A stretch of DNA of 64,000 bases. It comes from Escherichia coli. Its GTDB lineage: Bacteria; Pseudomonadota; Gammaproteobacteria; Enterobacterales; Enterobacteriaceae. The notes under the pieces are model-generated. The model made no database searches. It was not told the DNA's origin and saw only the letters and a program-made list of their open reading frames with translations. The stretch lies in assembly GCF_009931435.1 (NCBI RefSeq), contig NZ_CP043414.1. One strand, written 5' to 3'. Shown here one piece after another: positions 1 to 64,000 of this stretch. Made by a program: the position numbers and the translations under genes. How positions within the stretch are numbered: the stretch's first letter is position 1; the number at the start of each line of letters is the position of its first letter.

Positions 1-1221
1 AGCATGATGCTCGGCGCAGCAATTGGTGCGCTGTTTAATGGGTGGTTGTCGTTCCGCCTGGGGCGTAAATACAGCCTGATGGCGGGGGCTATCCTTTTTG
101 TGCTCGGTTCGATAGGGTCCGCTTTTGCGACCAGCGTAGAGATGTTAATCGCCGCTCGTGTGGTGCTGGGCATTGCTGTCGGGATCGCGTCTTACACCGC
201 TCCTCTGTATCTTTCTGAAATGGCAAGTGAAAACGTTCGCGGTAAGATGATCAGTATGTACCAGTTGATGGTCACACTCGGCATCGTGCTGGCGTTTTTA
301 TCCGATACAGCGTTCAGTTATAGCGGTAACTGGCGCGCAATGTTGGGGGTTCTTGCTTTACCAGCAGTCCTGCTGATTATTCTGGTGGTCTTCCTGCCAA
401 ATAGCCCGCGCTGGCTGGCGGAAAAGGGGCGTCATATTGAGGCGGAAGAAGTGTTGCGTATGCTGCGCGATACGTCGGAAAAAGCGCGAGAAGAACTCAA
501 CGAAATTCGTGAAAGCCTGAAGTTAAAACAGGGCGGTTGGGCACTGTTTAAGATCAACCGTAACGTCCGTCGTGCTGTGTTTCTCGGTATGTTGTTGCAG
601 GCGATGCAGCAGTTTACCGGTATGAACATCATCATGTACTACGCGCCGCGTATCTTCAAAATGGCGGGTTTTACGACCACAGAACAACAGATGATTGCGA
701 CTCTGGTCGTAGGGCTGACCTTTATGTTCGCCACCTTCATTGCGGTCTTTACGGTAGATAAAGCAGGGCGTAAACCGGCTCTGAAAATTGGTTTCAGCGT
801 GATGGCGTTAGGCACTCTGGTGCTGGGCTATTGCCTGATGCAGTTTGATAACGGTACGGCTTCCAGTGGCTTGTCCTGGCTCTCTGTTGGCATGACGATG
901 ATGTGTATTGCCGGTTATGCGATGAGCGCCGCGCCAGTGGTGTGGATCTTGTGCTCTGAAATTCAGCCGCTGAAATGCCGCGATTTTGGCATCACTTGTT
1001 CGACGACGACAAACTGGGTGTCGAATATGATTATCGGCGCGACCTTCCTGACTCTGCTCGATAGCATTGGTGCGGCAGGTACGTTCTGGCTCTACACTGC
1101 GCTGAACATTGCGTTTGTGGGCATCACTTTCTGGCTCATTCCGGAAACCAAGAATGTCACACTGGAACATATCGAACGCAAACTGATGGCTGGTGAGAAG
1201 TTGAGAAATATCGGCGTCTGA
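1..1221 (+). CDS. araE: Arabinose:H+ symporter, MFS sugar porter (3' portion; gene starts upstream of window)
   Basis: ORF in frame from position 1; sugar-porter TM pattern and C-terminus recognised; synteny with ygeA/lysR/lysA. Confidence 0.8.
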
Positions 1222-1227
1222 TTTCAC

Positions 1228-1260
1228 GGGCCGGATGTGCTGTACATCCGGCCCTTTTTT
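1228..1260 (+). terminator. Rho-independent terminator downstream of araE
   Basis: GC-rich inverted repeat gggccggatgt...acatccggccc followed by T6 run. Confidence 0.7.
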
Positions 1261-1349
1261 CGTTAATAGAGATTGGGCACCTGGCCGTTGAGGCGTTTGT
1301 CTCGTTCCTTATTCAGCCTTGTTGCGGTAACACACATCAGGAGAGAGGA

Positions 1350-2042
1350 ATGAAAACAATTGGTTTGCTGGGAGGAATGAGTTGGGAATCCACTATTCCT
1401 TATTATCGTCTGATTAATGAAGGTATTAAACAGCGGCTTGGTGGGCTTCACTCTGCGCAAGTGCTGCTACATAGCGTCGATTTTCATGAAATAGAAGAGT
1501 GCCAGCGTCGCGGCGAGTGGGACAAAACCGGGGATATTCTGGCTGAGGCGGCGCTTGGCTTACAGCGGGCGGGCGCAGAAGGCATTGTGTTATGTACCAA
1601 TACGATGCACAAAGTGGCGGATGCCATTGAGTCTCGTTGCTCGCTGCCTTTCTTACATATAGCGGATGCCACCGGACGTGCAATTACCGGGGCCGGAATG
1701 ACTCGTGTGGCGCTGCTGGGTACGCGTTACACCATGGAACAGGATTTTTATCGCGGGCGGCTGACGGAACATTTTTCCATCAACTGTCTCATTCCTGAAG
1801 CGGATGAACGGGCGAAAATTAATCAGATTATTTTTGAAGAACTGTGTCTGGGGCAATTTACCGAAGCGTCACGCACTTATTATGCGCAAGTGATTGCTCG
1901 CCTTGCAGAACAGGGCGCACAGGGTGTCATTTTTGGCTGTACGGAAATTGGTTTACTGGTGCCAGAAGAGCGCAGTGTTCTGCCTGTGTTTGATACTGCG
2001 GCGATCCATGCCGAGGATGCTGTCGCTTTTATGCTGTCGTAG
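1350..2042 (+). CDS. ygeA: Asp/Glu-type amino-acid racemase
   Basis: 230 aa ORF, racemase family motifs, RBS aggagagagg 5' of ATG; position between araE and lysR. Confidence 0.8.
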
Positions 2043-2964
2043 CTGACGACAAAATAGCGTCAAGAGAAGTGACCAGTTTCGGTAATCCCGCTTGTAAATG
2101 CTCACTAAACGCCTGAACCAGCGCTGATGACGGGCGGTGCAGGGGGCGGATCAGGCTGACGGTGAACGGAACCGCAATACTGAACCGCCGTACCACTAAA
2201 CCGCTTGCCGCATAATCCAGTGCGGTGAGCGGGTTAACCACCGAAACACCTACCCCCGCCCGTACCATTGCGCAGACTGATGCGGCGCTGTGGGTTTCTA
2301 CGATCATGCGTCGTTTAACCTGATTCTCAGTAAACAATTGATCCAGCAACTGGCGATAGCTGTCAGTACGGGAAAGGCTGATGTAGTTCTCACCCTGAAA
2401 ATCATCCGGCGTTAATACCTTTTTTACCGCCAGCGGATGATCCGGGGGTAACACACATACTTCATCTAAAGAGAGTAATTCGGTACGTTCTGTTCCCGCA
2501 GGCGTATGGAGTGTCTCGGTGAGTCCTAAATCATGACGCTGGGCCGAGAGCCACTCTTCAAGTAGCGGTGACTCCTGCGGCACGATATTTAAGCTGACAT
2601 CGGGATAACGTGCCAGAAAGGGTTGCAGGAGCTGCGGTAAAAAAGATTGCGAAAAGACCGGCAGGCAGGCAATAGACAGTTCTCCCTGGCGAAACTCGCG
2701 CAGACTTTCTGCGGCACTGACAATGCGATCCAGTCCGTACCAGGATCGTTGCACTTCTTCAAACAGACGCAGTCCTTGCACGGTAGGATGTAATCGTCCA
2801 CGTATGCGCTCAAACAATTTCAGCCCGATCACCTTCTCAAAGCGCGCCAGTTCGCGGCTGACGGTTGGCTGTGAGGTGTGTAGCAGGTGTGCCGCCTCAG
2901 TCAGGCTTCCGGCGGTCATTACCGCATGAAAAATTTCAATATGACGTAAGTTAACGGCGGCCAT
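2029..2964 (-). CDS. lysR: LysR-type transcriptional activator of lysA
   Basis: 311 aa, N-terminal HTH; divergent from lysA. Confidence 0.9.
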
Positions 2965-3085
2965 TAGCGCTCTCTCGCAATCCGGTAATCCATATCATTT
3001 TTGCATAGACTCGACATAAATCGATATTTTTTATTCTTTTTATGATGTGGCGTAATCATAAAAAAGCACTTATCTGGAGTTTGTT

Positions 3086-4348
3086 ATGCCACATTCACTG
3101 TTCAGCACCGATACCGACCTCACCGCCGAAAATCTGCTGCGTTTGCCCGCAGAATTTGGCTGCCCGGTGTGGGTCTACGATGCGCAAATTATTCGTCGGC
3201 AGATTGCAGCGCTGAAACAGTTTGATGTGGTGCGCTTTGCACAGAAAGCCTGTTCCAATATTCATATTTTGCGCTTAATGCGTGAGCAGGGCGTAAAAGT
3301 GGATTCCGTCTCGTTAGGCGAAATAGAGCGTGCACTGGTGGCGGGTTACAATCCGCAAACGCACCCCGATGATATTGTTTTTACGGCAGATGTTATCGAT
3401 CAGGCGACGCTTGAACGCGTCAGTGAATTGCAAATTCCGGTGAATGCGGGTTCTGTTGATATGCTCGACCAACTGGGTCAGGTTTCGCCAGGGCATCGGG
3501 TATGGCTGCGTGTTAATCCGGGGTTTGGTCACGGGCATAGCCAAAAAACCAATACCGGTGGCGAAAACAGCAAGCACGGTATCTGGTACACCGATCTGCC
3601 CGCCGCACTGGACGTGATACAACGTCATCATTTGCAGCTGGTCGGCATTCACATGCACATTGGTTCTGGCGTTGATTATGCCCATCTGGAACAGGTATGT
3701 GGTGCTATGGTGCGTCAGGTCCTCGAATTCGGTCAGGATTTACAGGCTATTTCTGCGGGCGGTGGGCTTTCTATTCCTTATCAACAGGGTGAAGAGGCGG
3801 TTGATACCGAACATTATTATGGTCTGTGGAATGCCGCGCGTGAGCAAATCGCCCGCCATTTGGGCCATCCTGTGAAACTGGAAATTGAACCGGGTCGCTT
3901 TCTGGTAGCGCAGGCTGGCGTATTAATTACTCAAGTGCGGAGCGTCAAACAAATGGGTAGCCGCCACTTTGTGCTGGTTGATGCCGGGTTCAACGATCTG
4001 ATGCGCCCGGCAATGTACGGTAGTTACCACCATATCAGTGCCCTGGCATCTGATGGTCGTTCTCTGGAACACGCACCAACGGTGGAAACCGTCGTCGCCG
4101 GACCGTTATGTGAATCGGGCGATGTCTTTACCCAGCAGGAAGGGGGAAATGTCGAAACCCGCGCCTTGCCGGAAGTGAAGGCAGGTGATTATCTGGTACT
4201 GCATGATACAGGGGCATATGGCGCATCAATGTCATCCAACTACAATAGCCGTCCGCTGTTACCAGAAGTTCTGTTTGATAATGGTCAGGCGCGGTTGATT
4301 CGCCGACGCCAGACCATTGAAGAATTACTGGCGCTGGAATTGCTTTAA
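3086..4348 (+). CDS. lysA: Diaminopimelate decarboxylase
   Basis: 420 aa, PLP-dependent Orn/DAP decarboxylase fold; recognised sequence. Confidence 0.95.
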   Translation: MPHSLFSTDTDLTAENLLRLPAEFGCPVWVYDAQIIRRQIAALKQFDVVRFAQKACSNIHILRLMREQGVKVDSVSLGEIERALVAGYNPQTHPDDIVFTADVIDQATLERVSELQIPVNAGSVDMLDQLGQVSPGHRVWLRVNPGFGHGHSQKTNTGGENSKHGIWYTDLPAALDVIQRHHLQLVGIHMHIGSGVDYAHLEQVCGAMVRQVLEFGQDLQAISAGGGLSIPYQQGEEAVDTEHYYGLWNAAREQIARHLGHPVKLEIEPGRFLVAQAGVLITQVRSVKQMGSRHFVLVDAGFNDLMRPAMYGSYHHISALASDGRSLEHAPTVETVVAGPLCESGDVFTQQEGGNVETRALPEVKAGDYLVLHDTGAYGASMSSNYNSRPLLPEVLFDNGQARLIRRRQTIEELLALELL

Positions 4349-4354
4349 CTGCGG

Positions 4355-5386
4355 TTAGTCGCTGGTTGCATGATGACTTGCCTCCAGCGACGGAGTTGAC
4401 ACTGAATGGCGACGTACCAGCGTCGGACTAAAGACATTAGTGATTTCCGGGAGAGGGCGATTATCAGCCAGCGCCAAAGCCAGTTCGGCAGCCTGGGTCG
4501 CCATCGTCACGATTGGGTAACGCACGGTGGTCAGACGCGGGCGCACATAGCGTGACACCAGCACATCATCAAAGCCAATTAACGAAATCTCACCCGGTAC
4601 TTCAATACCATTATCATTGAGAACGCCCATCGCACCCGCCGCCATTGAATCGTTATAACAGGCTACCGCAGTGAAATTCCTTCCGCGTCCCAAAAGCTCG
4701 GTCATTGCCTGTTCGCCGCCGCTTTCGTCTGGTTCGCCAAATGTCACTAGCCGGTCATTGGCCGGAATACCACTTTCAGCAAGGGCATCGTAATACCCTT
4801 GCAGACGATCTTCGGCGTCAGAAATAGAGTGGTTAGAGCACAGATAACCAATGCGGGTATGACCTTGCTGAATTAAATGACGCGTTGCCAGCCAGGCACC
4901 GTAACGATCGTCCAGAGCAATACAACGGTTTTCAAAGCCAGGCAGGATACGGTTGATCAGCACCATACCGGGCATTTGTTTCATTAATGAGGCTAAATCG
5001 GCATCCGGGATCATTTTGGCATGGACAACCAGCGCAGCACAGCGGTGGCGGATCAGTTGCTCAATGGCCTGACGCTCTTTTTGTTCGTTGTGGTAACCGT
5101 TGCCAATCAATAAAAAATTACCAGTGTGATAAGCCACCTGCTCGACCGCTTTCACCATTGCACCGAAAAACGGATCGGAAACATCACCAACGACCAGACC
5201 GACCGTTTCAGTGGTCTGTTGCGCCAGCGCACGGGCGTTGGCGTTCGGGTGATAACTAAGAGACTCCATTGCACTATGCACAGCCAGCCGGGAGGCTTCG
5301 CTGGCTTTGGGTGAATTATTAATGACGCGGGAAACGGTGGCGACTGAAACGCCTGCCAGTCGGGCTACATCCTTTATGGTCGCCAT
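4355..5386 (-). CDS. galR: Galactose operon repressor, LacI family
   Basis: 343 aa, N-terminal HTH MATIKDVARLAGVSVATVSRV; convergent with lysA. Confidence 0.9.
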   Translation of the reverse strand: MATIKDVARLAGVSVATVSRVINNSPKASEASRLAVHSAMESLSYHPNANARALAQQTTETVGLVVGDVSDPFFGAMVKAVEQVAYHTGNFLLIGNGYHNEQKERQAIEQLIRHRCAALVVHAKMIPDADLASLMKQMPGMVLINRILPGFENRCIALDDRYGAWLATRHLIQQGHTRIGYLCSNHSISDAEDRLQGYYDALAESGIPANDRLVTFGEPDESGGEQAMTELLGRGRNFTAVACYNDSMAAGAMGVLNDNGIEVPGEISLIGFDDVLVSRYVRPRLTTVRYPIVTMATQAAELALALADNRPLPEITNVFSPTLVRRHSVSTPSLEASHHATSD

Positions 5387-5400
5387 GAAAATACCTTAGT

Positions 5401-5416
5401 GGGTAAACGCTTACAT
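5401..5416. promoter_or_regulatory. Putative GalR/GalS-type operator upstream of galR
   Basis: gggtaaacgcttacat matches 14 of 16 positions of the gal operator consensus GTGKAANCGNTTMCAC as I recall it; about 15 bp upstream of the galR start. Confidence 0.35.
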
Positions 5417-5599
5417 TCTGTCAGTGTTACGGAAAATACCTGTTGGTTCAAGTGGCGACGTGTTTTCATCGTGGGAATGTGAGCCAAACGCAAATAAATA
5501 AGACAAAAAAAGAGATTGCAAACCTTTGGTTACACTTTGCGAAACGCTGTTGCGATTGACCGCTGGTTGCGTTTGGCTTCAGGTTGCTAAAGTGGTGGT

Positions 5600-5681
5600 C
5601 CCAGAGGTATTGATAGGTGAAGTCAACTTCGGGTTGAGCACATGAATTACACCAGCCTGCGCAGATGCGCAGGTTTTTTTT
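5600..5681 (+). ncRNA. omrB: OmrB small RNA (OmpR-regulated, Hfq-dependent)
   Basis: Conserved 5' end cccagaggtattgat, 3' terminator hairpin cctgcgcagatgcgcagg plus T-run; tandem with omrA. Confidence 0.85.
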
Positions 5682-5796
5682 TGCCGGTCATCAATCTGTA
5701 ACAGTAACCGACAATTTACACACCTCGTTGCATTTCCCTTCATTCCTTTGCGTTTTATCGCTGGCGAAGAGTCGTCGTGCAGACCACAATCAAGAT

Positions 5797-5884
5797 CCCA
5801 GAGGTATTGATTGGTGAGATTATTCGGTACGCTCTTCGTACCCTGTCTCTTGCACCAACCTGCGCGGATGCGCAGGTTTTTTTT
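5797..5884 (+). ncRNA. omrA: OmrA small RNA
   Basis: Same conserved 5' end, terminator cctgcgcggatgcgcagg plus T8; 88 bp upstream of aas. Confidence 0.85.
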
Positions 5885-5950
5885 CGCACCTAATTTACTG
5901 TCGCTCGCGTTCTTTATCTCGTGTAATCTCCCTCCATTCGCTTTTACTGA

Positions 5951-9317
<3,367 letters not shown>

Positions 9318-9321
9318 GCTT

Positions 9322-9352
9322 TCACCAGATGGCATATTCAGCCATCTGGTGA
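9322..9352. terminator. Hairpin between convergent lplT and the DUF4139 gene
   Basis: Perfect 12-bp inverted repeat tcaccagatggc / gccatctggtga with 7-nt loop; no clear U-tract. Confidence 0.4.
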
Positions 9353-9355
9353 AGA

Positions 9356-11011
9356 TCACATTCCCGAAGGGTGCATACCTTTCGGATACTTCACGCTGTA
9401 TGAGAATGGCAGACTCACGTTCTCTTTGCCTGACAGTTTCAGCGTCCAGGACAGTTCACCCGTCTTCGCATCAAACTGTGCCTGGCCATATTGCATTTTT
9501 TCCACCGTAATATCACTGTTAGCACTGACTGGGATCTGGTCGAGTAGAGTGATATCCACCGCTTCGCCGTAGCTGTTCTTTACATTGAGGGTGTAACTGA
9601 AGTTGCGTACCGCGCTGTCGTTAAAGATAGATAACGCATTCTCTTTTTTGAGTACGGCTTTACGCTGAATAATCAGCTTAGGATCGCGGTTAAGCTGAAT
9701 ATCCAGCGACTTACCATCTTCTGGCGGCTGCAAATAGCCCACGCCGGTACGGTTGTTACCAAAGAAGATCTGACTTTCGCCGGGGATTAAATTTAACTGT
9801 TCCCACTCTTTAATTTGCACCTGGAGATACGCGTCATTACTGATCTTCGGAATAGCAAAGAAGCGATATTTACCGCTGACCGACTCTTCCTTAATGACCA
9901 CCGTGCGCGCGGTATTATCGCTGTCGATTTGCCACGGCAGCGAAAGCGCATAGCGGACATTTTGCGCAGTGAAACTTTCTGGTCGAGCCGAAGCTGGCAC
10001 TGCCTGTTCGGCATACTTGCGCCCGGCTTGTCGCTCCCTTGTTTTTTGCATCTCTGCCACCAGGGTTTTCTGCAATTCTGAGGCATCCTGGTTAGACGAA
10101 TATTCCGAACGCTGTTCCATCACGGGTGATGCTGAAAGCGAGCCGCTTACACCACCATACTCCGGAACATCCACATACAGGGTTTCCAGGTGTGGCAACG
10201 TAAGATGAGTATCAGGTTCACTGGTCGAGAGCACGAGATTAACGCCTTTCCAGGGCAACCCCGTATACTGGCGAATATTAGCCTTGTAAACCAGACGCAG
10301 CGGCTGGTTTATGGCAGTGGCGTGAATATCATAGATCGGCGTCCAGGTAGCATCAGGGGTCATATAACGTACCACCGCTTTCGCTGTGACGGCTTTTGGG
10401 GCATAGACCTTAGCGACAATAACCTGCGGATCATTGGCTGCCACCGAATCGCCGTTACTCATGCTCTCGCGTTGCTCCAGCTTTTCAATTTCAAGCTGCT
10501 TATCAGCAAGTTTCTGCGTCAACTCATTGTCGGCTCGTAATAACTCACCATTTTTCTCTTTCACCATTTGCAGATACTTGCCAACTTCGGCGGCACTTTT
10601 ATTGGTTAATGTGCTATTTGCCTCTAATACCTTAATTTGAGCCGCGATATTGTTTTTCTCGGCGGTCAGTTTTGCCTGTTCCACCTTTGCTGCTTTTAAC
10701 TGTTGCTGAATATCTGACGGCAGCGCATTCGGCTGTGTTTCCATTAGCGCGATACGTGAGGAAAGCACAGTCACTCCGTTATCGATAGAAATGGCGATGC
10801 TGTCGTCGGTTACCGAATTGGCGATATTAGTGAAAATAATTTCGCTTTCACCTGCCGGTAAGTTGAGTGTCTCTTCACCTTGTAGGCTGGCACCATGCAG
10901 ATAAACAGTGACGTCTTTGAGTGTTAGCGGTTGAGTTAACTGCGCCCCCCAAGCGGAGGACAGACACCCGGTAAGCAACATGGCGAGGGGAATAGGTTTG
11001 AAAATCAACAT
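9356..11011 (-). CDS. DUF4140/DUF4139-family putative lipoprotein with central coiled coil (MuiA-like); function unknown
   Basis: 551 aa from the ATG at 11011 (RBS aagga 7 nt upstream; ORF-track TTG at 11026 less likely); signal peptide with lipobox LLTGC; DUF4140-like N-terminus, coiled-coil segment, DUF4139-like C-terminus. Confidence 0.75.
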   Translation of the reverse strand: MLIFKPIPLAMLLTGCLSSAWGAQLTQPLTLKDVTVYLHGASLQGEETLNLPAGESEIIFTNIANSVTDDSIAISIDNGVTVLSSRIALMETQPNALPSDIQQQLKAAKVEQAKLTAEKNNIAAQIKVLEANSTLTNKSAAEVGKYLQMVKEKNGELLRADNELTQKLADKQLEIEKLEQRESMSNGDSVAANDPQVIVAKVYAPKAVTAKAVVRYMTPDATWTPIYDIHATAINQPLRLVYKANIRQYTGLPWKGVNLVLSTSEPDTHLTLPHLETLYVDVPEYGGVSGSLSASPVMEQRSEYSSNQDASELQKTLVAEMQKTRERQAGRKYAEQAVPASARPESFTAQNVRYALSLPWQIDSDNTARTVVIKEESVSGKYRFFAIPKISNDAYLQVQIKEWEQLNLIPGESQIFFGNNRTGVGYLQPPEDGKSLDIQLNRDPKLIIQRKAVLKKENALSIFNDSAVRNFSYTLNVKNSYGEAVDITLLDQIPVSANSDITVEKMQYGQAQFDAKTGELSWTLKLSGKENVSLPFSYSVKYPKGMHPSGM

Positions 11012-11168
11012 GGTTATCCTTAACAATGGGCACAGACATTGAAACGCGCGCTGGCGTTGGCCAAAGGAGTCTATTGCTCTTTGTCAGGAAAGATGTGGCG
11101 AAAAGTAGTGAATATATTCTGAAAAGTGGGGAAAAGAGACGCCTGGTGCAAAACACCAGGCGAAAGGA

Positions 11169-12209
11169 TCACGGTGCCGGATAAGTATAAACCTGATGTA
11201 CCGCTTCAATTTCAGCTAATACGTCTTCGCTTAACTCCAGATGCAAACTTTCGACGTTAGTTTTCAGCTGCTCCATCGTGGTTGCGCCCAGCAGAGTGCT
11301 GGCAACAAACGGTTGACGGCGTACAAACGCGAGCGCCATCTGAGCAGGATCCAGACCATGACGTCTGGCAATATCAACATACGCCGCGACGGCTTTTTGC
11401 GTTTGCTCACCGCTATAGCGGGTGAACCGACTAAAGAGCGTATTACGTGCGCCAGCGGGTTTTGCACCGTTGAGATATTTCCCGGTCAGCGTGCCGAAAC
11501 CCAGGCACGAATAGGCCAGCAGCTCGACCCCTTCATACTGGCTGACTTCTGCCAGACCTACTTCAAAACTGCGGTTTAACAGACTGTAAGGGTTCTGAAT
11601 GGTGACAATACGCGGCAGATCGTGTTTGTCCGCCAGATGCAGGTAGCGCATTACGCCAAATGCAGTTTCGTTCGACACGCCGATATAACGAATTTTTCCC
11701 GCGCGTTGGTACTCTGCCAGTGCGTCCAGCGTATCCAGTAACGAAACCGCAGGGGCAGAATCTGTCCAGCTATAACCGAGTTTGCCGAAGCAGTTGGTCG
11801 GGCGCTGCGGCCAGTGCACCTGATAAAGATCGAGGTAATCAGTCTGCAGGCGCTTGAGGCTGTCATGCAGCGCTTCGCGGATATTCTTCCGATCCAGCGC
11901 CTGATCCGGGCGGATGCCCTTGTCATTATTGCGCGACGGTCCGCTCACTTTGGAGGCGATAATTAACTTTTCGCGGCTGCCATGTTTCGCCAGCCAGTTA
12001 CCGACGTAGGTTTCGGTTAACCCTTGCGTTTCGGGGCGCGGCGGCACTGGGTACATTTCGGCAACGTCGATAAGGTTAATGCCCTGAGCGACGGCATAGT
12101 CGAGTTGTGCGTGGGCGTCGGCTTCGCTGTTCTGTTCACCAAACGTCATCGTGCCAAGCCCCAGCGTGCTGACTTCCAGCGAACTGTGGGGTATACGGTG
12201 ATATTGCAT
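11169..12209 (-). CDS. tas: NADP(H)-dependent aldo-keto reductase
   Basis: 346 aa AKR family; recognised sequence. Confidence 0.9.
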   Translation of the reverse strand: MQYHRIPHSSLEVSTLGLGTMTFGEQNSEADAHAQLDYAVAQGINLIDVAEMYPVPPRPETQGLTETYVGNWLAKHGSREKLIIASKVSGPSRNNDKGIRPDQALDRKNIREALHDSLKRLQTDYLDLYQVHWPQRPTNCFGKLGYSWTDSAPAVSLLDTLDALAEYQRAGKIRYIGVSNETAFGVMRYLHLADKHDLPRIVTIQNPYSLLNRSFEVGLAEVSQYEGVELLAYSCLGFGTLTGKYLNGAKPAGARNTLFSRFTRYSGEQTQKAVAAYVDIARRHGLDPAQMALAFVRRQPFVASTLLGATTMEQLKTNVESLHLELSEDVLAEIEAVHQVYTYPAP

Positions 12210-12316
12210 AGCCGTTTCCTTTTTATAATCACGACATAAGGAATATAAAAATGGCAGAGGGAAGGGAAAAGGGAAAGCGAAAAATCTTAAGGCCAGCCGG
12301 ATGCTGACCTTATTTT

Positions 12317-12535
12317 TTAACGTTCAATAATTTGCGAAACATCATCACGGTTAATTTGCATCGCGTTACCTTGCTGATCGTGATAACTCACCAGCCCGGT
12401 ATCATCATCAATTTCAGGTTTTCCATCGGTCAAAATCATACGGCCATCTTTGGTCGCCATGACGTAATCACTGGAACACCCGGAAACAGCAAACGCCAGT
12501 CCGACTGCAGAAATTATTACTGCCCATTTTTTCAT
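12317..12535 (-). CDS. ygdR: Small DUF903 lipoprotein
   Basis: 72 aa, signal peptide with lipobox VSGC; paralog of the ORF at 46165-46392. Confidence 0.8.
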
Positions 12536-12671
12536 CCGGTTATCCTCATTTGGCCCACCTATGATAATAGTCTGTTTATAAATGGACGTTATATATCTTG
12601 AAAGCAGGAAAATCTTAAATTGTGAGGCTAACAGGAGTGAGTACGCTCTCCTGCAGGAGAGCGTACGGATA

Positions 12672-13385
12672 TCAAAGTGGATTTTTTTTGTTGCGAATCA
12701 GGTTGAGGCTTTCAACCGCAATAGAGAAGAACATCGCGAAGTAGATGTAACCTTTCGGTACGTGGATGTCGAAACTTTCCAGAATCAGGGTAAAGCCCAC
12801 CAGAATCAGGAAAGAGAGCGCCAGCATTTTTACCGAAGGATGGCGTTCGACAAAATCACCAATGGAGCGCGCGGCAAACATCATCACGCCTACGGCAATC
12901 ACCACGGCTGCCATCATAATAAACAGGTGATCTGACAGACCCACAGCGGTAATCACCGAGTCGAGGCTGAAGATAATATCCAGCAGCATAATTTGCACGA
13001 TAGCGCCGAGGAATGATGAAACGCGTGATTTCAGCCCTTCTTCTTCACCTTCGATGGATTCGTGGATTTCCTTGCTGGCTTTCCAGATAAGGAACAAGCC
13101 ACCCAGAAGCAGAATCAAATCACGGGCGGAAATTTCCTGGCTGAATATTGTAAAAAGCGGATTTGTCAGGCGCGTAACCCAGGCGATTGATGCCAGCAGC
13201 GCCAGACGCATAACCATGGCTCCCGCCAACCCCAGACGCCGCGCATGAGCACGTTGTGCTGTGGGGAGCTTTGCCACCACCAGAGAAAGAAAAATAATAT
13301 TGTCGATCCCAAGAACGATCTCCAGCAGCGTCAGCGTACCGAGCGCAAGCCAGGCGTTAGGATCGGTTATCCATGCAAATAACAT
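12672..13385 (-). CDS. ygdQ: TerC-family inner membrane protein
   Basis: 237 aa polytopic membrane protein. Confidence 0.8.
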
Positions 13386-13453
13386 CTAAAAAGCCCTGCC
13401 AAAAAAATGAAGCGGTAATTATATGCCCGGAAAGCGGCAGGTCAAAGCGATGG

Positions 13454-14143
13454 CTACTGGATCAGAAAATGACGGGCCAGCAGCGCACTGGTGAAATTCT
13501 TCTTCAAATAAAAGCCACGCGGCAGCGTCAAAATCCGTTCGCCCCGGGCACCAATGGCTTCGGTAAGCGCTTTCGCATTCGCTGCTTTCGGGCGTATCTG
13601 TAAATACTCCCCGTGACGAGCGGTGATCCGCTCAACCTGACCGAGAACAATCATATCCATTAATTCTTCCCAGTCTTCGCGCAGTTGCCGGTCTTCCTCT
13701 TCATTCGGGCTCCATAGCAATGGTGATCCTACGCGACGCTGCGCCAGCGGGATGCTACGTTCGCCTTCAACCGGTATCCACAGCACGCGTTTGAGCTTGT
13801 GGCGCACGTGGCTGGTTTCCCAGGTCACTCCACTATTGCCCGTTAATGGGGCAACACAAACGAATGTTGTTTCCAGCGGACGCCCAAGACTATCCACAGG
13901 AATAGTTTTAAGTTCCACACCCAGAGCAGCAAAATCTTGTTCTGGTTTACTCCCTGCACTGGCACCTAGCCAGATCTCCAGCAACACGCCGATCCAGCCC
14001 TTATCGCGTTTTAAATTCTCCGGCGTCACCAGCCCGGCAAGTGCCGCCAGTTCACCCAGTGTATAACCGGAAAGTTGCTGTGCTTGCGCTAACAACTGTG
14101 CTTCTGTTTCGGGAGGAGAAAGCAGTGGGCGAGGTTGGGACAT
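13454..14143 (-). CDS. mutH: DNA mismatch repair endonuclease MutH
   Basis: 229 aa; recognised sequence. Confidence 0.95.
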
Positions 14144-14299
14144 GTCATGATACCTTGGTTAAAAAACAAACAGCTGTTCTTTGCCGAATATTCGCAGTGT
14201 AACTTTTTCCACATGCGTTATTCAATTCTATGATTTATATTGCTTTTTAGATTGTCGGTAATCGAGTTGCGCAACACTGCAACGGGTTTTCCAAATCTG

Positions 14300-14700
14300 G
14301 TCACTGAAAATAAACAGGATCTTACACCATGTTATCCACAGAAAGCTGGGATAACTGTGAAAAACCTCCACTACTGTTTCCATTTACAGCCTTGACGTGC
14401 GACGAAACTCCAGTTTTTAGTGGTTCAGTGCTTAACTTAGTGGCACATTCTGTGGATAAATACGGCGTTGGTTGATCTTTCGCCAACCTGTAAATGAGAG
14501 GTGTGACCTGGGTCACGAATTACTCCTTTTTATTACTTAAATTACATGTAATGCATTGACTAGTAATGATTATTTTAAAGTGTCGATATCAGGCTTATTC
14601 AGAATGCTCCGGGTTTTCCCGTAGTAATTCCGTAGTTCTTCACAACTCTATCCACAGAAAAGGTGAATAAAAACGGCTATCCACCCCTTCCTCTGTTTAT
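14300..14700. promoter_or_regulatory. DnaA-box cluster in the mutH-rppH intergenic region, consistent with DARS2
   Basis: Perfect DnaA boxes TTATCCACA at 14332-14340 (+) and TGTGGATAA at 14451-14459 (box on minus strand); near-consensus CTATCCACA at 14648-14656; AT-rich 684-bp non-coding region. Confidence 0.5.
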
Positions 14701-14827
14701 AACTCTGCACATAACTGTGAGTTATTCAATTGTTATTAGTGTGTAATGCCCTGCAGAGAGTGGTTTACCGTCTTCATGGAGTATGAAACAATCATTCGTA
14801 TATAAAGCTTTATTTTGAGGTAGTCCG

Positions 14828-15358
14828 GTGATTGATGACGATGGCTACCGCCCAAACGTAGGTATCGTGATTTGTAATCGCCAGGGGCAGGTAATGTGGG
14901 CCCGGCGATTTGGTCAGCACTCCTGGCAATTTCCGCAAGGCGGAATTAACCCAGGAGAATCCGCAGAACAGGCGATGTACCGTGAATTGTTTGAAGAAGT
15001 AGGATTAAGCCGCAAAGACGTTCGAATCCTTGCTTCAACGCGTAACTGGTTGCGCTACAAATTACCGAAACGTTTGGTGCGTTGGGACACGAAGCCGGTT
15101 TGTATCGGCCAAAAACAAAAATGGTTTCTCTTGCAGCTGGTGAGCGGCGATGCAGAAATCAATATGCAAACCAGCAGTACACCAGAGTTTGATGGCTGGA
15201 GATGGGTAAGTTACTGGTATCCGGTCAGACAGGTGGTGTCATTTAAACGTGATGTCTACCGTAGGGTAATGAAAGAGTTCGCGAGTGTTGTGATGGCGCT
15301 GCAGGATAATACGCCAAAACCACAAAACGCATCTGCTTATCGACGTAAAAGAGGTTAA
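14828..15358 (+). CDS. rppH: RNA pyrophosphohydrolase (Nudix)
   Basis: 176 aa, Nudix box [22 protein letters not shown]; GTG start. Confidence 0.9.
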
Positions 15359-15370
15359 GTCACGCCAATT

Positions 15371-17617
15371 ATGCTCACTCGCCTGCGCGAAATAGTCGAA
15401 AAGGTAGCCAGCGCACCACGCCTGAATGAGGCGTTAAATATTCTGGTTACCGACATCTGTCTTGCGATGGATACCGAGGTCTGTTCGGTCTACCTGGCCG
15501 ATCATGACCGACGTTGTTACTACCTGATGGCGACCCGGGGGCTGAAAAAACCACGCGGTCGCACTGTAACGCTTGCGTTTGATGAAGGGATCGTCGGCCT
15601 GGTTGGCAGGCTGGCGGAACCGATAAACCTTGCAGATGCGCAAAAGCACCCCAGCTTCAAATACATCCCCTCCGTAAAAGAAGAACGTTTCCGCGCGTTT
15701 TTAGGCGTACCAATTATTCAACGTCGCCAGTTGCTTGGTGTACTGGTGGTACAGCAACGAGAGTTGCGCCAGTATGACGAAAGTGAAGAATCCTTCCTGG
15801 TGACGCTTGCCACCCAGATGGCAGCGATTCTTTCTCAGTCGCAGTTGACTGCCTTGTTTGGGCAATATCGCCAGACGCGAATCCGTGCATTACCGGCAGC
15901 GCCTGGTGTGGCGATTGCCGAAGGCTGGCAGGATGCCACGTTACCTTTAATGGAACAGGTGTATCAGGCATCAACGCTGGATCCGGCTCTGGAACGCGAA
16001 CGACTGACCGGGGCGCTGGAAGAAGCGGCAAACGAGTTTCGCCGCTACAGCAAACGCTTTGCCGCCGGTGCACAAAAAGAAACGGCGGCTATTTTCGATC
16101 TTTACTCGCACCTGCTTTCGGACACCCGGCTGCGTCGCGAATTGTTTGCCGAGGTTGATAAAGGCTCGGTGGCAGAGTGGGCGGTAAAAACGGTCATTGA
16201 AAAATTTGCCGAACAGTTTGCCGCGCTAAGCGATAACTATCTCAAAGAGCGGGCTGGCGATTTACGTGCGCTGGGTCAGCGATTGCTGTTTCATCTTGAT
16301 GACGCTAATCAAGGGCCGAACGCCTGGCCGGAACGTTTCATTCTGGTGGCAGATGAACTGTCAGCGACAACGCTTGCTGAGCTGCCCCAGGATCGCTTAG
16401 TCGGTGTTGTCGTGCGAGATGGCGCAGCCAACTCCCATGCTGCGATCATGGTACGTGCGCTGGGGATCCCTACCGTAATGGGCGCGGATATTCAGCCTTC
16501 GGTGCTGCATCGTCGGACGTTGATCGTCGATGGTTATCGCGGTGAATTGCTGGTCGATCCGGAGCCGGTACTGCTGCAAGAATATCAGCGGCTAATTAGT
16601 GAAGAGATTGAGCTTAGCCGTCTGGCGGAAGATGACGTCAATTTACCCGCCCAGTTAAAAAGCGGCGAGCGCATTAAAGTCATGCTCAATGCCGGTTTAA
16701 GCCCGGAACATGAACAAAAACTGGGCAGCCGTATTGATGGCATAGGACTTTATCGCACTGAAATCCCATTCATGTTGCAAAGTGGTTTTCCGTCGGAAGA
16801 AGAACAGGTGGCGCAGTATCAGGGGATGCTGCAAATGTTCAATGATAAACCCGTCACCTTGCGTACGCTGGATGTCGGAGCAGATAAGCAGCTGCCTTAC
16901 ATGCCGATCAGCGAAGAGAATCCATGCCTGGGTTGGCGTGGGATTCGCATTACGCTCGATCAGCCGGAGATCTTCTTGATTCAGGTGCGGGCGATGCTGC
17001 GTGCTAATGCCGCTACGGGCAACCTGAATATTCTGTTGCCGATGGTCACCAGCCTCGATGAAGTTGACGAAGCACGCCGCCTGATTGAACGTGCCGGACG
17101 TGAAGTCGAGGAGATGATCGGTTACGAAATTCCCAAACCACGTATCGGCATCATGCTTGAAGTGCCGTCAATGGTATTTATGCTGCCGCATCTGGCAAAG
17201 CGGGTCGATTTTATCTCTGTTGGCACCAACGATCTGACTCAATACATCCTGGCCGTTGATCGCAACAATACCCGGGTGGCGAACATTTATGACAGTCTTC
17301 ATCCTGCAATGTTACGAGCTCTGGCGATGATCGCTCGGGAAGCGGAAATACATGGTATCGATCTCCGTTTGTGCGGTGAAATGGCGGGCGATCCCATGTG
17401 CGTGGCAATCCTCATTGGGCTTGGGTATCGCCATCTGTCTATGAACGGACGTTCTGTAGCGCGCGTAAAATACCTGCTGCGGCGCATTGATTATGCCGAA
17501 GCAGAAAACCTTGCGCAGCGTAGTCTGGAAGCGCAACTGGCGACCGAAGTTCGCCATCAGGTTGCAGCCTTTATGGAGCGTCGCGGCATGGGCGGGTTGA
17601 TTCGCGGAGGGTTATAG
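15371..17617 (+). CDS. ptsP: Phosphoenolpyruvate-protein phosphotransferase EI-Ntr (GAF + EI domains)
   Basis: 748 aa; 13 bp downstream of rppH. Confidence 0.95.
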   Translation: MLTRLREIVEKVASAPRLNEALNILVTDICLAMDTEVCSVYLADHDRRCYYLMATRGLKKPRGRTVTLAFDEGIVGLVGRLAEPINLADAQKHPSFKYIPSVKEERFRAFLGVPIIQRRQLLGVLVVQQRELRQYDESEESFLVTLATQMAAILSQSQLTALFGQYRQTRIRALPAAPGVAIAEGWQDATLPLMEQVYQASTLDPALERERLTGALEEAANEFRRYSKRFAAGAQKETAAIFDLYSHLLSDTRLRRELFAEVDKGSVAEWAVKTVIEKFAEQFAALSDNYLKERAGDLRALGQRLLFHLDDANQGPNAWPERFILVADELSATTLAELPQDRLVGVVVRDGAANSHAAIMVRALGIPTVMGADIQPSVLHRRTLIVDGYRGELLVDPEPVLLQEYQRLISEEIELSRLAEDDVNLPAQLKSGERIKVMLNAGLSPEHEQKLGSRIDGIGLYRTEIPFMLQSGFPSEEEQVAQYQGMLQMFNDKPVTLRTLDVGADKQLPYMPISEENPCLGWRGIRITLDQPEIFLIQVRAMLRANAATGNLNILLPMVTSLDEVDEARRLIERAGREVEEMIGYEIPKPRIGIMLEVPSMVFMLPHLAKRVDFISVGTNDLTQYILAVDRNNTRVANIYDSLHPAMLRALAMIAREAEIHGIDLRLCGEMAGDPMCVAILIGLGYRHLSMNGRSVARVKYLLRRIDYAEAENLAQRSLEAQLATEVRHQVAAFMERRGMGGLIRGGL

Positions 17618-17767
17618 CGCGGATCATATACATATCTTTTAACGGTATCCGGCAACCAGCCAGGTCCCCTTGTGCTATTATTCGCACCTTTGGAGCGCCT
17701 GAAACCTGCGGCGCGCATTTCAATCGCTGTTCTCTTTCAGCGAAATAACAAGAACTTGTGGTGACAG

Positions 17768-18643
17768 ATGACCAGTAGCTATCTGCATTTTCCGGAGTTT
17801 GATCCGGTCATTTTCTCAATAGGACCCGTAGCGCTTCACTGGTACGGCCTGATGTATCTGGTGGGTTTCATTTTTGCAATGTGGCTGGCAACACGTCGGG
17901 CGAATCGTCCGGGCAGCGGCTGGACCAAAAATGAAGTTGAAAACTTACTCTATGCGGGCTTCCTCGGCGTCTTCCTCGGTGGACGTATTGGTTATGTTCT
18001 GTTCTACAACTTCCCGCAGTTTATGGCCGATCCGCTGTATCTTTTCCGTGTCTGGGACGGCGGCATGTCCTTCCACGGCGGCCTGATTGGCGTTATCGTG
18101 GTGATGATTATCTTCGCCCGCCGTACTAAACGTTCCTTCTTCCAGGTTTCTGATTTTATCGCACCACTCATTCCGTTTGGTCTTGGTGCCGGGCGTCTGG
18201 GCAACTTTATTAACGGTGAATTGTGGGGCCGCGTTGACCCGAACTTCCCGTTTGCCATGCTGTTCCCCGGCTCCCGTACAGAAGATATTTTGCTGCTGCA
18301 AACCAACCCGCAGTGGCAATCCATTTTCGACACTTACGGTGTGCTGCCGCGCCACCCATCACAGCTTTACGAGCTGCTGCTGGAAGGTGTGGTGCTGTTT
18401 ATTATCCTCAACCTGTATATTCGTAAACCGCGCCCAATGGGAGCTGTCTCAGGTTTGTTCCTGATTGGCTACGGCGCGTTTCGCATCATTGTTGAGTTTT
18501 TCCGCCAGCCCGACGCGCAGTTTACTGGTGCCTGGGTGCAGTACATCAGCATGGGACAAATTCTTTCCATCCCGATGATTGTCGCGGGTGTGATCATGAT
18601 GGTCTGGGCATATCGTCGCAGCCCACAGCAACACGTTTCCTGA
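17768..18643 (+). CDS. lgt: Prolipoprotein diacylglyceryl transferase
   Basis: 291 aa membrane protein; recognised sequence. Confidence 0.95.
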
Positions 18644-18649
18644 GGAACC

Positions 18650-19444
18650 ATGAAACAGTATTTAGAACTGATGCAAAAAGTGCTCGACGAAGGCACACAG
18701 AAAAACGACCGTACCGGAACCGGAACGCTTTCCATTTTTGGTCATCAGATGCGTTTTAACCTGCAGGATGGATTCCCGCTGGTGACAACCAAACGTTGCC
18801 ACCTGCGTTCCATCATCCACGAACTGCTGTGGTTCTTGCAGGGCGACACAAACATTGCTTATCTACACGAAAACAATGTCACCATCTGGGACGAATGGGC
18901 CGATGAAAATGGCGACCTCGGTCCGGTGTATGGTAAACAGTGGCGTGCCTGGCCAACGCCAGATGGTCGTCATATTGACCAGATCACTACGGTACTGAAC
19001 CAGCTGAAAAACGACCCGGATTCCCGCCGCATTATTGTTTCAGCGTGGAACGTTGGTGAACTGGATAAAATGGCGCTGGCACCGTGCCATGCATTCTTCC
19101 AGTTCTATGTGGCAGACGGCAAACTCTCTTGCCAGCTTTATCAGCGCTCCTGTGACGTCTTCCTCGGCCTGCCATTTAACATTGCCAGCTATGCGTTACT
19201 GGTACATATGATGGCGCAGCAGTGCGATCTGGAAGTGGGTGATTTTGTCTGGACCGGTGGCGACACGCATCTGTACAGCAACCATATGGATCAAACTCAT
19301 CTGCAATTAAGCCGCGAACCGCGCCCGCTGCCGAAGCTGATTATCAAACGTAAACCTGAATCCATCTTCGACTACCGTTTCGAAGACTTTGAGATTGAAG
19401 GCTACGATCCGCATCCGGGCATTAAAGCGCCGGTGGCTATCTAA
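18650..19444 (+). CDS. thyA: Thymidylate synthase
   Basis: 264 aa; recognised sequence. Confidence 0.95.
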
Positions 19445-19465
19445 TTACGAAACATCCTGCCAGAG

Positions 19466-19493
19466 CCGACGCCAGTGTGCGTCGGTTTTTTTT
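19466..19493 (+). terminator. Rho-independent terminator downstream of thyA
   Basis: Hairpin ccgacgc-cagtgt-gcgtcgg followed by T8. Confidence 0.7.
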
Positions 19494-19628
19494 ACCCTCC
19501 GTTAAATTCTTCGCGACGCCTTCCCGAAATTTTGCAACCTCCTGCAACGGCGTAAATAGTCCGGAAGATGCGCCGAAGAAATAGAAACTGGCCCTCGTCT
19601 TTTTTTCTCCTCGCTCCATACTGCCGGC

Positions 19629-20099
19629 ATGAAAACACAACGTGGTTATACGCTGATTGAAACGCTGGTCGCGATGCTGATTCTGGTCATGCTAAGCGCA
19701 AGTGGACTCTATGGCTGGCAATACTGGCAGCAGTCGCAACGGCTATGGCAAACCGCCAGCCAGGCGCGGGACTATTTGCTCTATTTACGTGAAGATGCCA
19801 ACTGGCATAACCGCGACCACAGTATCAGCGTTATCAGGGAGGGGGCGTTATGGTGCCTTGTGAGTTCCGCGGCTGGGGCCAATACCTGTCATGGCAGTTC
19901 ACCATTGGTCTTTGTGCCACGCTGGCCCGAAGTCGAAATGAGCGACCTGACACCTTCGCTTGCTTTCTTTGGCCTGCGCAATACCGCATGGGCCGGGCAT
20001 ATTCGCTTTAAAAACTCAACGGGCGAGTGGTGGCTGGTGGTTTCGCCGTGGGGAAGACTCCGGCTTTGTCAGCAAGGAGAAACAGAAGGATGCCTGTAA
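19629..20099 (+). CDS. ppdA: Prepilin peptidase-dependent protein A (type IV pilin-like)
   Basis: 156 aa; N-terminal prepilin motif [11 protein letters not shown]. Confidence 0.85.
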
Positions 20100-20653
20100 A
20101 AGAGCAAGGTTTTTCTTTGCTGGAAGTGTTGATTGCTATGGCGATCAGTAGCGTATTGTTGCTGGGGGCTGCACGCTTTCTGCCCGCGTTACAGCATGAA
20201 AGTTTAACGAGCACCCGTAAGCTGGCGCTGGAAGATGAAATCTGGCTGCGGGTATTTACCGTCGCGAAGCATCTCCAGAGGGCGGGTTATTGTCATGGCA
20301 GCTGTACCGGCGAAGGGCTGGAAATTGTCGGACAGGGGGACTGTATCATTGTGCAGTGGGATGCGAACAGTAACGGTATCTGGGATCGCGAACCGGTAAA
20401 AGAGTCCGACCAGATTGCATTTCGTGTGAAGGAGCATGTGCTGGAAACGCTACGCGGTGCGACATCCTGTGAAGGTAAGGGCTGGGATAAAGTCACTAAT
20501 CCGGATGCCATCATTATCGACACTTTTCAGGTTACCCGACAGGATGTCAGCGGTTTCTCGCCGGTGTTGACGGTTAATATGCATGCTGCCAGTAAGTCTG
20601 AACCGCAAACCGTGGTGGATGCCAGCTATAGCGTGACAGGATTCAACCTGTGA
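20090..20653 (+). CDS. ppdB: Prepilin peptidase-dependent protein B
   Basis: 187 aa from the ATG at 20090 (RBS aggaga upstream); prepilin-like motif [11 protein letters not shown]; overlaps ppdA 3' end. Confidence 0.8.
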
Positions 20654-21057
20654 ACCGCGAAAAGGGTGTTTCGTCACTGGCTCTGGTCCTTATGCTGCTG
20701 GTTTTGGGTAGCTTGCTATTGCAAGGAATGAGTCAGCAGGATCGCAGTTTTGCCTCTCGCGTGAGCATGGAAAGTCAGTCATTGCGCCGCCAGGCCATCG
20801 TTCAGTCGACGCTGGAGTGGGGAAAAATGCACGCCTGGCAGACGCAGCCCGCAGTTCAGTGCTTACTGTACGCAGCCACCGGTGCCCGGGTTTGTCTGCG
20901 TTTATTGGCTGATAATGAAGCCTTATTGATTGCCGGTTATGAAGGCGTTTCGTTGTGGCGAACAGGCGAAGTCATCGATGGAAACATTGTTTTTTCGCCA
21001 CGCGGCTGGAGCGATTTTTGTCCGCTGAAAGAGAGGGCGTTATGTCAGCTTCCCTGA
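20650..21057 (+). CDS. ygdB: Conserved protein of the ppd operon (DUF2509)
   Basis: 135 aa; GTG start overlapping the ppdB stop. Confidence 0.7.
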
Positions 21058-21365
21058 AGAATCAACAAGGCTTTAGCCTGCCAGAGGTAATGTTGGCGAT
21101 GGTGTTGATGGTGATAATTGTCACTGCGTTATCGGGTTTCCAGCGAACATTAATGAACAGTCTTGCCAGCAGAAACCAGTACCAACAGCTCTGGCGGCAT
21201 GGCTGGCAGCAAACGCAACTGCGCGCGATTTCGCCACCTGCCAACTGGCAGGTCAACCGAATGCAGACATCGCAGGCGGGATGTGTCAGCATCAGCGTTA
21301 CGCTAGTTTCACCCGGGGGCAGAGAAGGCGAGATGACCCGCCTGCATTGCCCGAATCGTCAGTAG
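21042..21365 (+). CDS. ppdC: Prepilin peptidase-dependent protein C
   Basis: 107 aa from the ATG at 21042; prepilin-like motif [11 protein letters not shown]. Confidence 0.75.
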
Positions 21366-21377
21366 TCAGGAGCCGCT

Positions 21378-24300
21378 ATGTTAAGGGTCTACCATTCCAA
21401 TCGTCTGGACGTGCTGGAAGCGTTGATGGAGTTTATTGTCGAACGCGAACGGCTGGACGATCCTTTCGAACCAGAGATGATTCTGGTGCAAAGTACCGGT
21501 ATGGCGCAGTGGCTGCAAATGACCCTGTCGCAAAAGTTTGGTATTGCGGCAAACATTGATTTTCCGCTGCCAGCGAGCTTTATCTGGGATATGTTCGTCC
21601 GGGTGTTACCGGAGATACCCAAAGAGAGCGCCTTTAACAAACAGAGCATGAGCTGGAAACTGATGACTCTGCTGCCGCAACTGTTGGAGCGCGAAGACTT
21701 TACCCTGTTGCGGCATTATCTGACTGACGATAGCGACAAGCGAAAACTGTTCCAGCTTTCTTCAAAAGCGGCGGACCTGTTTGACCAGTATCTGGTCTAT
21801 CGTCCGGACTGGCTGGCACAGTGGGAAATAGGACATTTGGTTGAAGGGCTGGGAGAAGCACAGGCCTGGCAAGCGCCGTTGTGGAAGGCGTTGGTGGAAT
21901 ATACCCATCAACTCGGGCAACCGCGCTGGCACCGCGCCAATCTCTATCAGCGCTTTATCGAAACGCTGGAGTCCGCGACGACCTGCCCGCCGGGGCTACC
22001 TTCGCGCGTCTTTATATGCGGTATTTCCGCGTTACCGCCTGTTTATCTCCAGGCGCTACAGGCGCTGGGTAAACATATTGAAATCCATCTCCTGTTTACC
22101 AACCCCTGCCGTTATTACTGGGGCGACATTAAAGATCCTGCTTATCTGGCGAAACTGCTGACTCGCCAGCGCCGACACAGTTTTGAAGATCGCGAATTAC
22201 CGCTATTTCGCGACAGCGAAAATGCCGGGCAGCTCTTTAACAGCGATGGTGAACAGGATGTCGGCAACCCGCTGCTGGCCTCATGGGGCAAGCTTGGGCG
22301 CGACTACATTTATCTCCTTTCTGATCTGGAGAGCAGCCAGGAGCTGGACGCTTTTGTCGATGTGACGCCAGATAACCTGCTGCATAACATTCAGTCTGAC
22401 ATTCTGGAACTTGAAAACTGCGCTGTTGCGGGTGTGAATATCGAAGAGTTTTCCCGTAGCGATAACAAACGCCTGCTTGATCCACTGGATAACAGTATCA
22501 CCTTCCACGTTTGCCATAGCCCGCAGCGCGAAGTTGAAGTTTTACACGATCGCCTGCTGGCAATGCTGGAGGAAGACCCGACACTGACTCCGCGCGACAT
22601 CATCGTGATGGTGGCTGATATCGACAGCTACAGTCCGTTTATTCAGGCAGTGTTTGGTAGCGCACCTGCGGATCGTTACCTGCCATATGCCATTTCCGAT
22701 CGTCGGGCGCGGCAGTCACATCCGGTATTGGAAGCGTTTATCAGCCTGTTATCACTGCCTGACAGTCGCTTTGTGTCAGAGGATGTGCTGGCGCTACTGG
22801 ATGTGCCGGTACTGGCGGCGCGGTTTGATATTACCGAAGAAGGGCTGCGTTATTTACGCCAGTGGGTCAACGAATCCGGTATTCGTTGGGGGATAGATGA
22901 CGACAACGTCCGCGAGCTGGAACTCCCCGCCACCGGTCAACACACCTGGCGGTTTGGCCTGACGCGCATGTTGCTGGGCTACGCGATGGAGAGCGCGCAG
23001 GGCGAGTGGCAATCGGTTCTGCCTTATGATGAATCGAGTGGCTTAATTGCAGAACTGGTGGGGCACCTGGCGTCGCTGCTAATGCAACTGAATATCTGGC
23101 GTCGTGGGCTGGCGCAGGAGCGTCCGCTGGAAGAGTGGTTGCCGGTTTGTCGCGATATGCTCAACGCCTTCTTCCTGCCGGATGCGGAAACCGAAGCGGC
23201 GATGACGCTGATCGAACAACAATGGCAGGCGATTATCGCCGAAGGTTTAGGTGCGCAGTATGGCGACGCGGTGCCGTTGTCACTATTGCGTGATGAACTG
23301 GCACAACGTCTGGATCAGGAACGTATCAGCCAGCGTTTTCTCGCCGGACCGGTTAACATTTGTACTCTGATGCCAATGCGTTCCATCCCATTCAAAGTGG
23401 TTTGCCTGCTGGGAATGAACGACGGCGTTTACCCACGCCAGCTTGCGCCATTGGGCTTTGACCTGATGAGTCAGAAACCGAAGCGTGGCGACCGTAGCCG
23501 TCGCGATGATGACCGCTATCTGTTCCTGGAAGCGTTAATTTCCGCGCAGCAAAAACTCTATATCAGCTATATCGGGCGTTCCATTCAGGATAACAGTGAA
23601 CGTTTCCCGTCGGTACTGGTGCAGGAACTGATCGACTACATCGGGCAAAGCCATTATCTACCGGGCGATGAAGCGCTCAACTGTGATGAAAGCGAGGCAA
23701 GGGTAAAAGCGCATCTTACTTGCCTCCATACCCGAATGCCGTTTGATCCACAAAACTATCAGCCAGGTGAACGACAAAGCTATGCACGTGAGTGGTTACC
23801 TGCGGCAAGCCAGGCTGGTAAGGCACATTCTGAATTTGTTCAGCCGCTGCTGTTTACCTTGCCGGAAACCGTGCCGCTGGAGACGCTACAACGATTCTGG
23901 GCGCATCCGGTGCGGGCGTTTTTCCAGATGCGCTTGCAGGTGAACTTCCGTACCGAAGATAGCGAAATTCCCGACACCGAACCTTTTATTCTGGAAGGGC
24001 TTAGCCGTTATCAAATCAATCAGCAGTTATTGAATGCACTGGTTGAGCAGGATGATGCCGAACGCTTGTTCCGTCGCTTCCGGGCGGCAGGGGATTTACC
24101 GTATGGCGCTTTTGGTGAAATTTTCTGGGAAACACAGTGCCAGGAGATGCAGCAGCTTGCCGACAGAGTCATTGCCTGTCGCCAACCGGGGCAAAGTATG
24201 GAAATTGATCTCGCCTGCAACGGTGTGCAAATAACGGGTTGGTTGCCGCAGGTGCAGCCGGATGGCCTGTTACGCTGGCGTCCCTCTTTATTAAGTGTGG

Positions 24301-24746
24301 CGCAGGGAATGCAACTTTGGCTGGAACACCTTGTCTACTGTGCCAGCGGTGGTAATGGTGAAAGTCGCCTTTTTCTACGCAAAGACGGCGAGTGGCGTTT
24401 TCCGCCGCTTGCAGCCGAACAGGCTTTACATTACCTCTCAGAACTGATTGAGGGGTATCGTGAAGGGATGTCCACGCCGCTGCTGGTGTTACCTGAAAGT
24501 GGCGGCGCGTGGCTAAAAACCTGTTATGACGCGCAAAACGATGCCATGCTGGATGACGATTCCACGTTGCAGAAAGCCCGTACGAAATTCCTTCAGGCTT
24601 ACGAAGGCAACATGATGGTGCGTGGAGAAGGTGATGATATCTGGTATCAACGGCTCTGGCGGCAATTAACACCAGAGACAATGGAAGCCATCGTTGAACA
24701 GTCGCAACGTTTCCTGTTACCGCTGTTTCGCTTTAATCAGTCATGA
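21378..24746 (+). CDS. recC: Exodeoxyribonuclease V gamma subunit
   Basis: 1122 aa; recognised sequence. Confidence 0.95.
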   Translation: MLRVYHSNRLDVLEALMEFIVERERLDDPFEPEMILVQSTGMAQWLQMTLSQKFGIAANIDFPLPASFIWDMFVRVLPEIPKESAFNKQSMSWKLMTLLPQLLEREDFTLLRHYLTDDSDKRKLFQLSSKAADLFDQYLVYRPDWLAQWEIGHLVEGLGEAQAWQAPLWKALVEYTHQLGQPRWHRANLYQRFIETLESATTCPPGLPSRVFICGISALPPVYLQALQALGKHIEIHLLFTNPCRYYWGDIKDPAYLAKLLTRQRRHSFEDRELPLFRDSENAGQLFNSDGEQDVGNPLLASWGKLGRDYIYLLSDLESSQELDAFVDVTPDNLLHNIQSDILELENCAVAGVNIEEFSRSDNKRLLDPLDNSITFHVCHSPQREVEVLHDRLLAMLEEDPTLTPRDIIVMVADIDSYSPFIQAVFGSAPADRYLPYAISDRRARQSHPVLEAFISLLSLPDSRFVSEDVLALLDVPVLAARFDITEEGLRYLRQWVNESGIRWGIDDDNVRELELPATGQHTWRFGLTRMLLGYAMESAQGEWQSVLPYDESSGLIAELVGHLASLLMQLNIWRRGLAQERPLEEWLPVCRDMLNAFFLPDAETEAAMTLIEQQWQAIIAEGLGAQYGDAVPLSLLRDELAQRLDQERISQRFLAGPVNICTLMPMRSIPFKVVCLLGMNDGVYPRQLAPLGFDLMSQKPKRGDRSRRDDDRYLFLEALISAQQKLYISYIGRSIQDNSERFPSVLVQELIDYIGQSHYLPGDEALNCDESEARVKAHLTCLHTRMPFDPQNYQPGERQSYAREWLPAASQAGKAHSEFVQPLLFTLPETVPLETLQRFWAHPVRAFFQMRLQVNFRTEDSEIPDTEPFILEGLSRYQINQQLLNALVEQDDAERLFRRFRAAGDLPYGAFGEIFWETQCQEMQQLADRVIACRQPGQSMEIDLACNGVQITGWLPQVQPDGLLRWRPSLLSVAQGMQLWLEHLVYCASGGNGESRLFLRKDGEWRFPPLAAEQALHYLSELIEGYREGMSTPLLVLPESGGAWLKTCYDAQNDAMLDDDSTLQKARTKFLQAYEGNMMVRGEGDDIWYQRLWRQLTPETMEAIVEQSQRFLLPLFRFNQS

Positions 24747-24921
24747 GTGCTGTATAAAAATTGCGCAATTCATCTGCTTACTTTATGATGCGCACCAGTC
24801 ACGGACTGATGGTTATATAGACATAGGCTGACTCGTGCAGCACAAGATTAAATTCTGCCGGATAATTTTCGTTAACGTATTGAATCTGGTTAGAAAATAA
24901 AGTTGATAATGAGGTCCGTGA

Positions 24922-27810
24922 ATGCCCCGCAGCACCTGGTTCAAAGCATTATTGTTGTTTGTTGCCCTTTGGGCACCCTTAAGTCAGGCAGAAACGGGAT
25001 GGCAGCCGATTCAGGAAACCATCCGTAAAAGTGATAAAGATAACCGCCAGTATCAGGCTATACGTCTGGATAACGGTATGGTGGTTTTGCTGGTTTCTGA
25101 CCCGCAGGCGGTTAAATCGCTCTCGGCGCTGGTGGTGCCCGTTGGGTCGCTGGAAGATCCCGAGGCGTACCAGGGGCTGGCACATTACCTTGAACATATG
25201 AGTCTGATGGGTTCGAAAAAGTACCCGCAGGCTGACAGTCTGGCTGAATACCTCAAAATGCACGGCGGCAGCCACAATGCCAGCACGGCACCGTATCGCA
25301 CGGCTTTCTATCTGGAAGTTGAGAACGACGCCTTACCCGGTGCGGTAGACCGCCTGGCCGATGCTATTGCTGAACCCTTGCTCGACAAGAAATACGCCGA
25401 ACGTGAGCGTAATGCGGTGAACGCTGAATTAACCATGGCGCGTACGCGTGATGGGATGCGCATGGCACAGGTCAGCGCAGAAACCATTAACCCGGCACAC
25501 CCAGGTTCAAAGTTTTCTGGTGGTAACCTCGAAACTTTAAGCGATAAACCCGGCAATCCGGTACAGCAGGCGCTGAAAGATTTCCACGAGAAATATTACT
25601 CTGCCAATCTGATGAAGGCGGTTATATACAGCAATAAACCGTTGTCGGAGTTGGCAAAAATGGCGGCGGACACTTTTGGTCGCGTGCCGAACAAAGAGAG
25701 CAAAAAACCGGAAATCACCGTGCCGGTAGTCACCGACGCGCAAAAGGGCATTATCATTCATTACGTCCCGGCGCTGCCGCGTAAAGTTCTGCGCGTTGAG
25801 TTTCGCATCGATAACAATTCAGCGAAGTTCCGTAGTAAAACGGATGAATTGATTACCTATCTGATTGGTAATCGCAGCCCAGGTACACTTTCTGACTGGC
25901 TGCAAAAGCAGGGATTAGTTGAGGGCATTAGCGCCAATTCCGATCCTATCGTCAACGGCAACAGCGGCGTATTAGCGATCTCTGCGTCTTTAACCGATAA
26001 AGGTCTGGCGAATCGCGATCAGGTTGTGGCGGCCATTTTTAGCTACCTCAATCTGTTACGCGAAAAAGGGATTGATAAACAATACTTCGATGAACTGGCG
26101 AATGTGCTGGATATCGACTTTCGTTATCCGTCAATCACCCGTGATATGGATTACGTCGAATGGCTGGCAGATACCATGATTCGCGTTCCTGTTGAGCATA
26201 CGCTGGATGCAGTCAATATTGCCGATCGGTACGATGCTAAAGCAGTAAAAGAACGCCTGGCGATGATGACGCCGCAGAATGCGCGTATCTGGTATATCAG
26301 CCCGAAAGAGCCGCACAACAAAACGGCTTACTTTGTCGATGCGCCGTATCAGGTAGATAAAATCAGCCCACAAACTTTCGCTGACTGGCAGAAAAAAGCC
26401 GCCAATATTGCGCTCTCCTTACCGGAGCTTAACCCTTATATTCCTGACGATTTCTCGCTGATTAAGTCAGAGAAGAAATACGACCATCCAGAGTTGATTG
26501 TGGATGAGGCGAATCTGCGTGTGGTGTATGCGCCGAGCCGTTATTTTGCCAGCGAGCCTAAAGCCGATGTCAGCCTGATTTTGCGTAACCCGAAAGCCAT
26601 GGACAGCGCCCGCAATCAGGTGATGTTTGCGCTCAATGATTATCTTGCCGGACTGGCGCTTGATCAGTTAAGCAACCAGGCGTCGGTTGGTGGCATAAGT
26701 TTTTCCACCAATGCTAACAACGGCCTTATGGTTAATGCCAATGGTTACACCCAGCGCCTGCCGCAGCTGTTCCAGGCTCTGCTGGAGGGCTACTTTAGCT
26801 ATACCGCTACGGAAGATCAGCTTGAGCAGGCGAAGTCCTGGTATAACCAGATGATGGATTCCGCAGAAAAGGGCAAAGCGTTCGAGCAGGCGATTATGCC
26901 CGCGCAGATGCTCTCGCAAGTGCCGTACTTCTCGCGAGATGAACGGCGCAAAATTTTGCCTTCAATCACTTTGAAAGAGGTGCTGGCCTATCGCGACGCC
27001 TTAAAATCAGGGGCTCGACCAGAGTTTATGGTTATTGGCAACATGACCGAAGCCCAGGCAACAACGCTGGCACGCGATGTGCAAAAACAGTTGGGCGCTG
27101 ATGGTTCGGAGTGGTGTCGTAACAAAGATGTCGTGGTCGATAAAAAACAATCCGTCATCTTTGAAAAAGCCGGTAACAGCACCGACTCCGCACTGGCAGC
27201 GGTATTTGTACCGACTGGCTACGATGAATACACCAGCTCAGCCTATAGCTCTCTGCTGGGGCAGATCGTACAGCCGTGGTTCTACAATCAGTTGCGTACC
27301 GAAGAACAGTTGGGCTATGCCGTGTTTGCGTTTCCAATGAGCGTGGGACGTCAGTGGGGCATGGGCTTCCTGTTGCAAAGCAATGATAAACAGCCTTCAT
27401 TCTTGTGGGAGCGTTACAAGGCGTTTTTCCCAACCGCAGAGGCAAAATTGCGGACGATGAAGCCAGAAGAGTTTGCGCAAATCCAGCAGGCGGTAATAAC
27501 CCAGATGCTGCAGGCACCGCAAACGCTCGGCGAAGAAGCATCGAAGTTAAGTAAAGATTTCGATCGCGGCAATATGCGCTTCGATTCGCGTGATAAAATC
27601 GTGGCCCAGATAAAACTGCTGACGCCGCAAAAACTTGCTGATTTCTTCCATCAGGCGGTGGTCGAGCCGCAAGGCATGGCTATTCTGTCGCAGATTTCCG
27701 GCAGCCAGAACGGGAAAGCCGAATATGTGCATCCTGAAGGTTGGAAAGTGTGGGAGAACGTCAGCGCGTTGCAGCAAACAATGCCCCTGATGAGTGAAAA
27801 GAATGAGTGA
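24922..27810 (+). CDS. ptrA: Protease III (pitrilysin), periplasmic M16 zinc metalloprotease
   Basis: 962 aa, signal peptide, inverted zinc motif HYLEH. Confidence 0.95.
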   Translation: MPRSTWFKALLLFVALWAPLSQAETGWQPIQETIRKSDKDNRQYQAIRLDNGMVVLLVSDPQAVKSLSALVVPVGSLEDPEAYQGLAHYLEHMSLMGSKKYPQADSLAEYLKMHGGSHNASTAPYRTAFYLEVENDALPGAVDRLADAIAEPLLDKKYAERERNAVNAELTMARTRDGMRMAQVSAETINPAHPGSKFSGGNLETLSDKPGNPVQQALKDFHEKYYSANLMKAVIYSNKPLSELAKMAADTFGRVPNKESKKPEITVPVVTDAQKGIIIHYVPALPRKVLRVEFRIDNNSAKFRSKTDELITYLIGNRSPGTLSDWLQKQGLVEGISANSDPIVNGNSGVLAISASLTDKGLANRDQVVAAIFSYLNLLREKGIDKQYFDELANVLDIDFRYPSITRDMDYVEWLADTMIRVPVEHTLDAVNIADRYDAKAVKERLAMMTPQNARIWYISPKEPHNKTAYFVDAPYQVDKISPQTFADWQKKAANIALSLPELNPYIPDDFSLIKSEKKYDHPELIVDEANLRVVYAPSRYFASEPKADVSLILRNPKAMDSARNQVMFALNDYLAGLALDQLSNQASVGGISFSTNANNGLMVNANGYTQRLPQLFQALLEGYFSYTATEDQLEQAKSWYNQMMDSAEKGKAFEQAIMPAQMLSQVPYFSRDERRKILPSITLKEVLAYRDALKSGARPEFMVIGNMTEAQATTLARDVQKQLGADGSEWCRNKDVVVDKKQSVIFEKAGNSTDSALAAVFVPTGYDEYTSSAYSSLLGQIVQPWFYNQLRTEEQLGYAVFAFPMSVGRQWGMGFLLQSNDKQPSFLWERYKAFFPTAEAKLRTMKPEEFAQIQQAVITQMLQAPQTLGEEASKLSKDFDRGNMRFDSRDKIVAQIKLLTPQKLADFFHQAVVEPQGMAILSQISGSQNGKAEYVHPEGWKVWENVSALQQTMPLMSEKNE

Positions 27811-30800
27811 TGTCGCCGAGACACTAGATCCTTTGCGCTTGCCCTTACAGGGCGAGCGCCTGATTGAAGCCTCTGCCGGCACAGGCAAAACCTTTACGAT
27901 TGCGGCGCTCTATTTGCGCCTGTTACTTGGACTAGGCGGTTCTGCCGCCTTTCCCCGCCCGCTAACCGTTGAAGAACTGCTGGTGGTGACCTTTACCGAG
28001 GCTGCCACGGCAGAATTGCGCGGTCGTATCCGTAGCAATATCCACGAGTTGCGCATCGCCTGTCTGCGTGAAACCACCGACAATCCACTGTACGAACGCC
28101 TGCTGGAAGAGATCGACGATAAAGCGCAAGCCGCGCAGTGGTTGTTGTTAGCCGAACGGCAGATGGATGAAGCGGCAGTCTTTACTATTCACGGTTTTTG
28201 CCAGCGCATGCTCAACTTGAATGCCTTTGAATCCGGCATGCTGTTTGAGCAGCAGCTGATTGAAGATGAGTCTCTGCTACGCTACCAGGCCTGCGCCGAT
28301 TTCTGGCGTCGCCACTGCTACCCGCTGCCGCGTGAAATTGCCCAGGTGGTCTTTGAAACCTGGAAAGGGCCGCAGGCGTTGCTGCGCGATATTAATCGTT
28401 ATCTGCAAGGCGAAGCACCGGTTATCAAAGCACCGCCGCCCGATGATGAAACGCTGGCTTCCCGCCACGCGCAAATTGTGGCGCGTATTGATACGGTAAA
28501 ACAGCAGTGGCGCGACGCAGTGGGTGAACTGGATGCGCTGATCGAATCTTCTGGTATTGATCGACGCAAGTTTAACCGTAGCAATCAGACTAAATGGATC
28601 GAGAAGATCAGTGCCTGGGCAGAAGAAGAGACCAACAGTTATCAGTTACCGGAGTCGCTGGAAAAATTCTCTCAGCGTTTCTTAGAAGATCGCACGAAAG
28701 CCGGGGGGGAAACCCCGCGACATCCACTGTTTGAGGCGATCGATCAACTGCTTGCAGAACCATTGTCGATCCGTGATCTGGTGATCACCCGCGCATTGGC
28801 TGAGATCCGCGAAACAGTAGCGCGTGAAAAACGCCGCCGTGGCGAATTGGGTTTTGATGACATGTTAAGTCGGCTCGATTCCGCGCTGCGTAGCGAAAGC
28901 GGCGAGGTGTTGGCAGCGGCGATCCGTACGCGATTCCCGGTGGCAATGATTGATGAATTTCAGGATACCGACCCCCAGCAGTACCGAATTTTTCGACGTA
29001 TCTGGCACCATCAGCCGGAAACCGCTTTGTTGCTGATTGGCGACCCGAAACAGGCCATATATGCATTCCGGGGTGCGGATATCTTCACTTATATGAAGGC
29101 GCGTAGCGAAGTTCACGCCCACTACACCTTAGATACCAACTGGCGCTCCTCACCAGGGATGGTGAACAGCGTGAATAAGCTTTTCAGTCAGACTGATGAC
29201 GCGTTCATGTTTCGCGAAATACCGTTTATTCCAGTGAAATCAGCCGGGAAAAATCAGGCGTTACGTTTTGTGTTTAAAGGTGAAACGCAGCCTGCGATGA
29301 AAATGTGGCTGATGGAAGGCGAAAGCTGCGGCGTTGGCGACTATCAAAGTACCATGGCGCAGGTATGTGCTGCGCAAATCCGCGACTGGCTACAAGCCGG
29401 ACAGCGGGGCGAAGCGTTGCTGATGAACGGCGACGACGCGCGTCCGGTGCGTGCTTCGGACATCAGTGTGCTGGTGCGCAGCCGCCAGGAGGCCGCTCAG
29501 GTGCGCGATGCCTTAACGCTGCTGGAAATCCCTTCCGTTTACCTTTCGAACCGCGACAGTGTTTTTGAAACTCTGGAAGCGCAGGAGATGCTTTGGCTGT
29601 TGCAGGCGGTGATGACACCAGAACGTGAGAACACCCTGCGCAGTGCGCTGGCAACGTCAATGATGGGGCTGAATGCGCTGGATATTGAAACGCTGAATAA
29701 TGACGAACATGCGTGGGATGCGGTAGTCGAAGAGTTCGATGGTTATCGGCAAATCTGGCGCAAACGTGGCGTTATGCCGATGCTGCGGGCGCTGATGTCG
29801 GCGCGTAACATTGCAGAAAACTTGCTGGCAACAGCAGGCGGTGAGCGGCGTCTTACCGATATCTTGCATATCAGCGAATTGCTACAAGAAGCCGGAACGC
29901 AGCTGGAAAGTGAACATGCGCTGGTACGCTGGTTATCGCAACATATCCTCGAGCCAGACAGTAATGCCTCCAGCCAACAAATGCGTCTCGAAAGTGATAA
30001 ACATCTGGTGCAGATTGTCACGATCCACAAATCGAAAGGGCTGGAATATCCATTGGTCTGGCTGCCGTTTATCACCAATTTCCGCGTCCAGGATCAGGCG
30101 TTTTATCACGATCGCCACTCGTTTGAGGCTGTTCTGGATCTTAATGCTGCGCCAGAAAGCGTCGACCTCGCGGAGGCCGAACGTCTGGCGGAAGATCTGC
30201 GTTTGCTTTACGTTGCGCTGACGCGTTCGGTTTGGCATTGCAGTCTCGGCGTTGCACCGCTGGTGCGCCGTCGTGGCGATAAAAAAGGTGACACCGACGT
30301 CCACCAAAGTGCGCTCGGGCGTTTGCTGCAAAAAGGGGAACCGCAAGATGCGGCAGGGCTTCGCACCTGTATTGAAGCGTTATGCGATGATGATATTGCC
30401 TGGCAAACGGCACAAACTGGTGATAACCAGCCCTGGCAGGTTAATGATGCTTTAACTGCAGAACTGAATGCGAGGACGCTACAACGATTGCCCGGCGATA
30501 ACTGGCGTGTCACCAGCTACTCCGGTTTGCAGCAGCGTGGTCACGGTATCGCTCAGGATCTGATGCCACGGCTGGATGTTGATGCCGCAGGCGTGGTCAG
30601 CGTCGTTGAAGAACCGACGTTAACACCGCATCAGTTCCCGCGTGGTGCGTCACCAGGGACATTCTTGCACAGTTTGTTTGAAGACCTCGATTTTACCCAG
30701 CCGGTTGACCCGAACTGGGTACAGGAAAAACTGGAACTCGGCGGCTTTGAATCGCAGTGGGAACCAGTGTTGACCGAGTGGATCACGGCTGTCCTCCAGG

Positions 30801-31345
30801 CACCTCTCAATGAAACGGGTGTTAGCCTGAATCAGCTTTCCGACCGCGATAAACAGGTGGAGATGGAGTTTTACCTGCCGATTAGTGAACCGCTCATCGC
30901 CAGCCAGCTTGATGCACTAATTCGCCAGTTTGATCCGCTATCCGCTGGCTGCCCGCCGCTGGAGTTCATGCAGGTACGCGGCATGTTAAAAGGCTTTATC
31001 GACCTGGTATTCCGCCACGAAGGGCGTTATTACCTGCTCGACTATAAATCCAACTGGCTGGGTGAAGACAGTTCGGCTTATACCCAACAGGCTATGGCAG
31101 CGGCGATGCAGGCACACCGCTATGATCTGCAATATCAGCTTTATACCCTGGCGCTGCATCGTTATCTGCGCCATCGCATTGCTGATTACGACTATGATCG
31201 TCACTTTGGCGGCGTTATCTATCTTTTCCTGCGTGGCGTTGATAAAGAACATCCGCAACAAGGGATTTACACAACCCGACCCAACGCCGGGTTGATTGAC
31301 CTGATGGATGAGATGTTTGCCGGTATGACCCTGGAGGAGGCGTAA
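27803..31345 (+). CDS. recB: Exodeoxyribonuclease V beta subunit (helicase/nuclease)
   Basis: 1180 aa from the ATG at 27803; Walker A GTGKT; overlaps ptrA 3' end. Confidence 0.95.
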
Positions 31346-33171
31346 TGAAATTGCAAAAGCAATTACTGGAAGCTGTGGAGCACAAACAGCTACGCCCGCT
31401 GGATGTGCAATTTGCCCTGACCGTGGCGGGAGATGAACATCCTGCCGTCACCCTCGCGGCAGCCCTGTTAAGCCACGACGCCGGGGAAGGGCATGTCTGT
31501 TTGCCGCTCTCACGACTTGAGAACAACGAAGCCTCGCATCCACTGTTGGCGACCTGTGTCAATGAAATCGGTGAGCTACAAAACTGGGAAGAGTGCTTGC
31601 TGGCTTCACAAGCGGTCAGCCGGGGAGATGAACCAACGCCGATGATCCTCTGTGGCGATCGCCTTTATCTCAATCGCATGTGGTGTAACGAGCGCACAGT
31701 GGCACGCTTTTTCAACGAAGTGAATCATGCCATTGAGGTTGATGAAGCTCTACTGGCGCAAACCCTGGACAAACTTTTTCCAGTAAGCGATGAAATTAAC
31801 TGGCAAAAAGTGGCGGCGGCAGTGGCGCTGACGCGGCGGATCTCGGTGATTTCCGGCGGCCCTGGCACCGGTAAAACGACCACCGTAGCGAAGTTGCTGG
31901 CAGCGTTAATTCAAATGGCAGACGGCGAACGCTGCCGTATCCGTCTGGCTGCACCAACGGGTAAAGCTGCCGCGCGCTTAACCGAATCTCTCGGCAAGGC
32001 TTTGCGCCAGTTACCGCTGACCGATGAACAAAAGAAACGCATTCCGGAAGATGCCAGCACTTTGCACCGATTGCTGGGTGCGCAGCCGGGTAGCCAGCGT
32101 TTACGTCATCATGCCGGTAACCCGCTGCATCTTGATGTGCTGGTGGTAGATGAAGCGTCAATGATCGATCTGCCTATGATGTCGAGACTGATCGACGCCT
32201 TGCCCGATCATGCGCGAGTGATCTTTCTCGGCGATCGTGATCAACTGGCCTCGGTTGAGGCTGGGGCTGTGCTGGGCGATATCTGCGCTTATGCCAACGC
32301 GGGCTTTACCGCCGAGCGTGCCGGGCAGTTGAGCCGCCTGACGGGAACTCACGTTCCGTCAGGAACTGGCACAGAAGCGGCATCTTTGCGCGACAGTCTC
32401 TGCCTGCTGCAAAAAAGCTATCGTTTCGGCAGCGATTCTGGCATTGGTCAGTTAGCTGCGGCGATCAACCGTGGTGATAAAACGGCAGTGAAAACCGTTT
32501 TTCAGCAGGATTTTACTGATATCGAAAAACGGCTTTTACAGAGCGGCGAAGACTATATTGCGATGCTTGAGGAGGCTCTTGCGGGTTACGGGCGTTATCT
32601 GGATCTGCTGCAAGCGCGTGCCGAGCCGGATTTAATCATTCAGGCGTTCAATGAATACCAGCTTTTGTGCGCCCTGCGGGAAGGGCCGTTTGGCGTGGCT
32701 GGATTGAATGAGCGAATTGAGCAGTTTATGCAACAGAAGCGCAAAATTCATCGTCATCCGCACTCACGCTGGTACGAAGGCCGGCCGGTAATGATTGCCC
32801 GCAATGACAGCGCGCTTGGGTTGTTTAATGGTGATATCGGCATTGCGCTGGATCGTGGGCAGGGGACGCGCGTCTGGTTTGCGATGCCGGATGGCAATAT
32901 TAAGTCTGTGCAACCGAGCCGCCTGCCAGAACACGAAACCACGTGGGCGATGACGGTACATAAATCGCAGGGATCGGAGTTTGACCATGCTGCGTTGATT
33001 TTACCGAGCCAACGCACGCCAGTTGTAACGCGAGAGCTGGTTTACACTGCGGTGACCCGCGCGCGTCGCCGTCTGTCGTTGTATGCCGATGAGCGCATAT
33101 TAAGTGCGGCAATCGCCACTCGTACTGAGCGGCGCAGTGGTCTGGCGGCGTTGTTTAGTTCGCGGGAATAA
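31345..33171 (+). CDS. recD: Exodeoxyribonuclease V alpha subunit
   Basis: 608 aa, Walker [10 protein letters not shown]; start overlaps the recB stop by 1 nt. Confidence 0.95.
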
Positions 33172-33178
33172 ACGTGAT

Positions 33179-33286
33179 TGCCTGATGCGACGCATGCGCG
33201 TCCTGTCATGCCTCCGGGCATTGCGCATATGCGCATCTGGCGATTTCCGTCGCTTACCCTAAATCCGCCATCAACACCTTTGATTT
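33179..33286. repeat. Degenerate copy of the argA 3' end plus its 3' flank (copy 1 of an imperfect direct repeat)
   Basis: About 105 bp aligning at roughly 85 percent identity with 33338-33442; begins with REP-like cctgatgcgacgc. Confidence 0.6.
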
Positions 33287-33287
33287 G

Positions 33288-33324
<37 letters not shown>

Positions 33325-33337
33325 ATGAGCGTCAATA

Positions 33338-33442
33338 CCTGATGCGATGCTAGCGTGTTTATCATGCCTCCAGGCATTGCGCATGTCGCATCTGGCGATT
33401 TCCACCACTTACCCCAAATCCGCCATCAACACTTTGGATTTA
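33338..33442. repeat. Copy 2 of the direct repeat, overlapping the last ~11 codons of argA
   Basis: Pairs with 33179-33286; includes the argA C-terminal coding sequence KVLMADLG-stop. Confidence 0.6.
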
Positions 33443-34740
33443 CGCTGGTAGTTGTACAACTGCTTTTTGCTCTCGGGCAGTAAATCAATATCCACCGGGG
33501 TAAATCCACGTTCCTGGAACCAGTGAATACTGCGCGTGGTCAGTACAAACAATTTGCTTAATCCGCTTTGCTTCGCCTGAGCGGCAATGCGCTCCAGCAA
33601 AACCTCGCCCCTTGATGAGCTGCGGTAATCCGGGTGAACGGCCACACAGGCCATTTCCCCAATCTTCTCTTCCGGGAACGGATAGAGTGCTGCGCAGGCA
33701 ATAGTCGTGTTATCGCGCTGAATAATAGTGAATTTGTCGATTTCCATCTCCAGTTGCTCGCGAGAACGGCGTACCAGAATACCTTGCTGCTCCAGTGGGC
33801 GAATCAACTCCAGAATGCCGCCAATATCGTTGATGGTTGCGCGACGAATTTGCTCGGCGCTTTCCATCACAATCTGCGTACCGATACCGTCACGTGAGAA
33901 CAACTCTTGCAACAGCGCGCCATCTTCCTGGTAACTAATTAAATGACAGCGACGTACGCCGCTGCGGCAGGCTTTCACCGCACCACGCAAAAAGCGCACC
34001 GTACCGGAGTTGTAATCGCCTTTCTCTTCCTGAGCTTCTACCCGCGCTTGTGCTTCGTTAGGGAAAAGCTCGGAGACAATATCGCCGTCGTCATTAGTGA
34101 CGCCCTGTGAAGAGCAAAAACCAATCATCTTTTCAGCTTTCAGTTTGATGGCCAGTTGAGTGGCGATCTCTTCCGAGGTCAGATTAAAGCTCTCGCCAGT
34201 GACTGAAACCGCGACCGGCCCCAGCAGCACTATCGCACCGCTGTCCAGTTGACGATGAATCGCATCTTCGTCAATCCGCCGGATACGCCCGCTATGGCAG
34301 TAATCCACACCGTCATCCACGCCCAGCGGCTGGGCAATAATAAAATTGCCACTGACGACGTTGATATGCGCGCCCTGCAGCGGCGTGTTATTGAGACTCA
34401 TCGACAGGCGAGCAGTAATGTCCAGTTGCAATGTTCCCGCAGCCTGCTTCACCAGTTCTAGTGTTTTGGCGTCGGTCACGCGTATATTTTTGTGATATAG
34501 CGGTTCGTGGTGATGCGCTGCCAGATTCGCATCGATCTGCGGGCGCGCTCCATAGACCACGACCAGACGGATGCCGAGGCTGTGCAGCAACCCGATATCA
34601 TTAACGATACTGGAGAAATTCTCATGCTCAATGGCTTCACCGCCGAGCATGATGACAAACGTTTTTCCCCGGTGGGTATTGATATAAGGAACCGAATGGC
34701 GGAATCCCTCGACCAACTCGGTTTTACGTTCCTTCATCAC
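33409..34740 (-). CDS. argA: N-acetylglutamate synthase
   Basis: About 443 aa; start taken as GTG at 34738-34740 (an ATG one codon downstream is the alternative); AAK and GNAT domains. Confidence 0.9.
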
Positions 34741-34970
34741 GGCACACCTCTTTGCATGATTATTCGTAATTATTGTATTTTTATTCTGTTTTTTCACTGG
34801 GTGCAAGTGCAAATTTTACGCATGAGCAACTTTTTTATCAGTAATGCCGTGAATATAAAAAGAATGTTTACCGTTTATTAGATGACAGATTATGCGTCTT
34901 TCGCTAAAGTTTCCGGTCAAATTAGTCGTTTATTTGTTACACAGCTTAGATTTTTTTGCTCGGGAGATGC

Positions 34971-36224
34971 ATGTCGGGATCCAACACAGCAATCAGCCGT
35001 CGTCGTTTACTGCAAGGCGCGGGTGCCATGTGGCTATTGAGCGTAAGTCAGGTCAGTCTGGCTGCGGTCAGCCAGGTCGTGGCGGTGCGCGTCTGGCCTG
35101 CGTCCAGCTACACCCGTGTGACGGTAGAATCTAATCGTCAGCTGAAATATAAGCAGTTCGCGTTGAGTAACCCTGAACGCGTGGTGGTGGATATCGAAGA
35201 TGTAAACCTGAACTCAGTGCTCAAGGGGATGGCGGCACAAATTCGTGCTGATGACCCGTTCATCAAGTCGGCGCGCGTCGGGCAGTTTGACCCGCAAACC
35301 GTGCGGATGGTTTTTGAGTTAAAGCAAAACGTAAAACCGCAGCTGTTTGCCCTTGCTCCGGTCGCCGGGTTTAAAGAGCGTCTGGTGATGGATCTCTATC
35401 CTGCCAATGCTCAGGACATGCAGGACCCGCTGCTGGCGCTGCTGGAGGATTACAATAAAGGCGATCTCGAAAAGCAGGTGCCGCCTGCGCAGAGTGGCCC
35501 GCAGCCAGGCAAAGCAGGGCGCGATCGTCCGATTGTCATTATGCTTGACCCTGGCCATGGCGGCGAAGACTCCGGTGCGGTGGGGAAATACAAAACGCGT
35601 GAAAAAGACGTGGTATTGCAAATTGCCCGCCGTTTGCGCTCTCTGATTGAGAAAGAGGGCAATATGAAAGTTTACATGACCCGTAATGAAGACATCTTCA
35701 TTCCGTTGCAAGTGCGCGTAGCAAAAGCACAGAAACAGCGTGCTGACTTGTTTGTCTCTATTCATGCCGATGCCTTTACCAGTCGCCAGCCGAGCGGTTC
35801 ATCTGTGTTTGCGCTCTCTACCAAAGGTGCAACCAGTACCGCGGCAAAATATCTGGCGCAAACTCAGAACGCCTCGGACTTGATTGGTGGCGTGAGTAAG
35901 AGCGGCGACCGTTATGTCGACCATACTATGTTCGATATGGTGCAGTCGCTGACCATTGCCGACAGTCTGAAGTTTGGTAAAGCTGTGTTGAATAAGCTCG
36001 GTAAAATCAACAAGCTGCATAAAAATCAGGTTGAACAAGCCGGGTTTGCCGTGCTGAAAGCGCCTGATATACCCTCCATTTTGGTCGAAACGGCGTTTAT
36101 CAGTAACGTTGAGGAAGAACGTAAACTGAAAACGGCAACCTTCCAGCAGGAAGTTGCGGAATCAATCCTCGCAGGAATAAAAGCGTATTTTGCCGATGGG
36201 GCGACGCTGGCGAGAAGGGGATAA
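34971..36224 (+). CDS. amiC: N-acetylmuramoyl-L-alanine amidase AmiC
   Basis: 417 aa from the ATG at 34971 (RBS gggag); Tat signal [11 protein letters not shown]; amidase_3 domain. Confidence 0.9.
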
Positions 36225-36321
36225 TGTTTTTATTTATTCAATGAATTTATATTTCGTTGAATAGATAATATTTACCTGAATATTAGACGTTGGTTTTGTG
36301 ACTGATGTCGAATATTTGAAT

Positions 36322-36344
36322 GTCGGCTTGAAAAATAAGCCGAC
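36322..36344. other. Hairpin about 100 bp downstream of amiC
   Basis: Perfect 8-bp inverted repeat gtcggctt-gaaaaat-aagccgac; no U-tract. Confidence 0.3.
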
Positions 36345-36395
36345 CATCTCTTTAATTAAGCACAATTCCGTGTAATGTATATGCATTAGTTAATC

Positions 36396-36470
36396 ATCTT
36401 GTAACTGTTAAATCAGGCAAGGCAATGTTTGAAGTAATTATTACTTCTGACGTGCCTTGCCTTTTTTTTT
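36396..36470 (+). promoter_or_regulatory. RAT-like element overlapping a Rho-independent terminator (BglG/SacY-type antitermination leader)
   Basis: cttgtaactgttaaatcaggcaaggca resembles RAT sequences as I recall them; its 3' half forms the 5' arm of the hairpin caggcaaggca...tgccttgcc, followed by T9, just upstream of the antiterminator RBS. Confidence 0.55.
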
Positions 36471-36481
36471 GGAGCTATGGA

Positions 36482-37306
36482 ATGATCATCGAAAAAGTCA
36501 TGAACAATAATTGTGTACAGGCATCGATGAATGGACAGGAGGTTATCATTTCTGGGCCTGGCGTCGGTTACAACAAAAAATATGGAATGTCGGTCCCTGA
36601 GCATCCGGCTAACCGGATTTTTTATGTCAGAAATGAACAAAAAAATAAACTCTACAAATTGATTGAACATGTGGATATTGAGTATGTTTTTGTTGCCGAA
36701 AAAATAGTGCAATATGCAGAGAACAATCTCGAAAAAAATCTCAATCCATCGCTACTATTGATTCTTGCTGATCACATTTCGAATGCAATATCCCGAGTCG
36801 CTTCAGGCATACAAATTAATAATGTTTTCCTTGATGAAATCAAAGCGTTGTACAAAGCAGAGTATGCGATAAGTCGCGATGCATTAACTATCATTAATGA
36901 GCAATTTAGCGTTCAACTTCCTGATGATGAGATTGGTTTTATAGCATTGCATATTTTAAATAATTATGAAAATTCAGTTGATTATGAATCAGTACGGATT
37001 ATTGAGTTGTCGCAAATAATCACGGGGCTTATTGAAGTTGTTTATAACAGAAAGGTGGACAGAAGTTCATTTAATTATTCCAGGTTCATGATACACCTTA
37101 AATATTTTTCAAGTCGCGTATTATGCAATGAAAAAATAAAACAGAAAGATATTGGTGATCTCTATGAACAGTTTCTTGAGAAAGACATTCTGTTACAGCG
37201 CGCAATTCATGAAATTGAAAGGTATTTGTACGCCACTTTTAAATATGAATTGATTTTGGAAGAAAAACTATATCTCTCTATTCGCACCAAAGTATTAATG
37301 GACTAA
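36482..37306 (+). CDS. BglG/LicT-family transcription antiterminator (CAT RNA-binding domain + two PRDs)
   Basis: 274 aa from the ATG at 36482 (RBS ggag 8 nt upstream); N-terminal KVMNNNCV...GQEVIISGPGVGY matches the CAT domain; PRD-like histidine contexts; the ORF-track start at 36425 lies inside the terminator loop. Confidence 0.8.
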   Translation: MIIEKVMNNNCVQASMNGQEVIISGPGVGYNKKYGMSVPEHPANRIFYVRNEQKNKLYKLIEHVDIEYVFVAEKIVQYAENNLEKNLNPSLLLILADHISNAISRVASGIQINNVFLDEIKALYKAEYAISRDALTIINEQFSVQLPDDEIGFIALHILNNYENSVDYESVRIIELSQIITGLIEVVYNRKVDRSSFNYSRFMIHLKYFSSRVLCNEKIKQKDIGDLYEQFLEKDILLQRAIHEIERYLYATFKYELILEEKLYLSIRTKVLMD

Positions 37307-37337
37307 TTATATATAACATTTATATGAGATAACCCGC

Positions 37338-38918
37338 ATGAAACAAAAGAAAGCCTGGAGTTTTTTTCAGAGCCTGGGAAAGGCATTTATGTATCCCATC
37401 GCTCTGCTAAGTGTATGTGGCATGATGTTAGGGCTAGGAAGTGGTTTAGCCAGCGATGATATGGCAAAATTAATTCCACTACTGGCTATTCCCGTAATTA
37501 AAACCATTCTTGATTTTATTGTTAGCCTTGGTTTGTTTGCCTTTGTCAATTTACCTGTATTGTTTGCGATAGCTATACCTCTGGGGTTATTAAAAGAGAA
37601 AGAGGATAAAGCCTATGGCGCTTTTTCTGGCTTAATTGGTTTCATGGCGATGCATCTGGGAACGAACTTTTATCTTAAACAACATGACTTATTGGTCGCT
37701 GCTGATCAAATGTCGACACATGGGCAAACCATTATTCTGGGAATCCAGTCCTACAATACCAGTGTGTTGGGTGGGATTATAGCAGGATTATTAGTCGCCA
37801 GTATGTATAAAAAGATCGTTAACTTACGTATTCCTGAATCATTAGGATTTTATAGTGGCCCACGCCTGGTGCCTATTATTACACTGATTGTGATGAGTGG
37901 ATTTGGTCTGATCATCCCTTTTATCTGGCCGCCATTTTTCAATCTTTTCATGCTCATTGGCCACTGGATTTCAACTTCCGGTCCTGTTGGCTATTTTTTC
38001 TATGCAGTCGCCGAACGCGTGACGATACCTTTTGGTTTAAATCACCTGGTGACGTCAGTTTTCCGCTTTACCCCCATCGGCGGATCGGCAGTGATCGGCG
38101 GCGAAGAGTATTATGGCACCCTGAACATGTTTATGGCGTACGTCAAAGAGAATGCGGTCATTCCGCTGGATTTGGCGGGGAAAATGGAACAGGGCAAACT
38201 GATGATTCAGTATGGTCTGGCTGGTGCCGCGCTGGCGATGTATCGCACTGCTCATGCTCAAAACAGAAAAGCTATCAAAGCATTGCTTATTTCCGGGGTG
38301 CTTACAGTCATTATTGGCGGCGTCAGCGAACCGATTGAGTTTCTGTTCTTATTTGTCAGTCCACTGCTGTTTGTCTTCCATGCCTTTATGAATGGATTCG
38401 CCAACATGGTCTTGCCATATATGGGCGTGAAGATGGGATTTACTGGCGATCTGATTCAATTTATTAGCTTTGGCGTATTGCGTGGCACAAGAACAGGTTG
38501 GCCAATAGCGGTGTGTGTCGAAGTGGCCTATTTCTTTATTTATTACTTTGTGTTCCGTTGGACTATTCTCAAATTTAACCTGATGACGGTAGGCCGTGAA
38601 GAGTCCAGTCCTGTCACGCTGAACGCTCATGAGGATACGGCTATAGCGGATATCCCAACGCTTGATAAATCAGAGCTGCAAGCAGCGGAGCAGATGGTTA
38701 AGGCACTTGGTGGTAAAGAGAATATTAAATCCCTGGATAATTGCGTAACTCGTTTACGTTTAACAATCGCAGATATGGGATTGATTGACGAGGCAGCAAT
38801 AAAAAGAGCTGGCGGAATTGCGGTTGTTAAACTTGATCAAAATACCCTACAAGTCATTATCGGTACTAAAGTCATCGCCTTGCGTCGGGATATGGATAAC
38901 TACATGGGGATATGCTGA
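37338..38918 (+). CDS. PTS glucose-family EIICB component (no EIIA domain)
   Basis: 526 aa; multi-TM EIIC followed by C-terminal EIIB with cysteine motif LDNCVTRLRL. Confidence 0.85.
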   Translation: MKQKKAWSFFQSLGKAFMYPIALLSVCGMMLGLGSGLASDDMAKLIPLLAIPVIKTILDFIVSLGLFAFVNLPVLFAIAIPLGLLKEKEDKAYGAFSGLIGFMAMHLGTNFYLKQHDLLVAADQMSTHGQTIILGIQSYNTSVLGGIIAGLLVASMYKKIVNLRIPESLGFYSGPRLVPIITLIVMSGFGLIIPFIWPPFFNLFMLIGHWISTSGPVGYFFYAVAERVTIPFGLNHLVTSVFRFTPIGGSAVIGGEEYYGTLNMFMAYVKENAVIPLDLAGKMEQGKLMIQYGLAGAALAMYRTAHAQNRKAIKALLISGVLTVIIGGVSEPIEFLFLFVSPLLFVFHAFMNGFANMVLPYMGVKMGFTGDLIQFISFGVLRGTRTGWPIAVCVEVAYFFIYYFVFRWTILKFNLMTVGREESSPVTLNAHEDTAIADIPTLDKSELQAAEQMVKALGGKENIKSLDNCVTRLRLTIADMGLIDEAAIKRAGGIAVVKLDQNTLQVIIGTKVIALRRDMDNYMGIC

Positions 38919-40093
38919 TGGATGTTTTTAATACTCCTATTTCCCGCAAAGGAACATATTGTACCCAATGGGACTTTTGCGAGGACAGATTTGGTGTAAA
39001 AGATGTATTACCATTCTCTATTTCAGATATGGATCTTCCGATACCGGAAGCTATCATCAGGGCATTAAAAAAACGTCTGGAACACCCGATTTTAGGGTAC
39101 AGCCGTTGGCAGCATGATGACTATCTGAATGCGATAGTCAATTGGTATCATCAACAATATAAAACTGAAATCAAACCAGAATGGATCACCTATAGCCCAA
39201 GCGTGATGTACTCCATTGCTAAAGCAATAGAGTTATTGACATCGCATGGTGATAATATTCTCGTTTTTACACCTGTCTATAATGCATTTTTTGATATAAT
39301 TAAACATAGCGAGAGAAATATTCTGACAGCCTCTTTGATTATAAAAAATGAGGGGGGCTACGCTATCAATTGGCAAGATTTTGATCTTAAGATTCAAAGC
39401 GCAAAGATGGTGTTATTATGTAATCCTCATAACCCGACAGGAACCGTCTGGTCGGAAGAAGATCTGCATAAAATCGCTGCAAGCTGTGCAAGACATAATG
39501 TCTGGTTATGTTCAGATGAAATTCACAGTGATTTTGTTTTTAATCGTAGCTTTACATCTGCGCTTAAAATAAAAAAAGAAAAAGTAGTGGTGTTTAATTC
39601 GATATCGAAGACATTTAATGTTCCTGCGCTAACAGGATCGTATATGATTTCAACTGACGATAATTTTAATCATGAGTTCAGAACGATATCAAGATATCGC
39701 GATTTTGTAAACTCCCCATCCGTACTGAATATAATTGCAACTATTATTGCCTATAACGAATGTGAGGGATGGTTAACGTCATTAAAGGCACATATTGCCT
39801 CTAACATTCAATTCACCCAGCAGTATCTGAACGAAAATACTCCAGAATTGATCGTAAGGCCTGCTGATGGTTGCTATTTTTCGTGGATAGATTGCTCTGC
39901 TATTGGTTATCCCTTTGATGAATTCTACAGTCGATTAATTCATGAAGGCAAAGTGGGCATTATGGCGGGGAATGTCTATGGAACGGAGGGGGAGGGCTAC
40001 CTTCGTCTGAACCTGGCCTGCGGTCGAGAAAAATTATATATGGGGCTTACGCGTCTTGCGAGTGTAATTAAAAATATTAATCAAGGAAAATAA
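38912..40093 (+). CDS. MalY/PatB-family PLP-dependent C-S beta-lyase (class I/II aminotransferase fold)
   Basis: 393 aa; TYCTQWDF...DRFG N-terminal motif and PLP lysine context SISKTFNVPALTG; 7-bp overlap with the PTS gene. Confidence 0.85.
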   Translation: MLMDVFNTPISRKGTYCTQWDFCEDRFGVKDVLPFSISDMDLPIPEAIIRALKKRLEHPILGYSRWQHDDYLNAIVNWYHQQYKTEIKPEWITYSPSVMYSIAKAIELLTSHGDNILVFTPVYNAFFDIIKHSERNILTASLIIKNEGGYAINWQDFDLKIQSAKMVLLCNPHNPTGTVWSEEDLHKIAASCARHNVWLCSDEIHSDFVFNRSFTSALKIKKEKVVVFNSISKTFNVPALTGSYMISTDDNFNHEFRTISRYRDFVNSPSVLNIIATIIAYNECEGWLTSLKAHIASNIQFTQQYLNENTPELIVRPADGCYFSWIDCSAIGYPFDEFYSRLIHEGKVGIMAGNVYGTEGEGYLRLNLACGREKLYMGLTRLASVIKNINQGK

Positions 40094-40095
40094 AA

Positions 40096-40692
40096 ATGAA
40101 CAGCACGGATCTTATCCATCTCATTAAACATTTTATGCGTAACGAACATAAAGCAGTTGAAGAAGTTATTGATTCCCCCCTTTCGGAGGTCGCAAATTTA
40201 ATTAAAGTATTACAGTCTTGTCAGGGGAAAGTTGTTTTTATTGGTGTCGGTAAGTCCGGTATTATTGCCCGAAAACTCGCCGCAACATTTGCCAGCACTG
40301 GAACTCCCTCGTTTTTTGTTCACGGTACTGAAGCCGTACACGGCGATCTTGGGATGGTGGCGAAAGATGATGTTGTTATTCTTATTTCAAACAGTGGTGA
40401 GACGACAGAAATCCTGGCAACACTACCTAGTCTGAAAAAAATGGGTAATTATTTGATCTCCTTTACCCGCAGTCATCGCTCATCGCTTGCGATAAGTTGT
40501 GATTTATCCGTTGAAATTCCCGTAAAAAGTGAGGCGGATAATTTAGGTTTAGCGCCGTCATGCTCATCAACAGTCGTTCTGGTTGTTGGTGATGCGGTGG
40601 CGCTTGCGCTCTCCGAATTGAAAAAGTTTACTCGTGCTGATTTCGGCTTATATCATCCAGGAGGTGCGCTCGGTATTAAAGCAAACTCATAA
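40096..40692 (+). CDS. Single SIS-domain phosphosugar isomerase, arabinose-5-phosphate isomerase-like, lacking CBS domains
   Basis: 198 aa; GVGKSGIIARKLAATFASTGTPSFFVH and SNSGET motifs resemble the KpsF/GutQ SIS domain; no CBS pair. Confidence 0.8.
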   Translation: MNSTDLIHLIKHFMRNEHKAVEEVIDSPLSEVANLIKVLQSCQGKVVFIGVGKSGIIARKLAATFASTGTPSFFVHGTEAVHGDLGMVAKDDVVILISNSGETTEILATLPSLKKMGNYLISFTRSHRSSLAISCDLSVEIPVKSEADNLGLAPSCSSTVVLVVGDAVALALSELKKFTRADFGLYHPGGALGIKANS

Positions 40693-40762
40693 TTTTAGAA
40701 TATAAAACAGTAACCGGTCACGCCATCTTTTGGGGTGGCGTTCATTGATGTGAGTGTCAGCT

Positions 40763-41710
40763 ATGAAAAACGTTCTGGTCACCGTTCCCAGCTTTTCAGC
40801 GCGTTGTGTTTCTGCCAGCAAGCTGCTAAGAGAAAATCATTTTAACCTTATTATCAAGAATAATGTGGAGCATCTGGTTAAATCAGAATCCACAGTATTA
40901 CGAGAATCTATTTGCGCAGTCATTGCCGGAAAAGATTGTTATCAAGCGGATACGTTATCGCGACTACCAGGAGTGAAAATAATATCGAGATTCGGGACAG
41001 GGATTGATAATATTGATCTTCATACGGCTCGACAATCAGGTATTGTGGTCAATAATGCTGTTGGGATTAATTCAAATGCAGTCGCGGAATTTATCATTGG
41101 TCTTATTTTTGCGAGCATGAGAAATATCCCCGGTAGCTATCATGCGATGCAAAATGGTTATTGGGGCGAGTCGCATGGCTGCGAGTTACAAGGTAAACGT
41201 ATTGGCCTGCTTGGCTACGGCAATATTGGCAAAACACTGGCGAAAAGGTTATCTGGTTTTGATGTTGAGCTTTTAGCTTTTGACAAACAACCCGATTTCC
41301 AGGCCGCAGGCAAAGATGGAGTTCAGTTCGTATCAATTGAAGATATCTTTATGCAGTCTCATGTCATCATCGTTCTTTTGCCATTTTCTCCGGAGCTGGA
41401 GAACTTCATTAGTCATAAATATTTGTCGATGATGCGCAATGGTGCTCTTATCATCAACGCCGCAAGGGGAAAGTTGCTGGATGAGGGTGCTTTACTTCAG
41501 GTAATTGAAGAACGAAATGTTTTTGCAGCGCTGGATGTGTTTAGCTCTGAACCGCTAGCGCAATTTAGCCCATTGCTACATGCCAGGAATATCATTACAA
41601 CGCCGCATATTGCGGCCGCCACCGTTGAGTCATACCAGCAAACCGGGATATACGTTGCCAGGTCGATAATAGATTTCTTTGCAGGAAGGGAGATAAAAAA
41701 CGTGCTGTGA
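40763..41710 (+). CDS. D-isomer-specific 2-hydroxyacid dehydrogenase family protein (NAD-binding)
   Basis: About 315 aa from the ATG at 40763 (a GTG at 40754 is possible); GxGxxG motif GLLGYGNIGKTLAKRL; C-terminal catalytic His region TPHIAAAT. Confidence 0.8.
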   Translation: MKNVLVTVPSFSARCVSASKLLRENHFNLIIKNNVEHLVKSESTVLRESICAVIAGKDCYQADTLSRLPGVKIISRFGTGIDNIDLHTARQSGIVVNNAVGINSNAVAEFIIGLIFASMRNIPGSYHAMQNGYWGESHGCELQGKRIGLLGYGNIGKTLAKRLSGFDVELLAFDKQPDFQAAGKDGVQFVSIEDIFMQSHVIIVLLPFSPELENFISHKYLSMMRNGALIINAARGKLLDEGALLQVIEERNVFAALDVFSSEPLAQFSPLLHARNIITTPHIAAATVESYQQTGIYVARSIIDFFAGREIKNVL

Positions 41711-41736
41711 GTTCAGCTAAGGAAGATTTCAGGTAC

Positions 41737-41770
41737 AAAAAAACCGCAATTTGTGAAACACATTGCGGTT
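41737..41770 (-). terminator. Rho-independent terminator of the tRNA-fMet operon (minus strand)
   Basis: On the minus strand, hairpin aaaccgcaatgtgtttcacaaattgcggttt followed by T7. Confidence 0.6.
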
Positions 41771-41788
41771 TATCAGCATCATAAGTGT

Positions 41789-41865
<77 letters not shown>

Positions 41866-41898
41866 TCACCGTACTGCTTTACTTCATCAAATTTTGAT

Positions 41899-41975
<77 letters not shown>

Positions 41976-42008
41976 TCACCGTACTGCTTTACTTCATCAA
42001 ATTTTAAT

Positions 42009-42085
<77 letters not shown>

Positions 42086-42293
42086 TCCGTGGATGCGCAC
42101 TATACTCCGCTCGCGTTTTCATGCAACCTTTTTTTTACCCAGATCACGGATTTGGTATGATTTTGAGCAAAAACAAATCACTAAAGCCTGTTTTTTGTGC
42201 AAAATTTGCGTCAGGGAGAGGCTGCTCATTTCATTAAACGCAGCGGTTTGTTATCTTCATTGCGCCTTATTTTTTAAACTGAAGAAGAGAACA

Positions 42294-43391
42294 ATGAAAG
42301 GACGTTGGGTAAAGTACCTTCTTATGGGCACGGTTGTGGCAATGCTTGCCGCCTGCTCTTCCAAACCAACCGATCGCGGACAGCAATATAAAGACGGGAA
42401 ATTTACCCAGCCTTTCTCTCTGGTAAACCAGCCAGATGCCGTTGGCGCGCCAATTAACGCCGGTGATTTTGCCGAGCAAATTAACCATATCCGTACTTCG
42501 TCACCGCGTCTGTATGGCAACCAGAGTAATGTTTATAATGCGGTGCAGGAGTGGCTACGCGCAGGCGGTGATACCCGCAATATGCGTCAGTTCGGCATTG
42601 ACGCCTGGCAGATGGAAGGTGCCGACAACTATGGCAACGTGCAGTTTACGGGCTATTACACGCCTGTCATTCAGGCGCGCCATACCCGTCAGGGCGAGTT
42701 CCAGTATCCTATTTACCGTATGCCGCCAAAACGTGGTCGTCTGCCGTCTCGTGCGGAGATCTACGCGGGAGCATTGAGCGATAAATACATCCTCGCTTAC
42801 AGCAACTCTCTGATGGATAACTTCATTATGGATGTGCAGGGTAGCGGGTATATCGATTTTGGTGATGGCAGTCCGCTTAACTTCTTCAGCTATGCCGGAA
42901 AGAATGGTCATGCCTATCGCAGTATTGGTAAGGTGCTGATTGACCGTGGCGAAGTGAAAAAAGAAGATATGTCGATGCAGGCGATTCGTCACTGGGGTGA
43001 AACACACAGTGAAGCCGAGGTTCGCGAGCTGCTGGAACAGAACCCGTCTTTCGTCTTCTTTAAACCGCAATCTTTTGCTCCGGTGAAAGGGGCAAGTGCG
43101 GTGCCGCTGGTTGGTCGCGCTTCAGTTGCGTCCGATCGTTCCATTATCCCGCCTGGTACAACCTTACTGGCAGAAGTGCCGCTGCTGGATAATAACGGCA
43201 AATTTAACGGTCAGTACGAACTGCGGCTGATGGTGGCGCTGGATGTCGGTGGTGCAATCAAAGGCCAACACTTCGATATTTATCAAGGTATCGGGCCGGA
43301 AGCCGGACACCGCGCAGGTTGGTACAACCACTATGGACGTGTTTGGGTGCTGAAAACCGCCCCGGGCGCAGGTAACGTCTTTAGCGGCTGA
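42294..43391 (+). CDS. mltA: Membrane-bound lytic murein transglycosylase A (lipoprotein)
   Basis: 365 aa from the ATG at 42294; signal peptide with lipobox LAACSS; the longer ORF-track start at 42012 would read through the tRNA genes. Confidence 0.9.
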   Translation: MKGRWVKYLLMGTVVAMLAACSSKPTDRGQQYKDGKFTQPFSLVNQPDAVGAPINAGDFAEQINHIRTSSPRLYGNQSNVYNAVQEWLRAGGDTRNMRQFGIDAWQMEGADNYGNVQFTGYYTPVIQARHTRQGEFQYPIYRMPPKRGRLPSRAEIYAGALSDKYILAYSNSLMDNFIMDVQGSGYIDFGDGSPLNFFSYAGKNGHAYRSIGKVLIDRGEVKKEDMSMQAIRHWGETHSEAEVRELLEQNPSFVFFKPQSFAPVKGASAVPLVGRASVASDRSIIPPGTTLLAEVPLLDNNGKFNGQYELRLMVALDVGGAIKGQHFDIYQGIGPEAGHRAGWYNHYGRVWVLKTAPGAGNVFSG

Positions 43392-43467
43392 TGTGTTATT
43401 CTGTATACCGTTTTGACGGATACGACAGGGTGAGGGATAACCTCGCCCTTTTTAATTCTGAGGTGCT

Positions 43468-44274
43468 ATGTCTGTGGTAATTAGTGATGCATGGCGTCAG
43501 CGTTTTGGTGGCACTGCGCGTCTGTATGGTGAAAAAGCGTTGCAACTGTTTGCTGATGCGCATATTTGTGTGGTCGGTATCGGTGGCGTTGGTTCCTGGG
43601 CGGCGGAAGCGCTGGCGCGCACGGGTATTGGCGCAATCACACTTATCGATATGGATGATGTGTGCGTCACTAATACCAATCGGCAAATTCACGCGCTGCG
43701 AGATAACGTCGGGCTGGCCAAAGCGGAAGTCATGGCCGAACGTATTCGCCAGATTAACCCGGAGTGCCGTGTAACGGTGGTGGATGACTTCGTGACGCCG
43801 GATAACGTAGCGCAATATATGAGTGCCGGTTATTCGTACGTGATTGATGCCATTGATAGTGTGCGACCCAAAGCGGCGCTGATTGCTTATTGTCGGCGCA
43901 ACAAAATCCCTCTGGTCACGACTGGTGGTGCTGGTGGGCAGATTGATCCGACGCAGATTCAGGTTACCGATCTGGCGAAAACGATTCAGGACCCGCTGGC
44001 GGCGAAGTTGCGCGAGCGCCTGAAAAGCGATTTTGGCGTAGTGAAAAACAGCAAAGGTAAGCTCGGCGTGGATTGCGTGTTCTCTACCGAAGCGCTGGTG
44101 TACCCGCAGTCAGACGGTACGGTGTGCGCGATGAAAGCCACGGCAGAAGGGCCGAAGCGGATGGATTGTGCATCTGGATTTGGTGCGGCGACGATGGTGA
44201 CCGCCACCTTTGGTTTTGTTGCGGTTTCTCATGCGTTGAAGAAGATGATGGCGAAAGCGGCGCGTCAGGGGTAA
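43468..44274 (+). CDS. tcdA: tRNA threonylcarbamoyladenosine dehydratase (E1-like)
   Basis: 268 aa; ThiF/MoeB-like motif VVGIGGVGSWAAEALARTGIG. Confidence 0.9.
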   Translation: MSVVISDAWRQRFGGTARLYGEKALQLFADAHICVVGIGGVGSWAAEALARTGIGAITLIDMDDVCVTNTNRQIHALRDNVGLAKAEVMAERIRQINPECRVTVVDDFVTPDNVAQYMSAGYSYVIDAIDSVRPKAALIAYCRRNKIPLVTTGGAGGQIDPTQIQVTDLAKTIQDPLAAKLRERLKSDFGVVKNSKGKLGVDCVFSTEALVYPQSDGTVCAMKATAEGPKRMDCASGFGAATMVTATFGFVAVSHALKKMMAKAARQG

Positions 44275-44278
44275 ACAA

Positions 44279-44313
44279 TCAGGTCGGATGCGACGCGAAC
44301 GTCTTATCCGACC
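44279..44313. repeat. REP-like palindrome between convergent tcdA and csdE
   Basis: caggtcggatgcgacgcgaacgtcttatccgacctg. Confidence 0.5.
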
Positions 44314-44324
44314 TGGTTTTGTGC

Positions 44325-44768
44325 TTAACCCTGCTTTGCCGCCGCGATAATCGCCTCGCTTAACGCATTCAACCCCTGACTGCGAGAGGCGCTAAGTTGC
44401 GCACGCAATCCCAGCTCATCAAACAATGCCAGCGGCGACTGTGCTTGCAATTCGGCGGCGGTTTTCCCCTCAACGGCAGTCAACAACACCGCCAGCAGGC
44501 CGCGCACAATGCGTCCTTCGCTGTCGCCAAAGAAATGCATCGTGCCGTTTTCAGCCACGGTATATCCCAGCCAGACGCGGTTTTCGCATCCGGCGATCTC
44601 TTTAGCCTGCGCTTTTAACTCGTCTGGCAAAGCTGGAAGCTGTTTCCCCAACATAATTAGCTGACGATATTTGTCTTCCCATTGAGTCAACGGCGCGAAA
44701 GTTTCGTGTAACGTCTTTACGGTAACGGTTGTGCCGAACGGATGTCCGGCGTATTGCGGGTTCGTCAT
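44325..44768 (-). CDS. csdE: Sulfur acceptor protein (SufE-like)
   Basis: 147 aa; adjacent to and overlapping csdA. Confidence 0.9.
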
Positions 44769-45973
44769 TAATCCACCAATAATTCCAGCGCACGGTCAAC
44801 GGCATTCACCAGCGCATCTACATCACTCTTTGTATTATATGGCGCAAAAGAGGCGCGCAGTGTGCCGGTTACGCCTAATTCTGCCAGTAGCGGCTGAGCG
44901 CAATGCTGCCCGGCCCGCAGGGCAATGCCGTACTCTGCCAACAGCGTCACCATATCGCTGTGATGAACGCCAGCAAAATCAAAGGCCAGCAGGCTGGAAT
45001 CCTGGCAGCGGAATGAACGAAAGCCTGGACGTTTCGCCAGCGCTTCTTCTGCCAGCGTTGCTAAGCTACGGCTCCAGCTTTCGGCCTGGTTGATATCATA
45101 ATCTGCCAGCCATTCCAGCGCCGCGCTTAATCCTATGACACCAGCGACATTTGGCGTTCCAGCTTCCAGTTTCCACGGCGCAGATTGAGTCGTGAAGCCG
45201 TCAAAACTCACTTCGTGAACCATTTTGCCGCCGCCCAGCCAGGGCGACATCGCTTCCAGCAGTTCTGATTTGCCATACAGCACGCCGATACCTGTCGGGC
45301 CATACAGTTTGTGACCTGAAAAAGCATAGAAATCAATATCCAGTTGCTGAACATCCGCGGGGAAATGCACCGCCCCCTGAGCACCATCAACCATCACCAC
45401 CATCCCGGCTGAATGAGCAAAGGTAATCGCTCGCGCCAGATCCGGGCAACCGCCAGTAACGTTCGACATCTGACCCAACGCCAGAATCCGACTATGGGGA
45501 GTAATCAGTTCAGGCAACAAATCGATATCTGGCAACCGCTGCGCATTAAGCGGCAATTTCAGCACTTTGGCTCCGGTTTGTTGGGCGACCATCAGCCAGG
45601 GGACGAGGTTGGCGTGATGCTCTGCCACACTGACAATAATTTCATCGCCCGGTTGCAGACGCGGACGCGCATAGCATTGCGCCACCATGTTGATGGATTC
45701 AGTGGTGCCACGCGTCCAGACGATAGTTTTGTCATCTGGTGCATTCAGTAATTGCGCCACTTTTTCCCGTGCAGCTTCGTAACGCGCGGTCAGGCGTTGG
45801 GCCTCGGCAAACTGGCTACGATGGACGTTTCCGGCGCTCAGGCTGTAAAACTGTCGGGTTGCTTCAACCACGGCTTCAGGTTTAAGCGCGGTCGCGGCAC
45901 TGTCGAGATAGACGCCCGCATCCTGTAGCGCGGGAAACTGGGCGCGAAATTGCGCGGGATTAAAAACGTTCAT
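44768..45973 (-). CDS. csdA: Cysteine desulfurase / cysteine sulfinate desulfinase (PLP)
   Basis: 401 aa from the ATG at 45973; class V aminotransferase, PLP lysine context SGHKLYGP. Confidence 0.9.
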
Positions 45974-46164
45974 GGTACTCCTCGGCTTGATGCACCGATC
46001 GTGACGCAAAATTCACTTTGATACAAGGAGAGTGCTAACCATCAGAATTATCTGGATATCCTGGCGAAGCCGCGTAAGTAACATATGCTAAATAGTGTTA
46101 GGCGTTAATTTTAGCCTGTTAATCAATACTATTAAGATTTATTAATCGCTTTAAGGAGAAGATG

Positions 46165-46392
46165 ATGAAAAAGACTGCCGCAATTATTTCTGCCTGTATG
46201 CTGACTTTTGCCCTGAGCGCCTGTTCCGGTTCGAACTATGTGATGCACACCAATGACGGACGTACCATCGTCTCTGACGGCAAACCACAGACTGATAACG
46301 ATACCGGTATGATTTCGTATAAAGACGCTAATGGCAACAAACAGCAGATCAACCGTACCGACGTGAAAGAGATGGTCGAACTGGATCAGTAA
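46165..46392 (+). CDS. ygdI: Small DUF903 lipoprotein
   Basis: 75 aa, lipobox LSAC; paralog of ygdR. Confidence 0.8.
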
Positions 46393-46408
46393 TTCGCGAT
46401 CGCAAGGT

Positions 46409-46614
46409 AAAAAAAAGCACCGCAATTAGGCGGTGCTACATTAATCACTATGGACAGACAGGGTAAATGTACAGGAAGTGAAAAAAGGTAGCTTTGCTAC
46501 CATGGTCTGAATCGCAGACCAATTGCAAACACAACAACACAACATCACAACCGTAAGCCAAAAGTTCACCAGAACACGCATTCCGATAAAACTTTTCGTT
46601 CCGGCTCAGGAAGT
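46409..46614 (-). ncRNA. gcvB: GcvB small RNA (Hfq-dependent regulator of amino-acid transport)
   Basis: Minus-strand sequence begins acttcctgagccggaacgaaaag, contains the GU-rich region gttgtgatgttgtgttgttgtgtttg, ends in terminator hairpin agcaccgcctaattgcggtgct plus T8; divergent from gcvA. Confidence 0.85.
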
Positions 46615-46742
46615 GCCGCCACTATAGGTATTTGCTGGTAGAAGCTCAACGGACAATTTATAATGGCTCAGATTAAAAAAACTAATAGGTTACACAGAGT
46701 GATCTAATTGTTAAATTCATTTAACATCAAAGTTTAAAAGCC

Positions 46743-47660
46743 ATGTCTAAACGATTACCACCGCTAAATGCCTTACGAGTTTTTGATGCCGCAGCACGCC
46801 ATTTAAGTTTCACTCGCGCAGCAGAAGAGCTTTTTGTGACTCAGGCCGCAGTAAGTCATCAAATCAAGTCTCTTGAGGATTTTCTGGGGCTAAAACTGTT
46901 CCGCCGCCGTAATCGTTCACTCCTGCTGACCGAGGAAGGGCAAAGCTATTTCCTCGATATCAAAGAGATATTTTCGCAATTAACCGAAGCGACACGTAAA
47001 CTCCAGGCCCGTAGCGCCAAGGGGGCGTTGACGGTCAGTTTACTCCCCAGTTTCGCCATTCATTGGTTGGTTCCACGACTTTCCAGCTTTAATTCAGCTT
47101 ATCCGGGAATTGACGTTCGAATCCAGGCGGTTGATCGTCAGGAAGATAAGCTGGCGGATGATGTTGATGTGGCGATATTTTATGGTCGGGGCAACTGGCC
47201 GGGGCTACGGGTGGAAAAACTGTACGCCGAATATTTATTGCCGGTGTGTTCGCCGCTACTGCTGACTGGCGAAAAACCCTTGAAGACCCCGGAAGATCTG
47301 GCTAAACATACGTTATTACATGATGCGTCTCGCCGTGACTGGCAGACATATACTCGCCAATTGGGGTTAAATCATATCAACGTTCAGCAAGGACCAATAT
47401 TTAGTCATAGCGCCATGGTGCTGCAAGCGGCTATCCACGGGCAGGGAGTGGCGCTGGCAAATAACGTGATGGCGCAATCTGAAATCGAGGCCGGACGTCT
47501 TGTTTGCCCGTTTAATGATGTTCTGGTCAGTAAAAATGCTTTTTATCTGGTTTGTCATGACAGTCAGGCAGAACTGGGTAAAATAGCCGCCTTTCGTCAA
47601 TGGATCCTGGCGAAAGCCGCTGCTGAACAAGAAAAATTCCGCTTTCGTTATGAACAATAA
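46743..47660 (+). CDS. gcvA: Glycine cleavage system transcriptional regulator, LysR family
   Basis: 305 aa; recognised sequence. Confidence 0.95.
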   Translation: MSKRLPPLNALRVFDAAARHLSFTRAAEELFVTQAAVSHQIKSLEDFLGLKLFRRRNRSLLLTEEGQSYFLDIKEIFSQLTEATRKLQARSAKGALTVSLLPSFAIHWLVPRLSSFNSAYPGIDVRIQAVDRQEDKLADDVDVAIFYGRGNWPGLRVEKLYAEYLLPVCSPLLLTGEKPLKTPEDLAKHTLLHDASRRDWQTYTRQLGLNHINVQQGPIFSHSAMVLQAAIHGQGVALANNVMAQSEIEAGRLVCPFNDVLVSKNAFYLVCHDSQAELGKIAAFRQWILAKAAAEQEKFRFRYEQ

Positions 47661-47678
47661 TTTACGTAGGGTACGACC

Positions 47679-48074
47679 ATGACCAGCCGTTTTATGCTGA
47701 TTTTTGCCGCCATTAGCGGCTTCATTTTTGTGGCTCTGGGCGCTTTTGGCGCGCATGTGTTAAGTAAAACCATGGGTGCCGTTGAGATGGGCTGGATCCA
47801 GACCGGCCTCGAATACCAGGCGTTCCATACGCTGGCGATCTTAGGTCTGGCGGTGGCAATGCAGCGTCGCATCAGTATCTGGTTTTACTGGAGTAGCGTT
47901 TTCCTTGCGTTAGGCACGGTGCTGTTCAGCGGCAGCCTTTATTGCCTGGCGCTGTCCCATCTGCGTTTGTGGGCATTTGTCACACCGGTTGGCGGCGTGA
48001 GCTTCCTCGCGGGCTGGGCGTTAATGTTAGTTGGTGCTATCCGTTTAAAGCGCAAGGGCGTAAGTCATGAATAA
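47679..48074 (+). CDS. ygdD: DUF423 inner membrane protein
   Basis: 131 aa, four predicted TM segments. Confidence 0.8.
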
Positions 48075-49167
48075 GGTTGTATTGCTGTGCCGTCCGGGCT
48101 TTGAAAAAGAGTGCGCCGCAGAAATTACCGATAAAGCCGGCCAGCGGGAAATTTTCGGTTTTGCCCGCGTGAAAGAGAATGCGGGTTATGTCATTTATGA
48201 ATGTTATCAACCTGATGATGGCGATAAGTTAATCCGTGAGCTGCCGTTCAGTTCATTAATTTTTGCCCGCCAGTGGTTTGTGGTCGGGGAACTCCTGCAG
48301 CATTTGCCGCCAGAAGATCGTATTACCCCCATTGTCGGCATGTTACAGGGCGTAGTAGAGAAGGGCGGTGAACTGCGTGTTGAAGTTGCCGATACCAACG
48401 AAAGCAAAGAGTTGCTGAAATTCTGCCGTAAATTCACCGTGCCGCTACGCGCTGCCTTGCGCGATGCCGGGGTGCTGGCGAACTATGAAACGCCGAAGCG
48501 TCCGGTTGTGCATGTATTCTTTATTGCACCAGGTTGCTGCTATACCGGTTACTCATACAGCAACAATAATTCGCCGTTCTATATGGGCATTCCGCGCCTG
48601 AAATTTCCGGCAGATGCGCCGAGTCGTTCCACGCTCAAACTGGAAGAGGCATTTCATGTGTTTATTCCGGCGGATGAGTGGGATGAACGTCTGGCGAACG
48701 GGATGTGGGCGGTGGATTTAGGCGCTTGCCCAGGCGGCTGGACCTACCAACTGGTGAAGCGCAACATGTGGGTTTATTCCGTCGACAACGGCCCGATGGC
48801 GCAAAGTCTGATGGATACCGGACAGGTGACGTGGCTGCGGGAAGACGGTTTCAAATTCCGTCCGACACGCAGCAATATCTCCTGGATGGTATGCGATATG
48901 GTTGAAAAACCGGCGAAAGTTGCGGCATTGATGGCGCAGTGGCTGGTTAATGGCTGGTGCCGTGAAACAATCTTCAACCTCAAACTGCCGATGAAAAAAC
49001 GCTACGAAGAAGTGTCACATAATCTGGCGTATATTCAGGCACAGCTTGATGAACATGGCATAAATGCTCAGATTCAGGCGCGACAGTTGTATCACGATCG
49101 TGAAGAAGTGACGGTGCACGTCCGCCGTATCTGGGCTGCGGTGGGTGGTCGTCGCGACGAGCGATAA
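48067..49167 (+). CDS. rlmM: 23S rRNA 2'-O-ribose C2498 methyltransferase
   Basis: 366 aa; 8-bp overlap with ygdD. Confidence 0.9.
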
Positions 49168-49169
49168 CA

Positions 49170-49195
49170 GGCAAGGCCGGGGCGTCGTCTCCGGC
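49170..49195. terminator. Hairpin between convergent rlmM and fucR
   Basis: Inverted repeat aggccgg...ccggcct. Confidence 0.4.
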
Positions 49196-49210
49196 CTGCT
49201 ACCCTTTCCG

Positions 49211-49942
49211 TCAGGCTGTTACCAAAGAAGCCGCAACCTGGCGCTCATCAGAAATAATGTGCGTGACCTCATCCAGATGCCCGATGCGGGCTTCCCCTGA
49301 ACGATTAAATTTACTTTTATCAATCAATAACAACGATTGCGCGGCACGTTTTAATAGCATCGATTTGTAATCAGCGTTGATGGCATTGGAGTCCCACAGT
49401 GCACCGCTGCTATCGATCCCTTCACAAGAAAAAATAAACAGATCGATTTCCAGCGATTTAAGTTGGGAAATCAGCGAGGGATTGACGTAACAGCCATATT
49501 TGCGCTCAAGTGTGCCGCCGGAACTGATCAGTTGAATGCGTTCACGTTTACCGAGTTCATGGCAAATCGGATGGCTATTGGTGAAGACCTGAATGTCGAT
49601 GTCAGGCAACTGGCGTGCCAGATACCAGCAAGTTGAACTGGCGTCTAAGGCTATCACCATCCCTTCTTCAATCCACGCGAGCGCTTCGCGCGCGATATCT
49701 GCTTTATGCGCATAATGGCTTTTCAGCCGGATGTGAAAGGGATCGCCACTGTCTTGATTTTGACGGTGGATATATTTAGCGCGCCCATGATTGCGCAGAA
49801 TTTTACCCTGCGTCTGTAATTCATTGAGATCGCGACGAATGGTTTCTTTACTGACCTTTAGCTGTTCAGAGAGAGCTTCCGTGGTCAGGCTGGTATGGTT
49901 CAGCAGCAGGTCGACTATCGCTTGCTGGCGTGCCGCTTTCAT
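49211..49942 (-). CDS. fucR: L-fucose operon activator, DeoR family
   Basis: 243 aa from the ATG at 49942; N-terminal HTH, DeoR C-terminal domain. Confidence 0.9.
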   Translation of the reverse strand: MKAARQQAIVDLLLNHTSLTTEALSEQLKVSKETIRRDLNELQTQGKILRNHGRAKYIHRQNQDSGDPFHIRLKSHYAHKADIAREALAWIEEGMVIALDASSTCWYLARQLPDIDIQVFTNSHPICHELGKRERIQLISSGGTLERKYGCYVNPSLISQLKSLEIDLFIFSCEGIDSSGALWDSNAINADYKSMLLKRAAQSLLLIDKSKFNRSGEARIGHLDEVTHIISDERQVAASLVTA

Positions 49943-49999
49943 ATTTTTCACCCCATCATTCGATAACCGCCCGCGTCATGCGGGCGTACCGGTATGAGA

Positions 50000-50422
50000 T
50001 TACGGTGTTACCCCTTTTTTTAAAAGAATATTCCCGTACTTCGCTCGTTCGCCTGTGATAACGATCGCAAAGGCTTTTTGCGCCCGCTCATAAAACGCAA
50101 AACGATTGATGCGGATGATGTCAGGACAGGGGGCTTGTAGTGAAAGCGCATTACGATAACGTCGTTCTACTTCAGGATCGAGAGTGTCACCTTCTACCGC
50201 CGCCATCATCACCAGCGGCGGTGCATAACTGTCCAGTTCAAATAACGGGATAATCGCCTGGAGTAAGTCGCTCACCAACAGGCCATCAGCACGGATCACC
50301 TGCGGTCCCATCGAATGGGCGGGAAAGTGAGCATCGGAAAAAATAATTTCATCTCCATGTCCCATCTCTGCCAGCACTTTCAATAGTTCGGGAGAAATTA
50401 ACGGCGAAATTGTTTTCAGCAT
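50000..50422 (-). CDS. fucU: L-fucose mutarotase
   Basis: 140 aa RbsD/FucU family. Confidence 0.9.
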
Positions 50423-50423
50423 T

Positions 50424-51842
50424 TCACACTTCCTCTATAAATTCAGGTTCAGTTTGTGGGTAGAAATAACGGTACTGATAATGAATCTGCGCGCGAGCTT
50501 CTTCCGGGCTGTTAAATTCCCCTACGCCATACCAACCGAACAGCGCAGCTCCTGCGACGGTCGTTTCGGCGTCGTCGAGAACTTTTACCGGAATATCAAG
50601 CATATTGGCTTTAATCTGATTCCACAATGTGTTGCGACTTCCTCCACCTACTAACAATAATTCAGAGGCTTTAAAGTGCCCGATTTTTTCCAGCATCTGT
50701 AGATTGCGCTGTAATTGCGCGGTTAACCCTTCCAGCGCCGCGCGATAGAAATGTCCGCGCGTGGTATTGAGCGTCACTCCTTGCCAGCCAGCGTTCTGAC
50801 ACGACAATAAATCACACTGCATTTTCACGCCATCCGCGCCAGGCGCGATCAGACGAGCCTCTTCAATCAACATTTGCCAGGGCGTTTCAGTAGTCCAGAA
50901 CAGTTTTCTCACCCATTCCAGCACGCCGGATGCCAGCCATTGCATACCGGGGTTATACAATCCTGCCTGGCTATCCAGTTCGCAGGTGGAACCGGCGTAC
51001 TGACTTAGCAGTGAAGTATCAACCTGCGTACTGCGGACCATTAAAATTTCCCAGGTACCGGAAGAGAGCACGGGTTCATTTTGTTCGGCACCAGCACCAA
51101 AAAGGGCGAACTGGGTATCATGACCTGCAGAAATTACCGGTATGCCAACGGGTAAGCCGAGCATTGCTGCGGCGCTGTTCTGTAGCGTACCAATCTGTTC
51201 ACCCGCTTCCACCAGACGAGGGAAGAGTCGGCGTGGAATACCGGTGGCTTGTAAAATTTGCGGACTGAAATCGCGTTGCTGGATATCCAGCATCTGGCTG
51301 GTTCCGGCCATCGTGATATCAGTAGTGAATTCGCCGGTTAAACGGTGGTTAATCAGCGACGAAATAAAGAGCCAGGCGTGCGCGCGTTCCAGCAGTTGTG
51401 GATGATTTTCTTTCAACCACACCAATTTATATAACGTATTGAAACTAAAGGCTCCGACGCCAGAAATAGCCTGCAACTGCTGTGCGGAGATCAACCGTTC
51501 AATATTGTCCATTACCGCTGCTGTTCGCGGACATTTCCAGCTAATGATCGGATAGAGCAAATCGCCTTGCTTATCTACCAGAGCGCCATCCACACCAAAG
51601 GTGGTGACGGCGATACCGCGGATGTGGCATTCAGTCAGTTCACTATTGATTTGCCGACAGCAATCAGCAAAGCGTTGCAAAATGGCGTCTAAAGACCACT
51701 GGTGCCAGGTGTTGTTTTCCATCGCGATATCGCTGGCATTAGGCGTTGAGGCGCGGGCAACAATTTTTCCCTGCCGATTAACCGCGATGGCCCTGACATT
51801 GGTTGCGCCACAGTCGAGTACCAGGATAACTTCTTGTTTCAT
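50424..51842 (-). CDS. fucK: L-fuculokinase (FGGY family)
   Basis: 472 aa from the ATG at 51842 (strong RBS aggag 7 nt upstream); the ORF-track start at 51872 has no RBS and sits in a hairpin. Confidence 0.9.
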
Positions 51843-51858
51843 AATCGCTCCTGCAATA

Positions 51859-51886
51859 TAGCCGGATAACATTGTTTATCCGGCTA
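51859..51886. other. Perfect 11-bp inverted repeat in the fucI-fucK intergenic region
   Basis: tagccggataa-cattgt-ttatccggcta. Confidence 0.4.
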
Positions 51887-51950
51887 ACCACTCTTGCTTG
51901 TTCAGGCCCGGTAGCCGGAGCGACCGGGCATCACATCAGGGAGTAATGTA

Positions 51951-53726
51951 TTAACGCTTGTACAACGGACCGTAGTTCTGGCAAGCGCGGTAATCCAGGC
52001 CTTCAATATCCATGCCGTGCGCAGCCCAGGCAGAAGGACGATACACTTTGGTCTCTTCAACGTTGTGCATACATACCGGGATACGCAGCATGGAGGCGAG
52101 AGTGATAAAGTCTGCGCCAACGTGGCCGATGGTCAGAACCCCATGGTTAGCGCCCCAGTTCGCCATTACCGAGTACACATCCGTAAACGGCCCTTTACCG
52201 GTGAGGCGCGGTGCAAACCAGGTGGTTGGCCAGGTTGAGTTGGTGCGTTTGTTGAGGATGTCATGCACATCCTTCGGTAACTCAACGCTCCAGCCTTCCG
52301 CGATTTGCAGTACCGGTCCCAGGCCTTTGATGATGTTGACACGGGTCATGGTGAACGGGACACCGCCTTCAGTAAGGAAGCGGGAAGAGTAACCACCGCC
52401 ACGGAAATATTCGTGGATAGCCGGGCACCATTCGGTCGCGGCGAGGCAAGCGTCAGCCTCTTGCTGAGAGATTTCCCAGTGCGGCTTCATCGTCGGTTTA
52501 CCTTCGCTGTCGCGTTGTTTACAGGATCCGTCCAGCGCAGCAGAACCGGAGTTGATCAAGTGGATGATGCCGTGTTCTGCCAGTCCGTCCAGTTTATGCC
52601 CCGTTACTCGCTCAATTGCTTCTGGTGACCAGTAGGTACGCACATCGGCAAATACCTGAGCGGTACCGGTGAGCTGGTGGCCCATTAGCATTGCCACGCC
52701 GTTAAGACTGTCGTTTTCGGTCGCCACGACGAAGGGTTCACGCACGCCATTCCAGTCAAATGAACTGTTAAGGATCGCTTCGGCGGTGTCGCCATTGGGA
52801 TATTGATCGGTCCAGTGACGTTGTCCCTGGAAGCCCGCAGCGATGGCGTTGTAGCCAAGTGATTCTTCCACGCGACCAATATCGGCCAGTTTGCTGTTGC
52901 CTTGCATCATGTCGCGGATACACATCGCCATCAGTAAACTTTCGCGTAGAACTGCGCGGCTTTGCTCGGCATTGCGTTGATACTGTTTGTTATTTTCATC
53001 TTCGCCATAGCGGAAGTTTTTATCAGCCCAGGCCAGCGCCATTTCCAGTTCTGCTTCGTCGTAAATCTTCTGATCAATACGGCGACGCAGTTCGGTCATA
53101 TCCACCGCCTGGACTTTCATTCCCAGCCAGGATTCAAAGAAGTTGTGGTCAACGATGGAACCGGCGATCCCCATCGAAACGCCGCCCAGCGACAGATAGC
53201 TTTTACCTTTCATACTGGCGACTGCCAAACCGGCGCGGGCAAAGCGCAGCAGTTTTTCTTCAACGTCGGCAGGAATCGATGTGTCATCGGCATCCTGAAC
53301 GTCATGACCGTAAATGGAGAATGCCGGGATGCCTTTCTGGCTGTGAGCTGCCAGAGCCGCTGCCAGGTAAACAGCGCCGGGACGTTCAGTGCCGTTAAAG
53401 CCCCAAATGGCTTTCGGGCGGGTAGGGTCCATGTCAATGGTTTCACTGCCATAGCACCAGCAAGGCGTTACCGTAATGGTGAGGCCTACATTCTGGCTGC
53501 TGAATTTTTCTTCGCAAGCAGCAGCTTCAGCCATACCCGCGATACAGGTATCGGAAATGACACACTCGACGGCAGCTCCGCAGGCATGGCGCAGTTTCTC
53601 GGTCAGCAGTGCGGCCGTAGCTTTCGCCATATTCATTGTTTGTTCTTCAAGCGACTCACGAACACCCATGCGACGACCGTCAATAACCGGGCGGATACCA
53701 ATTTTCGGTAACGTATTAATTTTCAT
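51951..53726 (-). CDS. fucI: L-fucose isomerase
   Basis: 591 aa; recognised sequence. Confidence 0.95.
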
Positions 53727-53808
53727 CAGGATTCCTCATCTCGCTTTATTGGCGCTCTGCTAAGGCGGAGAAAGGAAACCACCGAAGCAGTAGTATTGGT
53801 CATTATTT

Positions 53809-53824
53809 GCTAACTCGAGTTAGC
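53809..53824. promoter_or_regulatory. 16-bp perfect palindrome GCTAACTCGAGTTAGC, putative operator (copy 1, 83 bp upstream of fucI)
   Basis: Exact self-complementary 16-mer; an identical copy lies 239 bp away. Confidence 0.45.
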
Positions 53825-54047
53825 TTAGGTTTGTAGGCTTTTTATGCACAACTTTTTTGTTGTTGAAATGTGAGGGGCTTCACGAGAAGTGGTTAAAATA
53901 CGATCTCTGTCAAATTATTATTTAGCGGGATAAAAATAAATTTTACGTATAATCAAATGGTTATTAGATTTTAATGGTTATGCATCACAGTTTTAACTCA
54001 AATGATTTGGCTAATTTGTATACCTAAAATAGCTTTAAAAGGCGATC

Positions 54048-54063
54048 GCTAACTCGAGTTAGC
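54048..54063. promoter_or_regulatory. 16-bp perfect palindrome GCTAACTCGAGTTAGC, putative operator (copy 2, 133 bp upstream of the ABC ATPase gene)
   Basis: Identical to copy 1; immediately preceded by the palindrome gcgatcgc. Confidence 0.45.
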
Positions 54064-54195
54064 AAAATGCGAAGAATAGATTGATACGATGAATATTTAT
54101 TCAAAGGTTATTCGTATCACAGTGGAGATGGCTTTAGTAGCGACGTTTATGCCGTACTTCACATTTTCAGTTTCTGATTATTGAGGAAAGCTGCA

Positions 54196-55695
54196 ATGTC
54201 CGAAACATTTTTGCAAATGAAGCATATCACCAAACGCTTTCCTGGAGTGTTGGCGCTTAATGACGTGCAATTTACCCTACGCCGGGGCGAGGTTCATGCA
54301 TTATTAGGTGAAAATGGTGCAGGAAAATCTACATTAATGAAAATTTTGTCGGGGGTTTATCAACCTGATGAAGGCGAAATAATTTTTGAAGATAAATTAG
54401 TCTCATTTTCTGATCCGTTAAGTGCGCAAAACGTAGGTATTACTATTATTCACCAGGAATTTAATTTATTTCCCGAGCTTACAGTAGAAGAAAATATTTT
54501 TATCGGCAGGGAGTTTTGTAAAAAAAATCGCTGGCGTCTGGATGAGAAACAGCAACGCAAGGCGACGATTGAAATTTTGCAAAAATTAAATTTGGCGATC
54601 AAACCAGATACTCTGGTTGCCGACCTTACGGTAGCTCAACAACAGATGGTAGAAATTGCCAAGGCCATTTCGGTTAACGCCAGGATTCTCATTATGGATG
54701 AACCTACTGCGGCGTTAACAGAAACTGAAATTGAAAGCTTATTTCGCGTCACCCGGTTATTGAAAGAACAGGGGACCGGCATTGTGTATATATCCCACCG
54801 TCTGGAAGAGTTGGCGCTAATTGCCGACCGCGCGACTGTAATGCGTGATGGTCAGTACATCAGCACAGTAGATTATGAGTGCGTAAAAATCAGCGATCTG
54901 ATTGCCATGATGGTTGGTCGCGATTTAGGGAATATCTATCCCCGCCGCGAGGCCATACAGCAGCGGATGCCGGTTCTGGAGGTCAACGGACTGACGCGCA
55001 AAGGCGTACTGAACGATATTAATTTTACGCTTTATCGTGGCGAGATCCTCGGCTTTGCCGGACTGATGGGGGCAGGTCGTACTGAACTTGCGCGTGCGAT
55101 TTTTGGTGCGGACTCCATTGACAGCGGAACGCTAAAGTTAAATGGTAAGGAAACCGTTATTAAAGATATTTCGGATGCTATTCAGCAGGGAATTAGTTAC
55201 CTGACGGAAGACCGAAAAAAAGAAGGGTTGGCACTGAATTTATCTGTTGAACGAAATATTATGTTAGGAAATTACCCTGAGTATTCCGATCGTTTTGGGA
55301 ATGTCGATTCGCGTCGTTGCCAACAAACCAGTGAGGAACAGGTAAAAGCGTTAAGGATTAAAACGCCAAATCTTGAACAGGCTGCATTAAATCTAAGTGG
55401 AGGAAATCAGCAGAAAATTATAATTGCACGTTGGGTGTGTAAAGATACTGATATTTTAATCTTCGATGAACCCACTCGCGGCATTGATGTTGGCGCCAAA
55501 CTGGAAATCTATGAGTTAATGAATCGCCTGGTGGCAAAAGGGAAATCAATCATCATGATCTCCTCTGAATTGCCGGAGGTGTTAGGAATGTGCGACCGTA
55601 TTTTAGTGATGCGCAGTGGTCGAATTACTGGCGAACTTAGCGCAAATGAAGCGACACAAGAAAAAATCATGCAATACGCGACGTTAGAGGATTAA
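54196..55695 (+). CDS. Sugar ABC transporter ATP-binding protein with two NBDs (RbsA/MglA/XylG-like)
   Basis: 499 aa from the ATG at 54196 (RBS gaggaaag); Walker A GENGAGKST and a second NBD. Confidence 0.85.
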   Translation: MSETFLQMKHITKRFPGVLALNDVQFTLRRGEVHALLGENGAGKSTLMKILSGVYQPDEGEIIFEDKLVSFSDPLSAQNVGITIIHQEFNLFPELTVEENIFIGREFCKKNRWRLDEKQQRKATIEILQKLNLAIKPDTLVADLTVAQQQMVEIAKAISVNARILIMDEPTAALTETEIESLFRVTRLLKEQGTGIVYISHRLEELALIADRATVMRDGQYISTVDYECVKISDLIAMMVGRDLGNIYPRREAIQQRMPVLEVNGLTRKGVLNDINFTLYRGEILGFAGLMGAGRTELARAIFGADSIDSGTLKLNGKETVIKDISDAIQQGISYLTEDRKKEGLALNLSVERNIMLGNYPEYSDRFGNVDSRRCQQTSEEQVKALRIKTPNLEQAALNLSGGNQQKIIIARWVCKDTDILIFDEPTRGIDVGAKLEIYELMNRLVAKGKSIIMISSELPEVLGMCDRILVMRSGRITGELSANEATQEKIMQYATLED

Positions 55696-55698
55696 ATT

Positions 55699-56682
55699 AT
55701 GACTATCTCTGTAACCTCTCCAGACAGCAATAATAAGAAAATAAAGATAAATAAAGAACTTTTGATGCGCCTTGCGCCTCTTTTTAGCTTAATTATATTA
55801 GTGCTGTTTTTTAGTTTCAGCTCTCCCTTTTTCTTTAATACCGAAAATATCATGACGATTGCTCTGCAAACGTCGGTTATCGGCATTATGGCCATTGGGG
55901 TAACTTTCGTCATTATTACCGCGGGCATCGATCTTTCATTGGGTTCCGTGGTGGCTTTTTCTGGTGTCGCCGTGGGGATTTGCGCCACACTGGGCCTGCC
56001 GCTGCCAGTGTGTATTATTGCCGGTGTTTTAGCCGGTGGAATGTGCGGCTATGTGAATGGTTTGTTGGTCACTAAAATGACTATTCCACCGTTTATCGCT
56101 ACCTTGGGCCTGATGATGTCCGTCAGAGGTATCAATATGGTGATGACCGACGGGCGCGCCATCTATTTTGCCGATTACCCGATGTTCAAAACGCTCGCTC
56201 AGGGACGCTTGTTTGATGTGCTGCCTTATCCTGTTTTCTACCTGGTCATTGTGGCGCTTGTCGGCGCTTACATCCTGAAGAAAACGGTTATTGGTCGCTA
56301 TGTCTATGCCGTAGGCAGTAATGAAGTTGCTGCTCATCTTTCTGGTATTAAAGTTCAGCGCGTGAAAATTTTCGTCTATGCCTTCTGTGGTTTATTAACC
56401 GGGATTGCGGGTGTCATTCTCGCTTCTCGTCTCAACTCCGGACAACCGACGGTGGGTGTGGGTTATGAGCTGGAAGCTATTGCTGCGGTAGTGATCGGCG
56501 GAACCAGCTTAATGGGCGGTATTGGCACTATTGGCGGCACAATCATTGGCGCTTTCATTATGAGTGTACTGAAAAATGGCCTCAATTTAATGGGGGTCTC
56601 TCAGTTCTGGCAAATGGTCGCGATGGGCGTAGTTGTGGTCGCTGCCGTTTACCTCGATACATTACGCAAAAAGATTCGTTGA
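55699..56682 (+). CDS. Sugar ABC transporter permease (RbsC-like)
   Basis: 327 aa, multi-TM; starts 3 bp after the ATPase stop. Confidence 0.85.
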   Translation: MTISVTSPDSNNKKIKINKELLMRLAPLFSLIILVLFFSFSSPFFFNTENIMTIALQTSVIGIMAIGVTFVIITAGIDLSLGSVVAFSGVAVGICATLGLPLPVCIIAGVLAGGMCGYVNGLLVTKMTIPPFIATLGLMMSVRGINMVMTDGRAIYFADYPMFKTLAQGRLFDVLPYPVFYLVIVALVGAYILKKTVIGRYVYAVGSNEVAAHLSGIKVQRVKIFVYAFCGLLTGIAGVILASRLNSGQPTVGVGYELEAIAAVVIGGTSLMGGIGTIGGTIIGAFIMSVLKNGLNLMGVSQFWQMVAMGVVVVAAVYLDTLRKKIR

Positions 56683-56755
56683 CTTAGGCTCCCTGTTTTA
56701 TCGGGAAACAACTGCCCTGACGTTAAGGGTGATTCACTCAGAACGGAGTACAACA

Positions 56756-57706
56756 ATGAAAACCAGGCATTTTATCTATGCGTTATCTCTGCTGGCTTGC
56801 GTAAGTTCCAGCGCACTGGCGAAGGATTTAAATCTTCCGGTTGTTAGTAAAGGTTTCCAACATGAATTCTGGCAAACCGTAAAAATGGGGACTGAAGCTG
56901 CGGCTAAAGAGTTGGGGGATAAAACCAGCTATGTTGGCCCGGCTGATGAAACGCAAATAGCCGAGCAAATTCAGTTAGTCGAAAATGCGATGGCGCAGAA
57001 ACCGAATGGCTTGCTTCTGGCAGCCCTCGACGCGAATGCGCTCGCCCCACTGGTAGAAACGGCAAATTCACGCGGTATCAAAGTGGTGACCTTTGATTCA
57101 GGCATCAATTCAGACATTCCGGTGAGTTTTGTCGCCACCAATAACCGTAAAGCAGGTGCTCAGGCAGCTGATGCCTTAGCTGCGCAGGTAAATAATAAAG
57201 GGAAAGTTGGGATTATCGCGCACGTTGCAGGAACATCTTCCGCTATTGAACGCTCGGAAGGCTTCATGGAGCGTATGAAAGAAAAATATCCTGACATTAA
57301 AGTCTTACCCGTTCAGTACAGCGATGGTGACCCGCAAAAAGCGATGGATAAAACTATCGATATGATTCAGGCCAATCCCGATCTTGCTGGGATCTATGGC
57401 ACCAATGAAGGTTCAACGCTCGGGGTGGCGAATGCCATTGATAGCCAGAATCTGAAAGGTAAGGTGAAGGTCATTGGTTTTGATAGTACGGAAGCGATTA
57501 TTAACTTCCTGAAGAACGGGGTCATTCAGGGCTTTGTTGTTCAGGATGCATACCAGATTGGCTATCAAGGGATCAAAACGTTGAACGCGGCCCTTTCGGG
57601 GCAAGCCGTTGAAAAAGAGATCGATATTCCCGTGAAATTTGTTAATGCCGAGAATATTAACACGCCAGAAATCGACAAACTCCTGCACCCATTCGGTAAG
57701 AAATAA
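56756..57706 (+). CDS. Periplasmic sugar-binding protein (RbsB-like)
   Basis: 316 aa from the ATG at 56756; signal peptide MKTRHFIYALSLLACVSSSALA; type-I periplasmic binding fold. Confidence 0.85.
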   Translation: MKTRHFIYALSLLACVSSSALAKDLNLPVVSKGFQHEFWQTVKMGTEAAAKELGDKTSYVGPADETQIAEQIQLVENAMAQKPNGLLLAALDANALAPLVETANSRGIKVVTFDSGINSDIPVSFVATNNRKAGAQAADALAAQVNNKGKVGIIAHVAGTSSAIERSEGFMERMKEKYPDIKVLPVQYSDGDPQKAMDKTIDMIQANPDLAGIYGTNEGSTLGVANAIDSQNLKGKVKVIGFDSTEAIINFLKNGVIQGFVVQDAYQIGYQGIKTLNAALSGQAVEKEIDIPVKFVNAENINTPEIDKLLHPFGKK

Positions 57707-57759
57707 AAAAATTGGGGATGAATTCTCATCCCCGTTATCTCCAGCGTCAGGGAGGCTTT

Positions 57760-59340
57760 ATGCACAACGGTTATTTTCTCGGTGTCGATGTCGGATCGGC
57801 CAGTGTCAGGGCAGGCGTTTACAGTGCCAGTGGCCACAGGCTGGCATTCGCTACTGCGCCCGTCTCCCAGTTTCGCCCTGGCGGCGAGCGTGTCGAACAG
57901 TCTTCGGCAGAGATCTGGCAACAAGTTTGTAAAACGGTGAAAGAGGCGACAGCTTTGGCAGGCATCCCCATTTCCGCAATTCGCTCACTGGGTTTTGACG
58001 CTACCTGCTCGCTGGTTGTTCTTGATGAACAAGGCCAGGGTTTAGCGGTTTCGTCCGGTGGATCTGCGAATCACGACATTATTATGTGGATGGATCATCG
58101 TGCAACTGTCGAGACGGCGCAGATTAACGCAACGAAGGATCCCGTATTGCGCTACGTTGGCGGCGAAGTGAGCGTCGAGATGGAGTTACCAAAGTTACGT
58201 TGGTTGAAGACGCATCTACCGCAAACCTGGCAGGCCGCTCATCGCTTTTTCGATCTGGCGGATTTTCTGGTCTGGAAAGCAACAGGGCGAGACGTCGCGG
58301 GATTGTGCACGCTAACGTGTAAATGGAATTATCTGGCTCATGAACAACGCTTTAGCCATAGCTTACTGGAATCGGTAGACCTGACCGACATGCTCGAAAG
58401 AATTCCCGCCGAAATTCTTCCGCCTGGTGCTGCCGTGGGAACTTTAACTGCCACAGCTGCTGAAGAATTAGGATTAACGACCAATGTTATCGTGGCCAGT
58501 GGTTTGATTGATGCCCATGCCGGTGGCATGGCGCTGGCTGGCGCGCAGCCATCAGGAACGCTGGCATTGATAAGCGGAACGTCGAATTGCCACATGTTGT
58601 GCAGTGAAAAAGAAATATTCACCCCTGGCGTCTGGGGGCCATACTGGTCGGCCATGTTGCCAAATTACTGGCTAACTGAAGGCGGGCAAAGCGCCGCAGG
58701 GGCGCTGGTGGAGTGGACGCTTCAGGAGTCCGGGGCAAGCGCAAATCTTTTTAACAAGGCGCAGCAACGCGGGTGTCATCCGATTCAACTGATTAATGAA
58801 TGGGTAGCCGCCCTGGAAGCTAACGAGTCAGAACCCACACGAAATTTACATGTGCTTGCCGATCATCACGGCAACCGTTCGCCACGAGCGCGGCCCGATG
58901 CCAGAGGCAGTGTTTATGGCTTAACACTGGAGCGTGGTGAAAATCAGCTCGCGCGGCTTTATCTTGCGACTTTACAGGCAATAGCCTTTGGCACCAGACA
59001 TATTATTGAAACTCTGCGGGAAAATGGGCATACCATTACCCGATTAACATTATGTGGTGGTGCAACGCACAACCCTTTATGGCTACGCGAATATGCAGAC
59101 GTGACAGGTTGCGATATCCACCTGATGCAAGAAGAAGATGCCGTTACGTTGGGCGCAGCAATTAGCGGCGCTGTTGCCAGCGGAGCATGGGGGGATTTTA
59201 CATCTGCGTGTAAAGCAATGGTTGAAGCCGGAGAGGTTATTCAGGTAAATCCACAACGCCGTGAATTTTTAGAGCGTAAATACCGGGTTTACCTGACGCT
59301 TTGGGAGCAACAACAGGCGGTTAACCAACTGATGCAATAA
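57760..59340 (+). CDS. FGGY-family pentulose/carbohydrate kinase (D-ribulokinase-like)
   Basis: 526 aa from the ATG at 57760 (RBS ggagg); N-terminal GVDVGSASVR motif. Confidence 0.8.
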   Translation: MHNGYFLGVDVGSASVRAGVYSASGHRLAFATAPVSQFRPGGERVEQSSAEIWQQVCKTVKEATALAGIPISAIRSLGFDATCSLVVLDEQGQGLAVSSGGSANHDIIMWMDHRATVETAQINATKDPVLRYVGGEVSVEMELPKLRWLKTHLPQTWQAAHRFFDLADFLVWKATGRDVAGLCTLTCKWNYLAHEQRFSHSLLESVDLTDMLERIPAEILPPGAAVGTLTATAAEELGLTTNVIVASGLIDAHAGGMALAGAQPSGTLALISGTSNCHMLCSEKEIFTPGVWGPYWSAMLPNYWLTEGGQSAAGALVEWTLQESGASANLFNKAQQRGCHPIQLINEWVAALEANESEPTRNLHVLADHHGNRSPRARPDARGSVYGLTLERGENQLARLYLATLQAIAFGTRHIIETLRENGHTITRLTLCGGATHNPLWLREYADVTGCDIHLMQEEDAVTLGAAISGAVASGAWGDFTSACKAMVEAGEVIQVNPQRREFLERKYRVYLTLWEQQQAVNQLMQ

Positions 59341-59404
59341 GACAAAAGTTGAAAATACTTTTATGATTGTGATTTGACGTCTGGATGTTAACTGGGAAAT
59401 ACCT

Positions 59405-60403
59405 ATGGCTAAAACAGTAGAGCAGATAGCCAGCGACCTGAATTTATCGGTTACGACCGTGCGACTGGTGCTAAATGGAAAAGCGGAACAATATCGAATC
59501 AGCGTCAAAACCCAAACGCGTATCAATGAATATGTTGAACGCTATGGTTATATCATTAATCATTCCGCTCGCAGCCTTAAGCTTAACAAAACTGATACAT
59601 TAGGGTTGATTGTTCCCAACATATCCAACGTCTTTTTTGCTACGCTGGCAGAAAAACTCGAACAACGCTGTCGACGTTCCGGATATCAACTTACAATCAG
59701 TTGCACTTATGATGATGTTGACTATGAAAATAAATTGACGAAAGCATTTATCGCACGAAATGTAGATGGTCTTTTTATTGTTCCTTCGACGCTGGAAAAT
59801 CAGCAGCATCATTTACGCAAAATTCGTAAGCCAATGGTTTTACTCGATCGTGATTTTAAATATACCGATAACGCATTGGTAGAGAGTAATAATATTTCTG
59901 GCGGAGAAAAGCTGACGCAAAATATTCTTGAGGCCGGGCAGGCTCCAGTATGGTTTTTGCTGGGAGATGCCGGTTTGCCGAGTATCAGCGATCGTCTGAC
60001 AGGTTATTTGAATGCGTTGGCAAAAAAAGGGATTACCCATCGCGATTGGGTGCGGGAAGGTCCGGTAAATACTCCGGAAGGCGGCTATGTCATTATGGAA
60101 AAACTCATTGAAGAGCAGGGATGTCCGCAGGCATTTATCGCCTCGTCTTTACCTGTGCTTGAAGGCGCTGTCCGCGCGATTCGCGACCGTCTTGGCGCTG
60201 TACCGCCAGAAATCAATATTGGCACTTTCGATGAACATCCTATGCTGGGATTTCTCGCCAACAATGTCTGGTCAATGCAGCAGGATGAAAATGCCTGGGC
60301 AGAAAAAGCGTTCGAAATGATGTTAAGCGCGATCGAAGAAAGACCAGTAAAAAAAACAGTTAAAGTAGAAATGAAATTAATTAAGCGCATAAGAAAAAAA
60401 TAA
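59405..60403 (+). CDS. LacI-family transcriptional regulator
   Basis: 332 aa; N-terminal HTH TVEQIASDLNLSVTTVRLVLNG; periplasmic-binding-like effector domain; AT-rich codon usage by eye. Confidence 0.85.
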   Translation: MAKTVEQIASDLNLSVTTVRLVLNGKAEQYRISVKTQTRINEYVERYGYIINHSARSLKLNKTDTLGLIVPNISNVFFATLAEKLEQRCRRSGYQLTISCTYDDVDYENKLTKAFIARNVDGLFIVPSTLENQQHHLRKIRKPMVLLDRDFKYTDNALVESNNISGGEKLTQNILEAGQAPVWFLLGDAGLPSISDRLTGYLNALAKKGITHRDWVREGPVNTPEGGYVIMEKLIEEQGCPQAFIASSLPVLEGAVRAIRDRLGAVPPEINIGTFDEHPMLGFLANNVWSMQQDENAWAEKAFEMMLSAIEERPVKKTVKVEMKLIKRIRKK

Positions 60404-60535
60404 TAATCGCCAAAAGATATCAGGCTACTGAACAATGATATTCAGTGGCCTCCCCTTACTAAAAATAACCCCGTCTTCATTTGCGGTGCTGTTTTACGCA
60501 ACAAGGCGAGCTGAAACTGTATCTGGAGAATAGAA

Positions 60536-61183
60536 ATGGAAAGAACACGTTTATCCCGTGAAATAATTGAAACCTGTCTGGAAATGACGCGCCTTGGGTT
60601 AAATCAGGGGACAGCGGGGAATGTCAGCACACGTTTTGAAAACGGCATGTTGATTACTCCCAGCGGTATTCCTTATGAAAGAATGACGGAGAATATGATT
60701 GTCTATGTTGATGGCAACGGCAAATACGAAGAAGGTAAGATTCCTTCCAGCGAATGGCGTTTCCATATGGCGGCCTATCAAAGCAGACCGGATGCCAACG
60801 CGGTTGTTCACAATCATGCCGTTCATTGCACGGCAGTTTCCATTCTTAACCGACCGATCCCTGCTATTCACTACATGATTGCGGCGGCTGGCGGTAATTC
60901 TATTCCTTGCGCGCCTTATGCGACCTTTGGAACTCGGGAACTTTCTGAACATGTTGCGCTGGCTCTCAAAAATCGTAAGGCAACTTTGTTACAACATCAT
61001 GGGCTTATCGCTTGTGAGGTGAATCTGGAGAAAGCGTTATGGCTGGCGCATGAAGTTGAAGTGCTGGCGCAACTTTACCTGACGACCCTGGCGATTACGG
61101 ACCCGGTGCCAGTGCTGAGCGATGAAGAGATTGCCGTAGTGCTGGAGAAATTCAAAACCTACGGGTTACGGATTGAAGAGTAA
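60536..61183 (+). CDS. fucA: L-fuculose-1-phosphate aldolase (class II aldolase)
   Basis: 215 aa; C-terminal two-thirds match FucA as I recall it, N-terminal ~68 residues appear diverged. Confidence 0.85.
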   Translation: MERTRLSREIIETCLEMTRLGLNQGTAGNVSTRFENGMLITPSGIPYERMTENMIVYVDGNGKYEEGKIPSSEWRFHMAAYQSRPDANAVVHNHAVHCTAVSILNRPIPAIHYMIAAAGGNSIPCAPYATFGTRELSEHVALALKNRKATLLQHHGLIACEVNLEKALWLAHEVEVLAQLYLTTLAITDPVPVLSDEEIAVVLEKFKTYGLRIEE

Positions 61184-61210
61184 TTTCGTAAAGCAACAAG
61201 GAGAAGGATG

Positions 61211-62359
61211 ATGGCTAACAGAATGATTCTGAACGAAACGGCATGGTTTGGTCGGGGGGCTGTTGGAGCTTTAACCGATGAGGTGAAACGCCGTGGTTAT
61301 CAGAAGGCACTGATCGTCACCGATAAAACGCTGGTGCAATGCGGCGTGGTGGCGAAAGTGACCGATAAGATGGATGCTGCAGGGCTGGCATGGGCGATTT
61401 ACGATGGTGTAGTGCCCAACCCGACAATTACTGTCGTCAAAGAAGGGCTTGGTGTATTCCAGAGTAGCGGTGCGGATTACCTGATCGCTATTGGTGGTGG
61501 TTCTCCACAGGACACGTGTAAAGCGATTGGCATCATCAGCAACAACCCGGAATTCGCCGATGTGCGCAGTCTGGAAGGGCTTTCCCCGACCAATAAACCC
61601 AGTGTACCGATTCTGGCAATCCCCACCACAGCAGGCACTGCGGCAGAAGTGACCATTAACTATGTGATCACTGACGAAGAAAAACGACGCAAGTTCGTTT
61701 GTGTTGATCCGCATGATATCCCGCAGGTGGCATTTATTGACGCTGACATGATGGATGGTATGCCGCCTGCGCTGAAAGCCGCGACGGGTGTCGATGCGCT
61801 CACTCATGCTATTGAGGGGTATATTACCCGTGGCGCGTGGGCGCTAACCGATGCACTGCACATTAAAGCGATTGAAATCATTGCTGGGGCGCTGCGAGGA
61901 TCGGTTGCTGGTGATAAGGATGCCGGAGAAGAAATGGCGCTCGGGCAGTATGTTGCGGGTATGGGCTTCTCGAATGTTGGGTTAGGGTTGGTGCATGGTA
62001 TGGCGCATCCACTGGGCGCGTTTTATAACACGCCACACGGTGTTGCGAACGCCATCCTGTTACCGCATGTCATGCGCTATAACGCTGACTTTACCGGTGA
62101 GAAGTACCGCGATATCGCGCGCGTTATGGGCGTGAAAGTGGAAGGTATGAGCCTGGAAGAGGCGCGTAATGCCGCTGTTGAAGCGGTATTTGCTCTCAAC
62201 CGTGATGTCGGTATTCCGCCACATTTGCGTGATGTTGGTGTACGCAAGGAAGACATTCCGGCACTGGCGCAGGCGGCTCTGGACGATGTTTGTACCGGTG
62301 GCAACCCGCGTGAAGCAACGCTTGAGGATATTGTAGCGCTTTACCATACCGCCTGGTAA
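61211..62359 (+). CDS. fucO: L-1,2-propanediol oxidoreductase (lactaldehyde reductase), iron-containing ADH
   Basis: 382 aa from the ATG at 61211 (an ATG at 61208 is also possible); recognised sequence. Confidence 0.9.
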   Translation: MANRMILNETAWFGRGAVGALTDEVKRRGYQKALIVTDKTLVQCGVVAKVTDKMDAAGLAWAIYDGVVPNPTITVVKEGLGVFQSSGADYLIAIGGGSPQDTCKAIGIISNNPEFADVRSLEGLSPTNKPSVPILAIPTTAGTAAEVTINYVITDEEKRRKFVCVDPHDIPQVAFIDADMMDGMPPALKAATGVDALTHAIEGYITRGAWALTDALHIKAIEIIAGALRGSVAGDKDAGEEMALGQYVAGMGFSNVGLGLVHGMAHPLGAFYNTPHGVANAILLPHVMRYNADFTGEKYRDIARVMGVKVEGMSLEEARNAAVEAVFALNRDVGIPPHLRDVGVRKEDIPALAQAALDDVCTGGNPREATLEDIVALYHTAW

Positions 62360-62375
62360 TTGCGCTGATGTGACG

Positions 62376-62408
62376 ATGCCGGATGCGACGTTTGCGCCGT
62401 ATCCGGCA
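62376..62408. repeat. REP-like palindrome between fucO and xni
   Basis: gccggatgcgacgtttgcgccgtatccggc. Confidence 0.5.
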
Positions 62409-62413
62409 CGCCG

Positions 62414-63280
<867 letters not shown>

Positions 63281-64000
63281 TTAATCGCAGGCAACGATCT
63301 TCATCGCCAGGCCACCACGAGAGGTTTCGCGGTACTTGGCATTCATATCTTTACCTGTTTCGTACATGGTTTCGATAACTTTATCGAGGCAGACACGTGG
63401 TTCGCTGGTACGGCGTAGCGCCATACGTGCAGCGTTCACCGCTTTTACTGCCGCAATGGCGTTACGCTCAATGCACGGTACCTGAACTTGTCCAGCAACC
63501 GGGTCACAAGTCAGACCGAGGTTGTGTTCCATGGCGATTTCCGCCGCGATGCACACCTGCGCCGGGCTTGCGCCTAACAGTTCTGCCAGACCAGCTGCCG
63601 CCATAGAGCACGCCACGCCAACTTCACCCTGGCAACCCACTTCAGCACCAGAAATCGAGGCGTTCATTTTATAAAGAGAGCCAATGGCGCTGGCAACCAG
63701 CAGGTAACGAGCCAGTGAGTTAGCGTTCACTTCGCGGATAAACTTGTCGTAGTACGCCAGCACTGCCGGGATAATCCCGCACGCACCGTTAGTCGGCGCA
63801 GTCACCACGCGACCGCCCGCAGCGTTCTCTTCGTTCACTGCCAGTGCGAACATGTTGATCCAATCAACAACCGCCATCGGGTCAGTGGTGGTTTTATCCT
63901 GGCTGACCAGCATCCGGCGCAGTGCCGCAGCGCGGCGTGGAACGCGCAGTTTGCCTGGCAACACGCCTTCGGTGGCAATACCGCGCTCAATACCGCCACG
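63281..64000 (-). CDS. sdaB: L-serine dehydratase (3' portion; gene continues beyond window end)
   Basis: C-terminal region ends ...[11 protein letters not shown]; the frame stays open to the window edge; an sdaA/sdaB paralog call rests on synteny with xni-fucO. Confidence 0.8.

Follow-up and report, generated by a model that had tools for sequence, protein, structure and literature searches.

The GalR/GalS operator OE(galR) in an Escherichia coli genome: a conserved register with the galR promoter and probable steric auto- and cross-regulation

The 16-bp imperfect dyad at positions 5401 to 5416 of the window (the whole 64,000-nucleotide stretch of Escherichia coli DNA analyzed here) is almost certainly a bona fide operator for the repressor GalR and its paralogue GalS. 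The best explanation for its role, and one we consider very probable, is that GalR and GalS sterically block RNA polymerase at this site and are released by galactose, resulting in both autoregulation and cross-regulation of galR. The dyad is a known element, OE(galR) from the gal regulon of E. coli, and, read in the sense of galR, is base-for-base identical to the site listed as "OE (galR)" at NC_000913.3 2976569-2976584 by Qian et al. 2016 (PMC5110547, Table 1); earlier references for this operator are Weickert and Adhya 1993 and Qian et al. 2012. The initial annotation, which had described a possible GalR operator just 5' of galR, was thus borne out by identity with the K-12 operator, by a ChIP-chip peak at that operator and by first rank in a weight matrix scan. 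Relative to galR, which is on the minus strand, the operator is indeed upstream; its distance from the start codon had been given as ~15 bp, and the exact gap is 14 nt (from 5401 to the A of the ATG at 5386). The gap between OE (galR) and galR (2976599-2977630) in K-12 is the same. The operator and its neighbors are as follows.

5401-5416, reading GGGTAAACGCTTACAT on the plus strand and ATGTAAGCGTTTACCC in galR sense: GalR/GalS operator OE(galR), 16-bp imperfect dyad (from sequence, matrix, K-12 identity and conservation)
4355-5386, minus strand: galR coding sequence, 343 amino acids, LacI family, with the operator in its promoter (from the open reading frame and RefSeq annotation on 100%-identical E. 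coli DNA)
5600-5681, plus strand: OmrB small RNA (Rfam RF00079, 86 bits), divergent from galR as in K-12
5797-5884, plus strand: OmrA small RNA (Rfam RF00079, 97 bits), divergent from galR as in K-12

The gene order lysA-galR-omrB-omrA-aas is that of the E. coli chromosome segment that carries positions 5401 to 5416. E. coli strain RMDEC465 is 100% identical to the 1.7-kb stretch around galR, where RefSeq labels lysA, galR and aas, and the stretch was found in 5,423 of 5,426 complete E. coli genomes. Identity to window positions 4300 to 6000 reached at least 99% in only three of those 5,423 genomes, with nearly all of the rest in the 95-99% band; the source of the window appears to be an uncommon, somewhat divergent E. 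coli lineage. The GalR protein encoded in the window differs from K-12 GalR at two of 343 residues (A208P and D262E), and the DNA-binding domains (residues 1-60) are the same, without a single difference. Because these domains are identical, binding data obtained with K-12 GalR should carry over to the window strain. A terminator-like hairpin at 5654-5675 is part of OmrB.

The consensus for GalR sites, GTGNAANCGNTTNCAC, is a dyad (GTGNAANC.GNTTNCAC) with a central CG. The initial annotation had called the site close to this consensus, which is accurate insofar as 10 of the 12 specified positions match (the mismatches are at positions 2 and 16, and the CG is present), but a search allowing up to two mismatches returned three matches in the window against 3.39 expected, so that the resemblance, being at chance level, is not significant on its own. 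Two mismatches are also found in the proven operators galE OI, mglB, galS OE and galS OI. Positions 3, 5, 9 and 15 were described as genetically critical by Adhya and Miller 1979, as cited in PMC5110547, and all four are intact on the plus strand of the window operator (G3, A5, G9 and A15). The symmetry mate in the other half-site (position 2 on the plus strand, which is position 15 in gene sense) is G/C and not T/A, making that half-site sub-consensus.

Given the chance-level count, the consensus search was dropped as a test in favor of symmetrized weight matrices, which were built from GalR sites other than those of galR, with both galR sites left out. One matrix was made from seven classical operators, the sequences of which were verified in K-12 DNA, and the other from 19 sites, comprising these seven and twelve ChIP-chip sites (PMC5110547, Table 3). 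In the matrix scan that the initial annotation had suggested, the operator, rather than falling below random intergenic sequence, scored 17.1 bits with the 7-site matrix and 18.5 bits with the 19-site matrix (training sites, 12.9-21.6 bits) and ranked first among the 63,985 positions in the window, the runner-up reaching 12.0-12.35 bits. Sites equally strong are expected 0.02-0.04 times per 64 kb, or about 1.3-3 times per 4.6 Mb. That the site is a chance palindrome, or alternatively an element that acts in the 5' leader of the galR mRNA instead of as protein-binding DNA, is scarcely credible. The consensus count and the one to three equally strong sites expected by chance in an E. coli genome would be compatible with a palindrome of no significance; against it stand the rank and score in the matrix scan, conservation across genera relative to control genes, and published ChIP-chip occupancy.

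To define the conservation of the site, one genome per species was scanned for codons of the GalR N-terminus MATIKDVARLAGV, a pattern that is blind to upstream DNA, yielding 120 loci that were split by identity to the window GalR into orthologues (at least 57%) and controls, which are unrelated LacI-family genes (~30%). The orthologues come from about 25 genera of Enterobacterales, including Escherichia, Salmonella, Citrobacter, Enterobacter, Klebsiella, Kluyvera, Pantoea, Erwinia, Serratia, Hafnia, Edwardsiella, Rosenbergiella and others, and the controls from Vibrio, beta-proteobacteria and Firmicutes. When 150 nt upstream of each gene were scanned, a matrix match scoring 16.4 bits or more was present in 53 of 57 orthologues, in every case 11-24 nt 5' of the ATG. 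The median best score was 18.8 bits in orthologues versus 1.4 bits in controls, and only three of 58 LacI-family controls reached 12 bits or more. Between the window and Salmonella, the promoter spacer and upstream DNA have changed, yet the 16-mer shows no substitution. Among the 53 operators, positions 2-6, 8-9, 11-12 and 14, which are contact positions, are essentially invariant, and variation is found at the "N" positions of the consensus (1, 7, 10 and 13). Variation at "N" positions with fixed contacts is the pattern that would be expected of a protein-binding dyad, and it speaks against both chance and a role confined to the mRNA leader.

Four orthologues lack an operator near the ATG: two from Dickeya (L057 and L085), one from Tatumella ptyseos (L058) and one from a Tolumonas metagenome-assembled genome (MAG; L101). 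The T. ptyseos locus has the promoter block TTTTCCGTAACACT without the operator, and the Tolumonas MAG has instead a perfect-looking palindrome, ATGTAATCGATTACAT, 210 nt upstream. Three unrelated LacI-family genes with the MATIKDVARLAGV N-terminus, from Neobacillus (L066), a Clostridia MAG (L114) and a Selenomonadales MAG (L035), are preceded by CG-centered palindromes of 16-18 bits located 14-17 nt 5' of the ATG, which points to the same self-operator layout in distant members of the LacI family.

Published work on K-12 provides direct evidence of occupancy. A GalR ChIP-chip peak with a score of 21.2 is centered at 2976577 and assigned to "omrB/galR", with the inferred site GGGTAAACGCTTACA, and OE (galR) is among the operators that make long-range contacts detected by 3C (PMC5110547). 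The information-theory scan in the same study gave OE (galR) 16.0 bits, the fourth strongest site in the genome, with a model trained on that site among others (PMC5110547). Parisutham et al. 2022 studied a site from the galR promoter, called BS4, with a native position of +8.5, and found that GalR and GalS both act through it (PMC9189660). Every site tested in that study was bound more strongly by GalR than by GalS, BS4 was the second weakest of the four, and all four conformed to a model of pure steric hindrance when positioned immediately 3' of a synthetic promoter (PMC9189660). We equate BS4 with the window operator on the basis of its description as the galR-promoter site at +8.5, its exact sequence not being found in the supplements of PMC9189660. 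Considering the identical K-12 sequence (ChIP-chip score of 21.2, 3C and titration) together with the identical DNA-binding domain, binding of GalR and GalS to the operator in the window should likewise carry over.

The position of the operator relative to the putative galR promoter is also conserved, and the promoter elements assigned in the window are listed here.

5446-5451, minus strand: putative -35 element TTGAAC, separated from the -10 element by a 17-nt spacer; CTTGAA shows no change between the window and Salmonella and is conserved across genera
5423-5428, minus strand: putative -10 element AACACT, within the conserved block TTTTCCG(T/C)AACACT
5416, minus strand: predicted first nucleotide of the galR transcript, the A of ATGTAAGC, located 7 nt beyond the T of AACACT and matching the +8.5 position (PMC9189660)
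5393-5397, minus strand: Shine-Dalgarno-like AAGGT, between the operator and the galR ATG and 6 nt from the latter; AGGT is retained from the window as far as Salmonella

Orthologous regions lined up by their operators have in common cTTGAA, followed by a spacer and TTTTCCG(T/C)AACACT. The operator starts 5-8 nt past the AACACT block in 48 of the 53 orthologues; in the window, the distance is 6 nt. Since it usually follows this conserved -10-like element by 5-8 nt, the operator would cover the transcription start, and with the start predicted at 5416, it would occupy +1 to +16, with its center at +8.5. This assignment of the promoter draws on conservation and the literature; a generic sigma-70 scan did not call the putative galR promoter, a weak one that matches the consensus at only 7 of 12 positions. 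The sole promoter-like match from that scan, within the galR coding sequence at 5343-5315, was disregarded. The block TTTTCCG(T/C)AACACT (5423-5442, minus strand) is conserved in ~25 genera, beyond what a weak -10 element alone would need, and could include a further protein-binding or promoter-specificity element.

With the operator at +1 to +16, its sequence would also form the very 5' end of the galR mRNA, as a leader element would require. No stable leader RNA structure was detected, however, either in the window (z = +0.59) or among the 53 orthologues (mean z = +0.46, none below -2). On these scores, an RNA-structure account of the conserved leader is rejected, and the reading of the site as a chance palindrome or leader element is effectively refuted.

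Our data, together with the published binding data, are consistent with the following mechanism. In the absence of D-galactose, the 16-bp dyad would be occupied by a dimer of either paralogue, GalR or GalS. As the dyad (~+1 to +16) is within the footprint of RNA polymerase, the bound dimer would hinder open-complex formation or promoter escape, and the occupied operator would therefore lower transcription of galR, amounting to negative autoregulation by GalR and cross-regulation by GalS. D-galactose would cause the repressor to let go. Because the downstream half-site is sub-consensus (TTACCC instead of TTACAC), the feedback is expected to be weak or tuned. Our analysis shows the identity with the K-12 operator, the matrix score, the conservation and the position relative to conserved promoter elements; in vivo occupancy by GalR, the +8.5 position and binding by both paralogues come from the literature, and we infer steric repression at the native promoter and the transcription start in the window strain. 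That the main local effect of the operator is steric negative regulation of galR is probable, though we hold this part with less confidence than the identity of the site.

The strength and even the sign of the in vivo effect on galR are disputed in the literature, and published outcomes are not uniform. In work by Weickert and Adhya in 1993, a galR-lacZ fusion reportedly seemed essentially unregulated. GalR has been treated as constitutively expressed (PMC2516365), galR has been placed among the operons controlled by GalR (PMC4073488), and it has been called autoregulated (in PMC3119520, which cites Semsey 2007 for the statement). A further study lists galR as activated by GalR and repressed by GalS (PMC9189660). 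Across the LacI family, 72% of regulators are predicted to be autoregulated (PMC4052901). The initial annotation had taken the operator to imply autoregulation or cross-regulation by GalS, an idea that gains support from the finding that GalR and GalS act via the galR-promoter site (PMC9189660).

Some of these reports would fit a different role, in which GalR does bind the site, but mainly to anchor chromosome architecture: dimers at distant operators would oligomerize into "mega-loops", and local control of galR transcription would be slight or absent. Long-range 3C contacts have been seen for OE(galR) (PMC5110547), galR has been described as constitutive (PMC2516365), and a local loop between OE and an internal operator is unlikely because the internal site, OI(galR), is weak and not conserved. 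A pure anchor, however, would need no fixed register, and the register of 5-8 nt past the -10-like element is maintained in 48 of 53 orthologues from ~25 genera; moreover, any protein bound at a site overlapping the transcription start must interfere with RNA polymerase. We therefore regard a predominantly architectural role as very unlikely. Anchoring and local control are compatible, and anchoring is possible in addition to steric repression.

The internal site has the following counterpart in the window.

5140-5155, GTGAAAGCGGTCGAGC in gene sense: corresponds to the published "OI (galR)"; within the coding sequence of galR and 261 bp center to center from OE (K-12 coordinates in PMC5110547)

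This counterpart scored 1.8 bits in the window versus 5.4 bits in K-12; a synonymous substitution relative to K-12 (GAA to GAG) makes the window site weaker still. Its median score in 57 orthologues was -4.8 bits, and none reached 12 bits. The segment encodes the conserved peptide VKAVEQ, synonymous positions of which drift freely in orthologues, and its similarity to an operator is explained by this coding sequence. As judged from sequence comparison, OI(galR) is doubtful as a functional operator. No intragenic site of at least 12 bits was present in the first 420 nt of galR in 55 orthologues, and a two-operator loop between OE and OI, of the repressosome type formed at galETKM, is unsupported at galR since the internal partner is weak and unconserved. 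A weak matrix match elsewhere in galR, TGGTAACCGTTGCCAA at 5091-5106 (gene offset 280; 10.55 bits), reaches at least 10 bits in eleven orthologues and is absent from the published ChIP-chip table (PMC5110547); it is probably explained by coding constraint on the LIGNGYH segment of GalR.

The operator was also compared with known systems. The window and the K-12 OE (galR) locus share the 16-bp sequence, the 14-nt gap to the ATG, the divergent omrB neighbor and the GalR DNA-binding domain; the operator itself shows no difference, while the promoter spacer and upstream DNA in the window differ at a few bases. The galETKM operators OE (-60.5) and OI (+53.5) are bound by the same repressor and have the same GTGNAANCGNTTNCAC dyad with a central CG as the galR site, and their matrix scores are comparable (17-21 bits for gal operon sites, 17-18.5 bits for the galR site). 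At galETKM, however, repression involves a GalR-HU DNA loop that joins two strong operators, one on each side of the promoters (PMC5110547), whereas galR has one strong operator on its transcription start. With a single strong operator and a weak, unconserved internal partner, simple steric hindrance is likelier than looping at galR. The galS promoter, where the operators serve autoregulation of the isorepressor GalS, resembles that of galR in belonging to a gal-regulon repressor gene with GalR/GalS operators at its own promoter, but the external galS operator is upstream, at -61.5 (PMC9189660), unlike the galR site. The downstream operators of purR and the O3 roadblock of lacI are, as here, cases of a LacI-family repressor acting on a CG-centered palindrome at or downstream of its own promoter. 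Autoregulation of LacI, however, works by a roadblock to transcription at the gene's far end, the galR site overlaps the start, and the specificities of the proteins differ.

While comparing Table 1 of PMC5110547 with the K-12 loci (L003 and L004), we noted that some operator labels disagree with gene context: the coordinate given for "OE (galS)", 2240618, falls at the galS 3' end and upstream of mglB, and that given for "O (mglB)", 2239532, falls within mglB coding sequence. In K-12, the actual upstream site of galS is ATGGAAACGGTTACAG, at 2241764-2241779.

A further explanation for the conflicting reports is that the operator discriminates between the paralogues, such that GalS represses galR and GalR activates its own promoter or fails to repress it, the result being mainly cross-regulation of galR by GalS. 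The downstream half-site offers a possible basis, since it reads TTACCC rather than TTACAC (gene-sense positions 15-16, corresponding to 5402 and 5401), and at position 15, 50 of 53 orthologous operators from ~25 genera have C and none has A, while A is present at this position in 15 of 19 other K-12 GalR sites after symmetrizing. Sites just 3' of a promoter nevertheless acted as steric repressors for both proteins, and GalR bound each of them more strongly (PMC9189660). There is also no obvious mechanism for activation from a site centered at +8.5, Yersinia pestis has a galR regulatory region like that of E. coli despite having no galS (PMC3119520), and control of galR by GalR is described in other papers (PMC4073488; PMC3119520). 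We consider mainly paralogue-specific control quite unlikely, and steric repression by both GalR and GalS remains the explanation that we prefer.

OE(galR) matters little as a discovery: it is textbook-level knowledge of the gal regulon, in print since 1993 and corroborated by both ChIP-chip and 3C, and a genuine operator was recognized here by a reader of the sequence alone. What our analysis adds is a broader phylogenetic footprint (53 of 57 orthologues), the fixed spacing between operator and promoter, a conserved sub-consensus half-site and doubt about OI(galR). What matters biologically is the strength and the direction of galR regulation by GalR and GalS via OE, a point on which published results disagree. 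The almost invariant C at position 15 may be a detail that was not previously known, and retention of a sub-consensus half-site while flanking sequences were randomized suggests selection for a weak or discriminating operator, which would fit the comparatively weak binding reported for BS4 (PMC9189660). That the operator is deliberately sub-optimal, with its departure from consensus under selection, and is a paralogue-discriminating control element as opposed to a plain autorepression operator, is a speculative proposal that we think unlikely to be correct. If true, such an operator could establish a weak set-point for feedback or allow GalR and GalS to act differently on one site, and the latter would explain the report that galR is activated by GalR and repressed by GalS.

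Follow-up and report, generated by a model that had tools for sequence, protein, structure and literature searches.

The Escherichia coli lipoprotein genes ygdR and ygdI: ancient DUF903 paralogs in separately conserved neighbourhoods

Results and Discussion

Two DUF903 lipoprotein genes and their surroundings

The DNA analysed here (the window) is a stretch of 64,000 nucleotides from Escherichia coli, which carries ygdR at 12317..12535 on the minus strand and ygdI at 46165..46392 on the plus strand. The open reading frames, of 72 and 75 amino acids, lie exactly where the original prediction had placed them, stop codons included, and RefSeq annotates the same frames under the names that it had proposed. 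Translation, profile HMMs and RefSeq identify both products as prolipoproteins; for the 72-aa YgdR, whose mature part comprises 52-53 aa, identity to PDB entries adds to this. In ygdI, an alternative in-frame ATG lies one codon upstream (46162) and would give 76 aa, while the annotation starts at 46165. The lipobox attributed to both proteins, which closes an N-terminal signal peptide, was read from the sequence as V17-S18-G19-C20 in YgdR (12476..12487, minus strand) and L17-S18-A19-C20 in the 75-aa YgdI (46213..46224, plus strand), with Ser at +2 in each, and Cys20 is invariant across a 49-sequence family alignment. Both proteins also match the proposed core motif DGR.I..DGKP..D.DTG...Y.D..GN..QINR.DV. 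Their assignment to the DUF903 lipoproteins is borne out by profile-HMM scores far over the cut-offs, with 85.9 bits for YgdR and 83.9 bits for YgdI against PF06004 (DUF903; cut-off 27), and 105.9 and 113.2 bits, respectively, against NF033216 (lipo_YgdI_YgdR; cut-off 42).

The neighbourhoods mutH-ygdQ-ygdR-tas and csdA/ygdI-gcvB-gcvA are both present in the window, which establishes orthology to ygdR and ygdI of K-12. The YgdI/YgdR family lipoproteins of that strain (b2809 and b2833) are the same genes in the same order, and the only difference found here, not a substantive one, is an extra 5.3-kb accessory island separating the two. In the core chromosome of E. coli, ygdR and ygdI are both real genes of the expressed type. 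Pfam, NCBIfam, RefSeq and PDB already record the two genes, the family to which they belong and their relationship, and the paralogy in itself is an ordinary, annotated finding that adds nothing new.

The separation of about 34 kb that had been claimed was measured as 33.6 kb in the window. In K-12, the genes, which lie on opposite strands, are 28.1 kb apart, and the larger spacing here is due to a 5.3-kb accessory PTS cluster that lies between amiC and metZWV (36425..41710, plus strand; delimited from the ORFs and the annotation of the best-matching strain). This cluster, absent from K-12, encodes a PRD protein, a PTS EIIC, a MalY/PatB protein, a KpsF/GutQ-like isomerase and a frameshifted phosphoglycerate dehydrogenase. 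Since at least 80% of positions 33000-48000 was covered in 551 of 5426 genomes, about 10% of E. coli carry it. Directly after the ygdR stop, a consensus scan detected an intrinsic-terminator-like hairpin with a stem of 10 pairs and a T-rich tail after it (12288..12312, minus strand). Downstream of ygdI lies the convergent gene for the sRNA GcvB (46409..46614, minus strand; Rfam RF00022, 199 bits), whose 3' end is 16 nt beyond the ygdI stop and whose terminator hairpin spans 46416-46437. The same convergent arrangement was found in two further loci (L091/L092) and in K-12; GcvB belongs to the context of ygdI and is not part of the paralogy. A trimethoprim TraDIS effect linked to ygdI may be a polar one on gcvB/gcvA.

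Similarity of the paralogs and age of their split

Pairwise protein alignment of YgdR and YgdI was significant, as the original prediction required, with 43/72 identities (60%), one gap of a single residue and a BLASTP E value of 1e-31. In the mature core of 50 aa, 29 residues are identical, and its Smith-Waterman score of 166 compares with 25 +/- 5 in 2000 shuffles (z = 27).

Homologue searches with YgdR and YgdI gave almost solely close orthologues, and the 80 loci obtained from the contig scan were all of the YgdR type, from which the split is not directly datable. Contigs encoding divergent family representatives were used for dating instead. A neighbour-joining (NJ) tree was built from the mature domains of about 50 residues, many of the 50%-cluster representatives being filtered out as frameshifted or chimeric fragments. 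Because this tree was poorly resolved, with the synteny-defined Musicola orthologue placed outside the YgdR clade, the split cannot be dated from sequence phylogeny by itself.

Other evidence upholds the claim that the duplication is old. Synonymous sites are saturated between ygdR and ygdI (NG86 dS undefined; dN 0.38), identity at third codon positions is 35%, and no DNA similarity was found between the flanks of the two CDSs. Both orthologue sets are present across Enterobacteriaceae genera, often sharing one contig, and each has kept its own synteny. The order mutH...ygdR...tas was kept in 80/80 Enterobacteriaceae loci, as it was in Rouxiella and Musicola, and genomes of Yersiniaceae and Pectobacteriaceae retain the surroundings typical of ygdR (mutH-ygdQ-ygdR-tas). 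Those typical of ygdI (mltA-tcdA-csdE-csdA/ygdI-gcvB-gcvA, then ygdD-rlmM) are kept in one Erwiniaceae genome and in one relative that is 59% identical. Purifying selection on YgdR is strong (dN/dS 0.01-0.04), and its sequence in a Citrobacter, at a dS of 1.2, matches that of E. coli to 100%. These results indicate that YgdR and YgdI are ancient paralogs that split before Enterobacteriaceae, Yersiniaceae, Pectobacteriaceae and Erwiniaceae diverged from one another, and that each copy has since remained in its own conserved neighbourhood under strong purifying selection.

Structure and localisation

Residues 21-72 of YgdR are 100% identical to the solved 'lipoprotein YgdR' (PDB 2JN0/3FIF), a single domain of about 50 residues with the fold of an Sm/Hfq-like small beta-barrel. 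The PDB entries hold 6-8 chains, a number that says nothing of the assembly in solution. The small beta-barrel fold is common to DUF903 and the Sm/LSm/Hfq proteins (SCOP b.38.1), with structural alignments at 6-19% sequence identity. Unlike the cytoplasmic or nuclear Sm proteins, members of DUF903 leave the cytoplasm and are held in the periplasm by a lipid anchor, a setting that makes RNA binding of the Sm type implausible. No Pfam profile of the Sm/Hfq group matched YgdR or YgdI at E <= 0.01, and a published survey doubts the Sm homology of DUF903. Filing YgdR and YgdI as Sm proteins was rejected, given the missing sequence relationship, the export signal and the lipid anchor.

According to the Lol sorting rule of E. 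coli, lipoproteins without Asp at +2 go to the outer membrane. Both proteins combine the lipobox [LVI][ASTVI][GAS]C with Ser at this position, as expected of outer-membrane lipoproteins, and it is because +2 is not Asp that this destination is assigned. From established lipoprotein biology, Lgt, LspA and Lnt would lipidate Cys20 of both proteins, which the Lol system would then deliver to the inner leaflet of the outer membrane. Published work has treated YgdI as a lipoprotein of the outer membrane and as cargo of OMVs (PMC8284480), and the protein appears as a 'verified lipoprotein' in another paper (PMC8767339). The beta-barrel of YgdR begins three residues after the lipidated Cys, and would therefore sit directly on the membrane surface, from where it probably could not reach the peptidoglycan.

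Regulation of ygdI and ygdR

Published transcriptomics assign ygdI to the RpoS and Cpx regulons, and ygdR to that of the envelope-stress system Rcs (PMC5105897, PMC6153362, PMC5437024, PMC8865558), the Rcs dependence of ygdR being taken from a gene comment in PMC5105897; ygdI also responds to ampicillin. When LolCDE was inhibited, ygdI was induced 25-53-fold and ygdR 8-12-fold (PMC5105897). The stress-induced outer-membrane lipoproteins OsmB, OsmE, Slp, YbaY and MliC of E. coli are likewise small, lipobox-bearing, controlled by RpoS and/or Rcs, and co-induced on Lol inhibition, but their folds and families are unrelated to DUF903, and the target of MliC is lysozyme.

A relaxed motif scan detected a conserved RcsB-box-like sequence, TAAGATTTTCCTGC, about 82 nt upstream of the start of ygdR (12604..12617, minus strand). 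The relaxed motif occurred in 75/84 orthologous ygdR upstream regions, with about 10 expected from shuffles, and the corresponding element, TAAGAttTTaCTGC, located at about -82 from the ATG in these 75, matches 8 of the 10 specified positions of the RcsB box. The strict published box, TN(G/A)GAN4TC(T/C)NA (PMC7913699), was found in 0/84 of these regions. RcsB is therefore a putative regulator at this site. Upstream of ygdI, the alignment of a few distant loci revealed no conserved promoter element, the region being too diverged. A candidate sigma-S-like -10 (CAATACT) was seen there by eye.

Possible roles of the two lipoproteins

The function of the two proteins, said in the original prediction to be unknown, is still so in the databases and accessible literature. 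We consider it very probable that, as a whole, YgdR and YgdI are best explained as outer-membrane-anchored, Sm-like ancient paralogs that are separately wired. Regarding their role, we tentatively propose, as the likeliest mechanism, that they might be small acidic binding modules that dock on a conserved outer-membrane-proximal partner in envelope stress, and that the two copies would have been kept mainly by regulatory subfunctionalisation together with a diverged C-terminal strand. This binding-module mechanism is one that we infer from anatomy and regulation.

The fixed differences between the paralogs bear on a different reading, in which YgdI and YgdR are redundant back-ups without division of labour, kept by dosage, such that the loss of either is slightly deleterious. 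At twenty positions, the mature domain does not vary in either orthologue set, the same LolCDE inhibitor induces both genes (PMC5105897), and a single-gene phenotype is unreported in the accessible literature, as redundancy would predict. However, seven positions are fixed differently between the YgdR and YgdI sets, clustering in the last, C-terminal edge strand (S67K, Q68E, I69M, I70V), the net charge differs (-6 versus -3), and so do the reported regulators. Moreover, pure redundancy would rarely be stable over a timescale of saturated dS and order-wide synteny. For these reasons, we regard simple redundancy as unlikely.

DUF903 genes also occur on 368 plasmid records, with 265 typed as mobilizable and with Col-type plasmids of 2.5-4.4 kb among the carriers. 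One two-gene cassette is present on both a Salmonella Col plasmid and a Pantoea plasmid of 394 kb, at identities of 91% and 85%. Its members resemble the chromosomal pair in Pfam family (53-65 bits), size and lipobox, with 44-65% identity, and represent two further subtypes in adjacent genes that are mobile between genera, whereas chromosomal ygdI and ygdR are unlinked (28-34 kb, opposite strands) and vertically inherited. The phage records with matches were mislabelled chromosomal or short fragment records and do not count as evidence of phage carriage.

From this mobility it could be argued that the paralogs are in fact xenologs, a mobile element having brought one copy, likelier ygdI, into the chromosome of an Enterobacterales ancestor. 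The family moves on plasmids today, with a tandem cassette near-common to the Salmonella Col and Pantoea plasmids, and the identity matrix and NJ tree place the plasmid 'TRTSYAIHTNDG' type nearer to YgdI (64-65%) than YgdI is to YgdR (57%); the opposite strands and dissimilar flanks of the chromosomal copies would also fit. Nevertheless, both loci are syntenic over several Enterobacterales families, which would date a transfer as far back as the duplication that it stands in for. In addition, a tree built on 50 residues resolves little, and movement of the genes from chromosome to plasmid would explain the same pattern. An origin by transfer is improbable in our view, although the data fit ancient acquisition of a homologue as well as duplication in situ.

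The plasmid cargo likewise enters the proposal, made by analogy, that DUF903 proteins could be periplasmic inhibitor or immunity proteins against envelope-attacking enzymes or toxins, like MliC, Ivy or colicin M/T6SS immunity proteins. It is in line with the carriage of DUF903 members by small Col-type plasmids, with the co-induction of ygdI and ygdR with mliC and ivy on Lol inhibition (PMC5105897), and with the correlation of a DUF903 orthologue group with T6SS presence in Serratia (PMC12165300). Yet, PADLOC gave no match and PHROGs only weak signal-peptide matches to families of unknown function, none to an annotated family, and no toxin gene adjoins either locus in the window. Also, the low dN/dS and the complete E. 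coli-Citrobacter identity are unlike those of arms-race proteins, and we judge an immunity role quite improbable. Finally, chance similarity, or ORFs that are not genes, is refuted by the alignment statistics, HMM scores at three- to fourfold the curated cut-offs, an identical sequence in a solved structure, strong purifying selection and the experimental detection of the proteins in published work (PMC8284480, PMC5437024), and no point in its favour was found.

Returning to YgdI and YgdR as ancient paralogs with a proposed binding role, the residual interest lies in a family that is very small, tightly conserved, represented by several solved structures and induced up to 50-fold on lipoprotein-sorting failure, while its function is unassigned. 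Identifying the partners of YgdI and YgdR would close a minor gap in the picture of the Gram-negative envelope stress response, and the plasmid tandem cassette offers a second handle on the same binding question. We give little credence to a further idea, that DUF903 proteins might act as pairs of different subtypes, forming hetero-oligomers that lie flat against the outer membrane on its periplasmic side. If so, chromosomal YgdI/YgdR and the plasmid type-A/type-B tandem may be versions of the same two-component module, which perhaps protects or gates an outer-membrane component when the envelope is stressed or when a plasmid or toxin enters. The recurring pairs, the tendency of Sm-like folds to oligomerise edge to edge, the almost absent tether and the differences in the edge strand are compatible with such pairing.

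Relatedness of YgdR and YgdI

Translation of 12317-12535 (minus strand, ygdR) and 46165-46392 (plus strand, ygdI), stop codons included, gave the predicted products of 72 and 75 aa. Both genes are also in the ORF list, where ygdI has an alternative ATG one codon upstream, at 46162, that is unused by the annotation. The RefSeq names of both ORFs, in the best-matching strain as well as in K-12, are ygdR and ygdI. The DNA belongs to the E. coli chromosome; of 5426 complete genomes, 5424 match its ygdR region at 95-99.6%. YgdR and YgdI exceeded the cut-offs of the two DUF903 models, with 85.9 and 83.9 bits, respectively, for PF06004 (cut-off 27) and 105.9 and 113.2 bits for NF033216 (cut-off 42). 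Residues 21-72 of YgdR are identical to the PDB 2JN0/3FIF chain, and solved structures exist in the PDB for six more family members. In an exhaustive HMMER search of 1.84 billion representatives, the family proved to be small (262 clusters at E <= 0.001, with many fragments among them); its named members extend to the Erwiniaceae, Pectobacteriaceae, Yersiniaceae and the betaproteobacterium Niveibacterium.

BLASTP aligned the two proteins with 43/72 identities and one single-residue gap. When only the mature domains were compared, 29 of 50 core residues were identical. The E value of 1e-31 and a mature-domain local alignment score of 166, versus 25 +/- 5 in 2000 shuffles, leave practically no room for similarity by chance. 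Both proteins match the conserved-core motif of the original prediction and carry the lipobox (V-S-G-C in YgdR, L-S-A-C in YgdI) with the cysteine at position 20 and serine at +2, preceded by MKK and a hydrophobic stretch, an arrangement typical of lipoprotein signal peptides. The identity of the two genes and their ancient paralogy are near certain. The observation is thereby confirmed and its interpretation supported; the relatedness of ygdR and ygdI was already known. A six-frame search found no third DUF903 copy in the window, and a complete E. coli chromosome misfiled among plasmid records has only two DUF903 places.

Age of the duplication

The pair had been described as an old duplication, and divergence and gene order both bear this out. 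The coding sequences share 59% identity overall and 35% at third codon positions; dN is 0.38, and dS by the Nei-Gojobori method is undefined owing to saturation. Enterobacteriaceae orthologues are 83-100% (YgdR) and 77-100% (YgdI) identical in the same genera, which include Citrobacter, Enterobacter, Kosakonia, Trabulsiella, Pluralibacter, Phytobacter and Kluyvera; both are also found in Escherichia albertii, and in some cases they share one contig. The YgdR search gave 80 species loci, and in every one of them ygdR is preceded by mutH and followed by tas, all on one strand; ygdQ is kept in 68. The other 12 Enterobacteriaceae species, from Leclercia, Lelliottia, some Enterobacter and Silvania (comparison loci L030, L032, L036, L040, L043, L048 and six more), retain mutH, ygdR and tas but have no copy of this TerC-family gene between the first two. 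Outside the family, a 72-aa YgdR-type gene is located in lgt-ptsP-rppH/mutH-ygdR...tas in Rouxiella (Yersiniaceae, locus L085), and one with 55% identity in mutH-ygdQ-ygdR-tas in Musicola paradisiaca (Pectobacteriaceae). A YgdI-type gene of an Erwiniaceae genome lies in mltA-tcdA-csdE-csdA/ygdI(-gcvB)-gcvA-ygdD-rlmM, and a 59%-identical relative has the order mltA-tcdA-csdE-csdA/ygdI on a short contig that stops just past ygdI. Since both types are syntenic across families of Enterobacterales, the split between ygdR and ygdI predates the divergence of those families.

The second copy could instead be a very old acquisition of a homologue rather than an in-place duplication. In favour of this, ygdR and ygdI are on opposite strands, no flank similarity was detected past the coding sequence when 1 kb on each side was compared, and the DUF903 family is mobile today; we nevertheless give it a rather low probability. 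DUF903 genes, whose products are true family members, were found on 368 plasmid records, 265 of them typed as mobilizable, and many small Col-type mobilizable plasmids have such lipoprotein genes as cargo. Examples from the comparison loci are 2181-2408 in L083, 1342-1575 and 1597-1824 in L084, and 4992-5225 and 5239-5466 in L094. The sole genes of a 2,495-bp Enterobacter plasmid are rop, one hypothetical and one DUF903 gene; a Serratia plasmid copy sits amid general stress genes of the katE, csbD and yqjK type. On a 4,096-bp Col plasmid of Salmonella, two DUF903 genes of different subtypes adjoin each other beside MbeD/MbeB/MobC, and this cassette is 91% and 85% identical to that of a 394-kb Pantoea plasmid. 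Given such recurring pairs and the Sm-like fold, one may speculate that the two subtypes act together.

Constraint, structure and proposed role

The ygdR gene is under strong purifying selection, with dN/dS of 0.01-0.04 against E. albertii, Citrobacter, Salmonella, Klebsiella, Buttiauxella and Pluralibacter; the protein is identical in the window and one Citrobacter amalonaticus at a dS of 1.2. At 20 positions of the mature domain, the YgdR and YgdI orthologue sets share one residue, conserved to 90% or more; seven positions are fixed differently, and four of these follow each other directly in the last strand (S67K, Q68E, I69M and I70V). Net charges are -6 for YgdR and -3 for YgdI. In an AlphaFold2 model based on an alignment of 49 DUF903 family sequences (pLDDT 86.6), six short strands come after the signal-peptide helix; strand one begins at residue 23, three positions past the lipidated cysteine. 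With almost no tether, the barrel should lie on the membrane surface; a partner would then be expected within or next to the outer membrane and not in the peptidoglycan.

In lipoprotein maturation, Lgt diacylglycerylates the lipobox cysteine, LspA cuts the signal peptide and Lnt N-acylates the cysteine; proteins with a +2 residue other than aspartate are then taken by Lol to the inner leaflet of the outer membrane. Cys20 of YgdR and YgdI would be processed by Lgt, LspA and Lnt, and Lol would deliver both proteins to that leaflet. Published work is consistent with such a location: YgdI was handled as a lipoprotein of the outer membrane and as cargo of vesicles in PMC8284480, and PMC8767339 counts it as a 'verified lipoprotein'. 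Expression of ygdI depends on RpoS in both Salmonella and E. coli (PMC5437024; PMC6153362), is decreased in a Citrobacter rodentium cpxRA mutant (PMC6153362) and is induced by ampicillin (PMC8865558). A LolCDE inhibitor raised ygdI 25-53-fold and, in the same experiment, ygdR 8-12-fold, the latter being described as Rcs-induced on cell-wall damage (PMC5105897); acid shift and cathelicidin treatment led to a modest rise of both.

We tentatively propose that YgdR and YgdI serve the envelope stress response as small, acidic binding modules, and that both copies have been kept because their regulation and their edge strands have diverged. That they are plainly redundant, sharing the conserved positions of the mature domain as they do, seems unlikely. 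An inhibitor or immunity role of DUF903 proteins is quite improbable: it is favoured by co-induction of both genes with mliC and ivy (PMC5105897), by the plasmid copies and by a reported correlation of one DUF903 group with a Serratia T6SS (PMC12165300), but, for the chromosomal pair, it is opposed by the extreme sequence conservation, the absence of a toxin gene beside ygdR and ygdI, and empty PADLOC and PHROGs searches.

Chromosomal surroundings

The predicted distance of about 34 kb between the genes was found to be 33.6 kb, versus 28.1 kb in K-12, because of a 5.3-kb accessory cluster (~36425-41710) placed by ORFs and annotation between amiC and three initiator tRNA-Met genes (metZWV). Its products are a PRD protein, a PTS EIIC, a MalY/PatB-type enzyme, a KpsF/GutQ-like isomerase and a frameshifted phosphoglycerate dehydrogenase. 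K-12 lacks the cluster, which ~10% of complete E. coli genomes have; 33000-48000 is covered to at least 80% in only 551 of 5426.

The GcvB sRNA gene (46409-46614, minus strand) converges with ygdI, its 3' end lying 16 nt past the ygdI stop (stop to terminator, 46392-46437), as also in K-12 and distant relatives (loci L091 and L092). Transposon insertions in ygdI, as in hfq, are advantageous in trimethoprim and sulfamethoxazole (TraDIS, PMC8767339). The tight convergence offers a possible explanation, in that the advantage may reflect a polar effect on gcvB/gcvA and not act via YgdI.

About 82 nt before the ygdR start codon, at 12604-12617 (minus strand), there is a conserved element, TAAGAttTT(a/c)CTGC, whose relaxed form occurs in 75 of 84 orthologous Enterobacterales upstream regions (~10 expected from shuffles). 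Judged by its sequence, it resembles the published RcsB box, the strict form of which was found in 0/84 of these regions. A second conserved block lies downstream of the element, with the consensus GTTATTACT...AGACTAT.

Also near ygdR are lgt, between ygdR and ygdI at ~17750-18650 (from comparison locus L001, 25869-26744), and aas-lplT (~7900-11140). Lgt acts in lipoprotein maturation, and Aas-LplT recycle the lysophospholipid left by Lnt. The lgt-ptsP-rppH/mutH-ygdR linkage persists in Rouxiella, and the closeness of these maturation and repair genes to ygdR may be a coincidence.

The SroC sRNA comes from the gltI transcript. It has been said to derive from the ygdR mRNA 3' region (PMC12803456); Rfam at gathering threshold gave no match at or adjoining ygdR in the window. 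The tandem sRNA genes OmrA (5600-5681) and OmrB (5797-5884), both on the plus strand, were recognized by Rfam with 86 and 97 bits; as in K-12, their place is between aas and galR.

Follow-up and report, generated by a model that had tools for sequence, protein, structure and literature searches.

The DnaA-box cluster between mutH and rppH in an Escherichia coli chromosome is almost certainly the DnaA-reactivating sequence DARS2

The window, i.e., the whole 64-kb stretch of DNA analysed here, is Escherichia coli chromosome. In its ORF listing, mutH and rppH lie on opposite strands and flank a gap of 684 bp (14144–14827); both the length and the flanks had been given in the preliminary description of the stretch and are borne out, and the RefSeq gene limits of MG1655 agree with them. 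That description had also called the gap non-coding. The gap and its neighbours are as described, but the gap is not free of annotation, as RefSeq places a small gene, ygdT, inside it. The mutH–rppH gap was matched in 5424 of the 5426 complete E. coli genomes. The reading frames of the locus are as follows.

13454–14143, minus strand: mutH (ORF listing)
14322–14516, minus strand: a 64-aa ORF with a GTG start, unannotated in RefSeq
14329–14475, plus strand: ygdT, 48 aa (RefSeq), extending from the 3-bp spacer before DnaA box VI to the 21-mer that carries the Fis sites FBS2-3
14828–15358, plus strand: rppH, with a GTG start at 14828 (ORF listing)
15371–17617, plus strand: ptsP (ORF listing)

The gap is the richest 684-bp stretch for DnaA boxes in the 64-kb window. 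If one mismatch at most is allowed, TTWTNCACA occurs in it 10 times, compared with a mean of 1.3 (sd 1.5) in the other 684-bp stretches of the 64 kb. In 1000 dinucleotide-preserving shuffles of the gap, the number of such matches was 2.4 ± 1.5, and none of the shuffles reached 10. Similarly, the gap has 4 exact matches, whereas the shuffles gave 0.14, and again none of the 1000 reached the observed number. The second-richest stretch of the window (~54250–55000, 8 hits) was judged to be a product of chance because every hit there is T-rich, carries one mismatch and lies within a 504-aa ORF.

Four of the boxes had been singled out beforehand. Direct reading of the sequence confirmed two perfect boxes in opposite orientation, one being TTATCCACA at 14332–14340 on the plus strand and the other, at 14451–14459, reading TGTGGATAA on the plus strand, i.e., TTATCCACA on the minus strand. 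It also confirmed a near-consensus box with one mismatch, CTATCCACA, at 14648–14656. The fourth, placed around 14677, exists as CTATCCACC, but it has two mismatches, bears no published name and is neither functional nor conserved; it is altered in E. albertii and in locus L003 of our alignments, and it already varies within Escherichia.

Could this cluster be DARS2, the second DnaA-reactivating sequence of E. coli? The gap aligns with that of MG1655 at equal length, colinearly and without a single indel, with 21 substitutions in 684 bp; hence, any MG1655 coordinate (NC_000913.3) equals 2983805 minus the window coordinate. The DARS2 primers of Kasho et al. 2014 (PMC4245941, supplementary Table S1), from the Katayama laboratory, were located in the window sequence, as were the independent deletion primers published by Frimodt-Moller et al. 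2015 (PMC4585315). Alignment to the published DARS2, which had been suggested as a check, thus gave exact positions for the primers and oligonucleotides. Published maps of DARS2 start at the rppH side and so follow the minus strand of the window (PMC4245941). The parts of the element, from the mutH side, are the following.

14239–14693, minus strand: full published DARS2 fragment, 455 bp, defined by primers MutH-4 (GAGGAAGGGGTGGATAGCC) and MutH-2 (ATTGCTTTTTAGGTTGCCG) (PMC4245941)
14261–14291: Fis site FBS6, non-essential (oligo FIS-4U/4L)
14306–14319: conserved block ATAAACAGGATCT before the box VI cluster, with a GATC at 14318
14320–14354, plus strand: box VI cluster, consisting of TCTTACACC, atg, TTATCCACA, gaaag and CTGGGATAA, with DnaA box VI itself at 14332–14340 (primers Ksh-34/35)
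14385–14399: a 15-mer, the invariant block TTTACAGCCTTGAC preceded by A/T (alignments)
14451–14459, minus strand: DnaA box V, perfect, TTATCCACA, adjoining FBS2-3 (primers Ksh-32/33)
14460–14480: essential 21-mer with FBS2-3, ATACGGCGTTGGTTGATCTTT, with a conserved GATC at 14474 (Delta-21 primers MutH-24/25)
14461–14693, minus strand: minimal active DARS2, the Delta-Right construct pOA67, with its edge taken from MutH-11 (PMC4245941)
14503–14533: Fis site FBS1, non-essential (oligo FIS-1U/1L)
14549–14577: IHF sites IBS1-2, two 13-mers, TAATGCATTGACT and AATGATTATTTTA, separated by agt (substitution primers Ksh-16/19)
14595–14603, plus strand: DnaA box IV, TTATTCAGA, one mismatch (substitution primers Ksh-30/31)
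14636–14670, minus strand: DARS2 core (deletion primers MutH-14/MutH-15 and MutH-9/MutH-10 flank 14636–14671)
14636–14644, plus strand: core box III, TTCTTCACA
14648–14656, plus strand: core box II, CTATCCACA
14662–14670, minus strand: core box I, TTATTCACC, facing box II
14677–14685, plus strand: CTATCCACC, the fourth box of the preliminary description, outside the core deletion
14694–14704: conserved TGTTTATAACT, directly outside the 455-bp fragment

Mapping of the primers shows that the two perfect boxes noticed beforehand are boxes VI and V, both of which lie outside the minimal active DARS2, and that the near-consensus box is core box II; core boxes I and III and box IV had been omitted. 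The nucleotide-exchange core is the imperfect box triplet at 14636–14670, and it is identical to that of MG1655 at 35 of 35 positions. The 3-bp spacing of the two IHF 13-mers is the one given in PMC4245941, and the centre of IBS1-2 is about midway between its partners, ~90 bp from the centre of the core and ~93 bp from that of the 21-mer. Read on the minus strand, TGTTTATAACT becomes TTATAAACA, a DnaA box with one mismatch oriented as box I. FBS1 contains a perfect inverted repeat, GTGAC-ctgg-GTCAC (14503–14516), which is present in E. coli and not conserved in other genera. The gap has just two GATC sites, at 14318 and 14474, both within a conserved GATCTT; a figure legend in PMC10380432 labels the latter, in FBS2-3, as a Dam site.

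These results indicate that the mutH–rppH DnaA-box cluster is, with near certainty, DARS2. The location reported for DARS2, between mutH and rppH (ygdP/nudH), matches the reading frames, the MG1655 annotation and the literature, and the locus is the ortholog of DARS2 in an E. coli strain, not merely a DARS2-like element. DARS2 at this position is an already known, well-characterised element, and the interpretation first placed on the DNA is supported. As the main regenerator of ATP-DnaA, DARS2 determines when the E. coli chromosome replicates; spotting it in the raw window amounts to correct annotation rather than discovery.

None of the 21 substitutions relative to MG1655 fall in DnaA boxes I–VI, and the segments 14256–14466 and 14592–14775 are identical in the two sequences. 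The differences lie in spacers, in FBS1, in one IHF 13-mer and in one Fis site of the 21-mer. The essential 21-mer is identical at 20 of 21 positions, with G for A at 14467, by which one of the overlapping Fis consensus matches falls from 5/6 to 4/6 specified positions. At 14570, T replaces A, and one IHF 13-mer goes from 12/13 to 11/13 of the consensus; T is the majority base of this column in 22 Enterobacterales, so MG1655 is the odd one out. A gap at least 99% identical to that of the window occurs in only 4 of the 5424 E. coli genomes. Divergence specific to the locus was considered for this rare DARS2 allele and rejected, because the flanking 5.8 kb are equally rare and have the same identity distribution; rarity is therefore a property of the lineage and not of DARS2.

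A motif scan for IHF and Fis sites, which had also been proposed, was uninformative for the latter. The IHF 13-mers are near consensus, with one mismatch at 14549–14561 (12/13) and two at 14565–14577 (11/13), where MG1655 has one. A perfect Fis consensus, GGTCACGAATTACTC, was found at 14511–14525 within FBS1. However, Fis consensus matches were not enriched in the gap (7 versus 7.9 expected), so the scan cannot discriminate here, and it is the published footprints, not the scan, that support the Fis sites.

How widely are these parts conserved? We compared 80 RppH-anchored loci, one genome per species, from Enterobacterales, Vibrionaceae and a few relatives. Of the 67 loci in which mutH and rppH are still neighbours, about 65 had the three-box core. 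In these relatives, with mutH upstream of rppH in divergent orientation, the core pattern was found with 2–4 mismatches at 24 specified positions; in 3 kb of coding DNA downstream, used as a control, nothing came closer than 7–10 mismatches. In most loci, 188–206 bp separate the core from the rppH start downstream of it; in Dickeya, the distance is 263 bp. No core was found within 2.5 kb in the loci without mutH upstream, namely those of Photorhabdus, Xenorhabdus, Proteus, Providencia, Morganella and Arsenophonus (Morganellaceae and Arsenophonus; L036, L040, L046, L048, L053, L056, L058–L060, L063 and L065). A Photorhabdus homologue of DARS2 is nevertheless listed in the literature, and these genomes may therefore carry the element at another place.

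Conservation was scored as the majority-base frequency in an alignment of 22 Enterobacterales. Boxes V and VI both scored 1.00, box V being invariant in all 22, followed by TGTTTATAACT at 14694–14704 (0.98, with 9 of 11 columns invariant), the 15-mer (0.92), the core (0.91, with 22 of 35 columns invariant), the box VI cluster (0.88) and the 21-mer (0.79). The IHF 13-mers scored 0.73 and 0.63, and their specified TAA....TGA positions were kept. FBS1 (0.48), FBS6 (0.45), box IV (0.43) and CTATCCACC near 14677 (0.42) were at background level. Of the published or proposed sub-sites, those under selection across Enterobacterales are thus the core, both perfect boxes (V and VI), the specified bases of the IHF sites and a portion of the 21-mer; box IV, FBS1, FBS6 and CTATCCACC are not.

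The same comparison bears on the reading frames in the gap. The ygdT frame is intact, at 48 aa, only in Escherichia; elsewhere its start codon is replaced by GGG, CAG, CTG, TAT, TAC or AGG, or a stop follows after 9, 11 or 17 codons. The DNA for its LSTE.WDN, FTALT and SVDK segments nevertheless stays conserved, because it makes up the box VI cluster, 15-mer and box V. As judged from these alignments, ygdT probably does not encode a conserved protein, the conservation being at the DNA level, and its annotation is probably an artefact of that conservation, although its translation in E. coli itself is possible. Doubt had been cast beforehand on the minus-strand ORF at 14322–14516; that ORF exists, and the doubt, a reasonable one, applies also to ygdT, the gene annotated on the plus strand. 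Neither ygdT nor the 64-aa ORF matched a Pfam or NCBIfam family, and a literature search for ygdT gave nothing useful, its one apparent match being a misspelling of YdgT. Scans of the gap for promoters returned one weak plus-strand site (14206–14234), no more than shuffles give, and a terminator scan of the gap found none.

Evidence that DnaA occupies the cluster in vivo comes from MG1655. DnaA ChIP-seq in that strain identified 16 bound regions, 3 of them at DARS2 (PMC11317965). The DARS2 peaks, at 2969124, 2969306 and 2969501, stand 78×, 199× and 213× over the control (PMC11317965) and convert to 14681, 14499 and 14304 of the window, beside the core, box V and box VI, respectively; the strongest of them is near the box VI cluster. 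A footnote of PMC11317965 names NC_000913.2, and our conversion uses NC_000913.3 numbering, which we infer to be the intended one, as the listed double-box sequences within 200 bp of the peaks fit only that. Boxes left unbound by DnaA had been named as evidence that would speak against DARS2; this objection fails, as the MG1655 peaks fall on the three box clusters. For the window allele, binding is expected from its near-identity to MG1655.

The mechanism that we propose for the window allele takes its steps from the literature on the MG1655 sequence (PMC4245941, PMC8682772, PMC11724364) and carries them over by near-identity. The requirement for IHF and Fis, the minimal region and the footprints of DARS2 are described in PMC4245941, the contribution of supercoiling and a Fis–DnaA contact in PMC11724364, and the nucleation on box V of ATP-DnaA oligomers that displace Fis, a negative feedback, in PMC8682772. 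ADP-DnaA would occupy core boxes I, II and III (14636–14670), where, since boxes I and II face each other, two DnaA molecules would be placed head-to-head via their AAA+ domains. IHF bound to IBS1-2 (14549–14577), a binding favoured by negative supercoiling, would bend the DNA sharply and so carry Fis at FBS2-3 (14460–14480) to the core-bound DnaA. ADP would then be released, and the apo-DnaA would leave the DNA and bind ATP, yielding initiation-competent ATP-DnaA before the next round of replication. Rising ATP-DnaA would in turn nucleate on box V (14451–14459), spread to the flanking weak boxes and evict Fis, turning DARS2 off. IHF- and Fis-dependent ADP release and regeneration of ATP-DnaA by the window allele are thus predicted from its identity to MG1655.

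Could the boxes instead serve chiefly as DnaA operators for divergent promoters of mutH and rppH (or of ygdT), and not in nucleotide exchange? The cluster is in a divergent promoter region, a fragment from it was isolated earlier as a high-affinity DnaA-binding 'mutH promoter' fragment (PMC5835720), and the conserved blocks by rppH (14757–14796) look promoter-like. On the other hand, box V, the 15-mer and the box VI cluster each keep their distance from the core to within 1–2 bp in ~50 species, whereas their distances to the gene starts vary, and published genetics and biochemistry show nucleotide exchange (PMC4245941). We therefore regard a chiefly operator function as unlikely; a transcriptional role secondary to nucleotide exchange is possible.

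The cluster might also be a sink like datA, titrating DnaA or promoting ATP hydrolysis, which is the opposite of what DARS2 does. Several DnaA boxes together with an IHF site are found at datA as well, and the very strong ChIP peaks are comparable to those of datA (PMC11317965). However, deletion of the core in MG1655 lowers ATP-DnaA and extra copies cause over-initiation (PMC4245941, PMC5835720), the reverse of what a sink would do, and boxes I and II lie head-to-head, which is the DARS signature. The published ATP-DnaA measurements refute a sink for MG1655, and for the window allele it is highly improbable. Least credible of all, and refuted by our analyses, is that the boxes arose by chance in AT-rich intergenic DNA (the gap is 61% A+T, the window 50%) or from coding constraint on ygdT, which is annotated across boxes VI to V, given that not one of 1000 shuffles of gap composition reached the observed counts, that the boxes are invariant in genera whose ygdT frame has lost its start or has stops, and that neither ORF matches a protein family.

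With the locus read as DARS2, its relation to the known elements can be set out. It shares with DARS2 of MG1655, whose literature reportedly includes Fujimitsu 2009 and Miyoshi 2021, its place, length, boxes I–VI, IBS1-2, FBS1-6 and the 21-mer layout, and it differs by the 21 substitutions of a rare lineage. DARS1, an element of ~100 bp in the bioD–uvrB gap, needs no IHF or Fis. Its three-box core, with boxes I and II oppositely oriented, resembles that of the window element, and in MG1655 the DARS1 core, TAATACACAtggTTATCCACAggaatAGTGGATAA, matches that of DARS2 at 24 of 35 positions. Unlike DARS1, the element of the window has a regulatory arm of the DARS2 type with IHF and Fis sites; identity with DARS1 was rejected, as the window locus is between mutH and rppH and DARS1 of MG1655 is a different sequence. 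datA is likewise a non-coding DnaA-box cluster with an IHF site, timed by IHF binding, but it promotes hydrolysis of DnaA-bound ATP through head-to-tail ATP-DnaA oligomers and has no Fis requirement. Similarly, oriC has DnaA boxes of both high and low affinity along with sites for IHF and Fis, and cooperative oligomerisation of ATP-DnaA starts there from a perfect box, as at box V. In contrast to oriC, the window element is without an AT-rich unwinding element or 13-mers and does not start replication.

The sole lead with some novelty concerns the right half of DARS2, which is strongly conserved and rigidly spaced. Boxes IV–VI are dispensable for stimulating initiation from plasmids (PMC4245941), yet DnaA is bound strongly at box VI in vivo (PMC11317965). 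The box VI cluster (14320–14354) is laid out like the DARS cores, in that 3 bp separate box VI from a preceding weak box and 5 bp separate it from an inverted weak box that follows. When the core pattern was searched with up to 5 mismatches, the 64 kb yielded only the core itself and the box VI cluster. The cluster is identical to the DARS2 core at 23 of 35 positions and to the DARS1 core, taken from MG1655, at 25 of 35. Furthermore, the box VI cluster and the 15-mer are as conserved as the core, whereas FBS1, FBS6 and box IV drift freely.

The spacing of these elements is equally constrained. The distance to the core was 185 ± 1 bp for box V in 52 species and 253 ± 1 bp, or about 24 helical turns, for the 15-mer in 49 species; for the box VI cluster, it was 316 bp, about 30 helical turns, in 43 of 53 loci (range 314–317; Ferrimonas 293). 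The block TTTACAGCCTTGAC is ~63 bp beyond the box VI cluster. By contrast, the distances of the same elements to the starts of mutH and rppH vary by tens of bp. Fixed internal distances combined with variable distances to the gene starts place the constraint within DARS2 itself.

What might the right half do? The 15-mer gave no fit to a sigma-70 promoter, either in the scan or by eye, no conserved RNA fold and no match to a known binding site, and no name for it was found in the DARS2 papers searched; nor did our literature search, which was incomplete, find a paper on the fixed spacing of the right half. RNAalifold, applied to four sub-regions on both strands, found no conserved structure; the only hairpin that it returned was rejected as a trivial product of the inverted TTATCC/GGATAA boxes in the box VI cluster. 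Tentatively, the right half (~14306–14460), dispensable as it is in plasmid assays, may be a functional, phase-locked module, a reading that we hold to be less probable than not. Such a module might let DnaA assemble at a second site, or bind another factor, and act only in the chromosomal context. The departure of IHF from DARS2 at initiation is stated to be unexplained (PMC10380432), and one possibility is that the module has a role in this timed release.

Two minor observations concern the surroundings of the element. The conserved blocks at 14757–14827, upstream of rppH, include, as read by eye, a possible extended −10 promoter, with TTTACC at 14764–14769, TG at 14784–14785 and AACAAT at 14787–14792, followed by a conserved GAGG ribosome-binding site. 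An Rfam scan of the whole window returned no match within the gap; elsewhere, it located OmrA and OmrB (5600–5884), three identical tRNA genes (41792–42085) and GcvB (46409–46614), all of them usual features of this chromosomal region in E. coli.

Follow-up and report, generated by a model that had tools for sequence, protein, structure and literature searches.

An AT-rich PTS islet between amiC and the tRNA-fMet genes of Escherichia coli corresponds to the paf operon of uropathogenic strain CFT073

Identity and Distribution of the Islet

In the window, i.e., the 64,000-nucleotide stretch of Escherichia coli contig NZ_CP043414.1 analysed here, five genes separate amiC from the tRNA-fMet genes. 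Judged by its sequence, this islet is the known c3405-c3409 operon (pafR-pafP-c3407-c3406-c3405) of uropathogenic E. coli CFT073, the amiC-proximal arm of 'PAI-metV'. The explanation that we consider the best, with a probability of roughly 0.8, joins this identity with two further proposals: the operon would encode a PTS sugar pathway controlled by PafR and a RAT, and it would represent an old, recombining haplotype.

The gap is filled by five intact co-directional ORFs on the + strand. Its left border is the core gene amiC (34971–36224, + strand; NCBIfam AmiC, 800 bits), as annotated by RefSeq in strain R32_14_1F, which is 99.8% identical to the window. At the right border lie three core tRNA-fMet (CAT) genes, metV/W/Z (41789–42085, − strand; ARAGORN; Rfam tRNA, 61 bits each), 99.3% identical to those of K-12. 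The islet is missing from K-12, just as the initial annotation had stated: the spacer there measures 73 bp and showed no shared sequence when compared with both islet ends, while the amiC stop codon is TGA instead of the TAA of the window. The AT-richness that had been pointed out is also real, since GC content is 33–45% across 36.0–41.7 kb versus 52–57% in the flanks, and 34–44% in the islet genes versus about 53% (0.525–0.53) in argA, amiC and mltA. The right end of the islet, previously set at 41736, had to be moved to the tRNA 3' end (41788), because the spacer 41711–41788 belongs to the islet haplotype: it is kept in all islet-bearing Escherichia and is unrelated to the K-12 spacer. An inverted repeat within it (41741–41771), followed by T7 on the − strand, is likely the terminator of the tRNA operon and would act as a weak terminator for the islet.

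The homologous cluster suspected in CFT073 shares all five genes, their order and their amiC-proximal position, with 94.1% DNA identity over 5,550 nt and 93–99% identical proteins. Unlike in CFT073, the islet of the window directly abuts the tRNA: the T6SS module (with ISEc12 in some strains), which accounts for the remainder of the 32-kb PAI-metV, is missing here. Genes c3405-c3410 have been placed in PAI-CFT073-metV (PMC2831201), and pafR and pafP were described as metV-island genes required in mouse UTI (Baum 2014, via secondary reports). The element is, then, already described, and its first two genes are already named and have mouse-UTI phenotypes. As late as February 2026, a genome paper listed the block as uncharacterised, and we found no published substrate or whole-operon pathway in the literature, which agrees with the earlier view that both are unexplained. 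The islet was found in 1,688 of 5,426 complete E. coli genomes (about a third); the allele of the window (at least 99% identity) occurs in just 94 of them, mostly animal isolates among those listed.

Leader and Antiterminator

The operon opens with an AT-rich leader (36225–36481, + strand), which shares 97.7% identity with the B2 allele and, over its 3' part, 77–88% with the leaders of strain E69, E. whittamii, Citrobacter and Atlantibacter. A RAT-like element, CUUGUAACUGUUAAAUCAGGCAAG (36398–36421, + strand), is the proposed antiterminator binding site and overlaps the 5' arm of an intrinsic terminator (36415–36470, + strand), the latter consisting of a 21-bp interrupted hairpin (36415–36462) and a 9-T run (36462–36470), whose first T forms the final pair of the hairpin. 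The RAT-like element folds as stem, internal loop and stem, and its UUGUAACUG...CAGGCAA core recurs in the four canonical RATs of a C. difficile operon (see below). All seven of its proposed pairs are maintained in seven orthologues, where a compensatory change turns G-C into A-U in one case. The leader has a minimum free energy of −32.4 kcal/mol (z = −5.2), and none of 200 shuffles folded equally well. As for the terminator stem, 90% of cells were paired across seven orthologues versus 35–54% with the partner slid, and three pairs had changes on both sides; the CFT073/B2 allele differs from the window by one stem pair (G-U instead of G-C). By these comparisons, the predicted RAT and terminator are conserved both in sequence and in structure. 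A consensus scan of the leader detected no sigma-70-like promoter. The activity of the paf promoter has reportedly gone undetected in every in-vitro condition screened, and the RNA targets of PafR are said not to have been identified.

The first gene encodes a PafR-type PRD antiterminator of the BglG/LicT family (36482–37306, + strand; 274 aa), an orthologue of c3409 (98% amino acid identity). The ORF had been opened at 36425, a start that we rejected as over-extended, that stretch being the leader terminator hairpin; the true start is ATG 36482, in agreement with the RefSeq annotation of the nearest strain. The protein matched NCBIfam LicT over positions 1–269 of 273 (E 2e-67), as well as the PDB structures of LicT PRDs and CAT-PRD1, and its dN/dS is about 0.06. 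With its CAT + PRD1 + PRD2 architecture, an adjoining gene for the cognate EII and an intrinsic terminator that overlaps the RAT, the system resembles those of BglG, SacY, LicT and GlcT (E. coli bglGFB, B. subtilis glcT-ptsG), and the terminator precedes the antiterminator gene itself, as in bglGFB. Three of the four phosphorylatable histidines of LicT are conserved; at the position of the fourth, i.e., the second of PRD2 (LicT H269), the proteins of Escherichia, Atlantibacter and Citrobacter have Arg. The islet departs from BglG/LicT systems also in its cargo, which is not a known beta-glucoside or glucose, and in its downstream genes, which encode a PLP enzyme and an isomerase rather than a phospho-glycosidase.

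Transporter, Enzymes and Related Systems

Profile matches upheld all five gene families that had been assigned (LicT/BglG, MalX-like EIICB, PatB/MalY, SIS only, 2-hydroxyacid dehydrogenase), and dN/dS is 0.02–0.14 over the five genes. The second gene (37338–38918, + strand; 526 aa) encodes a PafP-type PTS EIICB of the glucose/maltose family, orthologous to c3408 (99%), with the EIIB motif LDNCVTRLRL and a dN/dS of 0.02; no EIIA gene was found in the islet. Its stop codon overlaps (TGATG) the start of the third gene (38918–40093, + strand, listed as an ORF from 38912/38918; 391 aa), an orthologue of c3407 (95%), which encodes a MalY/PatB-family PLP enzyme scoring 366 bits against TIGR04350 (PatB/MalY C-S lyase; cut-off 340). 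Aligned with MalY 1D2F, this enzyme has the SKTFN PLP-Lys motif, SDEIH, NPHNPTG and the carboxylate-binding Arg of RLN; its dN/dS is 0.12.

The fourth gene (40096–40692, + strand; 198 aa) encodes a single-SIS arabinose-5-phosphate isomerase, a KpsF/GutQ-type SIS domain without the CBS pair, carrying the GKSG, HGDLG, SNSGET and HPGG motifs and having a dN/dS of 0.04. All 198 residues aligned with PDB 5UQI/5VHU (E 8.8e-121), a chain that we take to be c3406, its deposited name being just 'phosphosugar isomerase'. The link to the characterised isomerase of the metV island, suggested in the initial annotation, holds: the protein is 97% identical to CFT073 c3406, whose arabinose-5-phosphate isomerase activity was demonstrated (Mosberg 2011). 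It covers KdsD positions 36–201 of 328 with catalytic motifs conserved, its orthologue in BEN2908 being 52% identical to the SIS domain of KdsD, and it resides in a PTS operon, like gutQ. In contrast to KdsD, GutQ and KpsF (about 320 aa), the protein lacks the C-terminal CBS pair, and its context is catabolic and accessory instead of LPS or capsule biosynthesis. Elsewhere, single-SIS homologues occur in catabolic clusters, either with a PfkB kinase and an MFS gene or with a PTS and two aldolases, which fits a funnelling of arabinose-5-phosphate to ribulose-5-phosphate.

The fifth gene (40763–41710, + strand, listed as an ORF from 40754/40763; 315 aa) encodes a D-isomer 2-hydroxyacid (phosphoglycerate-type) dehydrogenase, orthologous to c3405 (93%). 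It matched NCBIfam PGDH (E 6e-62), far under the equivalog cut-off, as well as PDB structures of PGDH and glyoxylate reductases. The gene is intact in the window, carries a frameshift in the nearest strain and is broken into fragments in A. hermannii, and it is missing from the Enterobacter-like and clostridial versions of the operon among the contexts examined.

The remaining four genes form a core also present in Citrobacter, Enterobacter and clostridia. All 8 gene neighbourhoods around EIICB orthologues of at least 61% identity keep the antiterminator first, followed by EIICB, the MalY-like enzyme and the single SIS, and none adds a further enzyme. In C. difficile, CD3027–CD3031 (antiterminator, EIICB, MalY, SIS, EIIA) is co-linear with the islet over this core (EIICB, CD3030, 68% identity; SIS 52%; MalY-like 48%; antiterminator 36%), shares the RAT core and is likewise an accessory, variable-region locus. 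It differs in having its own EIIA-Glc gene, no dehydrogenase and an antiterminator that keeps the fourth PRD histidine; moreover, its antiterminator and EIICB genes are separated by four RAT-terminator units repeated in tandem with a 104-nt period, whereas the islet has a single unit upstream of the antiterminator gene.

K-12 malI-malX-malY shows a comparable arrangement, in which a glucose/maltose-family EIICB gene is directly followed by a MalY/PatB-type PLP enzyme gene, and there, too, the physiological substrate is unknown. MalX (42%) and MalY (36%) are, in fact, the best characterised relatives of the islet proteins. One might hence regard the islet as a second malX-malY system, in which a glucose/maltose PTS and a MalY-type protein serve regulation (as MalY does on MalT) or sulfur amino-acid metabolism (cystathionase/cysteine desulfhydrase), with no novel substrate. 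Annotation labels the C. difficile operon a putative glucose-maltose PTS, and its MalY acts as a cysteine desulfhydrase in vitro. We nevertheless find this quite unlikely: the islet EIICB belongs to a separate orthologous group (61–99% identity inside, at most 47% to generic MalX-type proteins) and scores 537 bits against TIGR02004 (malX-type), under the cut-off of 632. Furthermore, malXY is controlled by the LacI-type repressor MalI rather than by a PRD antiterminator and RAT, and it has neither a dehydrogenase nor a counterpart of the obligatory single-SIS isomerase.

Another reading treats the islet mainly as a Bgl-like sensory and regulatory device, in which PafP senses a host signal, PafR antiterminates virulence, biofilm or capsule genes elsewhere, and the three enzymes are incidental. 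According to secondary accounts of Baum 2014, mutation of pafR or pafP causes attenuation in mouse UTI, PafR is expressed apparently in vivo only and not during growth in urine, and ectopic PafR inhibits motility and alters how genes for virulence, biofilm and capsule are expressed. However, an over-expressed RNA-binding protein may act indirectly, and the sole RAT-plus-terminator identified is in the operon's own leader. Purifying selection acts on the three enzyme genes (dN/dS 0.04–0.12) as strongly as on the regulator, and they are always co-linear with it across two phyla, including in non-pathogens and in the goat and chicken E. coli that are among the islet carriers. We therefore consider this reading unlikely and favour a PafR/RAT-controlled sugar pathway.

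Proposed Mechanism

In such a pathway, transcription from a probably silenced promoter in the AT-rich leader would halt at the strong terminator (36415–36470), and read-through would occur only upon binding of PafR to the overlapping RAT; antitermination by PafR has been reported in the literature. By analogy with BglG/LicT, idle PafP would phosphorylate and inactivate PafR, which would be freed while PafP transports its sugar. PafP may import and phosphorylate a glucose/maltose-family sugar via the housekeeping EIIA-Glc (Crr), since the islet has no EIIA gene of its own and an EIIA-Glc gene is found in or next to the clostridial operons. The phosphorylated cargo might be handled by the MalY-type enzyme, which retains the residues binding a free alpha-amino acid; our best guess is that the cargo is a sugar with an amino-acid moiety. 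The single-SIS isomerase would feed the pentose phosphate pathway by turning arabinose-5-phosphate into ribulose-5-phosphate, while the dehydrogenase looks like an enterobacterial add-on, probably for a 2-oxo or 2-hydroxy acid by-product. The steps of PTS uptake, of the MalY-type enzyme and isomerase, and of the dehydrogenase are read from homology and gene order.

Several observations count against this mechanism. The chemistry by which a glucose-family PTS product and a MalY-type enzyme would yield arabinose-5-phosphate is unexplained. To this are added the decay of the dehydrogenase in some lineages, the reported in-vivo-only expression of PafR and the empty promoter scan. MalY-family enzymes are also promiscuous (cysteine desulfhydrase in C. 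difficile, racemase in L. sakei), so the true role of the MalY-like enzyme may lie off the PTS cargo.

Origin and Mobility of the Islet

The initial annotation regarded the block as inserted next to a tRNA gene. It is indeed present in the gap, adjoining the tRNA 3' side with neither integrase nor direct repeat, as had been stated, but the implied recent insertion is probably wrong. For B2, E. whittamii and A. hermannii, the DNA identity of the islet follows that of its flanks, and dS versus CFT073 is 0.15–0.43 in the islet and 0.235 in argA. E. whittamii, strain E69 and A. hermannii also carry the islet at the amiC–tRNA site, while Citrobacter uses a different one. Moreover, the islet lies inside a block of ~13 kb (32.5–46 kb) that is 4–6% diverged from both K-12 and CFT073, next to DNA 98–99% identical to K-12.

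A classical genomic island targeted to the metV 3' end, with a site-specific recombinase since lost, would account for the abutting tRNA and the strongly deviating GC content; metV is listed in the literature as an integration hotspot, and in B2 strains a T6SS module truly integrated there, leaving a 14-nt partial tRNA repeat, TGGTTGCGGGGGCC. That repeat, however, is located at the side of the islet facing the T6SS: the module that it marks is the later insertion, and the islet was already present when the true tRNA-site event happened. The islet has no integrase ORF, and next to amiC no repeat of the tRNA 3' end was found, even with up to 3 mismatches allowed. The 73 bp that form the spacer in K-12 were replaced as a whole, along with the amiC stop codon, rather than split. 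Together with flank-like divergence and a site shared with another genus, this makes a tRNA-targeted island highly improbable.

The data are compatible both with ancient residence and repeated loss and with repeated transfer together with the flanks. Flank-like divergence and dS, along with the presence of the islet at this site in E. whittamii and A. hermannii, point to homologous recombination within the adjacent core genes, rather than an integrase, as the means of its movement. Overall, we regard the block as a haplotype of the amiC-metV intergenic site that is old and was foreign at first (Firmicutes-like). Lineages would acquire and lose it as an allele, and it looks like an old variant absent from many of them rather than a recent island.

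Identity and Extent of the Islet

Five intact open reading frames, all on the plus strand, are enclosed by amiC, with its stop at 36224, and by three minus-strand tRNA-Met(CAT) genes (41789–42085). According to NCBIfam, they encode a LicT/BglG-type antiterminator (pafR, 36482–37306), a MalX-like EIICB (pafP, 37338–38918), a C-S lyase of the PatB/MalY type (38918–40093; TIGR04350, 366.2 bits against a cut-off of 340), a KpsF/GutQ-type SIS-domain protein without the CBS pair (40096–40692) and a phosphoglycerate-type D-2-hydroxyacid dehydrogenase (40763–41710). These are the families named in the initial annotation, and the low GC content reported there was also borne out, being 33–45% over 36.0–41.7 kb versus 52–57% on either side; gene by gene, the islet ranges over 0.34–0.44, against 0.525–0.53 for argA, amiC and mltA. 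K-12 indeed lacks the block: a 73-bp spacer unrelated to both islet ends is all that separates amiC from the first tRNA gene there, and the amiC stop codon differs too. The islet had been placed at 36225–41736. Its right border has to be moved, since the haplotype extends to 41788, the 3' end of a tRNA gene that is reached 78 nt past the dehydrogenase gene; the islet thus abuts the 3' side of that gene, as had been stated. All five genes show dN/dS values of 0.02–0.14, which means strong purifying selection.

The islet is an already published element and not a new discovery; the initial annotation recognized something real and interpreted it rightly, including the homologous cluster in the metV island of CFT073. 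The CFT073 copy (NC_004431, 3249521–3255071) lies directly 3' of amiC, with the five genes co-linear, 94.1% identity and 100% coverage. The islet genes are c3405–c3409/c3410 of the original CFT073 annotation, and c3405–c3410 have been assigned to PAI-CFT073-metV (PMC2831201). As related in papers citing Baum et al. 2014, that study named the first two genes pafR and pafP; their loss in CFT073 impairs mouse urinary-tract infection, PafR is apparently expressed in vivo only, and ectopic PafR shifts the expression of virulence, biofilm and capsule genes. In the genome paper of strain BEN2908 (February 2026), the same five ORFs appear as region GR19 and still count as uncharacterised. Our literature search found no published substrate or pathway for the operon, in agreement with what had been presumed.

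Among 5,426 complete E. coli genomes, the islet was present in 1,688, at an identity of at least 99% in 94 genomes, 95–99% in 51 and 90–95% in 1,543.

Origin of the Islet and of PAI-metV

Given the adjacent tRNA gene, integrase-mediated insertion had to be weighed, and we reject it. No integrase ORF occurs within 36225–41788 or in the flanks, no repeats were found at the islet borders, and a search for copies of the tRNA 3' end (25 nt, at most 3 mismatches) matched the three tRNA genes only, with nothing at the amiC border. The absence of an integrase and of direct repeats had been noticed from the outset. A real tRNA repeat marks the T6SS module instead. In CFT073 and the B2 strain TUM11356, the first 14 nt of the tRNA-fMet 3' end (TGGTTGCGGGGGCC; approximately 25562–25575 in the CFT073 locus L024 and 25792–25805 in the TUM11356 locus L003) stand after the islet spacer and ahead of T6SS DNA. 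Because the repeat sits between the islet spacer and the T6SS DNA, the T6SS module is thus a genuine, separate tRNA-site insertion, later than the paf operon in the same chromosome. TUM11356 carries ISEc12 besides this module. The complete 32-kb PAI-metV has a T6SS cluster between the operon and metV, and CFT073 and TUM11356 carry tss genes there, whereas the window has no such cluster. We therefore favour the view that PAI-metV is a composite.

Compared with TUM11356, the islet genes are 90–97% identical at the DNA level, and recD, argA and amiC 94–96%; for E. whittamii, the values are 90–95% for the islet and 92–93% for the flanking genes, and for Atlantibacter hermannii, 68–77% and 76–81%, respectively. 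Against CFT073, dS is 0.15–0.43 in the islet and 0.235 in argA. In each comparison, islet and flanks have thus diverged to a matching degree. The existence of 91, 92, 94 and 99.7% alleles might be taken for several independent recent acquisitions, but the flanking core genes are equally diverged, and we reject this scenario. Moreover, the arrangement of argA-amiC, islet and tRNA-fMet-mltA recurs in E. whittamii, strain E69 and A. hermannii; Citrobacter freundii carries the five genes at a different locus.

The islet is held within a block of approximately 13 kb (32.5–46 kb) that has diverged by 4–6% from both K-12 and CFT073, whereas the DNA outside it (46–52 kb) is 98–99% identical to K-12. 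The region is a mosaic, since its left flank (recD-argA-amiC) is matched at 99% or better by only 7 genomes and the islet by 94. The nearest strain, R32_14_1F, is itself mosaic, with 96.6% identity in recD and 99.8% in argA and amiC. Overall, we favour a haplotype that is old, of foreign and Firmicutes-like origin, and subject to exchange or loss through homologous recombination in the core genes on either side. The islet data fit both an ancient presence followed by losses and repeated transfer mediated by the flanks, and do not separate the two.

Two other segments of the window deserve mention. A 6.8-kb cluster between fucI and fucA (53727–60535), at the position of K-12 fucP, codes for ABC transporter proteins resembling RbsA/C/B, a pentulose kinase of the FGGY family and a regulator of the LacI type, and occurs in 383 of the 5,426 complete E. 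coli genomes, E. coli B included. It may be the fuc-linked D-arabinose (D-ribulokinase) cluster of E. coli B. A gene of the MuiA family ('mucoidy inhibitor A'; 9356–11026, minus strand, 556 aa) lies in a segment without a K-12 match.

PafR and Its Predicted Leader Target

PafR has an N-terminal CAT RNA-binding domain and, after it, PRD1 and PRD2 (positions 1–269 of 273 in the LicT model). Its PDB matches are 6TWR (CAT-PRD1) and 1TLV/1H99 (PRDs), and its orthologues carry Pfam CAT_RBD and PRD domains. Baum and colleagues reportedly found in 2014 that PafR is able to act as a transcriptional antiterminator. Of the phosphorylatable histidines of LicT (H100, H159, H207 and H269), PafR has three (DHI, ALHI, HLK). 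The fourth, the second of PRD2, is replaced by arginine (LSIR; PafR residues 268–270, window 37285–37293) in Escherichia, Atlantibacter and Citrobacter and retained in the Enterobacter-like and C. difficile orthologues.

The leader upstream of pafR is 257 nt long and ends in a 21-bp interrupted hairpin (36415–36462), whose final pair coincides with the first T of a nine-T run (36462–36470); a Shine-Dalgarno sequence and the pafR start follow. The leader folds at −32.4 kcal/mol and is far more stable than shuffled sequence (z = −5.2). We place the start of pafR at the ATG at 36482, as does the RefSeq annotation of the nearest strain. A longer, 293-aa antiterminator ORF opening at 36425 was ruled out, its first 19 codons (57 nt upstream) being the leader terminator.

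Fold and conservation together predict an intrinsic terminator at 36415–36470 on the plus strand, and a predicted RAT (CUUGUAACUGUUAAAUCAGGCAAG; 36398–36421, plus strand) overlaps the 5' arm of its hairpin. In BglG, SacY and LicT systems, too, the RAT overlaps an intrinsic terminator that precedes the regulated genes. Since Rfam offers no RAT family (in E-value mode, it returned only the three tRNAs over 36000–42200), the site was compared with the RATs of C. difficile: the leader core UUGUAACUG...CAGGCAA is the exact motif that is repeated four times in the homologous C. difficile operon. In an alignment of seven enterobacterial leaders (those of the window, the B2 strain, E69, E. whittamii, A. 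hermannii, C. freundii and an Enterobacter-like contig), each of the seven pairs proposed for the RAT is preserved, with one compensatory change. Pairing in the terminator reaches 90% in the same set, versus 35–54% after sliding the partner strand, and both sides have changed in three pairs. Coming from seven related sequences, these patterns are supportive and not proof. A simple terminator scan misses the interrupted hairpin.

In C. difficile (locus L017, 5974–6392), four tandem 104-nt units lie between the antiterminator and EIICB genes, each with a canonical RAT (GGAUUGUAACUG..GCAGGCAAAACCUAA) and its own terminator, forming an unusual four-fold serial attenuator. In biofilm, this operon (CD3027–CD3031) is reportedly induced 17–20-fold.

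The simplest reading is an autoregulated operon of the bglG kind, in which the leader would terminate transcription unless PafR binds the RAT, and PafR would be freed from inhibition while PafP is busy transporting. A consensus scan gave no sigma-70-like promoter in the leader, which agrees with the absence of expression reported outside the host; we suspect silencing of the AT-rich leader DNA.

A Four-Gene Core Shared by Two Phyla

The orthologous group of the EIICB is sharply bounded: identities run from 99% down to 61% and then fall to 47% or less for ordinary MalX-type proteins. The window protein retains the EIIB cysteine motif and is 68% identical to C. difficile CD3030, against 42% to K-12 MalX. 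Eight EIICB contexts were compared: E. coli, A. hermannii, C. freundii, the Enterobacter-like contig, C. difficile, Clostridium sp. KNHs214 and two further contigs, of which one, from a JGI sample, has DnaB/DnaI/NrdR genes of the Firmicutes type as neighbours and the other is a metagenome scaffold. The order antiterminator, EIICB, MalY-like, single-SIS is found in all eight, with no extra enzyme in the core. This four-gene core is common to Escherichia, Citrobacter, Enterobacter and several clostridia and bacilli.

Within the eight contexts, only Escherichia, Atlantibacter and Citrobacter have the dehydrogenase gene, which carries a frameshift in the strain nearest to the window (locus L001, 10764–11710) and is fragmented in A. 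hermannii (locus L005, 8673–9620). An EIIA-Glc gene accompanies the clostridial versions only, which suggests that the enterobacterial PafP may use the housekeeping Crr. The unit to be explained is thus the four-gene core conserved in two phyla, and any proposed substrate must therefore suit both E. coli and C. difficile.

In the window, the MalY-like and SIS genes lie 2 nt apart. A few E. coli and Shigella records (P0002–P0005, P0009 and P0010) contain MalY-like/SIS fusion proteins of 550–592 aa.

A Tentative Pathway

KdsD, GutQ and KpsF combine the SIS domain with tandem CBS domains, whereas the 198-aa window protein has the SIS domain only (aligning to KdsD 36–201 of 328). Its TIGR00393 score of 191.8 is below the cut-off of 203.7, and it belongs to the CBS-less c3406 subgroup. 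The reference to a characterised single-SIS isomerase in CFT073 proved apt, the window protein being 97% identical to c3406, with a full-length match to PDB 5UQI/5VHU (E 8.8e-121). That 198-residue chain, deposited as 'phosphosugar isomerase', we take to be c3406. Mosberg and colleagues reportedly showed arabinose-5-phosphate isomerase activity for c3406 in 2011 (J Bacteriol 193:2981).

Searching genome contigs with the SIS protein gave, apart from close relatives in Escherichia and Atlantibacter, full-length CBS-containing KpsF proteins (e.g., one of 322 aa from Pseudobutyrivibrio), which are uninformative on the operon. CBS-less homologues with 52–60% identity lie in other clusters. In Mammaliicoccus (locus L026, 5354–9854), the neighbours are a LacI regulator, a PfkB kinase and an MFS transporter; in lactobacilli (loci L025 and L027, 3070–7609), they are a galactitol-type PTS, DHDPS-type and KDPG-type aldolases and a PRD regulator. 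It is possible that these clusters represent routes ending in arabinose-5-phosphate, for example from a 3-deoxy-octulosonate-like acid or D-arabinose. Such surroundings are clearly catabolic and fit a role in channelling arabinose-5-phosphate into the pentose phosphate pathway.

Enzymes of the MalY family are promiscuous. In the MalY-like protein of the window, the PLP-binding lysine of the SKTFN motif and the α-carboxylate-binding arginine of the RLN motif align with those of MalY (1D2F), and because both are kept, the enzyme would be expected to act on a free α-amino acid. Equally close MalY-like genes (43–48%) share operons with PTS of other families and with peptidases (M20, M24 or M42), as in Granulicatella (locus L020, 3138–9277) and Clostridium intestinale (locus L021, 910–8179). 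This company prompts our guess that a sugar with an attached amino-acid group is the cargo. Operons of this composition recall the PTS-plus-peptidase operons of E. coli.

Keeping these features in mind, it is tempting to suppose that the four-gene core constitutes a complete, undescribed two-enzyme pathway for a sugar with a free α-amino-acid group, although we give this idea only about one chance in five. The PLP enzyme would cleave the phosphorylated cargo, freeing arabinose-5-phosphate, which the isomerase would hand to the pentose phosphate pathway; candidate cargoes would be a glyco-amino acid or a 2-amino-2-deoxy-aldonic acid. The chemistries that we considered are β-elimination of O- or S-glycosyl-Ser/Cys, retro-aldol or decarboxylative cleavage of a 2-amino-2-deoxy-aldonate phosphate, and a deglycase-type reaction on ribulosamine phosphate. 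We cannot yet write a convincing reaction leading from the product of a glucose-family PTS to arabinose-5-phosphate.

Implications

The operon is tied to the urinary-tract fitness of uropathogenic E. coli, and its isomerase has been purified and crystallised. Our contribution to the subject lies in the leader RAT and terminator as a concrete target for PafR, in a core of four genes that spans two phyla, in the composite nature that we favour for PAI-metV and in the arguments against insertion by an integrase. The block is not confined to UPEC: as an old Escherichia haplotype, it is found in approximately 31% of complete genomes, farm-animal isolates included, so that phylogroup may account for its link to virulence as much as function does. 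The leader, as the predicted PafR target, is usable as a reporter in inducer screens. If true, the two-enzyme pathway would solve two long-standing puzzles, namely the proximity of MalY-type enzymes to PTS genes from several families (malXY among them) and the occurrence of arabinose-5-phosphate isomerases in Gram-positive bacteria.

Follow-up and report, generated by a model that had tools for sequence, protein, structure and literature searches.

The probable paf islet and its products

The window analysed, a 64-kb stretch of the Escherichia coli chromosome, carries an islet of five genes, all on the + strand, inserted between amiC (ending at 36224) and the metZWV tRNA genes, from the amiC stop codon onward (Table 1). 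In K-12, amiC and metZWV are 73 bp apart. The islet was found in 1689 of 5426 complete E. coli genomes (31%). Its intergenic gaps do not exceed 70 nt, and a consensus promoter and terminator scan detected no strong terminator between its genes.

Table 1. Features of the islet, its leader and its right border (window coordinates).
Feature	Position	Strand	Basis or remark
Candidate -10 hexamer TAATGT (36373-36378) and conserved CAT at predicted start (~36385)	36373-36386	+	prediction only
RAT-like antiterminator hairpin	36397-36422	+	fold, RAT model, conservation
Intrinsic terminator (hairpin 36415-36462, U-run to 36470)	36415-36470	+	fold, covariation
Shine-Dalgarno GGAG (36471-36474) and in-frame ATG (36482-36484) of antiterminator gene	36471-36484	+	
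Antiterminator gene, 274 aa, inferred pafR	36482-37306	+	BglG/SacY family
MalX-type (glucose/maltose) PTS EIICB, 526 aa, inferred pafP	37338-38918	+	TIGR02004
PatB/MalY-type C-S lyase	38912 or 38918 to 40093	+	
SIS-only KpsF-like sugar-phosphate isomerase	40096-40692	+	
Phosphoglycerate-dehydrogenase-like 2-hydroxyacid dehydrogenase	40754 or 40763 to 41710	+	
metZWV, three identical initiator tRNA-Met genes, 110 nt spacing	41792-42085	-	right border of islet

The locus matches c3405-c3410 of the metV island of CFT073, where the same cluster lies beside amiC with an antiterminator 98% identical (protein) and a leader 99% identical. These genes of PAI-CFT073-metV are annotated as a maltose/glucose PTS cluster (PMC2831201). 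Two later papers describe pafR and pafP of the metV island as an antiterminator/PTS permease pair, from Baum et al. 2014 (PMC8882828, PMC9981650), and the former states that pafR and pafP mutants are attenuated in mouse UTI, both genes being required for full UPEC fitness in the mouse urinary tract (PMC8882828). From the CFT073 match and this published pair, we infer that the first two genes of the window cluster are pafR and pafP and that the islet is the paf operon, with the lyase, isomerase and dehydrogenase genes as its presumed cargo.

In CFT073 (NC_004431.1 3225001-3275000, positions 1-24290), the dehydrogenase-like gene is separated from the tRNA side of the island by a full type VI secretion cluster, and in the window the five paf-cluster genes stand alone; the metV island is therefore modular. 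RefSeq annotation of the closest genome (strain R32_14_1F, 10564-11510) gives the dehydrogenase-like gene as frameshifted; the copies in the window (40754-41710) and in CFT073 are intact. Between the dehydrogenase-like gene and the tRNA genes, a hairpin (AACCGCAAT...ATTGCGGTT, 41742-41770) is preceded by A7 on the + strand and thus reads as a stem followed by T7 on the - strand, where by its sequence it is the predicted terminator of the metZWV tRNA operon; the paf operon may end there too. At the corresponding position, K-12 carries another hairpin. A mechanically called ORF (42012-43391) overlaps the metZWV tRNA genes at its 5' end.

The sequence-only reading had placed an antiterminator gene here with a PTS gene downstream, and the protein searches agree. 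PafR consists of a CAT_RBD domain (residues 1-55, Pfam E = 2.7e-14), a PRD (73-160, E = 1.6e-23) and a weak second PRD (184-250, E = 0.085), and so has the CAT plus two-PRD architecture, with a divergent PRD2. Its NCBIfam scores are 227.7 bits for LicT (below cut-off), 178.6 for GlcT, in second place, and 104.5 for BglG, and it matches LicT and GlcT structures in the PDB, aligning to LicT PRD1-PRD2 over residues 57-269. His98 and His157 (PRD1) and His205 (PRD2) stand at the positions of LicT H100, H159 and H207, three of the four conserved phosphorylatable histidines of the family. The position of the fourth, LicT H269, is Arg268 in five of five PafR-clade proteins aligned, and His in Firmicute relatives. 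The CAT domain keeps the N-terminal KxxNNN stretch and carries Pro26 in place of LicT Arg27 and Tyr30 in place of LicT Phe31, an otherwise conserved Phe; these are RNA-contact and specificity positions (PMC3105407). Both substitutions occur in all five PafR-clade proteins aligned, whereas Firmicute relatives have R/K and F.

PafP, whose gene begins 31 nt after pafR, scores 536.6 bits against TIGR02004 (PTS-IIBC-malX), below the cut-off of that model. It has the EIIB motif DNCVTRLR with Cys469 and no EIIA domain, and it presumably relies on the general EIIA-Glc. PafP is the presumed sensor that phosphorylates PafR.

A RAT-like element overlapping a terminator

The leader had been read as resembling the ribonucleic antiterminator (RAT) targets of this protein family, and the string on which that reading rested, CTTGTAACTGTTAAATCAGGCAAGGCA, is present at 36398-36424, within 2 nt of where it had been placed. 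The RAT core pattern TTGTNACTGN6CAGGCAA has one exact match in the 64-kb window, with a chance expectation of ~1e-4. The 3' end of the RAT lies 59 nt upstream of the pafR ATG, with the EIICB gene following pafR. Folding gives a lower stem of five pairs (U36397-G36422, C36398-G36421, U36399-A36420, U36400-A36419, G36401-C36418), a UAA/G internal loop, an apical stem of three (C36405-G36416, U36406-A36415, G36407-C36414) and the hexaloop UUAAAU, at -6.3 kcal/mol for the RAT alone. In the numbering of the canonical 29-nt RAT, the middle stem (4-6/23-25), the upper internal loop (U7-N8-A9 opposite G22) and the apical stem (10-12/19-21) are all present.

The base of the element falls outside the canonical 29-nt LicT/SacY/BglG-type subclass, in which the pairs G1-C29 and G2-C28 at the base close an asymmetric lower internal loop (position 3 opposite 26-27), itself contacted by the second CAT monomer. 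The E. coli paf RAT instead reads A1 U2 C3 ... G26 G27 C28 A29, and C3-G26 and U2-G/A27 stack onto the middle stem. None of the ~20 Paf-type leaders has the G1-C29 or G2-C28 pair or internal loop 1. LicT contacts both RAT loops (PMC3105407), and accepted RATs, such as that of ptsG, likewise differ in the lower region (PMC1635312). An outer pairing of C0-A1-U2 with A30-U31-G32, which would restore the lower bulge, was rejected: it is broken without compensation in Citrobacter, Atlantibacter and one metagenomic leader (L016).

For a search independent of the paf sequence, a covariance model (R1) was built from seven RATs of other loci, with the paf RAT excluded: two of E. coli bgl, three of the Clostridium tertium licT locus and two of a Thermoanaerobacterium locus, the latter two loci having been reached via distant PafR homologues. 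The whole 64 kb was scanned on both strands with filters off. The top match was 36399-36420, with an exact core, at 16.4 bits (rough E ~0.02); the paf RAT aligns to the model at positions 4-26/28 only. Over those same positions only, Paf-type elements score 15.9-17.7 bits, and divergent RATs from outside the training set (three other Firmicute loci) score 17.5-24.6 bits over the full model, so that 16.4 bits ranks low among genuine divergent RATs. The second match (41255-41293, - strand, 14.2 bits, E ~0.08), antisense in the dehydrogenase gene, is probably due to chance, since it consists of the GGxUUGUU...CAAAACC ends only, with the core replaced by a 24-nt insertion. An Rfam 15 scan of 35500-42500 with E up to 10 gave no match at the RAT site, its matches being three tRNAs and one sub-threshold snoRNA-family match only. 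In each of 1688 E. coli genomes the 37-nt RAT region occurs once, with no further near-identical copy found, a count in which only close copies are detectable.

The 3' half of the RAT (36415-36422) doubles as the 5' arm of an intrinsic terminator, an 8-nt overlap. Here the sequence-only reading, which described a RAT whose 3' portion forms one arm of a strong terminator hairpin followed by T9, holds in its essentials (CAGGCAAGGCA at 36414-36424, TGCCTTGCC at 36453-36461, T9 at 36462-36470), and falls short on the size of the hairpin, which is larger than described: 21 bp, interrupted, in three stacked helices from 36415 to 36462, with a dG of -28.1 kcal/mol (z = -7.25; none of 200 shuffles folds as well). 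Its base has ten pairs, six of them G-C, followed directly by U9, as in intrinsic terminators. The consensus terminator scanner did not list it, because the scanner is limited to loops of 8 nt.

The two structures are mutually exclusive, and two of the checks that the sequence-only reading had suggested, RNA folding and a covariance-model search, came out in its favour. The leader folds at -29.6 kcal/mol freely and at -16.4 kcal/mol with the RAT forced, a cost of 13 kcal/mol, and in the forced fold only an apical hairpin remains, with unpaired GUGCCUUGCC between it and the U-run, so that no stem abuts the U-run. By itself the RAT is much the weaker structure (-6.3 versus -28 to -29.6 kcal/mol).

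Upstream of the RAT, the candidate -10 hexamer reads TAAGGT or TAGGGT in orthologues, and the block GTGTAnnGTATA...CAT is conserved amid diverged upstream DNA. The consensus promoter scan did not list this hexamer and found no convincing sigma-70 promoter in the leader. Further upstream, 36297-36312 (TGTGA-N6-TCGAA) resembles a pair of CRP half-sites whose centre lies ~80 nt before the predicted start; of the two, TGTGA is kept in E. coli, E. whittamii and Atlantibacter, and the second is poor.

Conservation, covariation and distant relatives

The alignment comprised thirteen orthologous leaders: those of E. coli, E. whittamii, two Citrobacter and Atlantibacter, plus leaders on metagenomic contigs. 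RAT conservation is 92-100% across Escherichia, Citrobacter and Atlantibacter, versus 40-69% identity for the flanking leader DNA; for Citrobacter and Atlantibacter, identity is 40-52% upstream of 36362 and 92-96% within the RAT. The RAT varies at three positions only: U2 is A in L016, A8 is C in Atlantibacter, and at position 27 G is replaced by A, a change that is compensated in the 3' arm of the terminator (C to U) and also improves the pairing of U2. Terminator pairing is kept in 93.6% of cells across the 13 leaders, versus 33-54% in a control with slid partners, and three pairs are changed on both sides; G-C becomes A-U at 36422/36455 and 36431/36447, and the stem is rebuilt in Atlantibacter. 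The RAT itself showed no covariation among the 13 leaders because it is near-invariant, which is expected for a sequence-specific protein site and is no proof of structure.

A context-blind scan of metagenome contigs with the pattern CTTGTNACTGN6CAGGCAAG returned 120 stretches. Seven of these are Paf-type leaders, all with a terminator and pafR downstream, and they add pairing-compatible variants. In at least 24 other, non-enterobacterial contigs, the motif (mostly GG-CTTGTGACTG...CAGGCAAG-ACC, with a T-run within 80 nt) precedes a PafR-like gene (31-39% identity) by ~130-400 nt, and a PafP-like gene (~34% identity over its full length) comes next in most of them, and wherever the contig is long enough. 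Genes for the lyase, isomerase and dehydrogenase are missing from these relatives. Modules with the RAT GGCTTGTGACTG...CAGGCAAGACC (e.g. L025, L028, L065, L114) share with paf the gene order, the position of the leader and the same RAT core, including C3/G26, but keep a GG/CC base that the paf RAT lacks. In enterobacteria, a conserved module made up of RAT, terminator, antiterminator and MalX-like EIICB is thus represented by the paf leader, which stands apart within it through loss of the GG/CC clamp.

Escherichia, Citrobacter and Atlantibacter are the only genera to which PafR orthologues (77-93% identity) are assigned, some further ones lying on unassigned metagenomic contigs. After these come clostridial LicT-like proteins (no more than 37% identity), and E. 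coli BglG scores far lower. The identity gap between the orthologues and the clostridial proteins hints that the module may have been acquired from Firmicutes.

Among known systems, bgl of the same species (BglG/BglF) has, like paf, a RAT-terminator upstream of the antiterminator gene, followed by a PTS permease. The two have the RAT core TTGTNACTG...CAGGCAA in common, and the energies of the experimentally proven bgl switches are close to those of paf (in MG1655, RAT/terminator -6.4/-25.2 kcal/mol for the bgl leader and -7.8/-33.5 kcal/mol for the bgl intergenic pair; RAT/leader -6.3/-29.6 kcal/mol for paf). They differ in that a second RAT/terminator separates bglG from bglF, where the paf gap is only 31 nt, in that bgl RATs have GGA...AAACC bases with loop 1, which the paf RAT does not, and in that BglF is a beta-glucoside EIIBCA and PafP a MalX-like EIICB without EIIA. 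B. subtilis LicT is the closest to PafR by profile and PDB search. Compared with LicT, SacY and SacT of B. subtilis and the licS, bglP, sacB and sacPA RATs, the paf RAT is without the closing G-C pairs and the asymmetric loop 1, PafR has Tyr for the conserved Phe and Arg for the last PRD2 histidine, and the host is Gram-negative; G26 is common to the paf and sacB-type RATs, and PafR has the residue of SacT at Pro26 and that of SacY at Asn31 (PMC3105407). GlcT-ptsG of B. subtilis and Staphylococcus has, as paf does, a glucose-family EIICB-type permease as partner, and its RAT also departs from the LicT/SacY type in the lower region (PMC1635312). The ptsG RAT lies between both genes, whereas that of paf is upstream of the antiterminator gene, and no counterpart of the symmetric lower base-triple of ptsG was found in the paf RAT.

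A predicted sugar-gated switch

Taken together, these observations make it likely that the paf leader contains a RAT/terminator switch operated by PafR, gated by PafP and autoregulating the paf operon. The case draws on the sequence, the exclusive folds, conservation, covariation, the domains found and the recurrence of this module in distant relatives; the binding of PafR to the RNA, its phosphorylation control, the promoter with its start site and the inducer enter as predictions. In the proposed mechanism, the nascent RNA would first form the weak RAT hairpin, the 3' half of which, if the RAT were left alone, would be captured by the far more stable terminator, stopping transcription before pafR. 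When PafP transports its sugar, PRD1 of PafR (His98/His157) would no longer be phosphorylated, and a PafR dimer would bind and lock the RAT via its CAT domain, blocking the terminator. RNA polymerase would then read into pafR-pafP and the three metabolic genes, and PafR would amplify its own synthesis; the switch is thus probably autoregulatory.

The hairpin could alternatively be a constitutive terminator or insulator, for instance the working 3' end of amiC, with the RAT a non-functional relic of an ancestral module. Homology to K-12 does not extend past the amiC stop codon, and the terminator that K-12 has after amiC (AAAAAGGCGCTGAATGGCGCTTTTTT) is missing here, which fits such a role, as does the want of canonical basal pairs and loop 1 in the RAT. 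A relic would decay, however, and the RAT is far better conserved than the leader DNA around it. The RAT and terminator also stay with the islet at loci that have a gene other than amiC upstream (L004, L017-L019), and a constitutive terminator of -28 kcal/mol located 11 nt before the start codon would shut off an operon which 31% of complete E. coli genomes retain intact. We regard a relic beside a constitutive terminator as improbable. The same stretch bears on amiC itself, in that the first structure 3' of it (region 36225-36344) is a 9-bp hairpin (36322-36344, -13.3 kcal/mol) without a proper U-run; as the K-12 terminator is also absent, amiC transcripts may continue as far as the paf leader and have their 3' end at the terminator controlled by the RAT.

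The switch could also be real but worked mainly by another regulator, for example through cross-talk from BglG, with the main targets of PafR elsewhere in the genome. The core shared with the bgl RATs would allow this, cross-talk within the family is documented in B. subtilis (PMC1635312, PMC3105407), and PMC8882828 reports a microarray in which PafR expression alters many genes. Yet the switch and pafR are co-inherited at every locus seen, including those of Citrobacter and Atlantibacter, the clade-specific RAT base co-occurs with clade-specific CAT substitutions, and the 37-nt RAT region is single-copy in 1688 of 1688 carrier genomes, close copies being those detectable. Control mainly by a foreign regulator therefore seems quite improbable. 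Least credible of all is translation from ATG 36425, the start used in the mechanical ORF list, which would put the hairpin inside the coding sequence of a 293-aa protein and leave no leader element. That codon is ACG or AGG in most orthologues and has no Shine-Dalgarno sequence upstream, whereas the start at 36482 is that annotated by RefSeq, begins the Pfam CAT_RBD alignment at residue 1 and has GGAG 7 nt before it. The sequence-only reading was right to prefer 36482, and its placing of 36425 in the hairpin loop gives way to a one-base bulge.

Under the favoured PafR-operated switch, a bolder and rather doubtful extension can be stated. PafR might read its truncated RAT, without G-C clamp or lower loop, through a CAT domain with co-evolved Pro26 and Tyr30, in a distinct and possibly asymmetric mode that insulates paf from BglG; the leader terminator, and not a silent promoter, might lie behind the undetected in vitro expression; and the switch might gate read-through from amiC as well, since the islet replaced the terminator of amiC.

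The abstract by Baum et al. from 2014 reportedly gives the RNA targets of PafR and the inducing sugar as unknown, and expression from the paf promoter as undetected in vitro. The cognate RAT/terminator in the paf leader is a concrete candidate binding site for PafR, and in vitro silence would be simply explained by termination in the leader until PafR is activated. According to PMC12591593, K-12 and UPEC genomes were searched for RATs by Gordon et al. (2015). The mechanism is textbook and the genes are published, and the paf leader is an ordinary BglG/SacY-type switch with a slightly unusual base; consequently, the value of the paf switch is practical rather than conceptual. A comparison of the leader with and without its terminator offers a reporter design for screening candidate host sugars.

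What the first reader, a model, noticed from the sequence alone, without database searches (positions are those of the whole stretch)
38912..40093. Second MalY-like C-S lyase coupled to a PTS permease but with an antiterminator instead of MalI
The EIICB + MalY-like pair mirrors the malX-malY arrangement, yet regulation is by a BglG-type antiterminator rather than a LacI-type repressor. MalY in K-12 is both a cystathionine beta-lyase-like enzyme and a protein that binds MalT; a paralog could cross-talk with the maltose regulon or cleave a C-S or C-N bond in the transported substrate.
Basis: inference. Interest (0 to 1): 0.4.

Follow-up and report, generated by a model that had tools for sequence, protein, structure and literature searches.

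The report
MalY-type lyase in ExPEC "malX" operon
This is a real, intact MalY-type PLP lyase gene in an already described five-gene sugar-uptake (PTS) operon that carries the classic ExPEC "malX" virulence marker; it most likely processes the sugar derivative the transporter imports rather than regulating the maltose system, and its substrate is still unknown.

Summary
Window 38912/38918-40093 (+) is an intact 391-393 aa MalY/PatB-family PLP enzyme. It is translationally coupled to a MalX-like EIICB and preceded by a LicT/BglG-type antiterminator. I found the antiterminator's RNA target: a RAT-like element overlapping a strong leader terminator.

The locus is already known. It is a low-GC cassette between amiC and tRNA-Met metV, matching CFT073 c3405-c3410 of PAI-metV. 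The ExPEC "malX PAI marker" PCR primers land inside it. It is present in 31% of complete E. coli genomes. The whole cassette is orthologous to C. difficile CD3031-CD3027.

MalT cross-talk is unlikely: none of the 8 MalY residues that contact MalT is identical here. Action on the transported substrate is well supported. Twelve signature residues define a MalY subfamily, and the window protein has all of them. In an independent sample of 80 loci, all 11 with the full signature lie next to a PTS EIIC gene, against 0 of 68 without it (p ~1e-13).

The substrate is unknown. My inference is a sugar carrying an alpha-amino acid with a beta-leaving group. Verdict: already known locus, function unsolved, modest interest.

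The parts
36225..41788 (+). Low-GC (about 35-46%) accessory cassette. It replaces the 73-bp amiC-metV spacer of K-12, running exactly from the amiC stop codon to the 3' end of the first tRNA-Met.
   Evidence: Composition profile; comparison with K-12; tRNAs.
36396..36424 (+). RAT-like antiterminator target (aTCTTGTAACTGTTAAATCAGGCAAGGCA). Its 3' part overlaps the 5' arm of the leader terminator.
   Evidence: Sequence. The same motif TTGTWACTG-N-CAGGCA sits upstream of, or inside, the orthologous cassettes of Citrobacter, other E. coli alleles and C. difficile. Variants occur in Enterobacter, L012 and L013. The hairpin forms in 84% of cells, with one compensatory G-C to A-U pair.
36415..36470 (+). 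Intrinsic leader terminator: a long stem (36415-36462) followed by a run of U, lying before the antiterminator gene.
   Evidence: RNA fold: dG -29.6 kcal/mol, z -4.6, 0 of 200 shuffles fold as well.
36482..37306 (+). LicT/BglG-type transcription antiterminator, 274 aa (CAT RNA-binding domain, PRD1, degenerate PRD2).
   Evidence: Pfam CAT_RBD and PRD. The NCBIfam LicT profile is matched end to end at 228 bits, below its equivalog cutoff. It is 37% identical to the C. difficile orthologue. H98, H157 and H205 are kept; the fourth conserved His is Arg267. The 36425 start in the ORF list lies inside the terminator and is spurious.
37338..38918 (+). PTS EIICB permease of the Glc family, MalX-like, 526 aa, with EIIB phospho-Cys469. 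The cassette has no EIIA.
   Evidence: Pfam EIIC and EIIB. TIGR02004 malX scores 537 bits against a cutoff of 632. Identity is 42% to K-12 MalX and 68% to the C. difficile EIICB. The Cys motif is DNCVTRLRL.
37183..38105 (+). Target of the ExPEC 'malX / PAI marker' PCR (primers RPAi-f and RPAi-r). It spans the 3' end of the antiterminator gene and the 5' half of the EIICB gene. This allele has 2 and 4 primer mismatches.
   Evidence: Both primers match exactly in strain 83972. Primer sequences are listed in PMC12058657.
38912..40093 (+). The finding: a MalY-subfamily PLP-dependent C-beta lyase (probable start 38918), translationally coupled to the EIICB gene.
40096..40692 (+). SIS-only KpsF/GutQ-type sugar-phosphate isomerase, 198 aa, with no CBS domains. 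It is the counterpart of CFT073 c3406, reported to have arabinose-5-phosphate isomerase activity.
   Evidence: Pfam SIS. NCBIfam KdsD, KpsF and GutQ match the SIS part only. It is 52% identical to the C. difficile orthologue. Mosberg 2011 is cited (the paper itself is not held).
40763..41710 (+). D-isomer-specific 2-hydroxyacid dehydrogenase (PGDH-like), 315 aa. It is present in the E. coli and Citrobacter versions of the cassette only.
   Evidence: Pfam 2-Hacid_dh_C and 2-Hacid_dh; NCBIfam; contexts; Rossmann motif.
41743..41769 (.). Hairpin between the dehydrogenase gene and tRNA-Met, with an A-run on one side and TTT on the other. It probably acts as a bidirectional terminator.
   Evidence: Sequence read directly. 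Not tested further.
41789..42085 (-). Three tRNA-Met (CAU) genes (metZWV) that bound the cassette.
   Evidence: ARAGORN; Rfam.

Best explanation
The gene encodes an active PLP-dependent C-beta lyase of the MalY subfamily. It serves as the cytoplasmic cargo-processing enzyme of an inducible PTS catabolic operon: antiterminator, EIICB, lyase, SIS isomerase, 2-hydroxyacid dehydrogenase.

Proposed mechanism. Transcription starts upstream of a leader in which a RAT element overlaps an intrinsic terminator. When the unknown substrate is being transported, the EIICB drains phosphate from the antiterminator's PRD1. The antiterminator then binds the RAT, blocks terminator formation and lets the operon, including its own gene, be read through. 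The EIICB takes phosphate from the general EI/HPr/EIIA-Glc chain, because the cassette has no EIIA. It imports and phosphorylates a glucoside-like compound that I infer carries an alpha-amino acid moiety with a leaving group on C-beta. The lyase performs an alpha,beta-elimination to give pyruvate, ammonium and the phosphorylated sugar part. The SIS isomerase and the dehydrogenase feed the products into central metabolism. The protein is not expected to bind MalT.

Shown here: family and subfamily membership, intact catalytic columns, translational coupling, the RAT/terminator, conservation of the cassette from Firmicutes to enterobacteria, and the strict PTS linkage of the subfamily. Inferred: the direction of regulation, the chemistry of the reaction, and the nature of the substrate.
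For: Family: TIGR04350 is above its cutoff. The best PDB hit is MalY itself.

Catalytic columns: the positions equivalent to MalY Y61, Y121, N173, D201, H204, S230, S232, K233 and R365 are all conserved.

Subfamily: the protein groups with K-12 MalY in a clade that excludes PatB and 4dgt. It has 12 of 12 clade-signature residues: T16, Q17, D23, R24, S36, R63, W64, S95, G242, S268, M351, K374 in MalY numbering.

PTS linkage: 13 of the 14 clade members whose context I read sit next to PTS permease genes. In an independent sample of 80 species, 11 of 11 full-signature loci have a same-strand PTS EIIC within 4 kb (8 of them within 103 nt upstream). None of the 68 loci with 2 or fewer signature residues does (Fisher p 1e-13).

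Elimination chemistry: one relative is followed by a RidA enamine/imine deaminase gene. C. difficile MalY has cysteine desulfhydrase activity in vitro (PMC6143707 and PMC5767170). L. sakei MalY has beta-lyase activity and also lies in a PTS cluster.

Operon: the EIICB stop overlaps the lyase start, and the lyase-SIS gap is 2 nt. The C. difficile orthologues are co-regulated as one unit.

Regulation: RAT plus terminator.

Selection: dN/dS 0.12-0.14.

Against MalT binding: 0 of 8 contact residues are identical.
Against: No substrate is known for this operon in any organism. The literature calls it an 'unknown carbohydrate' (Mosberg 2011, abstract recalled from memory; the paper is not held).

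The only activities demonstrated for relatives are generic ones: cystathionine or cysteine beta-lyase and racemase.

The SIS protein's demonstrated activity (arabinose-5-P to ribulose-5-P) does not obviously fit a hexose PTS product.

Bootstrap support for the whole MalY clade is only 51% in a neighbour-joining tree.

The signature residues were derived from the same tree, although the PTS-linkage test used independent loci.

The covariation evidence for the RAT hairpin is thin: one compensatory pair in 10 sequences.

The promoter was not located.

The MalT prediction rests on sequence only.
Confidence: 0.62

Rival explanations
1. It is a MalY-like moonlighting regulator. The protein binds MalT (or another STAND-type activator) and links the presence of its PTS substrate to repression of the maltose regulon, as K-12 MalY does.
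For: Its closest solved relative is MalY. It shares the MalY-clade signature. Like malY, it lies directly downstream of a MalX-type permease gene.
Against: All 8 MalT-contact positions differ. Charges are changed or reversed (E185 to H, A84 to E, A221 to K), and in the multiple alignment a 2-residue deletion falls at S218/N219. V. furnissii MalY fails to repress with only two of these positions changed. The contact patch also varies freely among the cassette orthologues, including the two other E. coli alleles, which is not expected for a conserved interface.
Confidence: 0.07
2. It is a general sulfur-amino-acid enzyme (cystathionine beta-lyase or cysteine desulfhydrase, a MetC backup and H2S producer), and its position in a PTS operon is incidental.
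For: K-12 MalY, C. difficile MalY and L. sakei MalY all show these activities in vitro. RefSeq and UniRef name relatives 'cysteine-S-conjugate beta-lyase'.
Against: The MalY-signature subfamily is PTS-linked in 11 of 11 independent species, against 0 of 68 for the rest of the family. The gene is translationally coupled to the permease gene. Regulation is by a sugar-PTS antiterminator, not by a sulfur regulator. The 12 subfamily-specific residues imply a substrate pocket different from that of PatB-type enzymes.
Confidence: 0.15
3. It works as a racemase/epimerase or aminotransferase on an amino-sugar-acid or amino acid conjugate, not as a lyase. The dehydrogenase then handles the resulting 2-oxo or 2-hydroxy acid.
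For: L. sakei MalY is a broad amino acid racemase as well as a beta-lyase. The fold is that of class I/II aminotransferases. A 2-hydroxyacid dehydrogenase is co-encoded in the enterobacterial cassette.
Against: The dehydrogenase is absent from the C. difficile, Enterobacter, L012 and L013 versions, so it is not a core partner. A RidA gene next to one relative points to enamine-producing elimination. No aminotransferase activity is reported for any close relative in the papers read.
Confidence: 0.12

Closest known systems
E. coli CFT073 c3405-c3410 in PAI-metV (the ExPEC 'malX' PAI marker locus)
   Same: It occupies the same chromosomal site (amiC / tRNA-Met metV) and has the same five genes in the same order. 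The RPAi 'malX' primers match the cassette exactly in the B2 strain 83972. PMC2831201 places c3405-c3410, annotated 'PTS maltose/glucose specific', in PAI-CFT073-metV. The BEN2908 paper lists the same five ORFs as genomic region GR19. I regard this as the same locus.
   Different: The window carries a divergent allele: the lyase is 95% identical at nucleotide level to the B2 allele and 88-89% to two others. It also lacks the type VI secretion cluster that follows the cassette in 83972. I did not align CFT073 itself.
C. difficile CD3031-CD3027 operon (antiterminator, 'malX' IIBC, 'malY', phosphosugar isomerase, IIA)
   Same: The first four genes are orthologous and in the same order: EIICB 68%, lyase 48%, SIS 52% and antiterminator 37% identity. 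The RAT motif is the same.
   Different: C. difficile has its own EIIA and no dehydrogenase. Its RAT-terminator units (four tandem copies) lie between the antiterminator and EIICB genes, not in front of the antiterminator gene.
E. coli K-12 malI / malX-malY
   Same: A MalX-type EIICB gene is followed directly by a MalY-subfamily lyase gene, and the clade signature residues are shared.
   Different: Identity is only 36% (lyase) and 42% (EIICB). K-12 uses the LacI-type repressor MalI and has no SIS or dehydrogenase genes. K-12 MalY has the MalT-binding patch, which is absent here.
BglG/LicT/GlcT-type antitermination (E. coli bglGFB, B. subtilis licT-bglPH, glcT-ptsG)
   Same: The regulator has a CAT RNA-binding domain plus PRDs. 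A RAT hairpin overlaps an intrinsic terminator. As in bglG, the regulator gene lies downstream of a controlled terminator. The comparison with the bgl and glcT systems rests on my own knowledge.
   Different: The scores are below the equivalog cutoffs for LicT, GlcT and BglG. The fourth conserved PRD histidine is Arg in the E. coli and Citrobacter proteins. The inducer is unknown.
gutQ in the glucitol PTS operon, and SIS-only arabinose-5-P isomerases (CFT073 c3406, Clostridium tetani API)
   Same: A KpsF/GutQ-type isomerase is encoded inside a PTS operon, and its role there is unexplained.
   Different: Here the isomerase lacks the CBS pair and is consistently paired with a PLP lyase.

Membership tests
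MalY/PatB family C-S lyases (TIGR04350; class I/II aminotransferase fold) | Full-length match to the family profile above the curated cutoff | tested here: met
   366.2 bits against a cutoff of 340, profile positions 1-383 of 384. Pfam PF00155 at 5e-48.
MalY/PatB family C-S lyases (TIGR04350; class I/II aminotransferase fold) | PLP-binding lysine and conserved PLP-pocket and carboxylate-binding residues | tested here: met
   K233 (SKTF motif), Y63, Y123, N174, D202, H205, S230, S232 and R365 align with MalY Y61, Y121, N173, D201, H204, S230, S232, K233 and R365. These columns are invariant across 28 family members.
MalY/PatB family C-S lyases (TIGR04350; class I/II aminotransferase fold) | Beta C-S lyase activity | not testable with these tools
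   Activity is shown only for relatives: K-12 MalY, C. difficile MalY and L. sakei MalY.
MalY subfamily (PTS-linked branch, as defined here) | Twelve signature residues: T16, Q17, D23, R24, S36, R63, W64, S95, G242, S268, M351, K374 (MalY numbering) | tested here: met
   12 of 12 are present: T18, Q19, D25, R26, S38, R65, W66, S97, G242, S268, M351, K374.
MalY subfamily (PTS-linked branch, as defined here) | Gene adjacent to a PTS EIIC gene on the same strand | tested here: met
   The EIICB stop overlaps the lyase start. The rule holds in 11 of 11 independent full-signature loci and in 0 of 68 others.
MalY sensu stricto (MalT-sequestering repressor) | MalT-contact patch: A84, C181, D182, E185, S218, N219, A221, R222 | tested here: not met
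   0 of 8 residues are identical; D182 to E is the only conservative change.
MalY sensu stricto (MalT-sequestering repressor) | Physical binding to MalT and repression of mal genes | not testable with these tools
   This needs a pull-down and a reporter assay.
MetC-type cystathionine beta-lyase (Cys/Met-metabolism PLP family, PF01053) | Match to the Cys_Met_Meta_PP domain | tested here: not met
   PF00155 was the only Pfam family reported at E <= 1e-3.
BglG/LicT-type antiterminator system (for the regulator of the operon) | CAT RNA-binding domain followed by two PRDs | tested here: met
   CAT_RBD at residues 2-56 and PRD at 74-161. The LicT profile is matched over positions 1-269 of 273, so the PRD2 region is covered, but at 228 bits against an equivalog cutoff of 300.
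BglG/LicT-type antiterminator system (for the regulator of the operon) | RAT RNA element overlapping an intrinsic terminator in the controlled transcript | tested here: met
   RAT-like 36396-24 overlaps the terminator stem 36415-62, which is followed by a U-run. The motif is conserved in orthologous cassettes. The hairpin is supported in 84% of cells, with one compensatory pair.
BglG/LicT-type antiterminator system (for the regulator of the operon) | Four conserved phosphorylatable histidines (two per PRD) | tested here: inconclusive
   H98, H157 and H205 are present. The fourth position is R267 in E. coli and Citrobacter but His in Enterobacter, C. difficile and L012. The correspondence to LicT H100/H159/H207/H269 rests on my own knowledge.
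MalX (TIGR02004 maltose/glucose EIICB), for the partner permease | Score above the curated cutoff | tested here: not met
   536.6 bits against a cutoff of 632.2. MalX is the best-scoring model, ahead of PtsG (353) and NagE (324). The permease is MalX-like but not a MalX equivalog.

The most novel reading that the evidence does not exclude
MalY-subfamily lyases, including K-12 MalY itself, are dedicated processing enzymes for PTS cargo. On this reading, the EIICB-lyase(-SIS) modules import and phosphorylate sugar-amino acid conjugates, for example O- or S-glycosyl serine/cysteine or related glycated amino acids or peptides from host or diet. The lyase splits these into a sugar phosphate plus pyruvate and ammonium. 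The subfamily-specific basic and polar residues (R63, K374, Q17, S36) would then form the pocket for the phospho-sugar. MalT repression by K-12 MalY would be a lineage-specific add-on. The ExPEC 'malX' marker operon would encode use of a host-derived glyco-amino acid relevant to urinary-tract fitness.
Probability: 0.3. Interest if true: 0.6.

Novelty: already known. Interest (0 to 1): 0.3.

Why it matters
The cassette is used worldwide as an ExPEC virulence marker ('malX'). Its deletion is reported to reduce CFT073 fitness in mice (Mosberg 2011, recalled from memory; the paper is not held). Yet nobody knows what it imports or what its lyase does. [quoted passage not shown]

Two results make the question more testable. 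First, the MalT-binding patch is absent here. Second, the MalY signature is tied strictly to PTS permeases across phyla. Together they shift the working hypothesis from 'regulator or generic cystathionase' to 'cargo-processing enzyme'. They also supply a reporter for substrate screening: the RAT/terminator leader.

Tried and rejected
1. Rfam found no family in 35900-42300 apart from the tRNAs. Rfam did not report a match at the RAT-like element.
2. The consensus promoter scan found nothing convincing upstream of the RAT, and the region's hit count was no higher than in shuffled sequence. The promoter remains unassigned.
3. Mosberg 2011 (PMC3133213) and Clausen 2000 (PMC305623) are not held. 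Statements about c3406 activity and the mouse phenotype therefore rest on secondary citations and on memory. I could not place the signature residues in the MalY structure.
4. I first took PDB 4dgt/4dq6 to be the C. difficile operon enzyme. It is a different paralogue that falls outside the MalY clade.
5. I asked whether the 88%-identity E. coli alleles sit at a second locus. They do not; all are at amiC-metV.
6. L015 (P0125) has no PTS gene in the sequence held. The truncated upstream ORF is not an EIIB.
It missed the close cassette orthologues, and no SIS or antiterminator hits were found in those 80 loci.
8. I did not run a structure prediction, because the tools do not expose model coordinates, and a residue-to-active-site distance analysis was the only thing I needed from a model.
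Full report
WHAT IS THERE

The window is an Escherichia chromosome segment: recD, argA, amiC, cassette, three tRNA-Met genes, mltA, tcdA, csdE, csdA. Between the amiC stop codon (36224) and the 3' end of the first tRNA-Met (41789) lies a 5.5-kb stretch of about 35-46% GC inside a region of about 54% GC. It replaces the 73-bp amiC-metV spacer of K-12 exactly, from stop codon to tRNA end.

The stretch carries five co-directional genes:
- a CAT_RBD+PRD antiterminator (36482-37306);
- a MalX-like EIICB (37338-38918);
- the MalY/PatB-family protein of the finding (38912 or 38918 to 40093);
- a 198-aa SIS-only KpsF/GutQ-type isomerase (40096-40692);
- a D-2-hydroxyacid dehydrogenase (40763-41710).

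The lyase start overlaps the EIICB stop (ATGCTGATG). The SIS gene starts 2 nt after the lyase stop. The one correction is that the annotated start is the second ATG, 38918.

IS IT A MalY-LIKE ENZYME?

Yes.
- It passes the curated PatB-family cutoff (366 bits against 340).
- Its best solved relative is E. coli MalY (1d2f, 3e-85), at 36% identity.
- The columns of the PLP lysine and the surrounding pocket are intact.
- In a neighbour-joining tree of 152 family members, it falls with K-12 MalY in a 22-member clade that excludes B. subtilis PatB (6qp3) and C. difficile 4dgt. Bootstrap support for the clade is 51%. The inner group holding the window protein, Citrobacter, Enterobacter and three Firmicute relatives has 100%.
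- Twelve columns separate this clade from the other 130 sequences: 95-100% conserved inside, at most 14% outside. The window protein has all twelve.
- MetC-type enzymes belong to another Pfam family, which was not reported for this protein.
- Between E. coli alleles the gene shows dN/dS of 0.12-0.14, so it is functional.

DOES IT TALK TO MalT?

Probably not. The cryo-EM structure of MalT-MalY (PMC10427625) names the MalY contact residues: A84, C181, D182, E185, S218, N219, A221, R222. That paper confirms them with the D182A/E185A/S218A triple mutant. It also notes that V. furnissii MalY, which differs at D182 and S218 only, does not repress.

In the window protein none of the eight is identical. 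The multiple alignment gives E, E, E, H, gap, gap, K, K; the pairwise alignments give E, E, E, H, L, K, K, K. The patch also varies freely among the cassette orthologues and among E. coli alleles.

REGULATION

The RNA target is present too.

At 36396-36424 the leader reads aTCTTGTAACTGTTAAATCAGGCAAGGCA. This is a close match to the RAT consensus of LicT/SacY-type systems (consensus from my own knowledge). Its 3' end forms the 5' arm of a long terminator hairpin (36415-36462) followed by a run of U. The fold has dG -29.6 kcal/mol and z -4.6, and none of 200 shuffles folds as well.

The same motif stands in the same place in Citrobacter and the other E. coli alleles. In C. difficile it occurs as four tandem RAT-terminator units between the antiterminator and EIICB genes. 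Variant forms occur in Enterobacter and two Firmicute contigs. On a 10-sequence alignment the hairpin is formed in 84% of cells, with one compensatory G-C to A-U exchange. That is thin as covariation evidence, but it fits the motif and its position.

The antiterminator keeps three of the four conserved PRD histidines. The last is Arg in E. coli and Citrobacter. The ORF-list start at 36425 lies inside the terminator and is an artefact.

IT IS A KNOWN LOCUS
- The gene is in 1688 of 5426 complete E. coli genomes, always at amiC-metV.
- PMC2831201 places c3405-c3410, 'PTS maltose/glucose specific', in PAI-CFT073-metV.
- A 2026 paper lists the same five ORFs, giving 36% identity to MalY, 41% to MalX and 30% to BglG.
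- The SIS gene corresponds to c3406, the 'unique arabinose 5-phosphate isomerase' of Mosberg et al. 2011 (cited; the paper itself is not held).
- The Johnson and Stell 'malX / PAI marker' primers (listed in PMC12058657) match strain 83972 exactly, at the end of the antiterminator gene and in the EIICB gene, 922 bp apart. They match the window at 37183-37204 and 38084-38105 with 2 and 4 mismatches.
- In 83972 the cassette is followed by a type VI secretion cluster. In the window it abuts the tRNAs.

The whole cassette is also orthologous to C. difficile CD3031-CD3027, which encodes antiterminator, 'malX', 'malY', phosphosugar isomerase and IIA. [quoted passage not shown]

WHAT DOES THE LYASE DO?

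Here the evidence goes beyond annotation. Of the 14 clade members whose context I read, 13 lie beside PTS permease genes:
- Most have a MalX-type EIICB immediately upstream.
- Three sit with PTS components of other families, and two of these clusters also hold M20, M42 or M24 peptidases.
- One is followed by RidA, the enamine/imine deaminase that cleans up after PLP beta-eliminations.
- Six have the SIS gene.

As an independent test I scanned one genome per species and obtained 80 loci. I scored each locus for the 12 signature residues and for a PTS EIIC gene within 4 kb.
- All 11 loci with 12 of 12 signature residues have a same-strand EIIC gene. In 8 of them it lies within 103 nt upstream. 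The hosts include Brachyspira, Lachnospiraceae, Enterocloster, Terrisporobacter, Photorhabdus, Klebsiella, Enterobacter and Citrobacter werkmanii.
- None of the 68 loci with 2 or fewer signature residues has one.
- A Streptomyces locus with 9 of 12 has none.
- Fisher's exact test gives p = 1e-13.

L. sakei MalY, a beta-lyase and racemase, is also reported inside a PTS cluster.

I conclude that the MalY subfamily co-evolves with PTS permeases and most likely acts on what they deliver. The regulators are interchangeable: MalI, BglG-type antiterminators, or Mga/PRD activators.

The enzyme keeps the carboxylate-binding Arg of alpha-amino-acid-specific class I enzymes. Its relatives catalyse alpha,beta-eliminations. 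So the likeliest substrate is a phosphorylated sugar linked to an alpha-amino acid through a C-beta heteroatom. This is inference. No compound has been identified, and the SIS protein's reported pentose-phosphate activity is not explained by it.

RIVALS
- A MalT-type regulatory role: about 0.07.
- A generic sulfur-amino-acid enzyme: about 0.15. This is weakened by the linkage statistics, the translational coupling and the sugar-type regulation.
- A racemase or aminotransferase role: about 0.12. The dehydrogenase is not a core partner, since it is absent from the C. difficile, Enterobacter, L012 and L013 versions.

VERDICT

The locus and its architecture are already published and are widely used as a marker. 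Interest is modest (0.3). The open question is the substrate. The strict link between the MalY signature and PTS permeases, together with the RAT leader as a reporter, makes that question testable.

Noticed in passing
window 33377-46088 compared with L002, L007, L008, L016: The core genes flanking the cassette (argA, amiC, mltA, tcdA, csdE) are only 93-96.6% identical to K-12 and to three other E. coli genomes. AmiC is 100% identical at protein level with dS of about 0.33. Either the window comes from a divergent Escherichia lineage or this region is unusually polymorphic. Divergence within the cassette (dS 0.15-0.49) is similar to that of the flank, which suggests long residence at this site rather than recent import.
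   Followed up: partly
L003 5995-6380 (C. difficile): Four tandem RAT-terminator units of about 104 nt each lie between the antiterminator gene and the EIICB gene. This is an unusually reiterated antitermination checkpoint.
   Followed up: no
window 37183-37204 and 38084-38105: The standard ExPEC 'malX' PCR primers have 2 and 4 mismatches to this allele. Strains carrying it may therefore score malX-negative by PCR although they hold the complete operon.
   Followed up: partly
L007 7184-7215; proteins P0002-P0005, P0008, P0010: In another E. coli allele the lyase and SIS ORFs overlap by 32 nt. Several E. coli and Shigella records carry a fused lyase-SIS protein of 550-592 aa. This is either a frameshift fusion or an annotation artefact.
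   Followed up: no
L001 10764-11710: In the closest genome (strain R32_14_1F, 99.7% identical over the cassette) the dehydrogenase gene is annotated as a frameshifted pseudogene. In the window it is intact.
   Followed up: no
L017 and L018: MalY-clade lyases also occur in PTS clusters of other PTS families, together with M20, M42 and M24 peptidases. This recalls the E. coli fry/ypdEF PTS-peptidase operon (comparison from memory) and hints at glycated amino acid or peptide substrates.
   Followed up: partly
L014 6210-6584: A RidA (Ribonuc_L-PSP) gene directly follows an EIICB-lyase pair in a metagenomic contig.
   Followed up: no
window 36322-36344: A 9-bp GC-rich hairpin (GTCGGCTT...AAGCCGAC) without a T-tract lies between the amiC stop and the RAT leader. 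Its role is unknown; it may be an amiC terminator remnant or a protein-binding site.
   Followed up: no
window 42012-43391: The 459-aa ORF in the mechanical ORF list runs through the tRNA-Met genes. The real mltA gene starts near 42294 (RefSeq annotation of L001), so the long ORF is an artefact.
   Followed up: yes
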